Assembly: GCA_001643675.2 (NCBI GenBank)
Contig: LSRY02000004.1
Span: 1,302,001 to 1,366,000, forward strand
Source: Monocercomonoides exilis PA203
Taxonomy: Eukaryota; Protista; Preaxostyla
Direction: 5' to 3'
DNA length: 64,000 bases
Shown here in pieces: positions 1 through 64,000 of the stretch. The notes beneath the pieces are model-generated. The model was not told the DNA's origin and did not search any database. It saw nothing but the letters and a program-made list of their open reading frames with translations. Position numbers and translations under genes: made by a program. How positions within the stretch are numbered: the stretch's first letter is position 1; every line of letters begins with the position of its first letter.

Positions 1-349
1 AAATAGTTTTGGAAAATGCTTAAAAAAAAGAGCTAATTCAGATTATTTTCGAAAAGGAAATCCTCTCGATCACTCTTTGTTTGTATCTTTACGATTATTT
101 TCAATAACAAAATTTCAACCTTACCAAATCATCGATCAGCCATAAGCAAGTATGTCTTCAATATCTGCACAAAACGTCCAATGATTTGTTGTTATTCACT
201 TTCATTCAATTATTGGGGAAGTATTCCACTGAAAGAATTTGTAACAAAAAACCCTAAAAAGCATGCATTGCTTCAAAAGTCAAACAGAGCTGAATCGTTC
301 ATCGTTACAACAAAAGAGCTTTATGGTTTATATTTCAGAGGTCATCTCT

Positions 350-3300
350 TCAGAAAATACTTGTAAAAGGCATATCCAGCGGATCGGCAGAAAACGATGA
401 AGGATAGGCACTACCTGAAAAAGGTAATGACATATCTGCAGAGAACGAAGAAGGCGATAGAGTGAAACTAGATGATAAATCTGTTGAAGGTGTAGAATCA
501 GCTCCAGAAATATGATCTGAACCCGATCCAGTGTTAGATAAATCGATCAGAGAGGAAGGTTGATTACTATAAATAGCATCTACAGGCATACGGTAATCCA
601 CTCTGCTTGATGAAGGAGAAGAAAAATCTGTTCCCGAAGAACCTGATGCTCCAACGGAAGCAGAAAACGGTGTGAATGGAGGATAATGATCAACATGATC
701 CGATAGTAGCGTAGACGCTTCACTAAATCCAAGTTCTCCCATCTCATCTCCGAATCCTTCGAACGAATCATTTGTTCCAGATGATCTATCAGTTCCAGAG
801 CCTTCGAAAAACGACAATTGCCCGTACAAACCTCCGCCTTCTGGTGAGCCAGCACCAATTGGCGATCCACTCCATCCTAATCCTGTTCCCTGCCCCATTC
901 CACCACTTTCAGTCGTATTAATGCCAATAACTCCAAACGGAGATTGCGAAGTATCGGAGTAAGTGAACAAAACACCCCCTCCAATATTTTGTGAAGGAGA
1001 AGACTGAAGATGCGCAAAAGGTCTGTCCAGAAGAGGAGGTGTCCCACTTTGCAGTCCAAACAGATGTGATTTTAGCCCAATTTCATAAGGAGGCGAACTT
1101 GATGGTGACGAAAAATCTGAATTTGAAGCAGTAATGGAGCTGTTCGATGAAACAAACGGGGAATGCTTAACCTTCTGCTTCTGTTGAGTCGAATTTCGAC
1201 TCAATGACGATAATTGAGGATAAGGGTAGGTCGGGAAATCCTGAAGACTTCCATATATCCTACGTGGCTTGCTGGCTTGTACATTTTCTGTTTGCCCTGG
1301 AGCAAAGAAATGCCCAAATTGCAAAGAACTTGAAGAAGCATTTCTGTCAGACTGATTTGAAAATAATGATAAAACAGTACTTGCAGAAGAAGATTGTCCA
1401 TTCTTTTCACCTTCAGATTTTGGCTGATCTGAATTAGCAGAAGAGGATGCTGCAAATGATGGAAGCTTCAGAGGAAGGCTCAATTCCGACCGACGCGGAG
1501 GTCGGAATGTTATGGCCACTTCAGAAGTATCTGAATCACTGCTCTTCCGTTGCAGCAGTCCATCAGTTTCTGTTCCTTCAGTATCGCTACGGACAAGCTC
1601 CTTTCCAACTATTCTCTTCTTCCTCAACTTTCCAGATCTTGATGCTTCACTTTCGCTGTCTCCAGAAACAAAAATATCCTTCTTTGATGTACCATCTTTT
1701 CCAAGTTCGTTTCTACTTTTATTTCCTTCTTTATCATCTTCTGATTCCTCATCTATCTTTCTCCTTTTTCTGGTGCCGATAGAATCTGCTATTTGTTCCC
1801 TCTTTAACTTACCTCTCCTTTTCCCCTTTGCTCTTTTTTGTTCTTCCTCTTTTCCACTCAAATTTTCAACGGATTTCCCTTCTGAGAATTCTTCTTCCCA
1901 ACTTACCATTTCACTTTCTTTTTCTTCCGTTGATGAGCCTTCACTGTCCTCTTCAATTTTCTTTTTCTCCTTTCCACTTTGTTTAATTTTCTTATGGCCT
2001 TTTGAAGTTGACTCGGTATCTCCTCCTTTGCGCAATGTGCTCAATGGATGGTGCTTCCACAGACTAACAAGTGGAGTATCTTTAGATCCTCCATTTCCGA
2101 ATACTACAGTAAATCCTGTTTCTCCTTCTTCTTTTTCCTTGCCAAGCCCTTTTACAGAAGCAATTTGACTTTCACTTTTATCTCCTTCGAACTGTGCCAA
2201 TATTTTTTTGCCTTTATTTCTTTCTAAATGGATGTGGGTGATCGCAGAATCGTTTGTGCTTGAGCTTGAGCTTTCGCTTTCAAGCAAATTATCTTGTTCG
2301 AAGTTGGATGCAGTCATCTGGAATGTATTATCAAATACGCTAACTTTGCTTGTGTGAATTGAAACAGTATCATTTGGATGGAACATGCGATTGAATGATG
2401 GCTGAGGCGGATAATAATCAATGGGTAGAGAGAGGTGCTCTTTATGTGCGAGATAATATGAGACGCTTGCCACAAATTTCTCTGCGATAATATGATGTAA
2501 TAACTCACTAAATCCTTTTTGATAAGATGAACCATCAGATGTTGATAATTTCTTCAAATTATTTGAATCAAGTGCTTTTGTTACATCTCCTTCCCACTGA
2601 TATTCTTCGACAAGCAATCGAAAAAAAGATGAAGCTTTTTCAAAGCAGCTTCGGAGGCAATCAATCTGATAAAAGCAACGAGAAATTTGAAATAATACAA
2701 AATAGCAGCGAAAAGATTCATTAAGAAGTGCATTGTTATGAATGCCGAAAAATGGACTTGAGCGAAATTCAAAGAAGGGAGTTTCACTCTGACTTTGAGT
2801 TGAATCAGTCATTGTCTTTTCAGAATCAGTTGATACAGAAATTCTTTCTCTTTTACTGAGAATATATTCGAAAGAAATCATTGGGAAAATTAATGAAGTT
2901 GTTGAGAAATCCCCTGCAAAGAACGACAAAACCCCATTTCGGATGAAGATATCGTAAATAATGTATGTTAAATTGATAGATGCTGCAAGCGCAGCTGAAT
3001 GCAGACGAAGCAGCGAACAGAGAATTATTGTCTGAATAAGTGAAAATACAACAGCCGAAGTGAGTGCTAATGAAAGTGGTGGCGTGGTGATAGACCCAAC
3101 AGAAAAGGAAGGTGGAAGTGGATGATGAGGTGGATTGAAAGAAAAAATATTTTGCATAGTTGAGAGTATTTCGCCAACTCCAGATACCACTGAATCTCCA
3201 ACTGATTTGTGAGGTACAGTTGTATAAGTTGAAGGAAGCTTTTGGTCTTTCATCGGAGATATTGAATGAGGTGAGGTTGATTGTGAATTTGAAGAAGGCG

Positions 3301-6300
3301 ATTTGTCCGTATTTGTGGGTTGAGAAATGGATTCTGCAGTTTTGTTGCTAATTTCTCGATGCTCCTCAAGAATTTTCCGAAGCAAATTCCCAAACTTTTT
3401 CATAAAATACAAAGGAGGTGTAATGCTGTGGATTCGTTTAAACTTTTTCACGGATGTTTCCAAAATTCCATAAAAAGGAGATAATTGACTGGGCAACTTA
3501 TCCAAAGACGAAGGAGATTTAGATTCAATTAGCGGGCAATATTTCGATGAATCCGGGTAAGACTCTGAGAAAAATGATAGCCATTTCTTTTTCAGTGAAG
3601 GAACATTTATCGGGCTGCTCGCTACAATTTGTTTTTTCGTTGGAATGAAAGAAAAGTTAGTTTGCTGCACATTTGAAGATAACTTTGTGGTGCTTTCAGA
3701 ATTATTAACGAAACAAGAACAATATGATATCAAACATTCAGAATCTAACTCATGACCATTGAGCGGATAACCACAAGAACAGAAGTGTATGTCAGATCCT
3801 TGTTGTTTGCTTTCATTGTTATTTTCACATGAGGTTGCATTTTGTTCCGATGTTAATCCAACACTTTTGCTGTCTGTTTGAAAACTTTCATTATCATCAT
3901 TTGAATCGTTTTTCATATCTGAATTAAGATTGCTTTGCACGCATGATTTCAAATGCAAATTGCTTTCATTGGAATTACTTCCTTCAATTTCAAAAAGATA
4001 TATCTGGCTAGAAACAGATGCTCTATAATCCACAAGAGGCTCGGAGATTATTTTATTTAAGAAGGATGTCGAAATACAATTTTCATTTTCCGTATCTTTC
4101 AACTGTTTACCTTTCTTTTGTTCATTTTCATCAACTGACTCAACCAAAACCTCAGCTTCCATCTTAATTTGAGTTTCTTCGCTTGCAATTAGCTCGTTCT
4201 TTTTTATTTCTTTTGATTGCAAATGCTCATTCCCCGAGGTGGACATTACGGGACTGCTTGAATCTTCCTTAATCCAGGAACATATACTTGTGTTTGCACT
4301 ACTTTCACTGGTACTCAGTAAGGTGAATGTTGCATTTAGCAAACGATGCATTGGTACAAATCGCTGCGGCTGCCTCTCTTTTTTCATTTGCTGCATTTTC
4401 TTCTTTTGTTCCATTTCCAAATAATGTCTTTTTTCTGATTTAATAAAAGCGAGCTGATCGTTTAATGAATTATTAGAGGAACCGTTTTCGTTTTCACCAT
4501 GAGCATCGTCATTATCAATGCGTTGTTCGGCAACTGCATTGAAAATAACTAGATTATTGCATGATCTATCTTCTTTTATAGTTTGTCTTTTCTCTCTTTT
4601 TGAGTTGTTAGGCTTGTCTTCAACCAAAGAAAGCAAAGGAATAACTTTTTTCCCTCCGCATAAGCAAATAACATGCTGGAGATGAGACACGGACCGAATA
4701 AGAGCAATTAATTCTTCTTTCGTTACGTTTGTTGTTTCAGCCATATACTCAAACGGGTTTTGAAAGTCAGAGTTTGGTTGAACAGGTAGCGGTGGCAAAT
4801 GAAGCTCGCTTGATGAACTTGTTTGAGATGAAGAAACAGAAGAATTTTGTTCAATATTTCCTTTTGAAACAATGTTAGCAGCTTGATTTTTATTGCTTAT
4901 TCTTTCATTCTTATTGTTTTTGAATGAATTTGTTGTTAGAATTTTCGTCAAATTAGAAAGAAAAGAAGGGAAAAAGCTGTTTAGCAAAAATTTATAGGAC
5001 AACTGGGCAGCTTCGAGTCTGACTGTTGGTGCAACGTCTGTGCAGGTGGACATGTTAAAAAAAGTGTGCGCCGAGCGAAGAGAAGAAATCATCAGATGTG
5101 TCGAATACTTTTGAGGGTATTGTCGCAGCGGATCTTCGTTCGAATGGAGCTGTCGATAAAATACCGGTGCAGTAGATTTGCTGTTAAAGTGATGATGTTT
5201 TGTTGGGTTAAGAGAATGATGTGCTAATCTTGGAGAGGTTACGAAAGGTAAACTCTGTGGAGTAAGAGAATTGCCTGAAGAAGCAGCATTGCCATTTTTC
5301 ACTCGAGCCATGTCAACAGGCGCAGAAATCAAGTTTTGTGACGATTCGTTCTTTGCTTGCTGGCTCAGTAGCTGCTCTGTTCTTTTTTGTTCTTCATCAT
5401 AGATGATAACCTTTTCTCTCTTCCAAAGGGAGTTTGTCTCCTTTGCTAAATACTTTGACAAACTTTCTTCTGTCATATGCTCCGAAGATGCACTTCCTTC
5501 AATGTACTCTTCCTCTTTTTGGGCATTTGCAGGTTTCTCAATGCTTATTTCTTCCTCTTTTATGGTCGTAGAAACTGCTCCTATTAAGCTTTGATCTTGT
5601 CTTTCAATGTCGTCATCCTCTGAAGGCTTATGACTCTTGCAACTGTAGTTCATTTTATTTTTCATTTGAGCAGAGCAATCAATCGGCTTCTCTTCCATTT
5701 TCTGAATTCGAAGTTCGTTGCGATTACTTTCTTGAACACTCGTTAGAAATTGCAGCGTTAACAAGTAAAGGTCATCCATCGATGCGCGATTTGTCAGCTC
5801 TTCTTCCCTTTGGTTCATTTCTGCGAGACAAATATGGTCGCGAAGTGTGCGAAGCACAGAAGTTTCCTCAGAAATGCTTTCATTTTCTGTTTGTTGATCG
5901 CAAAGCATATCAGAGCCTGTGCTTTGCTGATGACGATCATGCAAATGATCGTTGCAGACGTTGCTCGAAGTCAAAGACAGATCAGATAAGCTTTGAAAAT
6001 ATCGCTGCGCCCATTTTTCCTTTCGAACCAACGGTTTCACCGAAGGAAATATTGCGAAATAGAAATAAGGATCATGCGGCATCTCCTGTGAATGGCCATT
6101 CCTCCAAAACTTGTTAGGCGGAAAGACGTATTCGCATGAAGACAGAGAAAGTTTCTTGAGGTGTGGAAGAGGTGGCGATGCTGCTGCCAAATCGTTTCCT
6201 TGGCGGCTTTGCGAAGCAGAAACAAGCTTCTTCTCAGAAGAAAGTGCAGAAGGGGATGGGATGAGATTAGGAAGAGGCGTGTTTGCTGTTGACTGAAGAG

Positions 6301-9296
6301 ACAAAGATGCCAAAGACAAAGATTCAGTCATTGATTCTTCGCCTTGTCGAGAAGTACCAAAACGTGGAAACAGATTGTCCAAAAACAGTTTTGTTTTAGC
6401 TTTGCTTATAATATTTTCTTGAGTTTCTTCATCGTTTGCAATTGCCGTTGACAAAGATTGAAAATCTATTGAATCTTTCTCTCCAATCCTCTTTATTTTA
6501 TGCCGTTTATAACTTCTTGAACTTTGAAATCTGAGATTTGCAAGACGCAAACCCGACTCGTTTTTGAGCTGTTTGAGAAGGCAGTCTGTACATGAAAACC
6601 GTCTCAGTTCATTTGATGCCAGCATAAACACTTCGAAGCGAGAAGAAAACAGATGCGGAGCAAAAGGAGTTGGATCAAGCACCCTACTCATTGAATCAAG
6701 CGGTTGATAAGTTGAGGGGAAATCATCCAGAAGATTAGTATTTTGTTTGCTTATGGAAGAAAATGATGAATTAGATGCATGTTCGCCGGACGAGGCATGA
6801 TTTTCCTTGGAAATGCATTGCTGCGGAGTTGGAGGATAAACAGTGTGCGACTCAGATTGTAAAAATTGTTGCTTCATTTTCAAAGGCGCAGACTGAACAG
6901 TTTTGTTGCATTCTTTCTCTGAGCAACTGTCAGATTTGTTTTCTTGTTCTTGTGAAGGAACGTGCTCAAGTGAAAATACCTCCTTTATGTAATCAAAGAA
7001 GTCAGTCAAGTTGCTCTTCCTCACTTCCTGCGGGCAAACCGCCTGTGGATGGTTGACAAGGGCATGAAACGGGGGAACAAGAGATGTGTAGATGTTAACT
7101 AAATATTCACTCGTCATCAATCCGAATGACTGCTCAATGAGTTGCTTGCAACGGTGTTGTTGATTGTTACGAAAAAACTGTGCAAGCAAAAAAATGCCTA
7201 TTTAAAAAAATATATATGATCAAACAAACATTAAAAGAACGTATTTATTGAAAGAAAAAATAAAGCATAAAATGAAGGTGAAAATTAGAATAATCGTTTA
7301 AACATAAGCAAATTTGTTTCAAAAGAAAGTGGAAATGATAAAGAGAATCAAATAAATGGAAAAGAAACACAAATGACATACCACGAGTGTACTCAATAAC
7401 AAAAGACACTTCCAAAGTATCTTCTGCTGAGAATGGGCCAGATGATGCAACAATCGAATCAAGTGTCAGTGTTCTTATGAAAGAAAGAAATGCTTCAAGT
7501 TTCATCGTGCTGTTACTTGGTGGGTCTTCGGAATTCTGATTTGTTTCAACAGATAAATTCGAAGATAGTGAAGAATCTTTATGAACAAAAAGCGAATTTT
7601 CATTTAAAAAATCATCACTTTCTTGTTTCGCTGCTTTCTCTTCTGAAATAATACTACCAGCAGAGCTTTCCTTACCCTCCTTCTTTATGTCACGAACAGT
7701 GTGATTGAGCTTCTTTTCCTTCAACTCCTCCGCCTTCAGCTCCCTCGCGTCTTCCCACAGCCGCTCGCCCCGCCACGCCAGCAAGTTGACTCCGTTCATC
7801 AGCCTCCGCACGAGCGCCGTCTTGCTGCCGACGACGTTGCCCACTGAGTCGCTGATGATCGCCGCATACAGACGCGCCTGCCTGATGCACAGCGCAGCGA
7901 CTGTAGAGTGGCCAATGAGCTGTGCACTCAGCGCCATCACACAGTAGAAGGTGAGGTGCAGGCTGTCGAAGTAGTGGATCAGCAGGTGCTCGTACCGGGT
8001 GAGCGTTAATGTACGAGCTAGTCTTTTTGGGTCGATTTGGGGGCTGAATGACTGAGGGTGTGTGGAAATTGAAGCGGGGGAAGAAGATGAAAGAGGTGTT
8101 GATTTTTCTCTTTGAGGTTCAGATGAATGTGGCTCTGAATGGGAAAGAGGTGATGATGATGATGAAATTGAAGAAGAAGAAATTGAAGTGGAAGGATATG
8201 AAGTGGTAGAAGAAGATGATGAAGTGGTGCTTGCAGTGGATGTTGTTGAGGAAGACAGTCCTGTTAGTGTTGATGATGAAGACGATGATGTGGCTTTTGT
8301 TGATGTTTCTGTTGGAGAAAAAGGTGAATGTGATTTGGGTGAAGTGTTGTTATCTGATTTATTCACTTCAGATGCACTCTTATCTTCTTTTTCTTCTTTC
8401 TCGTTATTCTGCTGCTTTTGTTCTTTCATAAGAACTTCTCTTTTCTTCATTTCCATCAAATAATCCTTTGCTTTGAAAGGAAGCACAGCAAAAAATGAGA
8501 TGTCTTTTCCAAGAAAAGGATAAAATGGACTTATAAACCGAGAAAATATCTCCAAATACAAATACTTCTCGTCTCCAATGTGAAGAAAAGGCACGCGCGT
8601 ATCAAAAAATCGCTCAAGCATCCGAAGCTTTCCTGTTGGGTTTCCAAAAGGCAGTTGATACGCTAATGCAACTTGCCCCTTTGGCGGAGATCGGAGCGCT
8701 CCTTGTTGATGAGGGCTTGTTTGCTTGTCAGCTGTGCCAGAAGTAGATTGAGTGACTAGAGAGATTGGTGGAGGAATTGTTGCTGTAGAAGAACTTTGCT
8801 GTTGAACAGAAGTGGAAATAGTATTCTTGTCTGCCTGAGGAAGAGTTGGTGATTGGTGAGGAATGATCGGGAAAGCATGAAATGATGTTGCTAGAGATGA
8901 CGGCATTGCTTGAGAATTAATAACTCCTTTCTCATTCTGTCTTTGAACTTCTTGGATTGGTACAAAGGAAGATAATTGAAGCATAGGAAATGAGGAGTTT
9001 GTTGAAGGAAAGCATGTTTGCATTCCGTTTATATTTTTCATTTGAGATGCAAAATGTGGCTGAACAGAAGAAAATTTTGAAGGAGGAAACATTGAAGTAC
9101 AATTGAATTGAGGCAAAATAGTTGGTAACTTAAAAGGTGTTTGCAATTGCCCTTGACCATGGAATAGCTGAAATGCTGAAGGTTGGACAACAGGAGCACC
9201 AGAAAAAAGCAATGGCTGACTTTGCTTCAAAAATTGTTGTTGAGAATTCAATTGATTGTGTTGAGAATTTTCCGCAAATGAAGAAGGAGCACTCAA
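350..9296 (-). CDS. Large Ser/Gln-rich hypothetical protein (~2920 aa), 2 exons: 9296-7382, 7197-350
   Basis: ORFs 7245..9296 and 350..7189 join in frame through a GTATGT...TAG intron (7381-7198), giving EYTRG|IFLLAQFF. Total 8763 nt is divisible by 3. Mostly low-complexity, no confident domain. Confidence 0.8.
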
Positions 9297-10237
9297 TGGA
9301 GCAAGGGGATTTTGTTCTTCATGAATATGAAAAAATAAAACTTATTGCTGTTTCAAATAGCATGAAAGCAAACGTTTTTGTTGCGGTCCTCGTTTTTTCA
9401 CAGGCATATCATAGGTGCATACAAGCTTTTTTGCAATACAAGACGAACAAGGATGCTTTCTTTAAAAAATGAATATGACAAGAAAATAATTGAAATTGAG
9501 CATTAAAAAACAAACCCATTGCATTTTGTTTTTCTGAAAAAATAGTAATGAATATGCAAGCATTTAATAATAAAATTCACACCTCACCCTGCATTTGTCA
9601 CATGAATGAAAAGCAGTTGAATGCCTTGGACACATTTAAAGTGAGAAAAACAAATCAATGTAAAAAATCTATTTTCCAAAACAAATGTAAAATATAAGCA
9701 GATTTGCATAACGGCGTTGAATGAAAAATTAAAAGGTATAATGCATGAATTAAATATATTCGAAATTATAACCTTTACACAAAGAATTATCAATTTTTTT
9801 AAAACTGAATGAAATATTTTGAATATGGGAAGAAATTAAACAAAATGTTCAATCAACATAAAAGAAAAAGCATTCTTCACTTTAAAAAAAGAAATAAATT
9901 TTTTATTTGAAAAACATTTACAAAAAATTTTTTTTTCGTCAAATTCAAATTTGAAATTAACAATTTAAATACCAAACATTTTTTTGATTTTTCCTTCTTT
10001 GAAAAACTGAGTATTTTTAATTTTTTCATTTTAGTTTAATTTTACAAAAGTTTTCATTGAATAAACGAGAATAATGACTATTTTTTATTTTTAATTATTT
10101 CTCTGTGAGTGAACAATTATATTTTTGTTCCGCGAAGTTGAGTGTTTGTTCAATGATTAAAAAAGAGCATTAAAAAGATGTTATCGTTTATCAAAGAATA
10201 ACCAACTTTCAATATTGATCAGCGCCCAATATATATA

Positions 10238-13200
10238 ATGACTTCTGAAGTTGATTGCGGACAAACACTTTCATTACCTGGTTATTCGACTTTTGACTTG
10301 CTCGCAAATTTAGCTTATGAAGCGAAAAAATTGTTTTCATTGCAATTAACCGAAAATAAATTACTCAAACAGGATTCGGATGTATTATCATTGTTTTTTC
10401 CAAAAGTTTTATATTAAAAATCATTTAATGACGATTTTATATATATTTTCACGTACTATACGCATGAATGATGAATAAGGTTTTAACACGCGAAATAGCG
10501 GAATTGAAGAAAAATCACAAAAATGAAGTTCAACTTTTAAAAGATACAATTAGGACACTTAATTATGAGATAAAACAGCTAAAGTTTGCATTTTGATTTA
10601 AAACATTTTTTGATTGTTGAATCTTGTATTTTATACAGAACGCAACTTCAAGTTATGCAATCTTCACAAACTAATTCATCTGAAACAAAGACGAACGTAA
10701 ACTCTGAATCTTGTCAATCATCAGAAACAGAATTATCCGCAACAAGTACATCTTCAATTTCGGAAAATAATACGTTGAGCTCGGGAATAGGAACATTAAT
10801 AACAGAACCTGCAGTTCCTCGCCCACCTTCGACTTCTCTTTCTCTTCCGTCTTTTCCTCATGAAGATACTCAAAGAACAGCTATCTCTGATCCAATTGGG
10901 ATGCCATCATTTGTAAAACTACCACAAACTATTTCCGCACCTTCATCGAAACTATCGCTTTTCCCATCACACAGATCGTTTTATTCTGATCGATATTTAT
11001 CATCTTCTGCGTCTATGCATCTTCCGTCACTCTCAGAACCAGCGTTTGTGATGAGCCATCATCTTGATGCAGTACAGGATGTTTCATTCCATCCGTCAAT
11101 ATTGTTGTTGATGCTTTCTTCGCGTGATGGCTCATCAACTATTCTGGACATTGCACGAACAACAAGACTTCACAAAAAAAAGAGGAAATGCAAATATAAA
11201 GAAAATGCAAAAGAAAAAGAAGGAGAAATCGAAAGGGATTTGGAAAAAGACAAAGATAAAGATAAAGAAAAGGAAAAAGAAAAAGAAAGAGACGAACGAC
11301 ATCTTCAACCAATTGCTTATCTTGTTTCTTCTCCATTTACATCTTCATTGGCAAATCTATCTTCCCATCAATCGAATTCGCCTGACACGAAATTGCAATC
11401 ATCATCTTCTTTTGCTTTCGAAACGGCTTGCGCAACGCCTTCCTCGTTTTCTATAGACTCTGTTACACGTTCACACTCCACAGCAACTTTGGAAAGAAAA
11501 TCATCATCTTTTCTAAATGCTGGTGCAGATGTCAGTTCTTCTTCGATTGTTCGTAGCAAACTCAACAGAAGACGTAGAAATGGGGTGTTTAGTGGGATAT
11601 TCCTGCCTTCGCTGATGTCTCCTGGAGACGAAGAGAGGATGGGAGAGAGAGCTGACCGCTTTGAAGATGAACAGACCGCCGCTTCTCCATCTGCTGCCTC
11701 TACTTCCTCTGCTTCTTCTTTCCTGTCATCATCTTTCCTCACACACCGCTCGCCACTTTCTTCTCCACCACACTTCAACCAGCAGGCGGGGCACTCGAAT
11801 CAGGCAGAGATGTCTGCTTCTGTTCTTTCGCTTGGTGCTTCGACTGCTTCAATCAACTCTGTTGACTCCTTCAAGAGCTCCTCCTCTTCTCTGAATGCAT
11901 CTGCAGGCGGGGCCGGCTGTTCTTCCTCGTACAACGCGTCGTCGTCGCCGAAGAAGTCGCTCGGCTGCATCGCGCAGGGCTTTGCAGACGGGACGATACG
12001 CATATCTTCGCTGCCTGACCCGCACTACAGGCTGTTTGGCACACACGGCTCGCTGTGCCCGCTGCGGCTGCTGGACTTGAAAGGCCACACGGACACTGTG
12101 TATTCGCTGCAGGAAGAGAAGGACCCAGCGTGTTCTGGTTCATCGGTTACGTCAGCTCCATCATCATCATCCTCCTCTTCCTTGTCATCATCATCATCAG
12201 CTTCTGCTGCTGCACAGGGAAATGTGGGTGCAGCTGTCGAAATGCGAAAGAGCATTCTGCTGCTGTCAGCCAGCGCAGACGACACGGTGAAGCTGTGGCG
12301 TATCTGCAACAGCGATTTTGAAGATGGCAGCCAGGCAAAAGTGAGTGATGTGTTGCCATGTAAAACGCAGTCAGCGCCTTCTCATCGTTCTGGGCAGATC
12401 TTCAGCTTCACCCGCGGCCGAACAGCAGACCGGTGCAATTCTGAGCTGCTTGACACGCCAGTGACTGCTTTGTTCCATCCGATTGTGAAAACCAGCGTTG
12501 TTGCTGGGTACAAGTCAGGTGATGTTGCGCTGTATGACATCTCCGTCGGGATGCAACTGGGCGCAATATCAACTGCTCAAAACGTATGAAATTAATATAG
12601 TCGATTTTTGCGATTATTTTTTTTTTTATTTTTATTCTTCTGTTTTGCTGGAATGGACTTTTTTTCTTTCAGTTTTTATTCTTATTATTTATTAATCTAA
12701 CGATTGATTGATTGGCTTTTATATAAAAAAATTATGTGTTGTTTAATTGGCATAATTATCTTGAATTCTGATTTTCATTCATATATATATGTATTCCAAC
12801 ACTTTCCTAATAATTCAACTGAACAATTGCAGCCCTCCACAACAATTGCGAAGTTCCCGCATCGCATCACAAGCATCACCGGCATCACTTCATTCAGCAA
12901 CAGCTGCCCTCTGATCGTGTCAGCACTCAACGGCTCGATCCATCTGCTGGACACCCGAACACACAGCGTTGTCAACACCATCGCAAACGCCCATTTCGAA
13001 TGGCCTGCCAATCCGCCTGCTTCTGCTTCTGCTTCGCCAGCAGCTGTCAATGCTCCTACTCCCCCTTCTGCACATTCACCAACACCATTTTCATCACTCA
13101 GCTTCTCTGGCTTCACTTCAGTCGGTTCAATTTCTTCAGTTTCTTCAGTGGCAAGTCCACCATGCATTCCATCTCTTCATCCATGTGCTGTTACGTCAAC

Positions 13201-13521
13201 TGCCTATTGCACACATCACTTGGATGCCACCTGCTTTGTGTCTGGTGGAAGCGATTGCTCAATAAGATTGTGGGATTTGCGGTCTTTGAACGAGCCGCTT
13301 GCAATCTTCGTATGCATTTTATTTATTTATTTATTTATTTATGCTCTCATTCTCTTTTGTTTCTTGTTTGCTTGCTTTCTTTTCCCATGCAGCCAAAACA
13401 TCATCGACAAATGTTCGATGAGGGAATCACAAAAGTTATGTTCCATCCCCAGAAACCTCTTCTTGTATCAGCTGGTGCCGATGGAGTTGTCAATCTTTAT
13501 GTTCGTAATCAGTACGGATGA
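10238..13521 (+). CDS. STRN: Striatin-family WD40 protein (STRIPAK/PP2A scaffold), ~932 aa; exons 10238-10381, 10480-10583, 10639-12583, 12833-13309, 13393-13521
   Basis: N-terminal coiled coil LKDTIRTLNYEIKQLK resembles the striatin N-domain. WD motifs HHLDAVQDVSFHP, GHTDTVYSL, LLSASADDTVKLW, FVSGGSDCSIRLWDL. C-terminus HRQMFDEGITKVMFHPQKPLLVSAGADGVVNLYV is close to the striatin end. Four GT-AG introns keep the frame (2799 nt). Confidence 0.85.
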
Positions 13522-14101
13522 ATTTATAAAAAGTAAAAATGATATATGTAAAATAATACTGCACAGTGATTGTTGGATTGCGTTGAAGTTGGCGTGAGTT
13601 AGGATTAATCGATGATGAATGCATGAAGAAACAAGACTAGTTAAAATATGATGCTTTATGCTGCGATGTTCAGAATCTTTTTGAATAAAAGAGGTGAAAT
13701 GAGTCAATCGTATTAGGTGTATTAGCTTTTTTGTTATAAATATTTATATGTCACTTTCAGGTCTGTTATTTATCTTTTATAAATTTAACACGTTATTTTT
13801 GGCTTTGAATTCGTATCTTAAAGCTGCGTTTGTAATTTCAAATTATTTGGGGTCTTAGTTAATTTTTCAATTTTTGCTTAAAAATTGCAAGAATTTTTGT
13901 TGACTTATTGCTTAAAGCAGTTTTGTGTCGTTGCAAACAAAAAAGATCTGTTTAATATTTTTTTTTTAGCTTTTTTTGTTTTGAAAAAAGTTCATATTCA
14001 ATTTTTTTATTGTGAATATTTTCTTGAGTCGAGTTTCATACAAAATTCAACAAGTTTGTTCAAATTTGAATTGTCAACCCAACAATTTTTTTATTGAATT
14101 A

Positions 14102-16131
14102 GGGTAGTTTTTTTATCCGGATATTTTTTTATATGGGAATGAAAAAATAAATAAATTTTTATTTCACTGTAGCATGTTTGTTTCTTAAAAAAAAGTTCAC
14201 TAGTAATAAATATAATTAATCAACTCTCTCTTGATTTTTTTTCTGGAATTTTCTTGTTTTCTTTCATCTCCAGAATTATCATCAAAAAAATCTCTTTTTC
14301 GTGGAATTTTCCTTTTCTTTGGTTTTTCATCCTCAAACAATTTTTTTTCTACAATTTTTTCATTATCATCATTCATTATCTTCTCTTCTTTCATTTTCTT
14401 TTAATTTTTCCACTCATCCAAAAAATCTTGGTCGGTTATAATTTTTCCATGAAAATCAAATCTATGGTTCTATTTCTTCAGTGTGACAGAAGGCTCATCA
14501 GGTGAAGTGGAAAGAACAGCATGCCATTGGTTTGATAAAACTCCACTTTTAACAAAGGAAGAAACAATTGTTTCAAGCATTAATGCTGTTTGCAGAGCCT
14601 GGTGAAGGGCATCTGCAATTGCTTTTCTTCGAAGAGAGACAGATGAAGAAGAAGGAACGAAATACTTAGTGTTAAAACATTTTTTGTAGACGGCAAATTC
14701 TCCTAGGTCGAGAGGCTGAGTGAGGTGTGTGCTGTGGGGTATAAAAGTCACCACGTCGATCGAGGCATCAGCGAATTTTTGCCAAATGTCGGGCTGAGCT
14801 CTCGATGGATGAGAGTCCAATAGAAGTAGGCATCTTTCTTCATCTTTATTCAAAAGAGTTCGTCTTTCCACGATTCCTGGAAGGAGAACATCTTCTGCGT
14901 ATCTTCTACATATTGCGTCGGTCATCCAGCCATCGTTATCTTCCCAGATATTTATTGTTGAGCTGAGCATCACACGCAGTTCGGCTGGAATTTTCTTTGA
15001 AGGCCATAAAACGATGCTTTTCAAAGAATAACCGTCTGCAGAAGCTGCAACGCACAATGTGGCGTTTGGCATGTTCATGGGCGTTTTGTTGAACCCAGCT
15101 GGCGAATCGGAAGGATGCACAACAAGCTTTTTGGTGGTGTCTGAGAGGCGAAGGGAAGATTCGTCGGTGTTAAATATCAATGAAGAAGAATATTTGTTGT
15201 TGCTATGAAGATTTTGAAGATGTTCAAGGAAAGGTTGGAGGATTTGTTTATTTGACACAGTCAATCGTTGAATGTCGACGTTATGTGGAAGAGATACTTT
15301 GAAGTGCGGATTCTTTTTTATGAATGAGTAGGGCGATGATTTCGAAATTTCAACTTCTTCTTTTTCTTCTTCAAATAGATTTTTTTGTCTGTCAGAAATG
15401 ACAGATTCAATCTATAATAAGATAAAAATAAAAATAAATTTGTTTATGAATGAATAAGCAAACCAATTGTTTCATTTGAGAAATAGAAATGCTCACTCCA
15501 CTTGAACTTTCGCAGCGAATAACATCCTCTACTGTTTTCTTTTCTTCGTCTGTTAGCAACTCTGGGTGACAAATTTTGTCAACTTTTCTTTTATTTTCCA
15601 AAGCTGTAATTGCTCTATTTATGGCTGAACGGCTGAACTCGTGTTGATTCGCTGCGTACACTATTCTTACCTTTCCATCCAAAATATTAGTTGCAATCCG
15701 CCCTAAACGATTTTCTATTTGTATATAATCAAATGCCATCATTTGATTTCTAATGTTTAACAATCCTTGTTCTGTTTTGTTTTTGATAACACTCATAACA
15801 ATAAAATTCTGGTAATGATCTTATTTTTTTTTTTTAAAAAAAATTTTTTTATTAGAAATGAAAAAAAATTAAAAAGTTTTTTTCGATCAAATTCTAACTT
15901 AGTAATACCCCTTGCTATTACCTAATCTCCTCAGGTGAGGCACTAATCAGAGATGGAGGAGCTAACCCCCCCCCATCAGAAATTAGGTGTAGAAATTTCA
16001 TCTGAAATTCTAATTACTGACTTTTCCTAATACATCAAAAATATTATAAAATATCCAAAAAGTGGGAAGAAATAATTCAAAATTAAAAATTTTGTCCGGA
16101 TAAAAAAAATGTCCGGAGAAAAAAACCACCA
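14102..16131 (-). mobile_element. pogo/Tigger-like (Tc1-mariner superfamily) DNA transposon, ~2.0 kb, imperfect TIRs, TA flanks
   Basis: Left end TA|GGGTAGTTTTTTTATCCGGATATTTTTTTAT (14100-). Right end, reverse-complemented, TA|TGGTGGTTTTTTTCTCCGGACATTTTTTTTATCCGGA (16133-). The ends enclose a DDE_1-type transposase. Confidence 0.85.
14470..15796 (-). CDS. pogo-family DD35D transposase (N-terminal HTH region + DDE_1); exons 15796-15464, 15411-14470; probably C-terminally truncated by nonsense codons
   Basis: Catalytic motifs IFNTDES, LLLLDSHPSR and THLTQPLDL with 35 aa between D2 and D3; GWMT motif; HTH-like N-terminus. The 52-nt intron GTTTGC...TAG joins the ORFs in frame. Confidence 0.85.
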
Positions 16132-17684
16132 TACGTTTTCCCAATAAACTCGAAAATGCAGAAAAGACTTAAATCTGAAAACTTATAATTGTTCAAAATA
16201 AATAAAGGATAAACAAGTCTTTTCATTGAGAAATAATTCATTCAATCCAGATTTTTTTTGTTAGTTTTGTTTTTCAACGTAACTTATTCATTTAGAATAA
16301 CTCAAATAACAACAACGTGAATCCAGATAAAAAAGGATCGAAACATAAAGAGTATTAAACAACTTTTCGTGGCAAAATCTTTTCATGATTATGAATGACA
16401 TCGTTTTTTACAGAATTGAAAATTCAATTTTCTTTGGAAGTTTTTTGGTTTGAATTCTGAAATTTTAGTTATTATTTGAAGAAAATTTTGGGTATTCAGG
16501 ATTTTTCTTGGTAGATATAAGCATTTTTGTTTGACTTTATGTGCTCAAAATATGAAACTGAAATTCGTTCGTTTTTTCGTATTCAAATAATAAAACAAAA
16601 TAAAATGCTGCAATTACAATGATTCACATATACAGATGAAAATATCCAATTTATTTCGAAAACTGAGAAACTCTCAAAAAGAAATGAGTGACACAATTTT
16701 TTTATGCTATAGGCAAAAAAAGAAAAAAATAAAATAAAAAAAAACTTGTAACTCAGCATTTTCAACTTCTTTATTCTTTCACATATTTTTAACAAGAAAA
16801 GCAAAATTTTGTTGTTCAACAGCATTAAAACATCTTGTTTTTATATGTTTTCGAATATAATATTGTTGATGTGAAGCAAAATACTTTTCTTCAGGTATTT
16901 TCATAGAAAAATTTTGAACTTTTCATTGACTTTTTTATATCAAAAAAAACACAAAAAAAAATGGGTCCATTTTTCGACATTCGTGAAATGTTGGAAAACT
17001 TTATGTTTTGATTTCAACGATGCCTGTTTACGAAATTGAAAATCAAATTTATTTTGAAATCTGAGAAAGCGATATAAAGTTATGAGAGAAGTTATTTTTC
17101 AATGTCTTGTGCTAAAAATACTTTGAAAGTCCGTTTTTTCCCCCATGTTTTTGACCAAAGTATTTGTTATCCATCAAATATTTCAATATCTGTCTAATTA
17201 TTTTGTAGTCAAACCTTTTTAAAGCACAAATCAAAATTTCCATTACAATTGAATTTTGGAAAAATGAACTAAGACAGTTTTCACGCATTGTTTGTGATGT
17301 TGTTTTCATGAAAATATTTTTTTCCAACAATTATAATGCGATTTAATTCTTGTTCAAAATCCGAACGAAAGAATGATCTTAAAAATGTTCATTTTCATTT
17401 TTTAATAATCAATTTTTCATTAATTTTTTCTCACAAGGATAATAAGGTTCAGAATTCTTGCATTTATGAAAAAATCAATGATTTGTTCCAAACTATTTCC
17501 ACACCCTTTCATTGCAAGTCTTTCATTCCAATGAAAAAAAGATTCACAAAAATTCAAAAATTGAGAAAAATATTTGTTTGAGAAGAAAGGAACAAAATTT
17601 AAAAGCAAAATATTTTGCCTCATGTTTGTTTCACAAACCATAATCATCGTATAATTAACACCCATCACTTTTTTAATTATTTTA

Positions 17685-18616
17685 ATGGTAGATAAAACAA
17701 AACTTGTTTCTTATGTTTATAGCGCTCAATTCATATTTGCTGGTTTGTATTATACAATGTTAATGAATAAAATCGTTCTAAAGTGGTGTACATGAACTTT
17801 GCAAGATTCAACAATCGACTTTTCATGCATATGACAAAATCAATTTTCATACTTCTGTTGATTCCTCTCGACTTATCTCTTTGGGACTGGAATAAAAGAC
17901 AAGCCCAAAGAATAACGGCTTCTTTTCCGGCATCATTCAGACGTATTTTCCCTCTTTAACTGTTGTTTTTTAAAAAATGATTTGCTTTCTTTGTATTGCA
18001 GAATATCTTGCATTTGGAGAATTATGCAGTGCAATTGGAGATCAATTTATGATTTATCCAAATCAATTTTTTGGATTGTTTTTCGGTGCAAGTTTCTTTG
18101 GCCTTGCTCATGTATTCTACATTCTTGCATATTTCCCTCGTTGCTCAATTTCGAACAAATTAAAATGGATTACTTCTTCTATTATTGGCTTCACTGTTGT
18201 GTTGTATTTTTATGCAGGCCTTTTTAATTGGGTCAAAAACGATATTCTTATTGCTCTTGGACTTTTTGGTTATCTTTCCCTGGAAATGTTTACTATCGTT
18301 GTATTTGTGTGCACAGAACTTTCTCCTGAACATTGCAGGTTTGTCATTTTTTTAATAAACTTCATTTTTTGGAAAAAATGTTTGACTTAAATGAATTTTC
18401 GAATGATATTCAAGGAAATGCCACTTCGTCGGACTGATTGGAACTTTGTTCTTTTTTGTATCAGATATCATTCTTTTCTACCATCTATTTCGACCAGGAT
18501 ATTGGCCATTGGAAAATGTTTCAGTGATGATAACGTATTATTTGGGTCAATTTTTGATTGCCTTTTCATCAAGACAACTTACATGCTCGCATGGAGGCAA
18601 AAAAGTTGCAATTTGA
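17685..18616 (+). CDS. YhhN/TMEM86 family membrane protein (putative lysoplasmalogenase), ~251 aa; exons 17685-17742, 17784-17942, 18002-18338, 18415-18616
   Basis: Family motifs SAIGDQFM, GASFFGLAHVFYILAYF, GTLFFFVSDIIL and MITYYLGQFLIAFS; multiple hydrophobic helices. Three introns keep the frame (756 nt). Confidence 0.8.
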
Positions 18617-18778
18617 GATGATTATGTTATTTATATCATACGTTAAGCTTAAATTTTTAGTTAAACATTTCAATATTAGATCAGAAAATTGTTTTGGTAT
18701 ACCATAAAAAATTAAAACAAAAATTAAAAATTTGTTGGGAAATAATCAATTACAGAAAATTGATTATTCGTATAATAA

Positions 18779-21700
18779 ATGCTAAAAGCTATTTTCAATC
18801 AAGTAGCTTCTATTGCGAATCCATCTCCAACATTTGCTTCTTATAGAGATAGCGAGAAGTTTTTTTCTCGTCTTTCATCTTTTGGATATATTTCAGAAGC
18901 AGATGCACAATTACTTTCCCAAACTTTTCATGGATTTAACTATCCTATGACATATGATTCATTTAAGCTTGGATTATCATGGATGATGAAGAGAGATGAT
19001 CAAATGAAATTTTTCCCTTTTCTTTCGATAGTAAATGAATATTCGAAAAAAGAATTCGTCCAAAAAAATGCAGGATTACATGGAATGCCGTATGAAACAT
19101 CAATTTATTCACATTATATGAATTCAATGACAGAAGAAGGATTGCGGGGAATAGAAAACGAAGAGAAAGATACAACAGCTGTATCTTCTTTCTTTTCCGA
19201 TCCGACAGTTAACATGGGCTCTTGTATTGATTCTTGTGATATTGAAATGGAATTCGAACGCTTTATTCATCGATTAGCTTGCACAGGTGAAGAATTTATA
19301 ATTGAAGATGAATCTCTTCGTCAATTTTTTGAAGAATTTGCAGATGAAGCTGCAACTGATTGCACACAATTTGGACAAATGGAAATGATGCGTCGTGGAA
19401 CTCCAGAGCGTTTATTTCAAAGTATTCTATCAAAAAGTCCAACGGATGAGAATAAAGTGGACGACTGTGTTCTGAATTTGTTTTGGAACAAGCTTGATGC
19501 AAAGCCATCACTGGCAATTGTAAATTCACTTTTTCTTGCAAAATATCGTGAATGCAAATTTATTCAATTTCATCATAAAGATACAAACATACCTAAACCA
19601 CCATTGGGCTCGAAATTACCAAATTCCACAACTTTCTTGCGGATTAATCAAAAGCCTGAAATGAAAAACGCAAGTTCTAAATCTTTTTCTCAAAGCAAAG
19701 ATTTAGAAAGAACGATACAAACAGCGATTATAGACCAAAATACACCAAACGAAGACGATTCAATGCCACAGCGCTTGGAATGGAGTTCGTGGATGGATTC
19801 TTTGAAACATTACCCAACAGATGTGCTAACATTCACCCGTTATCCTCAAAAATCAAGACTTGAAGAAAAGATTCCTTTGAATGCGACAACGTCAAATGCA
19901 AATTCATTACTTGCATTTTCCTCCAGCGCGCCATCAAAAGACAAGCAACAGAAATTAAATTCTTCACTTGATTTGTCGCAGCAAACGACAGCCAAATCGT
20001 TCGCAAAACATTCATTATCTCCACATTTTAACAAAGCTTCTTCTTTTTCAGCCAACATGAGCAAAAACAATACCTCTGACTTGCCTTTTATGCTGTCTGT
20101 GTTTTGCGCAACTGTGAAAGTGCATAAACTCTTCCAAAAATGTGGGGAAGAGTTTGAGCTTTGGAAGAAGGAAACTTTGGCAAAGAGAAAGGAAATCAAC
20201 GAGAAGCGGAGAGATTTCATGAGGACGGGGCTACTTAGCAATGAAGAGGCGGAGAAAGCAAAACGCATCCGCAAAGAAAAGAAGAGGCGCATTCTGAAGA
20301 GGCGAAGAGAGCGACTTCGAGAAATGGGCTTTGATGTTGACTCTGAAAGTGGCACAGAAGAAGAGGGCAGTGCAGCAGAAGCAGGCGAAGAAAGCTACAG
20401 GAAAGCAGAAAAATCTGGAACAGCTTCTCGCATCTCAAACAAAGTCCAACAAGAGTTGGATTATGAACCAGAGGAAGAGGAAGAAGATCTCATTGAAGAG
20501 TACGTTTCTCGGTTTATTGAGAACAAAACACAAGAATCTCAATATTCAGCGGATGAAACAATATGCAATGACACAGCATATAAGCAAACTAGTTGTTCTG
20601 TTGGATTGAAATCCACCTCAAATTCAAAGCAGAAGCGCATTCTGTCTCTCTTTTCGGGGTTTTGCGTTCCGTCTTTACCATTTGTGCTGAATACAAACAA
20701 CTCAGACACGAAATCTTTTGCAGCTTTTTTCCGCCCTCGTGGAGTTGTCTTGTCTTCTCTCGTAAGTTCATTAATGTTAGCAGCTGATTTGAAACAGTAT
20801 GAAACAAATATTACTCAATTTTTATTTTATTTTATTTTATTATTTTCATTTCATTTGTTTATTTTTTTATTAATAGATCATCTTATCCAGACTCCTCAGC
20901 AAGACCTGCATTTAAACTTCCCTTTCTTCCTTCAGAGATGCCAATTGTGCTTTTCTGGCTACGGCAATTGGCTCAGACGTTTCTTCTGCTCGAATACACA
21001 AATAGCGTTCCTGTGAATGATGTGGTATCAGAAGATATTATCATTTTGACAGACAAAGGTCTTGAAAAGAGGAATAACTCTGACTTGGAGGTGAAAAGAA
21101 GAAAGAAAGAATCGCAAAGAAGAGCGAAAAGAGCAAGCGAATTGAAACCGGTTGAGGAAATAGAAGGCCCTGCTGAATTTGGCTCTGCGGAAAGGCCAAT
21201 CATTGAAGCAGACTCATCCAATGAACGACCCCAGCCTCTCTCTTTGGAAAACCCTCATTCAAATCAAGATGGAAGATTTGAGGCCAAGCAGAACTTGCTT
21301 TTAAACGCAAAGCTGTTTGAAAGAAAACAGAGGACTCCGTTTGTGTCTGCAGCTTCTACACCCTCTCCATATCCTCTGCTCTCTTCTTTCGCTCCTGGCT
21401 GTTTCACCCTGCGCCACCAGCTGTTCAGCGAAGAAGGCACTTTTTCTGTTGCTAACGCGATCAGAAATTTCGGGTTGATTTGTGTTGAAATTGTGACAGG
21501 AGTTAGACTTGATGAATTCAACTGTGAAGCTGATGCATCTGAAGAGAAGCAGAATGAGAACATAAAGAATCAGTTATTGCGAGAGGCACTGGATCGTCTC
21601 TCTGTGGTTGATGCCGATTTGAGAGCAGTTGTTCTTGCTTGCAATCCGGCTTTGTCTGCGTCTGCTGCTTTTTCTTCATCATCGTCTTCTTCATCTCCTT

Positions 21701-22242
21701 CATCATCAGCTTCTGAAGCTTCTGAATTGCTCAATTCAGAAATGGCACTCACAGCAATATCTTCTTCGTCTTCACAACAAAGCAGCAAAGCAAATGCCAC
21801 AACGAGCATTGACGGGCTTCCATCAGAAATCGCTCAGTCTCTTCTCGAAGCCGAAGAAGAGAGAGCTTTTGAACAGCTTTACCAGAGCTGCAAAGCACAG
21901 CTTGAATTAGCCAGCCCCGGTTCTGTGACTGGGCCTATCTCTGGTGCAGATACGCATCAAATAGCTCCGAAATCTTCGATCCTGGAGCAAGAAATCGAGA
22001 TGGAAGATATGAAGGAACTTGAGATAAAAGATAATCTTCCTATTATTGGGAGAATTTTGCCTGCAAAACCTTTAATCGTGAATGGGCAACTAACACCTTC
22101 TCCTGCACTCGATGTACATGCGAAATTTGTCCCTTTCTCTTCAATGTCTCCACCTTCTTTGCCTTCGTTTGAAGATATCCTACGCCATCCAATATTTCAT
22201 CATAATCCTGACGTATCAGTTCTTGAAGAATCATGGGTTTGA
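18779..22242 (+). CDS. Hypothetical protein (~1127 aa) with a degenerate C-terminal protein-kinase-like lobe; exons 18779-20796, 20877-22242
   Basis: Intron 20797-20876 (GTATGA...TAG) joins two long ORFs in frame. Kinase-like remnants: LFWLRQLAQTFLLLE, IRNFGLICVEIVTG, PSFEDILRHPIF. No HRD or DFG. Confidence 0.7.
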
Positions 22243-22415
22243 CATTGTTCAATTTTAAAATAATTTTTGATCTGTTTAATATTTATTTTAAGAGCTCCAT
22301 AATGTCTCGAATCCCTTCAATGCAAAGTTTAATAATATTGTGAACTTTGCATTTTCAAGATTCTGCTTGAAATTTTATTAATATTTATCATGGGAAAGAT
22401 CAAAATTTCGAATAA

Positions 22416-24374
22416 ATGGCTGCTCCTACCACCGGAGAGCAGTCGCAAGACGTGGTTGGAAAAGAAATTGTTCCAGGATATATCGTCAAGCATCTTGTTG
22501 GACAGGGAACTTACGGAGCCGTTTATGAAGCAATTGATAAGTCAACTGGCGAAATTGTTGCACTTAAAAAGTCAAAAATTACAAATGATAAAGAAGGAGT
22601 TTGCTACAACAACATTTTTAATTTTTTGTACCATCTTAAAAATCAACTTTTTTAAGTTTCCGCTTATTGCCTTAAGAGAGATCAAATTACTAAAAAGATT
22701 GAAAAATCCATCAATTGTTGAACTAAAAAAAGTAATTGCTGAAAAAGGTTAATCCACATACATTTAAAACATTTTTTTCCATTGATTTTACAACAATTCA
22801 TTTTATAATAAGATGTTTTTTATTATGTTATGGAATATTTACCTCATGATCTTGCTGGACTGTTGGAGACGGAAGGTTCCCACCTTCCTCTTCCTGTAAT
22901 AAAATGTTACATGAAACAGTTGCTATATGGGATGCACTTATTACATCGAAATCATATTGTTCACAGAGATATTAAACCTGCAAATTTATTGATAAATCAA
23001 AAAGGAGAACTGAAGCTTGCTGATTTTGGCTTTGCAAGAGAATTTGATAAAAAGAAGGATAACGTATTCACTCCAAAAATTATTACGCTTTGGTATCGCC
23101 CACCAGAATTATTGCTTGGATCACAGACATACGACACAGCAATTGACATGTGGGGAATTGGATGCATTCTCGCAGAATTTTTAAATTCTGGACGGAATGT
23201 TATGCCAGGAAACAGAGAATACGAACAATTAAATATGATTTGGAAGCTATGTGGAACCCCAGATACTGAAGATTGGCCAGGTGTTGTTGACTTACCATAT
23301 TATAAGGGAACAAAAGTTTCAGACAGAAAGGAATTGGAGAGCTACAACATTCGACCAAGAGAGAAAGCACGAGAGAAAGATGCCAGCGACCAAGGAGATG
23401 AAGAGGAAGAAATGCTTATTTGCATGAAACCGAGTGTATTCCGCCCTCGTATGATTCGGCAGAAGTTCCAGCACTGCGACAGTCAAGCAGTTGATCTTGT
23501 TGACAAGTTGCTGCAGCTGAACCCAGCAAAGAGGTTGAAGGCTCATGAGGCGCTGCTGCACCCGTTTTTCTGGAGCGACCCATTGCCGTGCAATCCAGAG
23601 GATGTGCCTCCGTATTCGGTGGACTGCCACTCTTTGGATGCACGCAACCGCAGACTCGAAGGCGCAAACCACCATCAGAACGAAGGGAAGCAGCGGAAAG
23701 AGAATGATGCTGACGAATCAAATGAGCTAAAAAGAAACACACGGACGATGAAAAGCGAAGGAGCCGAAGGGAGAGAGAGAAATGCTGCATCGAACGAAGA
23801 GAAAGAAGAAGAGAAGGAAGAGAAAAAGAAAGAAGAAGAAGAAGGAAAAGTTAAAGAACAGAAGAAAGAAGACGAATTGATTGCAACATCATCTCCAAGC
23901 ACAAAAACTTCTGCAATGGCAAATCTCTCTTTTACTTCAAAGCTTTTGCAAACCACTTCACTCCAATCATCTTCAGCAGCACAACACAGACACATTCTTC
24001 CGACACGACCTTCCGCAATAACAACTACGCAACCTTTTATTGTTCCTTCATCGTCTTCTTCTGTTGCATCGTCATCTTCATCTTCCTTATCTCTGCAATC
24101 TTCAGCTCCAAAGATGCAACAGGCATCAGATTTTGCTGCGCGTTCATCAACACATGCGCTTGATGGATCACAGCAGCAATCAACAAACACAGCGCCTTCT
24201 CTCCTTCCGCATCGCCCACAGCGTCCTCTTTCCACTTCATCTGCATTCACCACACGTCAGCCGTCTTTATCTTCGTTAACCTCCCAGCCAAAGAGTGCTG
24301 CTTTTCAGCCTCCTCAAAGGCCTGAATCGTTTTCCTTTTTGCCCCAGCATCCATCAAAGCATCCGAGAGAATAG
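22416..24374 (+). CDS. CDK9/CDKC-like (transcriptional CDK class) cyclin-dependent kinase, ~611 aa; exons 22416-22598, 22657-22747, 22813-24374
   Basis: GQGTYG, VALKK, EGFPLIALREIKLL (PITALRE-like), HRDIKPAN, DFG, FTPKIITLWYRPPELLLG, IDMWGIGC. Low-complexity C-tail. Confidence 0.9.
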
Positions 24375-24744
24375 TTAGTGGATAAATAACATTACTACTT
24401 TTTTGTTAAATAAAAAAAGGTTAATTATTTAAAAGATCTTCTATATCAGTTTAGATTTAATTTCACTATTTTTAAAAAAAAACAATTGTTAGAAAATCCC
24501 TGAAAAAAGGAGAGAATCATTTCATTTCATTTCTTTTCTTGATGTGCCAAAAAATATGTACGATGATTTATTAATGAACGCAAAATGATCTAAAGAGATT
24601 ATGTGCTCAGATGAGTCAAAAAATACTTAAAAGCGAATTCAAATATTTTACATATATAAAGAAGCAAATTCTCCACTAGTGCAAATCAAATAATAAAAGA
24701 AGCAAATATTTTTGAAAACATAAATCTCTTAAAAAAATATTTTT

Positions 24745-24776
24745 AAAGAAAAGAAAAGAAAAGAAAAGAAAAGAAA
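24745..24776. repeat. (AAAAG)n microsatellite ~100 bp upstream of the left giant gene
   Basis: Tandem aagaa units read directly. Confidence 0.85.
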
Positions 24777-24876
24777 TAGCAAAAAAGCCTGCTATTCAAA
24801 TGGCGTTTCATAAAGTTCATGAATAAGTCTTTAATGTTTGACCAATTAGTTGCATTAATTCCCAATATTCAGAAAT

Positions 24877-27800
24877 ATGATTTTTGCGTTAATATTCGGA
24901 ACGAACTATCTTGTCTATTTCTGTTCTTGCGAATTAATAAATGACAAAAATGGCTATTTTGAATTTGAAAAAAAAGAAGAACAATTTTACGGATTACTCA
25001 AATGCACAAATGTCGATTTTTCATTTTTCAATGATTTGAAATTTATTAAAGAAGCAAAAACATTAACTGAATTTCGACTAAATAATTCCACCTTTTGTAT
25101 GACAAATATCTGTTCAATGAAGTCAGTTTATAAATCCATCTTTCAAATTAATTTCAATTCTTTTTGCTGTTTATCATCTTGTGAAATAATTGTTTATCGT
25201 GAGTCGAATGTTCCAATAATCTGCAACGGGACCGTTTGCTTCGAGAATATTTCCTTAAAAACAACAAAAGACATGTTATGTCAAAGCGTTGTCTGGGCAA
25301 ATGAGAAGTCAAAACTCATAATAGAGAAGTCATTTTTTTCGGATTTGTATTTGACAAAAGAAACAAATTTTGTCCATTCACAAAGTTGTTTCAAAGAAAG
25401 CTTGAAAAACTGTATGTTTTTGAATGTCACTCGATCATATCCTGAACCTCGAAAATGTCAAAAAACAACAGGATCAATAATATTTACAGTACAAAACTGT
25501 TTTGTTGATGATTCGACAATTTTTAGAGATGGTGGAATTATGCATGGAGAACTACGACTAAACTGTTCAATAATCTTCAATACTTCTTTCATAAATAATA
25601 AATATAGCCAAAATATAGAAATAAGCAAAGAAATACACAAAGACTTAACAACAAACCAATCATTTTCATTTTGTGAATGGAGTAACTGCGATGCAAGTTG
25701 TGGAGGAGCAATCTTTATTTATGATAACGTTGATGCAGTAATTCTAATCGACAATTCAATTTTTACAAAATGTAATGCCTTGTCCACTCGAGGTGGAGGG
25801 ATTTATGCTGAAAATATCTCAGAGTGCATTGTTAATAATTCTGTATTTTTGGAATGTGTAGCATCAACGAAAAATTCTGATGGTGGCGGAGGTGGAGTTT
25901 GCTGCATGGAAATTAGAAATCAAGTTTTAGTTGAAAACTGTTTGTTTAAAGATGACTGGTCAGGAAATGATGGAGGAGGCATAGACATATGGTATTGCTC
26001 ATGCAGTAGGCAAGATCACTGCATAAAAGATTGCTTATTTAACAACTGCAGCGGTAACAATAATTCCAGCTCAAACGGTGGCGGGTGCGATGTATGGTTT
26101 CCACAAACGATTTCCGTATGCTGTTCTTGTAGTTTTTGTAATTGTTTCTCATCTGTTGGAGCAGGGGGTTACAGTGTAAATGCATCTTTATCAAACGATG
26201 TTATGCTTCTGAAATATTGCTTTTTCCATAATAACACCGCTTTGATTTCAGGTCATGATGTTGTGATGCATCTTGGAATAACGAATTGCATTGATCCAAC
26301 ATGCTATTCAACTCGTATAACATTAAATAGAGTAAGTACAAAATGGAATTCAATAGATGATAAAAGTGAATGGTTAATTAATTCTGAAAGAAAAACAAGA
26401 TATGTTTGTAGCTCAAAAACAGATGAAAATGCGAAAGACACATATTTTTGTGGATTGGATGAAATACATCCTTGCGAAACACTGAGCCATTGCATCAAGC
26501 AACTCGTTCCAGACTATGTGAATGATGTGATGGTGATGGTTGGAACTGTTGTTGAACGTGATGAAGTGAATGCTAAGTCAAGCACTTTCACGATTAGAGG
26601 AGCAGAATTGGAAAGATGCATTGTTGAAACTGAGCTGAACAGAGGTGATCTATCTCTTTTTTCAGTTGGTATTGGACAGCTGAATGTGAGAGATTTGAGT
26701 GTGATTCACAGATCATCATTGGAAAGCAACAGACAGTGCCAGCTGTTTGAGATAAGAAGTGCAGGGCTAATGAATGTTTCAAGAGTCAATATCCGCATGG
26801 ACGATACTCATAGTGAAAACACTTCCTTTGAATCTTCACTGGTTGTGATGAATGGCGGAAGACTGAAAATGGATTTTGTGGTGTGGTCAAAAACGATATT
26901 GACAGAAAGCGTTGTAAAAATATCAGGTTCAAGTGGAGCTGAAGCTGAAATTATGAACTGTTCTTTCTTGAATATCAAAAGAACAAGAGCTGGAGCATCT
27001 TTGGTCAGCTCGGAAGAGTGTTTCTATTCAATGAGGATGGAAGAATGCACAGTTGATGAATGTGGGAGCAAAACATCTGAATTTGGAGGAGGATTTCTGG
27101 TTGAAATCAAGGGAAATAATTATATGGAATTTAAAGGAGGAAGCATAAAAAATTGTTATTCATCCGAGGCAACAGGAAGGGGAGGAGGGATCGGGATGAT
27201 AATTGGAGAAGGGGATTCGGACTTTGAGATCTCATGTGCCTTTGAGGGAAACAAAGCAAAGTGGGGAAGTGATATTTTCATTGATTTTCCCAACTTGGAA
27301 TCAGCAGCAAGAAGTGGGAAGATCACTTCATTGACAGCATCAAATTCCACAATCAACAAAATTCGGGGTTTCGATAATGGGGATGAAACAATTCCAATTC
27401 CGCTATGTGTTTATCTGATTCCTTTGCCAAATGAGATTGCTGTGAGCAATGCTGATGCATTTGATTATTCTCGTTGTGGGTTTGCCGAGTTTCCCTGTCT
27501 GACTCTGAAGCATTCACTGGAAAGACAAGAAGATGAAAAGAAGATTGTTGTCGATGGGATGACAGAAGTGAAAAATGAGCTGGCATTTGACTCTTTCCAA
27601 CACACAATCAGAGGGAAAGATGAAAACAGTGGATGGAAGGTAAGTAATGATCCGAATGGAAGTGACGGAAGCATGATAACAGTCATTGCTATTGCAAATC
27701 TTAGTTCGCTAATTTTCTCCATTCCTTCAATTCTTCTAAATCACGAAACATTCTTCGCATCTTCCTCTCCATTATTTTCGATTGAGAGCTGCTCATTGAG

Positions 27801-30800
27801 TTTTCAAGATTCCAAATCAGCCTTGTCTTATGTGTTTTTATCTGTATCAGCGGGAAAGGTTTCTGTATCATCTTTTGTAGTATTGTCATTGACAATTGGG
27901 AATTGTTCGTTGATTTGCCTTGATGGAAGCAACGTGGATGGCACTTTTACTTCCATGAGCATTGAAGATATTTGCAGGGAGGCAAAGAGTGTTTTGTTTG
28001 GAGTGGCGAATGGAGCATCTTTTTCGATCAAAGACTCAACACTTTCAGTGAAAGCATCTTCACATGCAGTTTTATCGAATAAATCAATTCGAGTTATTTC
28101 CACAAATTCAGCTAAGTTGCTGAAATTGACAAACAACACGATAAGTAGATTTAAAGGAGATGAAGGAAATGGAGGAGCAGTTGAATGCACACTTGGGAGA
28201 GATTGCGCACTGGAAATCGTTGGTGGGATGATGTCTGAGTGCGAGAGCAATGGAGGAAATGGAGGAGGATTGTGGGTTGAGATGAAAGAAGGATCGAGAT
28301 TTGCTGTGGGAAATGTGACTGATTCCTACCAAGTGAATGCAATAACTTCAAACAGAAGTGATTTATTTCAACTTGCGAGTTGCAGGGCAACGCAAACAGC
28401 AGATAGAGAGTGCGGATTCGGAGGAGGGATTTATCTTCATTTGGATGATGGTGCAAATTCATTTGTTTTGAAGGATGTATCATTTTCTGAATGTGATGCC
28501 AGAGAAGGGAAAGAAGTGTTCATAAATGCAAATGAACTTTCAAGTGTGGTAAGCAGAACAAAGATTGGATTTGAAGTTGATTTGAATAATTTTGCAAAGC
28601 TGAATGGATTTGAGAGATCAGCATTGAATGAAGCATTTGCCATTCCGCTGGTGGTGTATCTGTGGGATAACTTTTCTGCGCCAGCGTTTGTTGGAGGAGG
28701 ATTATTGAGCCATGATTTTTCGAAGTGTGGATTTGAAGAGTTTCCGTGCTCATCCATTTCGAAGGCAGTGTCAATCCATTTTGAAGAGCAGAAAAAGGAT
28801 GTTGCTCTTCTTGAGCCATTTTCCTTTGAGGAGGAACTGGGGTTGGCTTCAAATGAATGGAGCATTGCATCCAAAGTGAATGAAATGAAATGTGATGTCT
28901 CTGATCTGATACAAGGAACACAAAGTGGATTGATTGAAAGCTCAGTTAGTGTATCTGTGACTGGTATTGTATTTTATTTGAAGAAATTTCTTTCTTTTCA
29001 CGAAAGCGTGTTTGAAGTTCATTCAGTGAAGCTCATTCTGAATGGATGTGGGATCGAAGGAGGGGCTGAGAGTATTTCTACAGTGTTTGTGAAGGCTGTT
29101 GGAGGGGTTGTGGAGGTGATAAAGTTTGGAACAAAGAATATGAAAATTGGAGATTCATCGTTTTTCATTGTTGAAGGGAGTGGAGAGAGTGTGCCTTTGA
29201 TGAATATGACTCATTGTGATTTTGGAGAAATCACATTTAACGATGGGTGTGTTGTTGAGTGCCACAACGGAAATATCGAGAAGATAACAGGATGCTCATT
29301 TTCATCTGTTACTCGTTCGAAGGGAAGTGGAGGATGCATAGGCGTTACGAACGAGAATGATAATAATGGAAGAGATTACAAAGTGGAAATAAATGACTGC
29401 ACATTCGAAGGGTGTGCTGTTGAAGAAGAGGGAAATGAGATTGGAGGAGGTGCACTCCTTTGTGAGGCATCTTCGAAAACGAATCTCATAATTAATGGAT
29501 GTTCGTTTTATTGTTGCACAGCTCCATATGAAGGGGAAGCAATTGGATATGGGGGAGGAATAATGATGAAGATACTGAGAGAAGAAGAGGTTAATGGACG
29601 GTTTGTGATATCCTCACCTGTTTTTTCATCTGACAAGCAAAACAATGCGAAGTTTGGGAAGGATTTGTTTATTTCATCTACATCGCTTACAAAGAGCGTT
29701 AAGAACGAAACACTGCCATTTGTGAAAGATAGATTGGAGATACTGACAGAAGACTCGATGAGGGGATATGATGGAGAAAACAAGGAATGCGCAATCCCAC
29801 TGATTTATTTCTGGAAATCTATTGAAACGAGTATGCATATTGCAGAGAAAGGATATGATGTTGTTGTGTGTGGGCTGTTTGAGTATCCATGCACTTCTGT
29901 TGATTATGGGATAAATAGGATAGGCAATTCATCAGTTGGACAGGTCACAATTCATGACGTTTGTGATGTGAGGAGCGAAATGAGTGTGAGTGGGATGAGG
30001 CTGGAAGGAACAAATGGCGAAACAGACAAAATCCAATTTGTGAAAGAGATTGAAGGGGATGGGAATGCTGTTGTTGAATGCAAAGGGGTTGTTCACTTCA
30101 GTGAATTGGGGGTTCTGATTCCCAGTGCCTTTGACAATGGAGCAAACATCCTCATCAAGGCAGGTTCAGATGCAATAAAAACGAGTATTTCAGGATGTTC
30201 GATTCATACAAGCGACAATGCTGAGGATGAATTGTCATTTGTTTTGATCAGCGCAGAAAAAGGAATTGTTGAGATTGAAAAAACAGAAATATCTGGATTC
30301 TCAACAATGCATGAGATAATAAGTATATCACCTGATTGTGTGACAGCAATGAACAATGTGACATTTGAAGATATTTCTTTGAGTGGGAAAAGTGCAATTG
30401 CGATGAGAGAAAGTGTGATTTCTGAGAGGGAGAATGATAATGCAGAAGAAGAATGGAATGCTCTATTCGATCACTGTTCATTTGTGAATGTGAAGCACAG
30501 TGCGTCAAACAACCCTTCACTGCTTTTCTGTGATGTGACAAATGAAGTGAGACTGAAAATGGAGAATTCGACAATTGATAGGTGTGGATCGACAAGCTCG
30601 AATGAAGGAGGAGGAGTGTTTTTCCTTCTCAATGAAAGGGGGAGACTGGAAATGAATCGCACAAATGTGACAAACTGTTTCTGTTCGAATACTGGGAGAG
30701 GAGGAGGATTATTTTTGAAATCACAAAGTGTTGCACAGAAGGCGTTGTCTTTTGTGCTGTCGAACATCACATTCAAGGGGAATGTTGCATCGAAAGGGAG

Positions 30801-33800
30801 AGATGTGTTTGTGAAGTGCACTGACCTTGACTCGCAGATAAGTGAATCACAGTTCCTGATAAACTTTGGGGAGCCATTTGCGAAGGAGCTGGCAATATGG
30901 GGATGTTCAGCAGACAATTATGAGGATGAAGAGGATTTGTTGGGAAGAGTGTATGTGTTCAGGAGTGAATTCATATTTGTGTCTTCGATTGCGGAGAACA
31001 GCAGCGACAGCAAGAATTGTGGGGAAATGAAGGGCACATGCTCATCGCTGAATGTTGGGATGAGCCACATTATTCCTTCAGACTATTCACAGCTGTATAT
31101 TTGGAATGAGACAGCTTTGAGAGATTCTTGTTCTGCTCAAAAAGTGACAATCAAATCGATGGAATCTTGGCTGAGCGCAAACATTTCTGTTTGTGGAATG
31201 GATATTGGGAATGAGAGCATTATTTCAACATCAGAATCTGTTCGATTTGAGAGAGTGCAGTTTGTCTTTGATGCGATGCAGAGTGTTGTCTGCTCGTGCC
31301 TGATGCTCCAATTGAATGGATCGCTCTTTCTGGATTCAGTCTCTTTTGTGGCAAATAGTGAGTCATCTGGAAATTCGATTGCCTTTCATGATTTTTCCAT
31401 TCTGATTGTTGAAGACGGTGCTGTTGAGGCAGAGAAGTGTAGCGCATGGGGGTTTGTGCTGTCAAAGCCTGCATTTTGGATACAGAAATCAGAAATCGTT
31501 GTTTTTGAAGATCTGACGGTTCATGAAATGCGTTTCACGGGATCGATGATCGAGTGTGCCCTTATCCAGAAAATAAGTGTTTCAAAGCTTGTGGCATCAA
31601 ACATCACTCTGCAAAGTGGATGTGTGATTTCAACTGATAATAGTCCTTCATTGGCTTTTATTTCGCTTCAACTCTCATCTTTTGAAAATATCAGCAGATC
31701 GACTTCTGGTTCTTGTATTGCAAGTGTGACTCGTTCCACCTCCACATTTGAAATGCGCAACTGCTCATGCAGAAAATGCAAATCAGGAATAAAAAGAGGA
31801 AGCCTAATGTCAGCAATTTCAGTGAAAAATCTGTTGATCAACTCGTGTCTGTTTGAGAAATCTCTATTTGAAAAAATCGATTTGAATAAATTCAGCAGTG
31901 AAATATGCAGATGGAATGGATCTCTTGTGGAGATTGCGAGCAGCACAGCAGCGATGAAAGACACCTCCTTTGCCAACTCGCCTGAGGGAGGCCTGTCTGT
32001 GTGTGGAGGGAGCACAACCATCGAGAAAGGAGAGTTTGCGAACAATAATCCATCAATCGAAGGATACCCATCAGCAAGAAGAAACATTGTGTGTGGAGAT
32101 GCAGGATCGCTGGATGTGTTGAGTTTGAAAGGCGGAGATGGGGTGCTGCCAAACACCTCGATGTGGATCCTGAATGAAGGGTGCACTGTGGGAGGGATGG
32201 CTGAAGAAAGAGAATCTGTTTTCTTTATTCCGCGACTGGATGGTGTGGAGGCTGAAGACGATGGAGGCGAGACAACATTGAAGTTCCACGGATCGCTTCT
32301 CTTGCCGTGCAACCTGTGGTTCCAGATGGCAACCACCGTTGGGTCAGCCTCGTCGATGGCAGCTCACCAGTTCGAGGCAGACGGATTTGCAGGTGAGGGC
32401 GAGGCTGTGGGGGTGCTGCCATCAGGCGCCATCCGCTCGGCTCCAGAAGAGGCAGAAGTGTCTGTGTGCATTCTGTTTGGAAGAATAGACTCTCCTTCAT
32501 CAACCGAATCGTTTGTTCTGAAGAACAGAAGTGAATCTGAAATAAAAGGAGATGGAAGAATTGTTGAGGGAGGAAAAGAAGGGAAATCATCCTCTTCAAC
32601 AGTTATTATAATTGTTTTGGTCGTGATTTTGTTGATTGTTCTTATTGCATCCATTCTTGTAACAATACGATGGAGAAAACAAAAAAGAAGGACAGAAGAG
32701 CTGGAGGTGATTGTGGAAGACACAGTGAAGAAGGACCCAAAAGCATTTGAGATGGTGACGATGGAGATGTCGCCAGAGGAGCAGTGGAGGAAAGCAGAGA
32801 GGGAAGCAGAGAAGAAGAATGAAGAGAGGATAAAGAAGAGAGTATATGCGAAAAGCTTGGGGCATTCCGAGTCATCGGAGCATTTGCTGAGTGAGAGTGG
32901 TTCGACAGAATATATTTTGGGAAGAGACTCAGACAAGATTCCTGAATGGATGCTGGAGAAGGTTGACGAAAAAGAAGAGGAGGAAACAAGAAAGCGAACA
33001 CCATCACCATCCATCTCATCCACTTCAACAACTGATTCAGATTCCACTTTTGTTCGGAGAGAGGATCTGTGCCCCACAACTTCATCCATGTCGAATCTGG
33101 TAGATGCAATGGCCTGCTCATCTCCTCATGAGAAGCTGATTGTAGATTTGAGGGATTCATTGTTCATGCTGCTTCATGGAAGGAATGAGAAAAAAGAGAT
33201 GGCAATTGGCACCTTTCAGGAGAGAGAATATACAGCTGTCCAAATCCTGTTCTGGGTGGCCAATCTTGCGCTCCACTCCTTTGATGAAATGGACAATCCA
33301 CTCTCTTCTCTTGCCAATCTGAGTCCTCACATTGTATTGTTCTCCGAGCACATGGTCATTTGCATTGCGATGCACTCCGACTTCTCTTCTGATGATTCGG
33401 ACTCATCATCCATCTCTTCATCAACTGTTGTGACATCAGCCAGTGATGATAATGACAGCGGTTCTCTGCCCTCATCAGCCTTTGAGGATGAGGACGATTA
33501 CAAAAAAAGAGTGTCTGAGGTGGAAGGCACCCGAGCTGTTGATCAACAAGAAGATGGGGGCAACAAAGGAAACTGTTGCCTTTTCAATTGGAATGATTCT
33601 GTGGGAGTGCTTGACGCTGAAGATCCCGTTTGGAGAGTATGAGGCAGAGGTGGCTGGACAGAAGATTGTGAATGGAGAGAGGCCAAAAATCGAAGCAATC
33701 CAAAAACAAACGCTGAAAGCAATCATAAAAGGATGCATCGCAGGCGAAGCACCAGAGAGATATTCCTTGTCTGCACTGAAGCGCGAATTCATCCAGCTCT

Positions 33801-33919
33801 TTCCGCCAGGAGCTGTGATGCTCACAATATCTGATGCAGTAGATTATGACGAACCATCTGCTCAAGATCAAACGCAATACAGGACTGGCCCAGAAAGCCA
33901 AAGCATTGTCAATCCCTGA
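24877..33919 (+). CDS. Giant single-pass receptor-like protein: Cys-rich beta-helix (Pmp/pectin-lyase-like) ectodomain, TM, TKL-like pseudokinase; frameshifted at 33502-33508 as given
   Basis: Intronless 2921-aa ORF with GG(A/G)I and FxxC/N repeats, five CGxxxxP/xCxS/T modules and TM VIIIVLVVILLIVLIASILVTI (~32602-32670). The remainder (LRWKAPE...FSIGMILWECLTLKIPF) lies in the +1 frame to 33919 and matches the paralog. Confidence 0.85.
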
Positions 33920-36900
33920 ATGGATACATACACATATTCCAGAAAGTTGTGCACTTCTTCTGATATCCTCACAGAATTTGCATCACCAACATGAACTATC
34001 GCAAAGGATGGTGCACGAAGCACGAAGCATGAATTACGAAGGATGTTGAAGGCATTTTATTTCTTGCAAGATTTCCGTTTATCCTCTTTTCGCAATTATG
34101 TATTCTTCTTCTTTTGTTTTTTTTAATATATTTTCATATCACCAGATTTTGTATTTGCCTTTTTCCGAAACACATAGTTCAGCATCGAATGGACTGCAAA
34201 TCTGCAAAATCCCAGATTATTTCTCTTTTTCATTTGCATTCAAAACTTTAAAAATGTTCATCAACTGATGCCGCAATACTGCCAATAGGAAGACGACTGC
34301 AATCATAAGAATAAATAATAAAGCAATATGTTTCATGCTATTACAGTACGCAGCGTCCAATGCAATTGTCTTTCCATCTCCATAAGAATGGCATGATGCA
34401 GAATACAAATCTCCATTGCTGTTCGTTCGCTTGTCTGCTCCTTTGATCTAATTGCTTCAGAATACTCGATAATGCGGTAGTAAGAAAAAAACTTTCGAGA
34501 TGGCCTCTTTGTGGAAGGCATTGCTATGCTTTCTCATCATCGAATTAAAAAAAGCTCAAATCACAAAGGGGCACCAAATAAAGAGAAGCATGACGTAGAA
34601 ATGCTCTGCACGGAAGAAGAAACAAAGTCCATTCTTTTTGCATTCGGCTGCACTTTCGAAACAATGGAGAAAAAAATTACTTGTTTCCATTTTGCATAAA
34701 TGTATCGCAACGCCCACTTCAGAAGCAAATCCATTGCCATTTAATAGATTTTCATGCCCTCACTCAAGAATCTCGAGAATTTCGCTTCCTTTTTCCCCCC
34801 CTCAACTCCACAAATGTTTCCATTAGCAGCTCTTATCCCTCACAATTCCTTCTTCTCCTATTGTCCATTCTTTTGCAAAATCTTCGGTTCTCTCCTATTC
34901 CTGCCACTTTAGCCACAAATAGCCTCGGTAATTCTTCTCTAAAAGACAAGACAAAACAAAACAAAATAAAGGCATCCTCCTTTTTTTGTTTTGTTTTGTT
35001 GACTGAAATGAAAGCAACCTGTCGAAGCATTGGCAAATGTCGAAAAGCCATCATTTGCGTGATAAAGGCACTAATATCTCTAATCCGCTTGGAAATAAAA
35101 AAGATGAAGATGAATCCGGAGCAAGTGACTCCTGGAAAACACCACCAGTAAACTTCGCATTATCTTTGCAAGTTTTTCATAGAAAACTGAAAAAAATAAC
35201 AATTTATACAATTAGAACGCTCAGATGCCAACGAAGATACAGAAAGCGAACCTGTAAATGATGACAATGAATAATTTTTGCTGATGCCCTTGACTTCGTG
35301 GCTTTAATGAAGCAATTCAAAGCAAAAGCTGTGCGCTCGATTGAGCTCTTATCAACGAAAAAGAAGATACCCAACCACGAGGCAGCCGTGGACACGAAAA
35401 AAACAAAGAAATGACATTGCTGGAAAATAGGTAATTCTTGTATATCCCTTGGGTGAATAATGAATTCCAAAATACCTTTCTAAGGCTGAAAATAAGAGAA
35501 AATAAGCTGCACATGGCATAAATGCCGATTCTGTGAACTGATGATGCTTCCCAACAAATTTAGTTCTGAGCACTGCAACAAGCATCTGGAGCAGATTTTG
35601 TTGATAAAACATCACAAATAAAAAGCCAGAACACGAATGGAAAATATGCGCACAAACCTCCTGAGCAAAAAATAATACAGTGACCAACACACACCAAGTC
35701 TTTGAATGGAACGAAAAATAAAAAAGGATAGACAAGAAGAAAATAAAATAAAAAAAAAAATAAAACGATAAAGAAAACGAATAACAACCGCAATAATAAC
35801 AAAAAATACCTTTTCAACAAAAAAATTGTTTGAAGCACGCCAAATGCAGTCAATTATCTTGCAGTGAATTCTGCTGGCACATCAAAGGATAAATAAAAAT
35901 CAAATAATAATTGCAAAGACGCAAAGAGCACGAGTTTTATTATTATCATGCAGATAAATAAATGCCTCCTTTTTTTCTTGATGTTTCTGCCAAAAACTCA
36001 TGCATTACGTTCCGCAAATATTCGTTGAACTTTTGCCCCTGCCAATGCAGATTGCATGAACAACGGATTCAATCCCGGAGCACGGCTGCAATTTTCGAGG
36101 CCTGGGGCTCTTGCCACAAATTGGAACCTCTTCCAGAACATCAAATTCGAAAAAAGAAAGGAAGGAAGGAAGGAAACATCCAATTTCTAATATGATCGCA
36201 AAAAGATGCATTTCGAACATATAGATCCGACACATTTCGTGCATTAGCTGCCTGCAAATTATCCGGCTCCACCATGTTCGTATTATCTTCCTCTGCTTCC
36301 ATCTTCGAAGCCTCCTTGAATTTTTGAGTCGGTCCATTCCGCTCCATCCCTGCCTTAAAGTCGCTCAAATCGCTTTTCAGATTCTGTCCATTCAATAAGA
36401 TCAAAAAAAAAATATGTTGCTGCATTCACGGCCTTGTCTTCTGCAGACACGCTGAGACACATCTCCATCATGGCCCCTGCCTCCCTGTTAAATCTGCTAT
36501 ATTTGCCATATCGCTTTGCTTTCATTTCATAAGTTTGACGTGGTGCTAAAAGTGGTTGCCCAAAAATAACTGCACGAAAAATGATGTTTTCAAGAATATA
36601 CAAGCTCCGTGCAGCCACGCTTCGCACAGCCCCAGCCTGCGCTCTTGCTCAGTAAAAATCAAGCGTTTTCATCTTGTCCCAATTCTTCGCTTCGTGTGCG
36701 TTCAAATCAGTTTGTGCTCTGACTGCTCTTTTGCCTCCTTGCTTCCTCAGCCGGCTGGCAGAGGGCAGCAAACCACGCAAACCTCGTGGGTGCCTGCTGT
36801 GAGACATTGCGTGCGCTCTACTCGCATTGCCAGACCCAGTGCTTCGCAAAAAAAAAGTGTTGAATCACAACAAAGCTATTCAAAATATCACTTGCCAACA

Positions 36901-36982
36901 TTTCTTTTCAATGATGGAGCCTCAAAAAATAAAATCATCAATAGATATTTTTTGTCTTCCATTAAAAAAATACACGCCGATG
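31906..36982 (+). repeat. Left arm of ~5.1 kb inverted repeat
   Basis: ORF-track translations mirror 37361-42433 (coordinate sums 74339/74340). The outer edge is at the CRWNGSLV codons. Confidence 0.95.
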
Positions 36983-37360
36983 CACAAGTCCAAAAACTTA
37001 TTTGTTGTAATCAGAATATTAACATATTTTTTGTTAAATATTTTAATTCAAAATGTTATTCTTTTGGAAATTTTTAAAAACACCATTAATATGAAATTCT
37101 CAATTTAGCATTGCTCTTTGAGGTTCTTGGCTTTAATAAAGGGGAAAGGATTTGACTTTTTTTTTTGAATGTTCAAACTTAAAAAACCAAAAAGTTTCAG
37201 CATAATTTTAATCACAAAATGCTTGAGAATATTTGAAAACTATCATCAAATGAAAGATATTCATTCGAACTTAAATAATTATTTGAAATATCAGAAAAGC
37301 AAAATCACAAAAACAATTTGCTCATATTTTGTTTCAAATTTGACTCATGTTCCATTCATT

Positions 37361-40300
37361 CATCAGCGTGTATTCTTATGGAAGACAAAAAATATCTTCC
37401 GATGATTTTATTTTTTGAGGCTCCATCATTGAAAAGAAATGTTGGCAAGTGATATTTTGAATAGCTTTGTTGTGATTCAACACTTTTTTTTTGCGAAGCA
37501 CTGGGTCTGGCAATGCGAGTAGAGCGCACGCAATGTCTCACAGCAGGCACCCACGAGGTTTGCGTGGTTTGCTGCCCTCTGCCAGCCGGCTGAGGAAGCA
37601 AGGAGGCAAAAGAGCAGTCAGAGCACAAACTGATTTGAACGCACACGAAGCGAAGAATTGGGACAAGATGAAAACGCTTGATTTTTACTGAGCAAGAGCG
37701 CAGGCTGGGGCTGTGCGAAGCGTGGCTGCACGGAGCTTGTATATTCTTGAAAACATCATTTTTCGTGCAGTTATTTTTGGGCAACCACTTTTAGCACCAC
37801 GTCAAACTTATGAAATGAAAGCAAAGCGATATGGCAAATATAGCAGATTTAACAGGGAGGCAGGGGCCATGATGGAGATGTGTCTCAGCGTGTCTGCAGA
37901 AGACAAGGCCGTGAATGCAGCAACATATTTTTTTTTTGATCTTATTGAATGGACAGAATCTGAAAAGCGATTTGAGCGACTTTAAGGCAGGGATGGAGCG
38001 GAATGGACCGACTCAAAAATTCAAGGAGGCTTCGAAGATGGAAGCAGAGGAAGATAATACGAACATGGTGGAGCCGGATAATTTGCAGGCAGCTAATGCA
38101 CGAAATGTGTCGGATCTATATGTTCGAAATGCATCTTTTTGCGATCATATTAGAAATTGGATGTTTCCTTCCTTCCTTCCTTTCTTTTTTCGAATTTGAT
38201 GTTCTGGAAGAGGTTCCAATTTGTGGCAAGAGCCCCAGGCCTCGAAAATTGCAGCCGTGCTCCGGGATTGAATCCGTTGTTCATGCAATCTGCATTGGCA
38301 GGGGCAAAAGTTCAACGAATATTTGCGGAACGTAATGCATGAGTTTTTGGCAGAAACATCAAGAAAAAAAGGAGGCATTTATTTATCTGCATGATAATAA
38401 TAAAACTCGTGCTCTTTGCGTCTTTGCAATTATTATTTGATTTTTATTTATCCTTTGATGTGCCAGCAGAATTCACTGCAAGATAATTGACTGCATTTGG
38501 CGTGCTTCAAACAATTTTTTTGTTGAAAAGGTATTTTTTGTTATTATTGCGGTTGTTATTCGTTTTCTTTATCGTTTTATTTTTTTTTTTATTTTATTTT
38601 CTTCTTGTCTATCCTTTTTTATTTTTCGTTCCATTCAAAGACTTGGTGTGTGTTGGTCACTGTATTATTTTTTGCTCAGGAGGTTTGTGCGCATATTTTC
38701 CATTCGTGTTCTGGCTTTTTATTTGTGATGTTTTATCAACAAAATCTGCTCCAGATGCTTGTTGCAGTGCTCAGAACTAAATTTGTTGGGAAGCATCATC
38801 AGTTCACAGAATCGGCATTTATGCCATGTGCAGCTTATTTTCTCTTATTTTCAGCCTTAGAAAGGTATTTTGGAATTCATTATTCACCCAAGGGATATAC
38901 AAGAATTACCTATTTTCCAGCAATGTCATTTCTTTGTTTTTTTCGTGTCCACGGCTGCCTCGTGGTTGGGTATCTTCTTTTTCGTTGATAAGAGCTCAAT
39001 CGAGCGCACAGCTTTTGCTTTGAATTGCTTCATTAAAGCCACGAAGTCAAGGGCATCAGCAAAAATTATTCATTGTCATCATTTACAGGTTCGCTTTCTG
39101 TATCTTCGTTGGCATCTGAGCGTTCTAATTGTATAAATTGTTATTTTTTTCAGTTTTCTATGAAAAACTTGCAAAGATAATGCGAAGTTTACTGGTGGTG
39201 TTTTCCAGGAGTCACTTGCTCCGGATTCATCTTCATCTTTTTTATTTCCAAGCGGATTAGAGATATTAGTGCCTTTATCACGCAAATGATGGCTTTTCGA
39301 CATTTGCCAATGCTTCGACAGGTTGCTTTCATTTCAGTCAACAAAACAAAACAAAAAAAGGAGGATGCCTTTATTTTGTTTTGTTTTGTCTTGTCTTTTA
39401 GAGAAGAATTACCGAGGCTATTTGTGGCTAAAGTGGCAGGAATAGGAGAGAACCGAAGATTTTGCAAAAGAATGGACAATAGGAGAAGAAGGAATTGTGA
39501 GGGATAAGAGCTGCTAATGGAAACATTTGTGGAGTTGAGGGGGGGAAAAAGGAAGCGAAATTCTCGAGATTCTTGAGTGAGGGCATGAAAATCTATTAAA
39601 TGGCAATGGATTTGCTTCTGAAGTGGGCGTTGCGATACATTTATGCAAAATGGAAACAAGTAATTTTTTTCTCCATTGTTTCGAAAGTGCAGCCGAATGC
39701 AAAAAGAATGGACTTTGTTTCTTCTTCCGTGCAGAGCATTTCTACGTCATGCTTCTCTTTATTTGGTGCCCCTTTGTGATTTGAGCTTTTTTTAATTCGA
39801 TGATGAGAAAGCATAGCAATGCCTTCCACAAAGAGGCCATCTCGAAAGTTTTTTTCTTACTACCGCATTATCGAGTATTCTGAAGCAATTAGATCAAAGG
39901 AGCAGACAAGCGAACGAACAGCAATGGAGATTTGTATTCTGCATCATGCCATTCTTATGGAGATGGAAAGACAATTGCATTGGACGCTGCGTACTGTAAT
40001 AGCATGAAACATATTGCTTTATTATTTATTCTTATGATTGCAGTCGTCTTCCTATTGGCAGTATTGCGGCATCAGTTGATGAACATTTTTAAAGTTTTGA
40101 ATGCAAATGAAAAAGAGAAATAATCTGGGATTTTGCAGATTTGCAGTCCATTCGATGCTGAACTATGTGTTTCGGAAAAAGGCAAATACAAAATCTGGTG
40201 ATATGAAAATATATTAAAAAAAACAAAAGAAGAAGAATACATAATTGCGAAAAGAGGATAAACGGAAATCTTGCAAGAAATAAAATGCCTTCAACATCCT

Positions 40301-42433
40301 TCGTAATTCATGCTTCGTGCTTCGTGCACCATCCTTTGCGATAGTTCATGTTGGTGATGCAAATTCTGTGAGGATATCAGAAGAAGTGCACAACTTTCTG
40401 GAATATGTGTATGTATCCATTCAGGGATTGACAATGCTTTGGCTTTCTGGGCCAGTCCTGTATTGCGTTTGATCTTGAGCAGATGGTTCGTCATAATCTA
40501 CTGCATCAGATATTGTGAGCATCACAGCTCCTGGCGGAAAGAGCTGGATGAATTCGCGCTTCAGTGCAGACAAGGAATATCTCTCTGGTGCTTCGCCTGC
40601 GATGCATCCTTTTATGATTGCTTTCAGCGTTTGTTTTTGGATTGCTTCGATTTTTGGCCTCTCTCCATTCACAATCTTCTGTCCAGCCACCTCTGCCTCA
40701 TACTCTCCAAACGGGATCTTCAGCGTCAAGCACTCCCACAGAATCATTCCAATTGAAAAGGCAACAGTTTCCTTTGTTGCCCCCATCTTCTTGTTGATCA
40801 ACAGCTCGGGTGCCTTCCACCTCAGACACTCTTTTTTGTAATCGTCCTCATCCTCAAAGGCTGATGAGGGCAGAGAACCGCTGTCATTATCATCACTGGC
40901 TGATGTCACAACAGTTGATGAAGAGATGGATGATGAGTCCGAATCATCAGAAGAGAAGTCGGAGTGCATCGCAATGCAAATGACCATGTGCTCGGAGAAC
41001 AATACAATGTGAGGACTCAGATTGGCAAGAGAAGAGAGTGGATTGTCCATTTCATCAAAGGAGTGGAGCGCAAGATTGGCCACCCAGAACAGGATTTGGA
41101 CAGCTGTATATTCTCTCTCCTGAAAGGTGCCAATTGCCATCTCTTTTTTCTCATTCCTTCCATGAAGCAGCATGAACAATGAATCCCTCAAATCTACAAT
41201 CAGCTTCTCATGAGGAGATGAGCAGGCCATTGCATCTACCAGATTCGACATGGATGAAGTTGTGGGGCACAGATCCTCTCTCCGAACAAAAGTGGAATCT
41301 GAATCAGTTGTTGAAGTGGATGAGATGGATGGTGATGGTGTTCGCTTTCTTGTTTCCTCCTCTTCTTTTTCGTCAACCTTCTCCAGCATCCATTCAGGAA
41401 TCTTGTCTGAGTCTCTTCCCAAAATATATTCTGTCGAACCACTCTCACTCAGCAAATGCTCCGATGACTCGGAATGCCCCAAGCTTTTCGCATATACTCT
41501 CTTCTTTATCCTCTCTTCATTCTTCTTCTCTGCTTCCCTCTCTGCTTTCCTCCACTGCTCCTCTGGCGACATCTCCATCGTCACCATCTCAAATGCTTTT
41601 GGGTCCTTCTTCACTGTGTCTTCCACAATCACCTCCAGCTCTTCTGTCCTTCTTTTTTGTTTTCTCCATCGTATTGTTACAAGAATGGATGCAATAAGAA
41701 CAATCAACAAAATCACGACCAAAACAATTATAATAACTGTTGAAGAGGATGATTTCCCTTCTTTTCCTCCCTCAACAATTCTTCCATCTCCTTTTATTTC
41801 AGATTCACTTCTGTTCTTCAGAACAAACGATTCGGTTGATGAAGGAGAGTCTATTCTTCCAAACAGAATGCACACAGACACTTCTGCCTCTTCTGGAGCC
41901 GAGCGGATGGCGCCTGATGGCAGCACCCCCACAGCCTCGCCCTCACCTGCAAATCCGTCTGCCTCGAACTGGTGAGCTGCCATCGACGAGGCTGACCCAA
42001 CGGTGGTTGCCATCTGGAACCACAGGTTGCACGGCAAGAGAAGCGATCCGTGGAACTTCAATGTTGTCTCGCCTCCATCATCTTCAGCCTCCACACCATC
42101 CAGCTGCGGAATAAAGAAAACAGAATTTCTTTCTTCAGCCATCCCTCCCACAGTGCACCCTTCATTCAGAATCCACATCGAGGTGTTGGGCAGCACCCCA
42201 TCTCCGCCTTTCAAACTCATCACATCCAGCGATCCTGCATCTCCACACACAATGTTTCTTCTTGCTGATGGGTATCCTTCGATTGATGGATTATTGTTCG
42301 CAAACTCTCCTTTCTCGATGGTTGCACTCCCTCCACACACAGACAGGCCTCCTTCAGGCGAGTTGGCAAAGGAGGTGTCTTTCATCGCTGCTGTGCTGCT
42401 CGCAATCTCCACAAGAGATCCATTCCATCTGCA
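37361..42433 (-). repeat. Right arm of ~5.1 kb inverted repeat (spacer ~36983-37360)
   Basis: Reverse complement of 31906-36982. SNPs are in the outer ~370 bp, identity decays over the innermost ~40 bp, and there is one homopolymer indel. Confidence 0.95.
37490..40120 (+). pseudogene. Probable decayed gene/transposon remnant inside the palindrome (mirror copy ~34220-36850, - strand)
   Basis: Coding-like, higher-GC patches broken by stops and frameshifts. Degenerate PHD-like string PICGK...PCSGIESVVHAICIG...ICGT*C at ~38207-38338. Identity not resolved. Confidence 0.3.
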
Positions 42434-45400
42434 CAGCTCTTGTGGAGAGAAATTCCTTCTGCTGCTTATTTTATCTTCCACGATCGCTTCAAAATAGCAC
42501 TGATCAAACATCACATTGTTGCACAGTGACAGTTTGGCAAGAATCCCTCTTTTGAGCATGGAAGGCCATCCGCTCATCGAACAGTTTGCAAGGGTTAGAC
42601 GACCAACAGAGGCTGCGGATAGAGTTGTCGAGGAACTTGTAGAAGATGAAGAAAGGGTGTTGTTTGTGAATGTGGTGTGTGAAATGGCTGCATCTCTGCT
42701 GTTCTCGCAGGATATCACACTGCCTGCTGAGGATATGGAGGTGAATCTGGTGGAGGTGATGGCAACCGAACACGATGAGGATGCAATCACAACAGAAGAT
42801 TTGAGGGAGAGGGAGGAGAACAGGCAGCCATTCAGCACGCCATCCCCTTTGCTGAAACATAGAAGCGGAAACAGCGGAAGAACTGAATCAGACGAAAAGG
42901 AGCAGTTTGTCAGCTCGACAACACCCGAGCCTGGAGAGATGAAGGAGGAGTGGGAAGACGAAAACTGGTGTCCAAACACAAAGCACAGATTGGTGATGGC
43001 AACTGTGTTGAGTGTGGTGATCACAGCCTCGCTGCCTTGCGTTGCAAGCGAAGAGATTGAGATGGTGCTCACAGACTTGGATCGCGAGGCAAGCAGAAGG
43101 CTGTCCAGCGTCAGCTCGTCTTCGATGACCGAGGCACCTTCAACCACGAGGCGAGATTCGAAATCGGCAGTGACATGAGCAATGGCATAATCGAGCGAGA
43201 GGCAGGGCAGGAGATGTGTGCCGCACTGCCGCTCGTTCCTTCCTCTGCTCTCGGGGAGCGAGCAGGCAACAACGGTGTCAGCCTGGTAGATTGTGATGAA
43301 GTCCATCAGATTGGTGTCGGTGGTGTGATCTGTTGTGTCGATCCCATAAATCGCATTCTGCCTCACATACACCCCTTCCCGCAGATCGAACCTGAACTGT
43401 GTTTCGTTGATCTGTGCCGAGATGCTGTGGCACGAGACAAAGATGTCGTTCCCCACCTTTGCTGTGTTTCCTGTGAACGACACGCTCTGGAACAGGAGAT
43501 GAAGTGCTCCATTCCCCATGGAATCAACATAAAACGCCCCGCCCTTCCCTTCATCCGAGCAGCAGCAGCGCAGTATTGCCGACTTCACAACAGAAAAAGA
43601 GCCATCTCCGGTCAGCTTGACAAACACTGCGCCTCCTTTTTGGCTTTGCCCTGCCTTGCAGTCGCTGATTGTTGAGCTGTTCACATCAACCACAACCACA
43701 CCGCTTTCTGTGTTGCTGTCAATCACTGCTGCTCCGTTGTCTGTTCTGGTCACAGATGCTATTGCTGATGAAGTCACCGTTATTCTGCTCTTCTCATATG
43801 CATTCACTCCCTTTACTAATTCAATCACTTCCACAACTTCCAGAACACCTCCATCTGAAATATTCACAAACGAGCATGTGAAGTTGATGATCTCGCAAAC
43901 AGCCGAGCCCACAACAATCGCGCTTTTCGAGATGCTAGCCGACTCCACTGACACGTCCACAAGCGAAAGTTTCCCTTTCAGGCAAGCAACAAAACTGCAC
44001 CTGCTCTGCCGCATTCCACCCAGCCCTGCTTCTGTTCCAAACACACACTGCGCCAAACTCAGCACCCCGCCCTCGCACTGAACCAAAGCTGATGCAGAGT
44101 TGTTGAATGAAGACGAGATGATCAGGGAGACACATTTCAGCATCAGCTCATCTGCACATCGGAAGAATGGATCCATGGAATCTCCCGCCTTTTCTCCAAA
44201 AGAAAGTTTGGAGGTGGCCATCTCATCTTCCGCCAACAAGCTGGATTGGATGGTGAAGTTGGAGAGAGTGAAGGTGTTGGCAACTTCAGTGGATTTGGTG
44301 ATGGAGATGAGCTTTGGCGAGGCCTCGCTGCTGATCTGCTGCATCCCTTTCCAGAACGAGCAGCATGGATCATCTGCGCTTCCGCATCTCATCACATCTG
44401 TCCCAGCGTCTGATAGATGGATTGTTGCAGCCGAATACGGAACCAAATATCGGAACAAATCCCACAATTCATCTTCTCCCTCTTTCCCCACAAATGTGTT
44501 GCTGTCGCTCTTCATCGCCTCGAATGAGAAGGCAAATGTTGCCAAAGAGACTGACGAGTTCAAGTTCTCAGAAACAATAAACATGTTTCTGCCTTGCTGA
44601 GCATCGTTTGCTTCGAACGCCATGTTGCCTTCGAATCGGAAGGGTTTTGCTGCTGCAGACTTCGAGCAGTCGATATGCAAAAACCCTCCTCTGCCTCTTC
44701 CTGTGGAGCATTTGCACAGCTCAGCTCGGCAGCTCTTCATGCGCAGCAGGTCTGATCGCTCCAGACAGACAGACATTGCACCGCCTTCTGTGCCTGTGGG
44801 AGAGCAAATGTTGTGGAAGCAGCACTCCTCGAGCGTGGCATAAGACGAAAGTGCGAAGGGGCAGTTCACAAACACCAACGAAGAAACAGACACATTCAAC
44901 AGCTCAGCTGTTCCTCCTTTATTCGACAGCAGAACATATTCCAGCACAGAAGTGGCATCCGAATGGAACGAGGTTGAGTTGAAGGTGAGATATCCGTCAG
45001 ACGACGAAACAACAGAAGACTGTCCATTTGAGAAGAACGCAGGCAGATGGAACTGCACAGAACAAAACGAAAGCGAATTGTTCGAGCTGAAAATCGACTG
45101 GCTCGATCCGCCTGTTGTTTGAGAAATCGACAGTTTGGCAAATGCAGGTGAAGCAGCTGCTGCAGGCAATCCAATGCTGAGCTGAGAAAGGCCAATCTCA
45201 AAGCACTCATCAATTGTCACTTCATCCAGAATTTCAACAAAGCATGATTGAGAAACTTCAGATGCTTGCAAGTTGTTGATGCCCCGCCACAACGAGTGGC
45301 AAGGTGTTTCTGCCTTTCCACACCCAATAAAGTCGATTCCAGCCGATCCAACGCTTATCGTCGATGAAGAATATTTCACCAAAAAATACAGCAGATCTGC

Positions 45401-48400
45401 TGAAACGCTCACAAAATGTGTTTCGTCTCTTCCTTTCAGATCGACTTTTGTCTCTCCGTCTGCTCCAAAATACTCGAAATCAAACAGAGATGGAATGATT
45501 GACGCGTTCAAATCAGCGCTTCTCACAAACATGTCTTTCCCTTCAAATGCCTCATTTCTGCTGAATGTTAAATCAGAAAACAAAAAGACATTGACATTCT
45601 CCTTCAAATCGAGATAGATTCCTCCTCCTCTCCCATTAACCGCATTCACTCCACAAGACACAATTGATGTTTTGTTCATCACCAAAGATCCTTCTCCCTC
45701 CAGAACACAACAAAGAGCCTCTCCATCCCCTTCTGTCGAAGTGCATCCTTCGAATGTGCATGCCCCTGAGATTTCAACAGACTTCGGTCGAGTCATCTCC
45801 AGCATGTGTCCATTTGTCGTCTCGCAATTCTCAAATCCTGTATCCTTCAGCGTTATATCGCAATTCCCGCTTCCAGTTATCAATCCCTTTCGTGCATCAG
45901 AAGAGATTGAAGAAAAGCTGCATGCCTCCAACAGAAGCGATGCTCCATCAATCAAAACAACACCAGCTGCCTGAAATGGAATATTGCTGAAAGTGCAGGA
46001 GTCAAAGTGCACAACTCCGCCCACTCCTGAAACAATCCATTTCGAAGGGTTGGAATTGCTGCTGCTTCCTTGTTCAAATGTGCAATCCAGAAATGAGCAT
46101 TGACCAATGCTGACTTCCACAAGCGAACTCATTTCTGGTGAAGGATTGGGAGACGATGGAAGCACAAATCCCAGTCTGGAAAATGTGAGAGTGGTTGAGC
46201 GACTTCCTTCAACCAGCTCGAACTTTCCGCTGGTTCCAAATATCATTGCTTTTGTTGTGGCATTGCTTTGGATGGTGAGTGAGACTCTGTGCCTGTTCAC
46301 AACAGAATCGATGGGGGTGTTTCCTTCGAGCTGGATGATTGTGTGGGAAGAGTCCATTTTCTGGAAGCCCAGTTCCACTGAGGTGCATGGGTTCCGCTTC
46401 GATCCGCAGTTCTCAACAGCCGAGGCACCGCCATCCACAAACACAAACGAAGTCGGTGGAGGGAACAGATAATCGATCATTGTGGCACCTCCGTCTGCAG
46501 GCTCAGACAGACTGCGCACCCACAGGCGGTCAGGGGCATTGTCTTCAGAAGCTGACCCATTCCAATACATCAGAAGGATTGCTGCCCCTGGCTCTTCGCA
46601 GACAACATACGCATCCTTCCCGCGCAATGCTCCGTTGTTCTCGAAGGTGTTGTTCCTCATCGAGTAATCGAGATGGGAAGAGGCAAACGTGAGGAACAGC
46701 CCTCCTCCATACCCATCTCCGCTGGACACAATGCAGAACTCCACTTTGTTTCTCTCGAAACGGAATGTGCCCCCTTCTTCCACATCCATCAGCACACACC
46801 CTCCAATCGTTCTTGCCGAATAGCATCCACACAGCTTGAATGAGCAGTTCTCCACGCCCAACACCTCGCCAGCACCCAATTCACCCACAATCACTCCTCC
46901 ATCCCCATTTGTTCTGCTCAGATTCGAAAATGTCACATTCTTCACAAGACCATTTGCCAGTGAATAAATTGCAATGTGGCTGCTGTTAGCCATCGTAGAA
47001 TTTTCGATGCTGCTGTTCTCAATTCCCAATTTTTTCCCTCTCACAGCCAAAAGCAGCGCTCCTTCTCCTTCTCTGCTCAGCTTGGATGCTTCCATTCCCT
47101 CAATCGCACACTCAGCATCACTTCCATCAAGTGCAATAATCCCAGCATTTCCCATTGCAAAGTCCTTCATTTTGCATCCATTCAATTCCACTTTCCCATT
47201 TGTCACAAAGATGATCCTGTACTCAACAGCCGAGCTGCTGCTGTTCTGGAACTCGCATCTGTGAATGGTGAGCGTGGCTGACAAGCACAGAAACAGAGAA
47301 GTGCGTGAGGGCTCGTCGAATGATCCTGGCAGTCCAAACACAATTTCGCTGAACTTCACATTCACTGAAGAGCACAACAATCCAGCACCTTCTCCCATTC
47401 CATCACTCCTCACATCAATTATGCCTCCAATCTGCTCAACAGTCACTTCGGTTGGCTGTGTGTCAAAAGATATGGCATCCTTGAAGGAAAAGTCTGCTGT
47501 CAGCCTGATGGATGCGCCAGATGAATTGGATGCTGGAAAGCGCTTGGAGATCGCAAAGGGGATTGTTGCACAGGGGTATATCGAAACGCCGCACATCCGA
47601 TAGTCAAATCCAGTGTTTCCTCCCGCGATTGCAGGTGGCTCAAACGTCAGCAGAAACACAACCAAAGGAATGGCATACGAAACATTCCCATCTTCAAACC
47701 CACACAGCTTCCCAAACTCAGCTGTTGACTCTTTGTCGATATTGAACTTGAATGACTGATTGGTGACGATTTTGTCCAGGCTGTGTCCTTCAACAAACAC
47801 ATTGCTTCCTCCTCCCTCTGCTTCATTGCTTGCGCTGTCTCCATCTGTTCCAAAGGAAACAGCTGTGAGGACAAGATCAGCCAGCCAGTCTGCACACTTC
47901 AGAAATACTCCTCCCCCAAATCCACATTTTGGCAAGGTGCCTTTTGCACTGCACCTGGCAAATCTTGTGGCTGTGCCTTCCTTGCCAATCCGAACTTTGG
48001 CAGTGGAGCTTGTGCTGATATACACCCCTCCACCACATCCCATCACCGAAGAACAGCTGTCAACTGAGACATCGTTCAATTCCAGTGACTCGTTTTCACC
48101 AATGTCTGCCTTGATCACGCTTCCGTTCCCTTCGTTTTTGGTGATCCCTGAAAAAGTATTGTTTTCAGCAACCAGACTTTTGCCACGCTTGTCTTCCACA
48201 AACGAGCAGCATGAAAAGGCAGACTGGCTGATTGTTGTGTTGTGCATGCTCAATGTGCCGGCTGAGGAGTATGCGATGATTCCTGTCTCAACAGCAGATG
48301 TGACATTTGTCCATGTGCATAACTCAATTGCTCCACTCCCTTTGCTGCACACTTTCACCATCTCGGCTGACTGAAACCCGATTGAGTTCACTGTGAATCG

Positions 48401-51400
48401 GGTCATTGCAAACGAGCCTTCAGCAACAGTCAAAAACCCAAAAGCGCATTTTTCTTCACCTTGTTCAGCCAGTATTGAGCATTCCTCCAGATTGAGCATC
48501 GCATTTGTGCTGCACACAAGAAACACCGATGATTGAGGGCTGGGGATGGTTGGCTGCAGGCAAAACGCGAGATGTTTCCATGTTGATGCTTGCTCCATTC
48601 TTATCATCGCCTCTGCTGCTCCTGTCTGGGTGCCAATCATCCTCATCCTTGTTTCTGCCACTGTGCCTTCAAAGGTGATCTCGTTGGCACCTGAGAGGGT
48701 GATTGTCTCGCTGAGTGCATAGACTGGATGCACAATCAGTTCTCCTGACTCGTCTGTTCGCTGCGTCAGTGCAAAGGCAATCGTCTGGCACCCATAATCT
48801 GCGAATCCGCATGCAGACACATCGTTTCCTTCTGAAAGCACATGCACATCTGACTCACGAGGCAGCAGATAAAACACAAGAGGGATAGCAACACTCGGCC
48901 ATTGGGAATCGATTCCAGCACAGCTTTCAGCAGCAAATGGCGCATCTTGAAGGAAGAACTGGAAGGCAGCTGTGGTGATGCTGGATGCCAGATCGACAGA
49001 GGACACAAACAAATCATTGCCATGCTCAGCTGTGTTTGATGCAAAGATCAGGGTATTTGCGAGAAGATATCTGGTGTTGACTTCAGAGAAATCAATGAGA
49101 ACGGCGCCTCCCTTCCCTTTTGAGCCTGCACTTGGCTTTGGAGCCTGGCACGATGTGAATGCAGATGACTCGAGTGTGAGTGCTGATTGGCTGCTGATGT
49201 GAAGCCCAATGGCTCCACCTCCTTTGCCATTTTCAGTCACTGTGCATTTTGTGAATGTGCAGTTGCTTGCTGTGAACGAGCTCGCAAAGCCGCTTCTGGT
49301 GTTCAGAAACACACACGAACCGTCTCCTGCTGTTCTTTTGATCTCTTCAAAAGTGGTGTTCTTTGCCGTCAGCGAATATGTTCCTGAGGAGCTGGCAACA
49401 AATGCAGAGCTGGTGAGATTTGAGCTATGGAATGTGCTGCTTTTGATGGTTGTGGTGCCTGTCGAGTCAACAGATATCAGTCCATCGCTGCCAGTGGTCG
49501 TCATTCCATTTGCATCCAAAGCGTCGAAATCTGCAGAGGCGCTTCCGCTGATGGCAACAAACGGCGCATTGCCAAAACTCAGCTTCTGTGCAAGAGGAGC
49601 AGCAAAGCGGGTTACTAACAGTTTTCCACTTGTGATCTTCACAAGGCAATACGAAACAGAAGCACCCGAAGCAGCTGGCACAGCCGCGCAGTCAGTCATC
49701 GACAGCACATTGGCATTCGAGAGGATAAAGGCGTTCCTCCCATTCAAAGATGCCTCGAGCACAAACTTGATTCTGCTGAAACTTGTTTCCACAGAATTGA
49801 TCAGAAGCCCCTCACTCACTTTCGCTTGCGAGGAGCCAACATTGATGGGCATGCTGTCTTCTTCAGCATCAAACGCATACGATTGACTGTCGAGGAGTGT
49901 TTCTGTTCGGAAGGAGAAGGAAGGCAGAAGGCGAATATTTCTCTTTGTGTTTGCAAATCGCGCAGCTGAAGCGCCTTCCACGCTCTGGCACGGATAGTCG
50001 CTGTATCCGCAGAGGCGATAGTTGTTATCAGTGATCTGTCCAGACACATAAGCGGGAGAAGTGAAGTTCCTCAGAAACAGAGCAAGCGGGAAAATAACTG
50101 ACTCATCCCCATTTTCCATCCCGCTCAGCTCATCAAAATCTGTGATGCCAATCCCAATCACTGGATGAAAGCCAATTGTGTTTGTGTTTGCTGTTCTGAG
50201 CAGTTCTGCACTTTCAATAAAAACATTCTTCCCTTTCCAGCCGTTGCACCCAGAAAACTGAACTGATTTGAGCTGGAAGTCTCCAGCTCCTTCCCTAAGG
50301 CAAAGATAGATTGCCCCGCCTTTCCTCTTCTTCTGGCTGTCTGCAGGAACAGTGCATGTGTCGAACAGGCAGCCAGAATCCACCCCAACCTGTGCTGTGC
50401 TGTGTGCGTTCAGCTCCAGATACAGCGCTCCTCCATTTCCGTCGAAGCACTTGCAGTTCTCCAAAGAAACATTCGAAAGCACAAAGTTCTCTTCTGCCTG
50501 GACAGCCTTGCTGAATACTGAGCCATCGCCTGTCCTGCGGCTGACCATCGATATCTTCACATTGCTCAGCACAAGATGCGCCTGCTGCTCTGTTGCAAAC
50601 AACGATGTGCTCTCAAAAAGCACAGAAGATATCTCACAACTTTCGAGAGAAGCTTCACCCTTTGTCAGCAAAAAGAACGGTTTGTTGAATGCAGCTGAAG
50701 TTGAGTCAGCCTTCAATGAGCATTCATGCAGTGCAAGCACAGAATCCTCGCTGTTCTCAGCAAATAGGCATTTATCTGAGGAAGATGTCGAGCTGTGAAC
50801 AATCTGCATTCCGCGCATGTCCAACGATCCACCAAGAAGAGTGCAAAATGCGCTGCTTGATGGTATTGTGTGGATTGTTATGCTCGATGAAGAAGTGTTC
50901 TTTTCAATGACTATGTTCTGAAAAGCAAGTGAAATTGAGTCCTCTGCATATTTTCCAGAATAGAGTTTGACTGAAAGATGATATGAGTTTATCCACTGCT
51001 TGCATGAAAAGCCCAGTGTGCTGCATTCATTTGAAATATCACCACATCCCGCCACATCTCCAGACTCTCGCATTGGATCCACATGAATAACAGTTCCAGA
51101 TGGATTGGGAAGGAGAGAATTTCGTTCTTCTCCATTTGTGCAAGCACGGTATCCTTGTGTGCACATCCAAACTCTGTTTTGTTTGCTCAACGAAAAGCAA
51201 AATAGAATACAAGATGAGTCAATGAGATTATGATAATGCTCTGTAAAAACAATATCGTTTCCATTTGATGCTGAGTTGTTTTCAAAGAAACAGTAAGAAA
51301 ACATCGGTGCAGTTACAGAACCTTCATGATCCTTGCACACGAATATTGCCCCTCCGAAAGAGGCTGCAAAGTTCGAATCACACAATAATTCAGTAGCAGT

Positions 51401-52660
51401 CATTGAAAAAAAAGTTTGATATAACATCAATGCACCCGCTTCACCTCCCCTGCTTTCGCTTTGAATCATCCTTAAGCGCGAACAAATCACAGGAGATGTC
51501 GATCCATAAATAATTCCAACGCCTCGGAGACCAGCTTCGCATTGAGATGCATTAAGATCAGTAACACTCACAGAATACATGTTATTGACTGTTCTCATAA
51601 ATCCTTCTCGACCCACTGCAACACATTTTTCAACAGAACACCTTTGAATCAACAATGGCCCGACATCAGTTAAATGCAAAACATTTCCATATCCTTCTGG
51701 ATGTGTGTTGTTGCATCTGTCAAAGAAGCACTCTCTGATTGTGAATGATTTTGTTCCAGATGCATAGATTGTTCCCCCGTTAGACTGTTTACTTTCGACA
51801 TTGAATGTTGTCTGCTCGATCACAACATCTCCGTCGGAGCTGTCAAATACTCGTCTGTTGTGTTCGGTAACTGTGCAAGCAGAAAAGGATGTATTGCGAC
51901 AAACAAATGACGATAGTGGCCTGCCAATTATGAGCACAGAGCAGAATGGGTTCTCCACCCTTGAAACTTCGCACCCAGCAACGGAACTCTCTCTTGTCTT
52001 CAGGAAAAATTGTTTGTTAACGGTGTTGGGACTGCGATGGCTAATGTTTCGAAAGGCGCATTCCATCATGAAAAAATTGTCAATGTTTCCCGAAGCAGCA
52101 AGTGGATAAACTGTTTGAACAGCAAGAGAAGAAAACGCAGAAGAATGCATGCGGAGTGAGCTTTCATTGTGCAATTCTGCAATGCTATTTCGAATGATAT
52201 TTTGTTTTCCAAAATTGGAGATGGAGATGTTGGACAGTTCAAGCTCGCTGGATATCGAACAAAATGGTGCAGTACTCCAATTGGACAAAATCAACATGCA
52301 ACTGTGAACAGTGCACTCCGATCCTTGCACAATGGAAAATAAAGAATTATCTCCCTGTTGAAGAAGAATTGTTTGTGACGCATCCAATGAAGAATTAATT
52401 GTGCTGATGGATGATGAAAGAACGCTTGAAGCCTCATGGGCGTTGGGATTGTTTGCGAAAGAACGAGACTGAATTGATGAAAATTTTAGATGTTCTCTTT
52501 CTTCGAATTTTTCGCTTGGTTCATGTTTTTTTATGAAGGCAATACAAGAATGGTGGGGAACTAAACATTCGGATGTGGTATTTGATGGTGTGTTGAAACT
52601 TGATATTGGAGCAAGCGCAAATTGAAATTGGAAGAATGTGAAATAAAGAATGCATATCAT
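40421..52660 (-). CDS. Giant single-pass receptor-like protein (4079 aa): signal peptide, Cys-rich beta-helix ectodomain with 8 modules, TM, TKL-like pseudokinase
   Basis: Intronless ORF with hydrophobic N-terminus MICILYFTFFQFQFALA, repeated GGAIY/GGGVY and FxxN/C motifs, eight CGxxxxxCx(S/T) modules, and TM at ~41670-41737. C-lobe motifs LRWKAPE and FSIGMILWE are present; HRD and DFG are absent. Confidence 0.9.
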   Translation of the reverse strand: MICILYFTFFQFQFALAPISSFNTPSNTTSECLVPHHSCIAFIKKHEPSEKFEEREHLKFSSIQSRSFANNPNAHEASSVLSSSISTINSSLDASQTILLQQGDNSLFSIVQGSECTVHSCMLILSNWSTAPFCSISSELELSNISISNFGKQNIIRNSIAELHNESSLRMHSSAFSSLAVQTVYPLAASGNIDNFFMMECAFRNISHRSPNTVNKQFFLKTRESSVAGCEVSRVENPFCSVLIIGRPLSSFVCRNTSFSACTVTEHNRRVFDSSDGDVVIEQTTFNVESKQSNGGTIYASGTKSFTIRECFFDRCNNTHPEGYGNVLHLTDVGPLLIQRCSVEKCVAVGREGFMRTVNNMYSVSVTDLNASQCEAGLRGVGIIYGSTSPVICSRLRMIQSESRGGEAGALMLYQTFFSMTATELLCDSNFAASFGGAIFVCKDHEGSVTAPMFSYCFFENNSASNGNDIVFTEHYHNLIDSSCILFCFSLSKQNRVWMCTQGYRACTNGEERNSLLPNPSGTVIHVDPMRESGDVAGCGDISNECSTLGFSCKQWINSYHLSVKLYSGKYAEDSISLAFQNIVIEKNTSSSSITIHTIPSSSAFCTLLGGSLDMRGMQIVHSSTSSSDKCLFAENSEDSVLALHECSLKADSTSAAFNKPFFLLTKGEASLESCEISSVLFESTSLFATEQQAHLVLSNVKISMVSRRTGDGSVFSKAVQAEENFVLSNVSLENCKCFDGNGGALYLELNAHSTAQVGVDSGCLFDTCTVPADSQKKRKGGAIYLCLREGAGDFQLKSVQFSGCNGWKGKNVFIESAELLRTANTNTIGFHPVIGIGITDFDELSGMENGDESVIFPLALFLRNFTSPAYVSGQITDNNYRLCGYSDYPCQSVEGASAARFANTKRNIRLLPSFSFRTETLLDSQSYAFDAEEDSMPINVGSSQAKVSEGLLINSVETSFSRIKFVLEASLNGRNAFILSNANVLSMTDCAAVPAASGASVSYCLVKITSGKLLVTRFAAPLAQKLSFGNAPFVAISGSASADFDALDANGMTTTGSDGLISVDSTGTTTIKSSTFHSSNLTSSAFVASSSGTYSLTAKNTTFEEIKRTAGDGSCVFLNTRSGFASSFTASNCTFTKCTVTENGKGGGAIGLHISSQSALTLESSAFTSCQAPKPSAGSKGKGGAVLIDFSEVNTRYLLANTLIFASNTAEHGNDLFVSSVDLASSITTAAFQFFLQDAPFAAESCAGIDSQWPSVAIPLVFYLLPRESDVHVLSEGNDVSACGFADYGCQTIAFALTQRTDESGELIVHPVYALSETITLSGANEITFEGTVAETRMRMIGTQTGAAEAMIRMEQASTWKHLAFCLQPTIPSPQSSVFLVCSTNAMLNLEECSILAEQGEEKCAFGFLTVAEGSFAMTRFTVNSIGFQSAEMVKVCSKGSGAIELCTWTNVTSAVETGIIAYSSAGTLSMHNTTISQSAFSCCSFVEDKRGKSLVAENNTFSGITKNEGNGSVIKADIGENESLELNDVSVDSCSSVMGCGGGVYISTSSTAKVRIGKEGTATRFARCSAKGTLPKCGFGGGVFLKCADWLADLVLTAVSFGTDGDSASNEAEGGGSNVFVEGHSLDKIVTNQSFKFNIDKESTAEFGKLCGFEDGNVSYAIPLVVFLLTFEPPAIAGGNTGFDYRMCGVSIYPCATIPFAISKRFPASNSSGASIRLTADFSFKDAISFDTQPTEVTVEQIGGIIDVRSDGMGEGAGLLCSSVNVKFSEIVFGLPGSFDEPSRTSLFLCLSATLTIHRCEFQNSSSSAVEYRIIFVTNGKVELNGCKMKDFAMGNAGIIALDGSDAECAIEGMEASKLSREGEGALLLAVRGKKLGIENSSIENSTMANSSHIAIYSLANGLVKNVTFSNLSRTNGDGGVIVGELGAGEVLGVENCSFKLCGCYSARTIGGCVLMDVEEGGTFRFERNKVEFCIVSSGDGYGGGLFLTFASSHLDYSMRNNTFENNGALRGKDAYVVCEEPGAAILLMYWNGSASEDNAPDRLWVRSLSEPADGGATMIDYLFPPPTSFVFVDGGASAVENCGSKRNPCTSVELGFQKMDSSHTIIQLEGNTPIDSVVNRHRVSLTIQSNATTKAMIFGTSGKFELVEGSRSTTLTFSRLGFVLPSSPNPSPEMSSLVEVSIGQCSFLDCTFEQGSSSNSNPSKWIVSGVGGVVHFDSCTFSNIPFQAAGVVLIDGASLLLEACSFSSISSDARKGLITGSGNCDITLKDTGFENCETTNGHMLEMTRPKSVEISGACTFEGCTSTEGDGEALCCVLEGEGSLVMNKTSIVSCGVNAVNGRGGGIYLDLKENVNVFLFSDLTFSRNEAFEGKDMFVRSADLNASIIPSLFDFEYFGADGETKVDLKGRDETHFVSVSADLLYFLVKYSSSTISVGSAGIDFIGCGKAETPCHSLWRGINNLQASEVSQSCFVEILDEVTIDECFEIGLSQLSIGLPAAAASPAFAKLSISQTTGGSSQSIFSSNNSLSFCSVQFHLPAFFSNGQSSVVSSSDGYLTFNSTSFHSDATSVLEYVLLSNKGGTAELLNVSVSSLVFVNCPFALSSYATLEECCFHNICSPTGTEGGAMSVCLERSDLLRMKSCRAELCKCSTGRGRGGFLHIDCSKSAAAKPFRFEGNMAFEANDAQQGRNMFIVSENLNSSVSLATFAFSFEAMKSDSNTFVGKEGEDELWDLFRYLVPYSAATIHLSDAGTDVMRCGSADDPCCSFWKGMQQISSEASPKLISITKSTEVANTFTLSNFTIQSSLLAEDEMATSKLSFGEKAGDSMDPFFRCADELMLKCVSLIISSSFNNSASALVQCEGGVLSLAQCVFGTEAGLGGMRQSRCSFVACLKGKLSLVDVSVESASISKSAIVVGSAVCEIINFTCSFVNISDGGVLEVVEVIELVKGVNAYEKSRITVTSSAIASVTRTDNGAAVIDSNTESGVVVVDVNSSTISDCKAGQSQKGGAVFVKLTGDGSFSVVKSAILRCCCSDEGKGGAFYVDSMGNGALHLLFQSVSFTGNTAKVGNDIFVSCHSISAQINETQFRFDLREGVYVRQNAIYGIDTTDHTTDTNLMDFITIYQADTVVACSLPESRGRNERQCGTHLLPCLSLDYAIAHVTADFESRLVVEGASVIEDELTLDSLLLASRSKSVSTISISSLATQGSEAVITTLNTVAITNLCFVFGHQFSSSHSSFISPGSGVVELTNCSFSSDSVLPLFPLLCFSKGDGVLNGCLFSSLSLKSSVVIASSSCSVAITSTRFTSISSAGSVISCENSRDAAISHTTFTNNTLSSSSTSSSTTLSAASVGRLTLANCSMSGWPSMLKRGILAKLSLCNNVMFDQCYFEAIVEDKISSRRNFSPQELCRWNGSLVEIASSTAAMKDTSFANSPEGGLSVCGGSATIEKGEFANNNPSIEGYPSARRNIVCGDAGSLDVMSLKGGDGVLPNTSMWILNEGCTVGGMAEERNSVFFIPQLDGVEAEDDGGETTLKFHGSLLLPCNLWFQMATTVGSASSMAAHQFEADGFAGEGEAVGVLPSGAIRSAPEEAEVSVCILFGRIDSPSSTESFVLKNRSESEIKGDGRIVEGGKEGKSSSSTVIIIVLVVILLIVLIASILVTIRWRKQKRRTEELEVIVEDTVKKDPKAFEMVTMEMSPEEQWRKAEREAEKKNEERIKKRVYAKSLGHSESSEHLLSESGSTEYILGRDSDKIPEWMLEKVDEKEEEETRKRTPSPSISSTSTTDSDSTFVRREDLCPTTSSMSNLVDAMACSSPHEKLIVDLRDSLFMLLHGRNEKKEMAIGTFQEREYTAVQILFWVANLALHSFDEMDNPLSSLANLSPHIVLFSEHMVICIAMHSDFSSDDSDSSSISSSTVVTSASDDNDSGSLPSSAFEDEDDYKKECLRWKAPELLINKKMGATKETVAFSIGMILWECLTLKIPFGEYEAEVAGQKIVNGERPKIEAIQKQTLKAIIKGCIAGEAPERYSLSALKREFIQLFPPGAVMLTISDAVDYDEPSAQDQTQYRTGPESQSIVNP

Positions 52661-52908
52661 TTATTTTTTTGTTCAAAAGGTCAAATGGAAAACTTGAACC
52701 AACAAGAATCTTAACGTTGTTTGTGTTCGACCTTTGAGAAAAGAAAAATGAAAATGAGAAGATATTGAAGGAAAAGAATCAAAGAAAGATTTATTTTTAT
52801 TGAGAATATTTTATGGTTTATTCAGGTTCAGATCGAATATTTAGAATGGATACGCCCAAAAATAATTCAAATTCGGGGGAAAAAAATAATTCATATTCGG
52901 AATTAATA

Positions 52909-52952
52909 GGGTGATTATTTTATCCGGACAATTTTTTATCCGAACATTTTTT
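52909..52952 (+). mobile_element. Solo terminal inverted repeat of the same pogo family as 14102-16131
   Basis: TA|GGGTGATTATTTTATCCGGACAATTTTTTATCCGAACATTTTTT matches both TIRs of the 14-16 kb element. No partner end found. Confidence 0.7.
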
Positions 52953-53127
52953 AAATTGGAATTTCTCAATAAATAAAAACAAAAAATAGCAAAAGCATAT
53001 TGCATAAGGTATGAATACGTATTTAATGTTCATACAAAAATATTTTCTTGTCAATTTTTGTTTTTGATGAAGATCCTGGGAATTTTTAATTTATTTTTGA
53101 TCATTTGTTTTGTCCACTTGGACTATC

Positions 53128-53728
53128 TTTTTTTTTTTTTTGTTTGTTTGTTTGTTTGTTTGTTTGTTTGTTTGTTTGTTTGTTTATCTTTAACTCAAAG
53201 GATATGAAACAAATACAACGAAGTTTCAAAATTGCAAATATTATTTATTTTTAACTAGTTTTTCGATTGTTTTTCATATTTCATCGTTTTTATCAAAAAA
53301 AAGGAAAAATATAAGTTTTCTGAATTATTGTATTACATTAAGATTTAAGTTTTAAATCGATTTGATAATATGATAAAAAACAATGCAGTTTTTGTTAATT
53401 CGTCACATTAAATCGAATCAAAAATGAAATGAGCTTAAATGAAATAATCAAAAAATGATCGATGCAACTTCAGCAACAACATTTCACCTTATTTGAACGT
53501 GGTGAATGCTTTACGTTAGTTATTCACTTTTCATACGAATCACTTTAAATATCCATTAAACATTGTATCGCAAAGAATTTTAAGTTTTACAAATTTTTTG
53601 ATAAAAACGATGAAATATGAAAAACAATCGAAAAACTAGTTAAAAATAAATAATATTTGCAATTTTGAAACTTCGTTGTATTTGTTTCATATCCTTTGAG
53701 TTAAAGATAAACAAACAAACAAACAAAC

Positions 53729-53792
<64 letters not shown>
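53128..53792. repeat. Fold-back: inverted arms 53128-53300 and 53594-53792, ~290 bp spacer; outer ends poly(T)-(GTTT)n and (AAAC)n-poly(A)
   Basis: ATCTTTAACTCAAAGGATATGAAAC...CATCGTTTTTATCAAAAAA is the reverse complement of TTTTTTGATAAAAACGATG...CCTTTGAGTTAAAGAT. A 60-nt A run lies at 53733-53792. Confidence 0.9.
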
Positions 53793-53795
<3 letters not shown>

Positions 53796-54313
53796 AAGAA
53801 AGAAAGAAAGAAAAAAAGAAAAAAGAAAAAAACTGCTTTTTGAAAATCAGTTATCATTATTTAAAAAATGAAAAATTATTATTTGTTCCCAATAAATGTT
53901 TTGATTTCAAAAAGTTATCACATTCATTGATAAATATTCAAATTTCCCTTCAAAATAAAAAAAATGAAAGTTTGTATCATATTATCTGATTCCTTTATTT
54001 GTTCGGTAATTTGTATGAAATTAGACAAATGTTACAAGTTATAAGAAAAAATGTATGTCAATTAAAGAACATTTATAAAAAACAAGCTGACATTTAAAAT
54101 TTTAAAGAAATATAAAAAAGACATTACCAAAATAAACAGCAAATGAAATGATAAGTTCATTATAAATTAAAATAATACAAATTCAAATTTGTAATTATGC
54201 TCTCAAAAGCAAATGAATCATCTGTAAAAGCCGCCAAAAACTCCTATTAAACTTCTCCTTTTTTGAAATAACATTTTCTTTTTCAAAAGACTATTATATT
54301 TTTAATCGAATAA

Positions 54314-55838
54314 TTAAGTATAAGAAGTGGATAATGGAGAAGAAGGCATATGAGTAGATGACGATGGAGTTGCTGAAGACGTTGCCGATGAGGAGTGTTT
54401 CTGGTTCATCGCTCTCCTCCTTTCCATCTGATTATCTTTTGGAGTAGAAGCAAATGCAGATTTTTCAACAGGAATATCTTTCCTTTTCACTTCAGCCGAG
54501 GCTGATCTTGCATTTGTTTTATCTATAACGCTTGTGTGAGGATGCGTCCCGGCTGGCAGCATCAACCTAAAAGACGAAGGGCACGGAATTAGAAGAGTAA
54601 AAGTAGAGCCAACACCAATTCCAGAAGCAACAGTAAATGTCCCGTTGAACTGCTTCGTGAAGAAGTATGCTTTTGTCAAGCCAAATCCTCCTCCAAGAGT
54701 TCTTCTATGCGCAACATTGCTTCCTCGAACACCGTATTCGATGATGTGAGTGATTTCTGACTCTTCAATGCCTAGTCCATTATCTTTCACTTCTATCATC
54801 AGCTTTGTTCCATCATTAATCATTCTTGCTTTTATTGTAGCTCCAGGCAAAGAATATTTCCTTGCATTCATAATCAGATCTCGCATAACATCTTGAAACA
54901 CGGGAGGAAGATGTATTGAACCTTCTTGTACACCGCGAAACTCTAAGTCAACAAGCATGTCAGTTGCAACTTTTCGATCTTCTTCACGAAAAACAATTCC
55001 AGAGACCATAATAGTTCCTTTGGCAACAGCAAGAAGAACAGTTTCCATGTTTTTGCGAAGTGTTTCAGTTTTGTACATAACCCACGCATCTCCAGGAAGT
55101 GTTAGACGCTGAGTAAGTTCTTTAGTCCTGATTTCAACAATTGGAAGAAGATTATTTTCAATCCATCTGATATCTTTCCAAAATGCTTTTGAAATCGGTG
55201 TAAACGAAGATCCTGATATAGCCATTTGTTTTTGTTCATATTCAGTGAATGTCTTTTTTGCTTGATCAATTTCCTGAACAATTTTTGTTTTGAGAATTGG
55301 AAGTTTAAAAAGAAGTGCAATTGTATTCTGAAAATTTAAATGTAAAAAAGAAAATCATTAAAATGAATTTATCAAAAAGGGTGTAATCACATACTGAAAT
55401 TGAAGAAAGTGATTTGCCAATTTCGGTAACAATTCTTAATGTTTCTTCAAAAACTAAATAGATATTTATTTTGAATTGGTTACATTTTATATTCGAAAAA
55501 AGCTTAACCAACCTCCATCATCCACCATATTTAGAGCGACACGACACTTCCCAACAGCATCTAAAAACAAAAAATGAGAATAAATTATTTGATAAAAATA
55601 TATTATTATTCATACCCAGAAGAACATTTATCAGATTTGCAAAGCTATAAAAAAGGCAAAGTAATTTATTTAATAATTAGTATCAAATTGCAACAACATA
55701 AATATTTCCAAACCTGTGAAAAATTAATCGTGCTTTTTCCTCTTCGGTCAAGTTTAATTCAGTGTCAAAAGATATAACTTTAGCTCCTGCAATTGAATCA
55801 TCTCCTTTTTCTTCTTCCTCATTATATTCCAGGGACAT
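54314..55838 (-). CDS. Stand-alone bacterial-type histidine kinase (candidate H-box + HATPase_c), ~424 aa; exons 55838-55714, 55644-55616, 55560-55513, 55453-55395, 55327-54314
   Basis: N box RDLIMNARKYS, G1 EVKDNGLGI, G2 GGGFGLT, G3 GVGSTFTLLIP. Splicing four GT-AG introns gives the N-terminal LIFHSFANLINVL (candidate phospho-His helix). Total 1275 nt. Confidence 0.85.
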
Positions 55839-56786
55839 TTCTTCTATATTAATAGAAAAAATTGAACTCTAGAATAACAACTTATTAGTCAGATCAGGAA
55901 AATAATTTGATCAACAATTATTTAAAAAAGCATTTGTTAAGGATGTTGCTCAGTGAAATAAATGGTGAAATTTTGTTTTAAAGAAAATGTGATTTTATTC
56001 TATATCTTGCAGATTTTCACCATGGAATATTCCTAAAGCAACACATCATGGAATCTTTTAAATTTATTGATTTTGAGTCAAGAAGAATTTCTCAAGATTT
56101 AAAATTATCATATGGAAATGTCTATGTTATGTTAACTATTGAAAGAAGCAAAAAGATATTCTTACATTTTTCTTTCTTTTTTTCAGAATTCTTACAAGAC
56201 CTGAATTTTGAACTGCGCAATCCAAAACACATCTGCTATTGTTATTATCTACTTATATAAAATTTCTTTTTTCTTTACTGTAGAAAAATTATCTTTTTAA
56301 CAATTTATTACCTTGAAAATTACTTTGTTTGAAACAAATGACACATTTTGCATCAAAAAATGATCCAAAAATATTCGCATACGTCTGTGATTCAGAAATA
56401 GATGTACATTGATGATAGTATTTTCATAATATTCTTTTCATTTCAAATCGAAGAAACAATGCAATTTGGAAATTATTTCAATACTGGTATAGATAAACGA
56501 ATTTAAACTCATCGTTTTAACGTATAGAAATTTGAGCATATATTTTTATCGGAAGTTAACAATTATTTGTTTTTCCTGTGCTTGTTTTTTCGTTTCTCTG
56601 AGAAAATATCAGTTGTTGTTCATATTTCAATGGAGGTTATTTGAGTTTTTCCACAAGAGAATAAATAAATAAATAAAATCTCCCAATTCTCATCAATCAC
56701 AAATTTTTATTTGTTTTCTTTATTTTTCCACTTTTATAATAGATTTTCCGTTGTTTAAAATTAAGGGGCTTTCAATTTTTTTCAGA

Positions 56787-59700
56787 ATGTCCGATTCAGT
56801 TTTAGTTGCAATTCGTGTGCGCCCCTTGAACAGTAAAGAAAAATCTGAAAAATGTACCGAAATACAGACAATAACGGGAAATTCAATATCAATAAAGGAT
56901 CCAGAAACGTACTGCTTTTTATTTTTATTAAAGAGAAGTTTTTTCGTTAATATTTTTCTGTGGAATTCAATTGCTCGCATTTTATTTATTTAATAAGTGG
57001 AAAATCAAAAACATTTGCATATGATTATGTTTATGGCCCAACTACTCAACAAATAGTTCGTATTTTTTGTTTTTTAATTATCTTTTCTTTAACTTCAATT
57101 TTCTTTTTCAAAGGATGTTTATAATGACCTAGGACTTCTTTATCTTGAAAATTGTTGGTCTGGCTATAATTGTACGCTTTTTGCGTATGGTCAGACAGGC
57201 TCGGGAAAATCTTATTCAATGACTGGAAATTCAACCCCACAGGAAGATCGAGGCATCATTCCTCGTGGATGTGAAGAAATGTTTAAAAGAATTGAATCCA
57301 CATCTTCTGATACAGTATCATATGATGTAAGATGCTCATATTTGGAAATTTACAACGAGAAATTATCAGATCTTTTGGATCCGAAAACTTCAAAAACAAT
57401 TAAAATTAGGGAGTCTACTACAAAGGGAATATATGTGGAAAATGCATTTGAGCCAAACGTGATGTCATATGCAGACGTTGACAAGCTGCTTAGCGATGGA
57501 AACAAAGCAAGAACCGTTGCTGCAACTCAAATGAACGCGACAAGTTCAAGATCACATTCTGTCTTAACAATATATTTCACTCGGTGCGAGGTTTGAAATA
57601 CAAAAGTTCCTTCAATTTTGAAATTTTTATGTTCAATGTTGTTTTTATCCTGTTGAATGTTTCAATAACAATGTCTTTTCTGACTAGATTATAAGTGGAA
57701 AGAAAACGCAAAAAGAATCAAAAGTGAATCTTGTTGATTTGGCTGGAAGCGAAAGGCAATCAAAAACAGGAGCCACTGGCCAAGTTCTTCAAGAAGCATG
57801 CTCAATAAATAAAAGCTTATCAGGTTATTTCAATTTCATTCAAAATTCCATTGAATAAAATTATTTTAACATTATGATTATATTTTTTATTCAAAAATTA
57901 ATTCATTAATAACACCATTTCTTTCTCTTGCATGGCTTCTCCGACACTGCTGTGGTGCGCCTAGCGCTGGGCAATGTGATAGCGGCGCTGGCTGACCAGG
58001 CGAAAGGGAAGAACACGTTTGTGCCTTACAGAGACTCCATCCTCACGAGGCTGCTGCAGGAGTCACTTGGCGGGAATAGCAAGACCATTATGATCGCTGC
58101 CATGTCGCCTGCGTCATCCAACTACGACGAAAGTGTGCTTTTAGTGAGCCGGAGAGGGGGAGAATGAGGGGAAGAAAGAGGGGGAGAAGGAGAAGGAGGA
58201 GGAGAGAGGAGAGTGAAATGAAAGGGATTTAGAAATAGGAAATTATTGTAAGCTTTATTTTTTTATTGAAAAAATGGTTGTGAAAGCAATCAAAATGGAA
58301 TGTTGAACCATTCTTAAGCTTAGAAAAGAAAATGTATTTCAATTCACAACTTCAATCTTTCTTTATCTGTTTCTTTTCATACATAAATTTCTTTCAATTG
58401 ACTCTTCAATTTATTTATTTTTAATATAATCTCTTTCAAATAATTTCTTCTTAACATCTTTTTCTTTTCTTTTCTTTTCTTTTCTTTTCTTTTCTTTTCT
58501 TTTCTTTTCTTTCATTAATTTTTTTATTTGAAGGTCTTTCAACACTTCAATACGCCGACCGTGCCAAGCAGATCAAGAACAAGCCAGTTGTGAACGAAAG
58601 TGAGACAGACAAGCTGATCAAGTCTCTTCAGGAAGAAGTGGCCATGCTGAAGGCTCAGCTCCAGGCAGCAGGCGGAAGTCTTAGCAGTGGTGCAGTCAAT
58701 TCAAATGGCCTTCCTGTTGTTTCTGAGCAATCATCAGCTTCTTCTTCTTCCTCTTCCTCTTCCTCTGCTTCTGCCTCATCTTCATCCTCATCCACTGAGA
58801 ATGCCATTGATGCCGACACACTCGCCTCTCTGCAAGCCGCCGCCGAAGCGCGCCAGAACGAGCTTGAAGCAGAGCTCGAGGCAAAGCGGCTGGAGCTGGT
58901 GGAGTCGCAAAAGGCGAATGCCGAGCTGGAGCAGCAGCTGGCGAAGGAGAAAGAGCGCCTGGCGGAGCAGGAAAAAGCGCTGAGTGTGGTGCAGACGACG
59001 ACAGCAGCAGAGAAAGAGCAGCTGGCAGAGAAAGCAGCTGCACACGCGGCGGCGCTGGCTGCGCTGGAAGGGCAGATGGAGCAGCTGAAGGCGAAGCAGA
59101 AGGAGGACAGGCGAGTGGAAGACGAGCTGAACAAGAAGCAGGAAGAGATCGACGAGGCGAAGGAGATGGCAGAGAAGCTGTCGGACGAGCTGGCGGTGGC
59201 GCAGAAGCGGCTGATTGACCTGACAGAGACGGTGGAGGAGAAAGTGGCGCGAGCAGAGATGATGAAGAAGAAGAGGGAAGAATACTTGGAAGACTTGGGC
59301 ATCTCTTTGAATGAGATGGCAGACGCGCTGCGGATGAAGGACTGCCCGCAGCTGCGCAATTTGGCGCCTTGCAGAGACCAGGATGGATGTCTGGTGTATT
59401 TCCTGAGTGACGGCGTGACGAAGCTCGGGAGCACAAAGGAGGATTTGGCGAGTGCTGGAGGAGGTGTGAAGGAGGGAGGAGGGAGTGAGAACGAGAAATT
59501 ATGTTGGAATAAAAATTAATTTTGAATTGATATGATTTTATTTATTTTATATTTTCTTTCTTTCGTATTCTTTTATTGTGAACTTAACTAACTTCATTAC
59601 TATCGTTATTCATTAATTTTCTTTTAATACTCCCATATTTTATCTCTTCCAGCGCCAAGCAAGAAAATCGTCGTGAACTCATTAGGAGTCGCACCTTTGC

Positions 59701-62136
59701 ACTGCACATTCGAGTGGAGCAAGAAGCGAAGGAGCGTCTGCTGGCTTGTTCCTGCCGACGGGCAGCGTGTTCTGGTGAATGGCGAATGGGTTACACAGAA
59801 GAGACAGCTTAACCACGGAGACAGACTCATCATTGGCTGGTCGGTGATCCTGCGCTTTCTGCACCCAGACGCTACTGCTGCTTCTACTTCACCAGCAGCT
59901 GAATCTGCTTCGGCTTCTGCTTCTGCCTCTGCTTCTGCTTCATCGTCATCATCATCTGATTCTTCCTCTTCTTCTTCTTCCTCTTCTTCTTCAGAGCGAT
60001 CAGTCGAAGACGAGTTATCTCTCTCCGCAGAAGAGACGTTCTATTCAGTGATCGATGCAGAGCTGGCTGTGGCACGGGGCAAGTGCCAGTCAGTTGCCGA
60101 GTACCACAAAGGCGGGTCTTCGCTGCAGAATCTCGTGCAGATCGACTCGATGATCGACGAGGCAAACGAGCTGGCGGCGAAGATGGGGCGGAAGGTGAAC
60201 TACGGCATGGACATTGTGGAAGGCGGGCTGAATGCGCGGGTGAGGGTGAACTCGCATGAGGTTGGGGAAGTGCAAGAGTGGGGGGTGGCAGAGCTTGAAT
60301 CGCGGCTGCCACTGATGCGGGAGATGCTGCATGTGAAGCAGCAGCTCATCAAGAAGGAGAAGGAGAGGAGGGACAGGCACAGGAGAGAACAAGGGTGTGG
60401 ACAAGAAGACAGAAGACAAGCACCACAAGAGCAGAGAACAGACATGTGCAGCTCATTCCCTGCCCAGCGCCCAGGGCAGATGAGTCCTCCTCCTCCTCCT
60501 CAGCAGCATCAGCAGCAGCCACCACAAAGCGGACCAGGTGCGCTGGCATATCCAGCAGACAGAGCGTATTTGGCTGAGCCGCCAGCATCGCAGATGGGGT
60601 TGTCCTATCCAGCACAGCGTGTGCCGCTTCCGTCTGCGGCGAAGCTGGCGATGTCGAGTGTCCCAGTTGTGGAGAAGTTTACGATTCGGTCGGTTCCACA
60701 GCAGATCTTTGACTTGTTGAGGATCAAAAAGAAAGAAAAGAAGCAGAAGCGATGTGGAAAGTTTGGCGAGAGAGGACGAGGAGGAGGAGAAGAAGAAGTT
60801 GAAGCAGAAGAAGAATGCTGCTTGAACAGCGATTCGGTGCGTTTCGATGCCGAAGCCGAAAGTGAGGACGAAAGCGAAGACGAGAGCGAAGACAGTGACT
60901 CCGACGGGGAAGCAGTGCTTGTGGAGGACGGAGACGATGCAGAAGATCCTGTTCTGGACAGTGTGGATGTGAACCTGTCGCTCTGCGAAGATCCGTTTTT
61001 CAAGCCGCCGCAGGACTTTCTGCTGGGAAAGATGACACTCCCGCTGCGGCTGCTGCTGCGAACAGGGTTTGTCTCGGGCTCGTTCTTCATTGTGGAGCCT
61101 GAGGGGTTTGTGGTGCCTGGGCTGGAGGCTGAAATGAAGAAGAAGAACAAGAAGAACAAGAAGCAAGTGGGGAAGAAAGATGAGAAGGAGCAAAGTATGT
61201 GTTATTGTTTTTGTTGTAGTTGTGTAAATATTTATATGATTTCTTCTTCTTCTTCTTCTTCTTCTTCTTCTTTATTTATTTATTTATTTGAAAATCAAAT
61301 TTTAATGTGATTTTAGAAGAGAAACGCAATGCAGGTATTCTCACGATGTCTATGAAGATGACGCAGAAGCACAGCTATGGACAAGAAGGGTCGTATGCAG
61401 CAAGAGACGAAGAAGAGAATGTGCCTGTGATGAGCGTGGAAGTGGCAGCTGGGCCGAACAAGAAGAAGAAAGAGAGAAGAGTCGATCTGAACGCGATCAA
61501 AGGGAGCAGCATTGTTGTGAGGCTTGATTTGTCTTCGATAAGGCTCGACAATGAAGACTTAAAAGGGTTGGAAGACGTGTCTGTTCGCTTTGCTTTCCCT
61601 GATGGTGTCCAGAGAGTTGTGAAGGTGTGAATGAATATGTAACATTCGTCGAATTGTGATGCTTAGCAGAGGAGTAAGTTGTGTCATTTTTGATTTTTTT
61701 TTCTTTTCTTTTAAATATCATTTAAAATTTATTGTTGAATCTTTTGCTGTTAATTATTTATTTGATTACAATCATATCTTTCATCCATTTGAAAAACAAT
61801 AATTCCCAGTGTGAAAGCATAAACGAGAAGGATGTGAAGCTGACGTGGAAGCTGAAGACGGAGTTTCCTCAGTTTGACGATGAGACAGCGCAGTTTTTCC
61901 AGTCGCACTTGATGGTGATTGAAGTTCTGGGCCATTTCCCGTACGGATATGCAGAGAAAAAGAGAGCAGAACAAGAAGAAAGAGGAAGAGAAGGGGGAAG
62001 AGGAGAAGGAGAGAGAGGGCAAGTTGCACAGCTGCAGAGGATGCTGAAGATGAAAGAGGACGAAAATGAGAGGTTGAAGGAGCATAACGAACAGTTGATG
62101 AAGATGCTGAATCAGTTGAAAGGAACTAGGAATTAG
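56787..62136 (+). CDS. Kinesin-3 family motor (Unc-104/KIF1/KIF13-like) with FHA domain, about 9 exons
   Basis: [10 protein letters not shown]-loop [45 protein letters not shown], neck [22 protein letters not shown] segment VLVNG...[10 protein letters not shown]. Introns 56909-56997, 57056-57113, 57591-57687, 57824-57964, 58133-58533, ~59464/59485-59652, 61195-61316, 61625-61809. Confidence 0.9.
58460..58512. repeat. (TTTTC)n microsatellite in kinesin intron 5
   Basis: Tandem ttttc units read directly. Confidence 0.85.
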
Positions 62137-62929
62137 AGAGATATCCCACTGAGGATATGGGATTGTATTCTAAAAAATGAATTTGTTTCAAAGAGAGAAA
62201 GAGAGAGAGAGAGAAAAGTAATTTTATAAGATTGCTGAATTTTTTACATGCAAATTGAACCGGTTCTCTGTTAGCAGCGAATATGGAAATTAAGCAGAAT
62301 TATTTTTCATCACCAAAAACTGTATTTATTTGATTTCACAGAAATGAATAAAGGATATCTGTTCTATTAAAAGATAAGCACCGTTTTTAATCCTTTTTGT
62401 TTATTTATTTTTTTTCAGAACTTTTTTCTGTTGTTGCTATTTCTAATTTCATTCACTTTGAATACATATTTTATCTTCTGCTTTTATTTTCCCAATTCAC
62501 TTTTCTGAGGATAATGTTCGTCTCGTGGCAACATCAGACTTTCTGAAACCCCTTTTTCTTTTTGCATTCTTGAGAAGTTAAAGCTCAAAGCTAATCAATC
62601 AACCAATCACCGTTCATTATTTATAGAATTTGAGTAAATTACAAAAGGAAAAAAAATATTCAATTTGTTTTGGTTTAGTCATGATACTTTTTTAAAATCA
62701 TTCATAAAAAGTGTTGAAAACACATACTAACAATTGTAATGAATTGATCGTAATGGTTAAATACAAAGTATTATACTCATGCTCAACATGCTATTTTAGC
62801 AAGTGTAATTCCACATTTTGCAATGGCGTTGCACGAAGGAGATTGTTAAAATTCCAAATGATTTGAATATTGCTAAAGGGCTTAGGAAACAGGGAATGTA
62901 TTTTCTGTGCCAACAAGCTTTCCCTAATG

Positions 62930-64000
62930 TCATGCGTCCTCGCTTGCCTCGATTGGATATTTACCTTCAAAAAATATCTCGTTGATGACTCTTCCAACAC
63001 AGCACTCCATGTTTGACCAGCTCAAAACTCGCTTGGCTGCTTTTTTTGCTTCGTCACATGAATTAGAAGGAGCAAAGCTCAAGCCGCAGTCACGGAGCTA
63101 ATTGAAGAAATTGAGATACATTGAATAAAATTTGGGTGATAATGATTATTAGTGTTTCATCAGAAAAATTTGTTGAAAAAAAAATGAATTGAAAGCGCAA
63201 TAAAAATATTGATGATTCCAAAAGATAAATCGATTCGTTTATTAATTAAAACAAGAGATTTATAATTCATAATGACAAACCATTTGAACATCATTCTCTC
63301 CATCTCCAATTGAAACAACTTCATCCATTTTGCATTTGAGTCTTTCGCTGCAGAGCCATTGAAGAGCATCGCTCTTTGTTCCCTTTGCAGGAAGAACTTC
63401 ACAACAAAAAGGAAGATACACTGCAAGTCTGCTATCTTTGGGTATCAGAGCATTCATTTCTGGAAATATTCTGAGAAAAGTTTAATCCACAAAAATTTAA
63501 GAAAAAAAAAGAAAGAAAATACTTTTTGGAAACAAGTTCGACTGTTTCTGAAATAAGAAGTTTTCTTGGATGCTCCTCTGCGCAAAGCTTTTTCATTTCA
63601 TCATAATTAACAATCAAACTCTATAATAACAAAAAGTTACAAAAAGAATTAATATCAATCACAAAGCACCTGCAGAGTTGAGCTTTCAATGTGTCTCATG
63701 TGAACATCGTTATTTTTTGTACTGACAACGTATTTTCCTTTGTAAAACAATTCTATATGAAAATATCTTCAATGGAATTGCTGAAGCGAATAATTGTCAA
63801 ACCAATGCAATACTCATTCTTTTCGCAATACTCAATAACAATATTAATAGCTTCATCAGAAAGTGAAATGCAATGAATTACTTCTCCATTTTCGACTGAT
63901 GCAATCTCGCATCCGCAAGATCCTTCAAAATGAAAGCTTTCAAAAAAACAATTTTCAAGAAAATATCCATACCAATTGCAAAACAGTTACCAGTTCTTAA
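62930..64000 (-). CDS. Cof-type HAD-superfamily (subclass IIB) hydrolase, 3' part; multi-exon, starts beyond the window
   Basis: Motif III CEVLPAKGTKSDAL and motif IV VVSIGDGENDVQM|LRDCGLSFAPSNSCDEAKKAAKRV. Stop TGA at 62932-62930. Confidence 0.85.

Follow-up and report, generated by a model that had tools for sequence, protein, structure and literature searches.

The palindromes of mammalian sex chromosomes, both P1-P8 of the human Y chromosome and those linked to the X, are upheld by gene conversion from arm to arm (PMC8600007, PMC8327919). Inverted pairs of surface-protein genes have been described in Giardia: among those formed by VSP genes in G. lamblia WB, 13 lie tail-to-tail and 7 head-to-head (bioRxiv 10.1101/2022.03.07.483299), and in G. 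muris the respective numbers are 5 and 2 (PMC7641422). Here we analyse a tail-to-tail pair of genes from Monocercomonoides exilis that invites comparison with both. Positions given without a contig refer to the window, that is, the whole stretch of 64,000 nt that was analysed.

M. exilis is a model eukaryote without mitochondria. Its largest gene family, named 'protein tyrosine kinase' (tyrosine-kinase-like), has been reported to comprise 332 members and to overlap the 'unclassified repeats' of the genome, and the two papers describing it make no mention of giant beta-helix ectodomains, palindromes, inverted pairs or gene conversion (PMC6759080, PMC8767320).

Structure of the palindrome

The palindrome occupies about 10.5 kb of contig 36. 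No other repeat in the 64-kb window approaches the similarity of its arms, which, together with the recurrence of this architecture elsewhere in the genome, sets them above chance. The arms (31906-36967 and 37373-42433; 5,062 nt each) are 99.6% identical over a 5,077-nt BLAST alignment and enclose a spacer of 405 bp, or of 378 bp when a 17-nt, 88% complementary extension is included. An earlier note on this DNA had described intronless giant genes lying tail-to-tail, with nearly identical inverted arms of about 5.1 kb and a spacer of about 380 bp; the ORFs and arms agree with this description, and its spacer length corresponds to the second of our two counts. Its statement that both ORFs stay open across the junction while the heads upstream are unlike was likewise confirmed, in that both frames are uninterrupted and the proteins upstream of the CRWNGSLV motif share 22% identity (over 500 aa), with a DNA identity of about 50%, which is the random level. 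At their outer edge, the arms start with the first base of this motif's Cys codon. Between the arms, the 4.68-kb core (32260-36939) contains no substitution; all 11 substitutions are confined to the outer 354 bp (31986-32259), and the only other difference is one homopolymer, which is A7 in gene A and A6 in gene B. The features are as follows.

24877-33642, forward strand: gene A, an ORF of 2921 aa; giant type-I membrane protein with a frameshift-truncated tail
31906-36967, forward strand: left palindrome arm; the 3′ end of gene A over 2.0 kb (stalk, transmembrane segment, cytoplasmic domain), then 3.05 kb of downstream DNA in which no gene is recognisable
31906-31929, forward strand: CRWNGSLV codons of gene A, at the outer arm edge; start of the tail module conserved throughout the family
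33443-33919, forward strand: ORF with the out-of-frame remainder of the gene A tail (kinase-like C-lobe), identical to the C-terminus of gene B
33496-33502, forward strand: A7 homopolymer of gene A, source of the +1 frameshift; either genuine or a consensus error of the Nanopore assembly
36968-37372, no strand: spacer, AT-rich and single-copy except for the spacer of a second palindrome, P2 (87% identity)
37373-42433, reverse strand: right palindrome arm, mirror of the left arm, containing the last 2.0 kb of gene B
40421-52660, reverse strand: gene B, 4079 aa; giant type-I membrane protein with an intact tail
40553-40846, reverse strand: kinase-like C-lobe of gene B (residues 3939-4036), the sole part of the cytoplasmic domain matching protein-kinase profiles
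41657-41749, reverse strand: transmembrane helix of gene B (residues 429-459 of the AlphaFold model); its counterpart in the mirrored tail of gene A lies at about 32590-32682
42410-42433, reverse strand: CRWNGSLV codons of gene B; the structure model places them where the low-confidence linker that joins the beta-helix to the following beta-rich domain ends

Six ORFs of the arms and spacer were scanned and gave no significant Pfam match, and neither tandem nor dispersed repeats were found in the downstream DNA of the arms, where an A-rich low-complexity patch (35711-35808) was the one exception. On these grounds, we rejected the idea that the 3-kb downstream part or the spacer conceals a gene or a mobile element. 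A MITE or hairpin element at the axis was also rejected, as the fold of the spacer has a z-score of -0.78 relative to shuffled sequences and its internal inverted repeats are weak. When searched against its own genome, the spacer sequence was found in just two places, in the window palindrome (hereafter P1) and in P2.

The two genes and their products

Gene A encodes a signal-peptide-like N-terminus, an ectodomain of beta-helix repeats, a conserved stalk, a transmembrane segment and a cytoplasmic tail, of which the frameshift removes about 135 aa carrying the kinase-like C-lobe. At the site of its A7 run, gene B and all eight of the other paralogs compared have A6, and the run may be a consensus error, the assembly being Nanopore-based. 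Frameshifts in such arms need to be checked at the level of reads before any pseudogene is called. The N-terminal 1200 aa of gene A are merely 54% identical to those of the best paralog. The head of gene B is 93-97% identical to that of MONOS_7234, a gene in inverted orientation 41 kb away (contig 36, about 1289222-1301400, forward strand), which ends about 600 nt ahead of the window start. Large ORFs at 350-9296 on the reverse strand were considered as a third family member and rejected, having neither the tail motif nor a Pfam match.

In an AlphaFold model of part of gene B (pLDDT 76.7), residues 1-183 form a beta-helix with regular triplets of short strands (pLDDT about 90), followed by a low-confidence linker (187-202), the CRWNGSLV motif (201-208) and then a new beta-rich domain. 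Foldseek matched the model best to parallel beta-helix tailspikes and to PfbA, an adhesin, with E-values from 2e-6 to 1e-3; the TM-scores are low, which we attribute to the presence of several domains in the model. PF13229 has been precomputed for a few family members. The ectodomain is thus predicted to be a right-handed parallel beta-helix. The cytoplasmic domain matches PF07714 only at profile positions 161-257 of 258 (E 4.6e-7), and a PDB search retrieved TKL kinases such as CTR1 by the C-lobe alone (E 3e-4), in alignments that begin at the APE motif. A full TKL catalytic domain (PF07714/PF00069), with its glycine loop, VAIK lysine, HRD and DFG motifs, was not found; where the catalytic loop would be expected, the sequence reads by eye LANLSPHI, and the HRD aspartate is absent. 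Judged by its motifs, the cytoplasmic tail is probably a dead kinase.

A large family with many inverted pairs

Genes A and B belong to the tyrosine-kinase-like family of M. exilis: the best 120 of 383 significant matches are all M. exilis MONOS_ proteins, several of which carry PF07714. A motif of the tail occurs in 865 copies in the genome, and its control in none. The family is therefore much larger than annotated, with about 865 tails as opposed to 332 members, and it differs from the published kinase family also in that the kinase match is restricted to the C-lobe. In current annotation this largest family of M. exilis still goes under 'uncharacterized' or 'tyrosine kinase'; its products are giant surface proteins with a beta-helix, and these findings would explain the 'repeat' label on nearly half of the assembly.

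Among the first 100 tail-motif matches in contig order, there are eight convergent pairs within 12 kb, all eight of which share identical 24-mers, a coincidence with an estimated chance of about 0.1 per pair. A partial census over many contigs brought the number of convergent pairs to at least 26, and the suspicion that members are often paired tail-to-tail was thereby borne out. About 15% of the sampled members lie in small palindromes whose arms cover the constant module only.

Origin and maintenance of the palindrome

How might such a palindrome have arisen? We consider it probable that the locus is one of many partial-gene palindromes within a family of giant receptor-like (pseudo)kinases, with arms that are kept uniform by gene conversion as a by-product of repair. 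Through an old inverted duplication, the constant 3′ module (the membrane-proximal domain, the transmembrane segment and the degenerate TKL kinase domain), together with some 3 kb of the DNA downstream, would have come to lie in two mirrored copies on either side of a 0.4-kb spacer. Outward, each arm runs on into an ectodomain, or head, unlike that of the other.

The comparison on which this reading chiefly rests is that with sister palindromes, found in genomic comparisons that drew on loci L001-L040 and the window. P2 (contig 36, 1553337-1562740) lies 220 kb away and is collinear with window positions 32668-41668 at 91.4%, a comparison that covers 9 kb with the spacer included, the right-hand outer edge of P2 being beyond the DNA compared. 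The spacer and both of its junctions with the arms are homologous in P1 and P2, and the two arms of P2 are 99.6% identical to each other. Since P1 and P2 share their structure at about 91%, yet have own arms that are 99.6-100% identical, the palindrome would predate the split between them and its arms would have been homogenised since. In both, the arms are more alike than the two homologous palindromes are. These identities indicate that the arms are kept alike by arm-to-arm gene conversion, recurrent and intrachromosomal, so that the homogenisation claimed in the earlier note is upheld by a comparison with a second locus.

Two further palindromes were verified in sequence. P3 (contig 36, 1238724-1250591) has 3.85-kb arms that are 99.4% identical, one arm being a headless tail. 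A palindrome on contig 6 (726393-732873) has 3.2-kb arms around a centre of about 70 bp and lies in unrelated flanking DNA; the heads of its two genes cannot be aligned, and its arms differ almost exclusively in homopolymer lengths. Across P2, P3 and the contig-6 palindrome, arm identity is 98.8-99.6%.

Could a single, very recent inverted duplication have copied the tail and downstream DNA of gene A onto gene B, with no continuing conversion? The 4.68 kb of core sequence with 0 substitutions would be expected in this case. Moreover, the proximal head, tail and downstream DNA of gene A are collinear with those of its paralogs L002 and L003 at about 91%, and the downstream DNA of L005, the nearest head relative of gene B, is unrelated to that of the arms; from this we deduce that the arms carry the original sequence of the gene A lineage, as such a duplication would have it. 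However, P2 is the same palindrome, with homologous spacer and junctions at about 91% to P1, which makes the structure far older than the identity of the arms implies, and the arms of P2, P3 and the contig-6 palindrome would demand several independent and very recent events. We therefore regard this alternative as unlikely.

The homogenised stretch ends where the two genes cease to align, at the linker that joins the variable beta-helix head to the conserved tail; under the conversion reading, the loss of homology itself would bring conversion to a stop. In M. exilis, non-homologous end joining has been reported missing and the homologous recombination pathway complete (PMC6759080), a combination that would favour repair outcomes of this kind. 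The result would be a uniform signalling or anchoring tail beneath many heads, as a by-product of repair and not through a device built for diversification.

Different histories of heads and tails

In the tree of heads, gene B groups with L005 and gene A with L002 and L003, whereas in the tree of tails all contig-36 genes form one clade and all contig-58 genes another. The conflict rests on two AU tests: the head data reject an (A,B) clade (p = 8e-32), and the tail data reject an (A,L002,L003) clade (p = 2e-7). A (B,L005) clade was not significantly rejected by the tail data (p = 0.12). The earlier note had proposed that head and tail phylogenies be compared, and they proved incongruent. These trees suggest that tails evolve in concert within each chromosome region, and that the heads are deep, separate lineages. 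The conflict between trees and the mosaic identity profiles indicate that tails of the same region trade patches by ectopic gene conversion.

Divergence among recent duplicates accords with such exchange. At third codon positions, the cytoplasmic domain has diverged by 14-32%, compared with 4-13% in the head and 2-10% in the stalk; the alignable parts of the downstream DNA have diverged by 5-7%, and the cytoplasmic domain exceeds the other regions two- to fivefold. So high a value is as expected if patches had been imported from many other tails. We also considered gene B as a mosaic of two parents, first L005-like and then A-like, and rejected it, for at the 11 sites of difference between the arms its alleles are mostly neither those of A nor those of L005; accordingly, the outer 354 bp have a more complicated history.

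Where does identity begin? On contig 36, where three or four head types were compared, every pair of genes with unlike heads reaches 92-98% identity at nt +1 or -5 of the CRWNGSLV codons. The switch points of other clusters and palindromes are at +49, +85 to +100, +101, +135, +151, +172, +289 and +319 nt. Hence the motif, which the earlier note had taken for the exchange point, marks the identity switch in the contig-36 cluster and is not an exchange point universally. No fixed recombination boundary or signal is common to all of these cassettes, and positions that vary from +49 to +319 nt argue for a zone at the edge of homology instead of a fixed recombination site. This spread fits conversion tracts that end where homology runs out, at the domain linker. 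The exact coincidence at one codon in three head types could also reflect a few ancestral head swaps that were later inherited, in place of repeated conversions reaching the edge of homology.

A dedicated system of receptor diversification, in which ectodomains are recombined onto one signalling tail at CRWNGSLV in the manner of programmed antigenic variation, was the interpretation offered in the earlier note. The sharp switch that recurs at one codon across three or four contig-36 head types, the conflict between head and tail trees, the existence of headless tail copies (L007) and the very large family with its variable heads are all in keeping with it. Nevertheless, we hold it to be very unlikely. 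First, switch points differ among clusters (+49 to +319 nt), leaving no fixed site, and no conserved DNA signal is apparent in the CRWNGSLV alignment apart from the codons that spell the conserved protein motif. Second, the part that is copied is the constant tail and not the variable head; a constant tail made uniform is concerted evolution. Third, the scanned ORFs of the arms and spacer include no recombinase, and no silent-cassette, expression-site or archive layout, recombination signal, dedicated enzyme or archive of heads was found at the locus. Nothing indicates programmed diversification, and the layout is common in the largest family of M. exilis. Nor does the locus represent an undescribed kind of system, as had been proposed: conversion between palindrome arms is known, and so are inverted pairs of surface genes (the Giardia VSPs).

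We consider it very improbable that the structure is an artefact of the Nanopore/Canu and Pilon assembly (a chimeric fold-back read, two loci fused through a common repeat, or a perfect identity that is itself artefactual). In favour of this, ten rounds of short-read polishing (PMC8767320), with reads that cannot be placed uniquely in the arms, could over-homogenise them, and the single indel between the arms is a homopolymer, the kind of difference in which the contig-6 arms almost solely differ. Against it, fold-back reads carry no single-copy 405-bp spacer, the same spacer recurs in a sister palindrome diverged to 91%, 11 real substitutions lie in the outer 354 bp, both arms extend into long, unlike ORFs within a contig of 2.3 Mb, and convergent pairs, at least 26 in number, are spread over many contigs. 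The reads, with a reported N50 of 8.9 kb and a total of 12.9 Gb (PMC8767320; by our own arithmetic about 150x of the 82.3-Mb genome), also suffice to span 10.5 kb.

Comparison with described systems

P1 resembles the mammalian palindromes in its inverted arms of more than 99% identity, its single-copy spacer and the presence in its arms of genes of an amplified family. An arm identity far above the divergence between homologous palindromes is, moreover, the classical argument for conversion. Unlike the mammalian palindromes, which have arms of 10 kb to 1.4 Mb, those of M. exilis have arms of 2-5 kb, lie on ordinary chromosome-scale contigs of a protist, hold only the 3′ constant module of genes that differ outside it, and recur at least 26 times in one family.

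Giardia, also a metamonad, likewise has a large family of surface proteins, of type I, whose ectodomains vary while the C-terminus is conserved. Many of its members lie in inverted pairs of identical sequence, and segmental gene conversion has been inferred. Convergent pairs with identical sequence are found in M. exilis as well. In Giardia the pairs are described as duplicates of whole genes, whereas the M. exilis pairs in which both heads were read (P1 and the contig-6 palindrome) share just the tail and downstream DNA; duplication of the whole coding sequence was not seen, given heads of 22% identity in genes A and B, heads that cannot be aligned on contig 6, and a headless partner in P3. 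The proteins belong to unrelated families, namely a beta-helix with a kinase-like tail in M. exilis and CXXC-rich VSPs with a CRGKA tail in Giardia.

In the VSG genes of trypanosomes and the var genes of Plasmodium, a conserved block (the C-terminal and 3′ regions of VSG, exon 2 of var) bounds recombination and supplies the homology for conversion. The M. exilis family shares with them a variable head on a constant tail, and conversion tracts whose ends pile up at the edge of the conserved block. In those systems switching has been demonstrated, and silent archives and expression sites exist; unlike them, the part copied in M. exilis is the conserved tail.

Possible function and significance

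As an organism reportedly without end joining, M. exilis offers a natural and many times replicated system for the study of the limits of gene-conversion tracts at a domain boundary. The tail-to-tail palindromes might also have a function of their own: read-through of the spacer would yield a hairpin RNA, and small RNAs made from it would silence most of the approximately 865 members in trans. We think this distinctly unlikely. If it were so, the stem of the hairpin would be up to 5 kb long and would include cytoplasmic-domain sequence that is conserved throughout the family, and the expression of receptor heads would be restricted or mutually exclusive. Between paralogous palindromes, the 3 kb of downstream DNA is less diverged (5-7%) than the synonymous sites of the adjacent coding tail (14-32%), which is not in conflict with a hairpin RNA and is explained equally well if ectopic conversion inflates the divergence of the coding part. 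RNA interference has been proposed as a control of VSP expression in Giardia. The M. exilis genome contains Argonaute genes, with at least four Piwi-domain loci.

Structure of the palindromic gene pair

Two giant receptor-like genes, each with a variable ectodomain (head) and a conserved stalk, transmembrane and cytoplasmic tail, lie tail-to-tail in the window and share the arms of a palindrome, P1.

24877-33642, forward strand: gene A, an uninterrupted ORF of 2921 aa
40421-52660, reverse strand: gene B, an uninterrupted ORF of 4079 aa
31906-36967 and 37373-42433: palindrome arms, an inverted repeat with 405 nt between

An ORF scan, an inverted-repeat search and a base-by-base comparison agree on this layout, which the earlier note had described correctly. 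Outward, the arms reach as far as base 1 of the Cys codon in the conserved motif CRWNGSLV, beyond which genes A and B are about 50% identical in DNA and 22% in protein. Arm against arm, there are 11 substitutions, all within 31986-32259, and one additional A in a homopolymer of the left arm (33496-33502); because the next difference appears only at 36940, the arm core is identical for 4.68 kb. We add to the earlier description that the truly perfect stretch begins 354 nt inside the arm, and that the tail of gene A is frameshifted in the assembly: the extra A places the last ~135 residues outside the main ORF, where they are retained as an ORF at 33443-33919. Seven A are found in gene A alone, and six in gene B and in all eight of the other paralogs compared; the longer run may reflect a homopolymer miscall of Nanopore sequencing, which polishing with short reads was unable to correct within a perfect repeat. 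The frameshift takes the kinase-like C-lobe out of the gene A ORF.

Age and maintenance of the palindrome

Using the arm's downstream half plus the spacer as query, a search of the genome itself (82,301,135 bases, 101 contigs) picked up matching mirror-image pairs at two further sites of contig 36, which bears the window. Further palindromes and their parts are as follows.

Contig 36, 1553337-1557851 and 1558226-1562740: P2, inverted arms with 99.6% identity across the 4.5 kb compared
Contig 36, 1238724-1242572 and 1246743-1250591: P3, inverted arms of 3.85 kb, 99.4% identical, with a different centre
Contig 36, 1238718-1240625, forward strand: L007, a headless tail forming one P3 arm; ORF of 644 aa with one in-frame TGA
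Contig 6, 726393-732873: an unrelated palindrome, arms of 3.2 kb, centre of ~70 bp, heads unalignable

P2 is collinear with window positions 32668-41668 at 91.4%, spacer included, and both arm/spacer junctions lie at homologous positions in P1 and P2. The two have arms, spacer and junctions in common but are 7-13% diverged, so the palindrome is older than their separation. Given this age, the near-identical arms would have to be upheld by arm-to-arm copying, which, judging from the sequences, is the only process likely to sustain such similarity; the same argument has been applied to sex-chromosome palindromes (PMC8600007). An origin of the palindrome as an assembly artefact is argued against by the recurrence of similar palindromes elsewhere in the genome, by the uniqueness of the spacer and by the 11 substitutions in the outer part of the arm. 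Short-read polishing, applied ten times, may have made the arms look more nearly perfect than they are. Nearly all differences between the arms of the contig 6 palindrome are in the length of homopolymers. The homology of L007 to the family begins ~101 nt past the CRWNGSLV position, and this locus may show a freshly made partial-gene palindrome before or without the acquisition of a head. Folding, inverted-repeat and own-genome searches ruled out the P1 spacer as a hairpin or dispersed element.

The receptor family and its convergent pairs

Of 383 significant protein matches, the best 120 are all MONOS_ proteins of M. exilis; most are labelled 'uncharacterized', and some carry PF07714. The family has been named as protein tyrosine kinases of the TKL group, the largest of the genome with 332 members, and the kinase genes overlap 'unclassified repeats' (PMC6759080, PMC8767320). 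Both papers are silent on palindromes, inverted pairs and gene conversion in the kinase family, and our literature search turned up nothing on palindromes in Monocercomonoides. The kinase domain is recognisable only as a C-lobe (Pfam profile positions 161-257; PDB kinases align from the APE motif onward), and the receptor tail is probably a pseudokinase, as far as its sequence indicates. The invariant tail block QILFWVAN, searched as a degenerate 24-nt pattern, gave 865 genomic matches and its reversed control none; annotated kinases number 332.

The first 100 motif matches in contig order include eight convergent pairs with spacings of 3.2-8.6 kb, and in all eight the 24-mers are identical, even at the wobble positions where family members vary; from variant frequencies, we estimate that two random tails would agree about 1 time in 10. 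Four variant-specific lists bring the number of convergent pairs no more than 12 kb apart to at least 26, P1, P2 and P3 included, so tail-to-tail pairs are frequent. The recurrence of the same spacings (3153, 3156 and 3168 nt on contig 18; 7211 and 7201 nt on contig 7) indicates that the palindromic units have themselves been duplicated. Tandem neighbours are rare among the tail-motif copies. In about nine further same-variant pairs from the variant-specific lists, the orientation is divergent (head-to-head) and the spacing 9-22 kb; these may be whole-gene inverted duplications. Examples on contig 10 are 987275/1007005, 1103384/1120761 and 1290695/1308187.

Separate histories of heads and tails

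The comparison of head and tail phylogenies proposed in the earlier note revealed incongruence. In the head tree, gene A groups with L002 and L003, gene B with L005 (its nearest head relative) and L004 with L006, all paralogous contig 36 loci, in three distant clades; in the tail tree, all seven contig 36 genes form one clade and all five contig 58 genes another. Approximately unbiased (AU) tests rejected an (A,B) clade with the head data (p = 8e-32) and (A,L002,L003) with the tail data (p = 2e-7).

L002 and L003 align collinearly with gene A at ~91% across its proximal head, its tail and the ~3-4 kb that follow downstream, but the N-terminal 1200 aa of gene A have no relative above 54%, which indicates that this head is itself a mosaic. 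The head of gene B is 93-97% identical to that of a gene ending just before the window, and this level of identity between the two genes extends over ~4000 aa.

Contig 36, about 1289222-1301400, forward strand: MONOS_7234, inverted relative to gene B and 41 kb away

MONOS_7234 and gene B constitute a dispersed 12-kb inverted duplication that encloses the small palindrome; unrelated genes (a WD40 protein and a protein kinase) lie between them. Because the DNA downstream of MONOS_7234 is unrelated to the arm, whereas the relatives of gene A are collinear with it, the arm sequence is native to the gene A lineage, in agreement with the trees.

The junction at CRWNGSLV

The proposal that identity switches at CRWNGSLV holds on contig 36, where every pair of genes with different head types jumps to 92-98% identity at nt +1 or -5 relative to the motif codons, but not in other clusters, where the jump occurs at +49, +85 to +100, +101, +135, +151, +172, +289 or +319. 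Across the family, protein conservation rises from 0.2-0.4 ahead of the motif to 0.45-0.65 along the stalk and 0.85-0.95 in the cytoplasmic domain. The gene B segment spanning -200 to +260 aa around the motif was modelled with AlphaFold (pLDDT 76.7); the model contains a beta-helix to residue 183, for which Foldseek matched parallel beta-helix proteins, a low-confidence linker (187-202), a new beta-rich domain opened by CRWNGSLV (201-208) and a transmembrane helix (429-459). The variable jump positions, the conservation profile and the linker together identify CRWNGSLV as a homology edge rather than the fixed recombination site envisaged earlier: the 'exchange point' is the first conserved block past a domain linker, where homology between different heads ends.

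Probable exchange among tails and comparison with known systems

Recent duplicates diverge at third codon positions by 14-32% across the cytoplasmic domain, but by only 4-13% across the head and 2-10% across the stalk; their downstream DNA, in the pairs where it is alignable, diverges by 5-7%. Paralog identity profiles are patchy. Read most simply, these sequences suggest that ectopic conversion, with hundreds of other tails as donors, would act most readily where the gene is most conserved; alternatively, a local mutation bias may lie behind the raised cytoplasmic divergence. Ectopic conversion fits the report that M. exilis lacks non-homologous end joining and has a complete homologous-recombination pathway (PMC6759080). 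In L001-L008, third-position divergence at tail nt +751 to +1590 is two to five times that of head, stalk or alignable downstream DNA.

The purpose-built diversification system that had been proposed is not supported. The probable mechanism, arm-to-arm conversion, is one known from palindromes, and among biological systems the inverted pairs of VSP genes in Giardia come closest. Unlike in the known parallels, the M. exilis arms span the constant module only, so that one palindrome serves two different genes, an arrangement repeated many times within a single family.

Hairpin-forming arms may have a regulatory role, a possibility we retain because Argonaute genes are present. At least four Piwi-domain (Argonaute) loci exceed the Pfam cut-off, on contigs 28, 47 (two places) and 8, which would make an RNAi pathway in M. 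exilis plausible.

Other features of the window

53128-53300 and 53594-53766: inverted repeat of 173 nt, 96% complementary, 293 nt between arms
350-7189 and 7245-9296, reverse strand: two large adjacent ORFs of 2279 and 683 aa

The inverted repeat sits ~470 nt upstream of the gene B start codon, and no copy occurs upstream of gene A. The two adjacent ORFs, which have no Pfam match and lack the family tail motif, are possibly one gene split by a stop.
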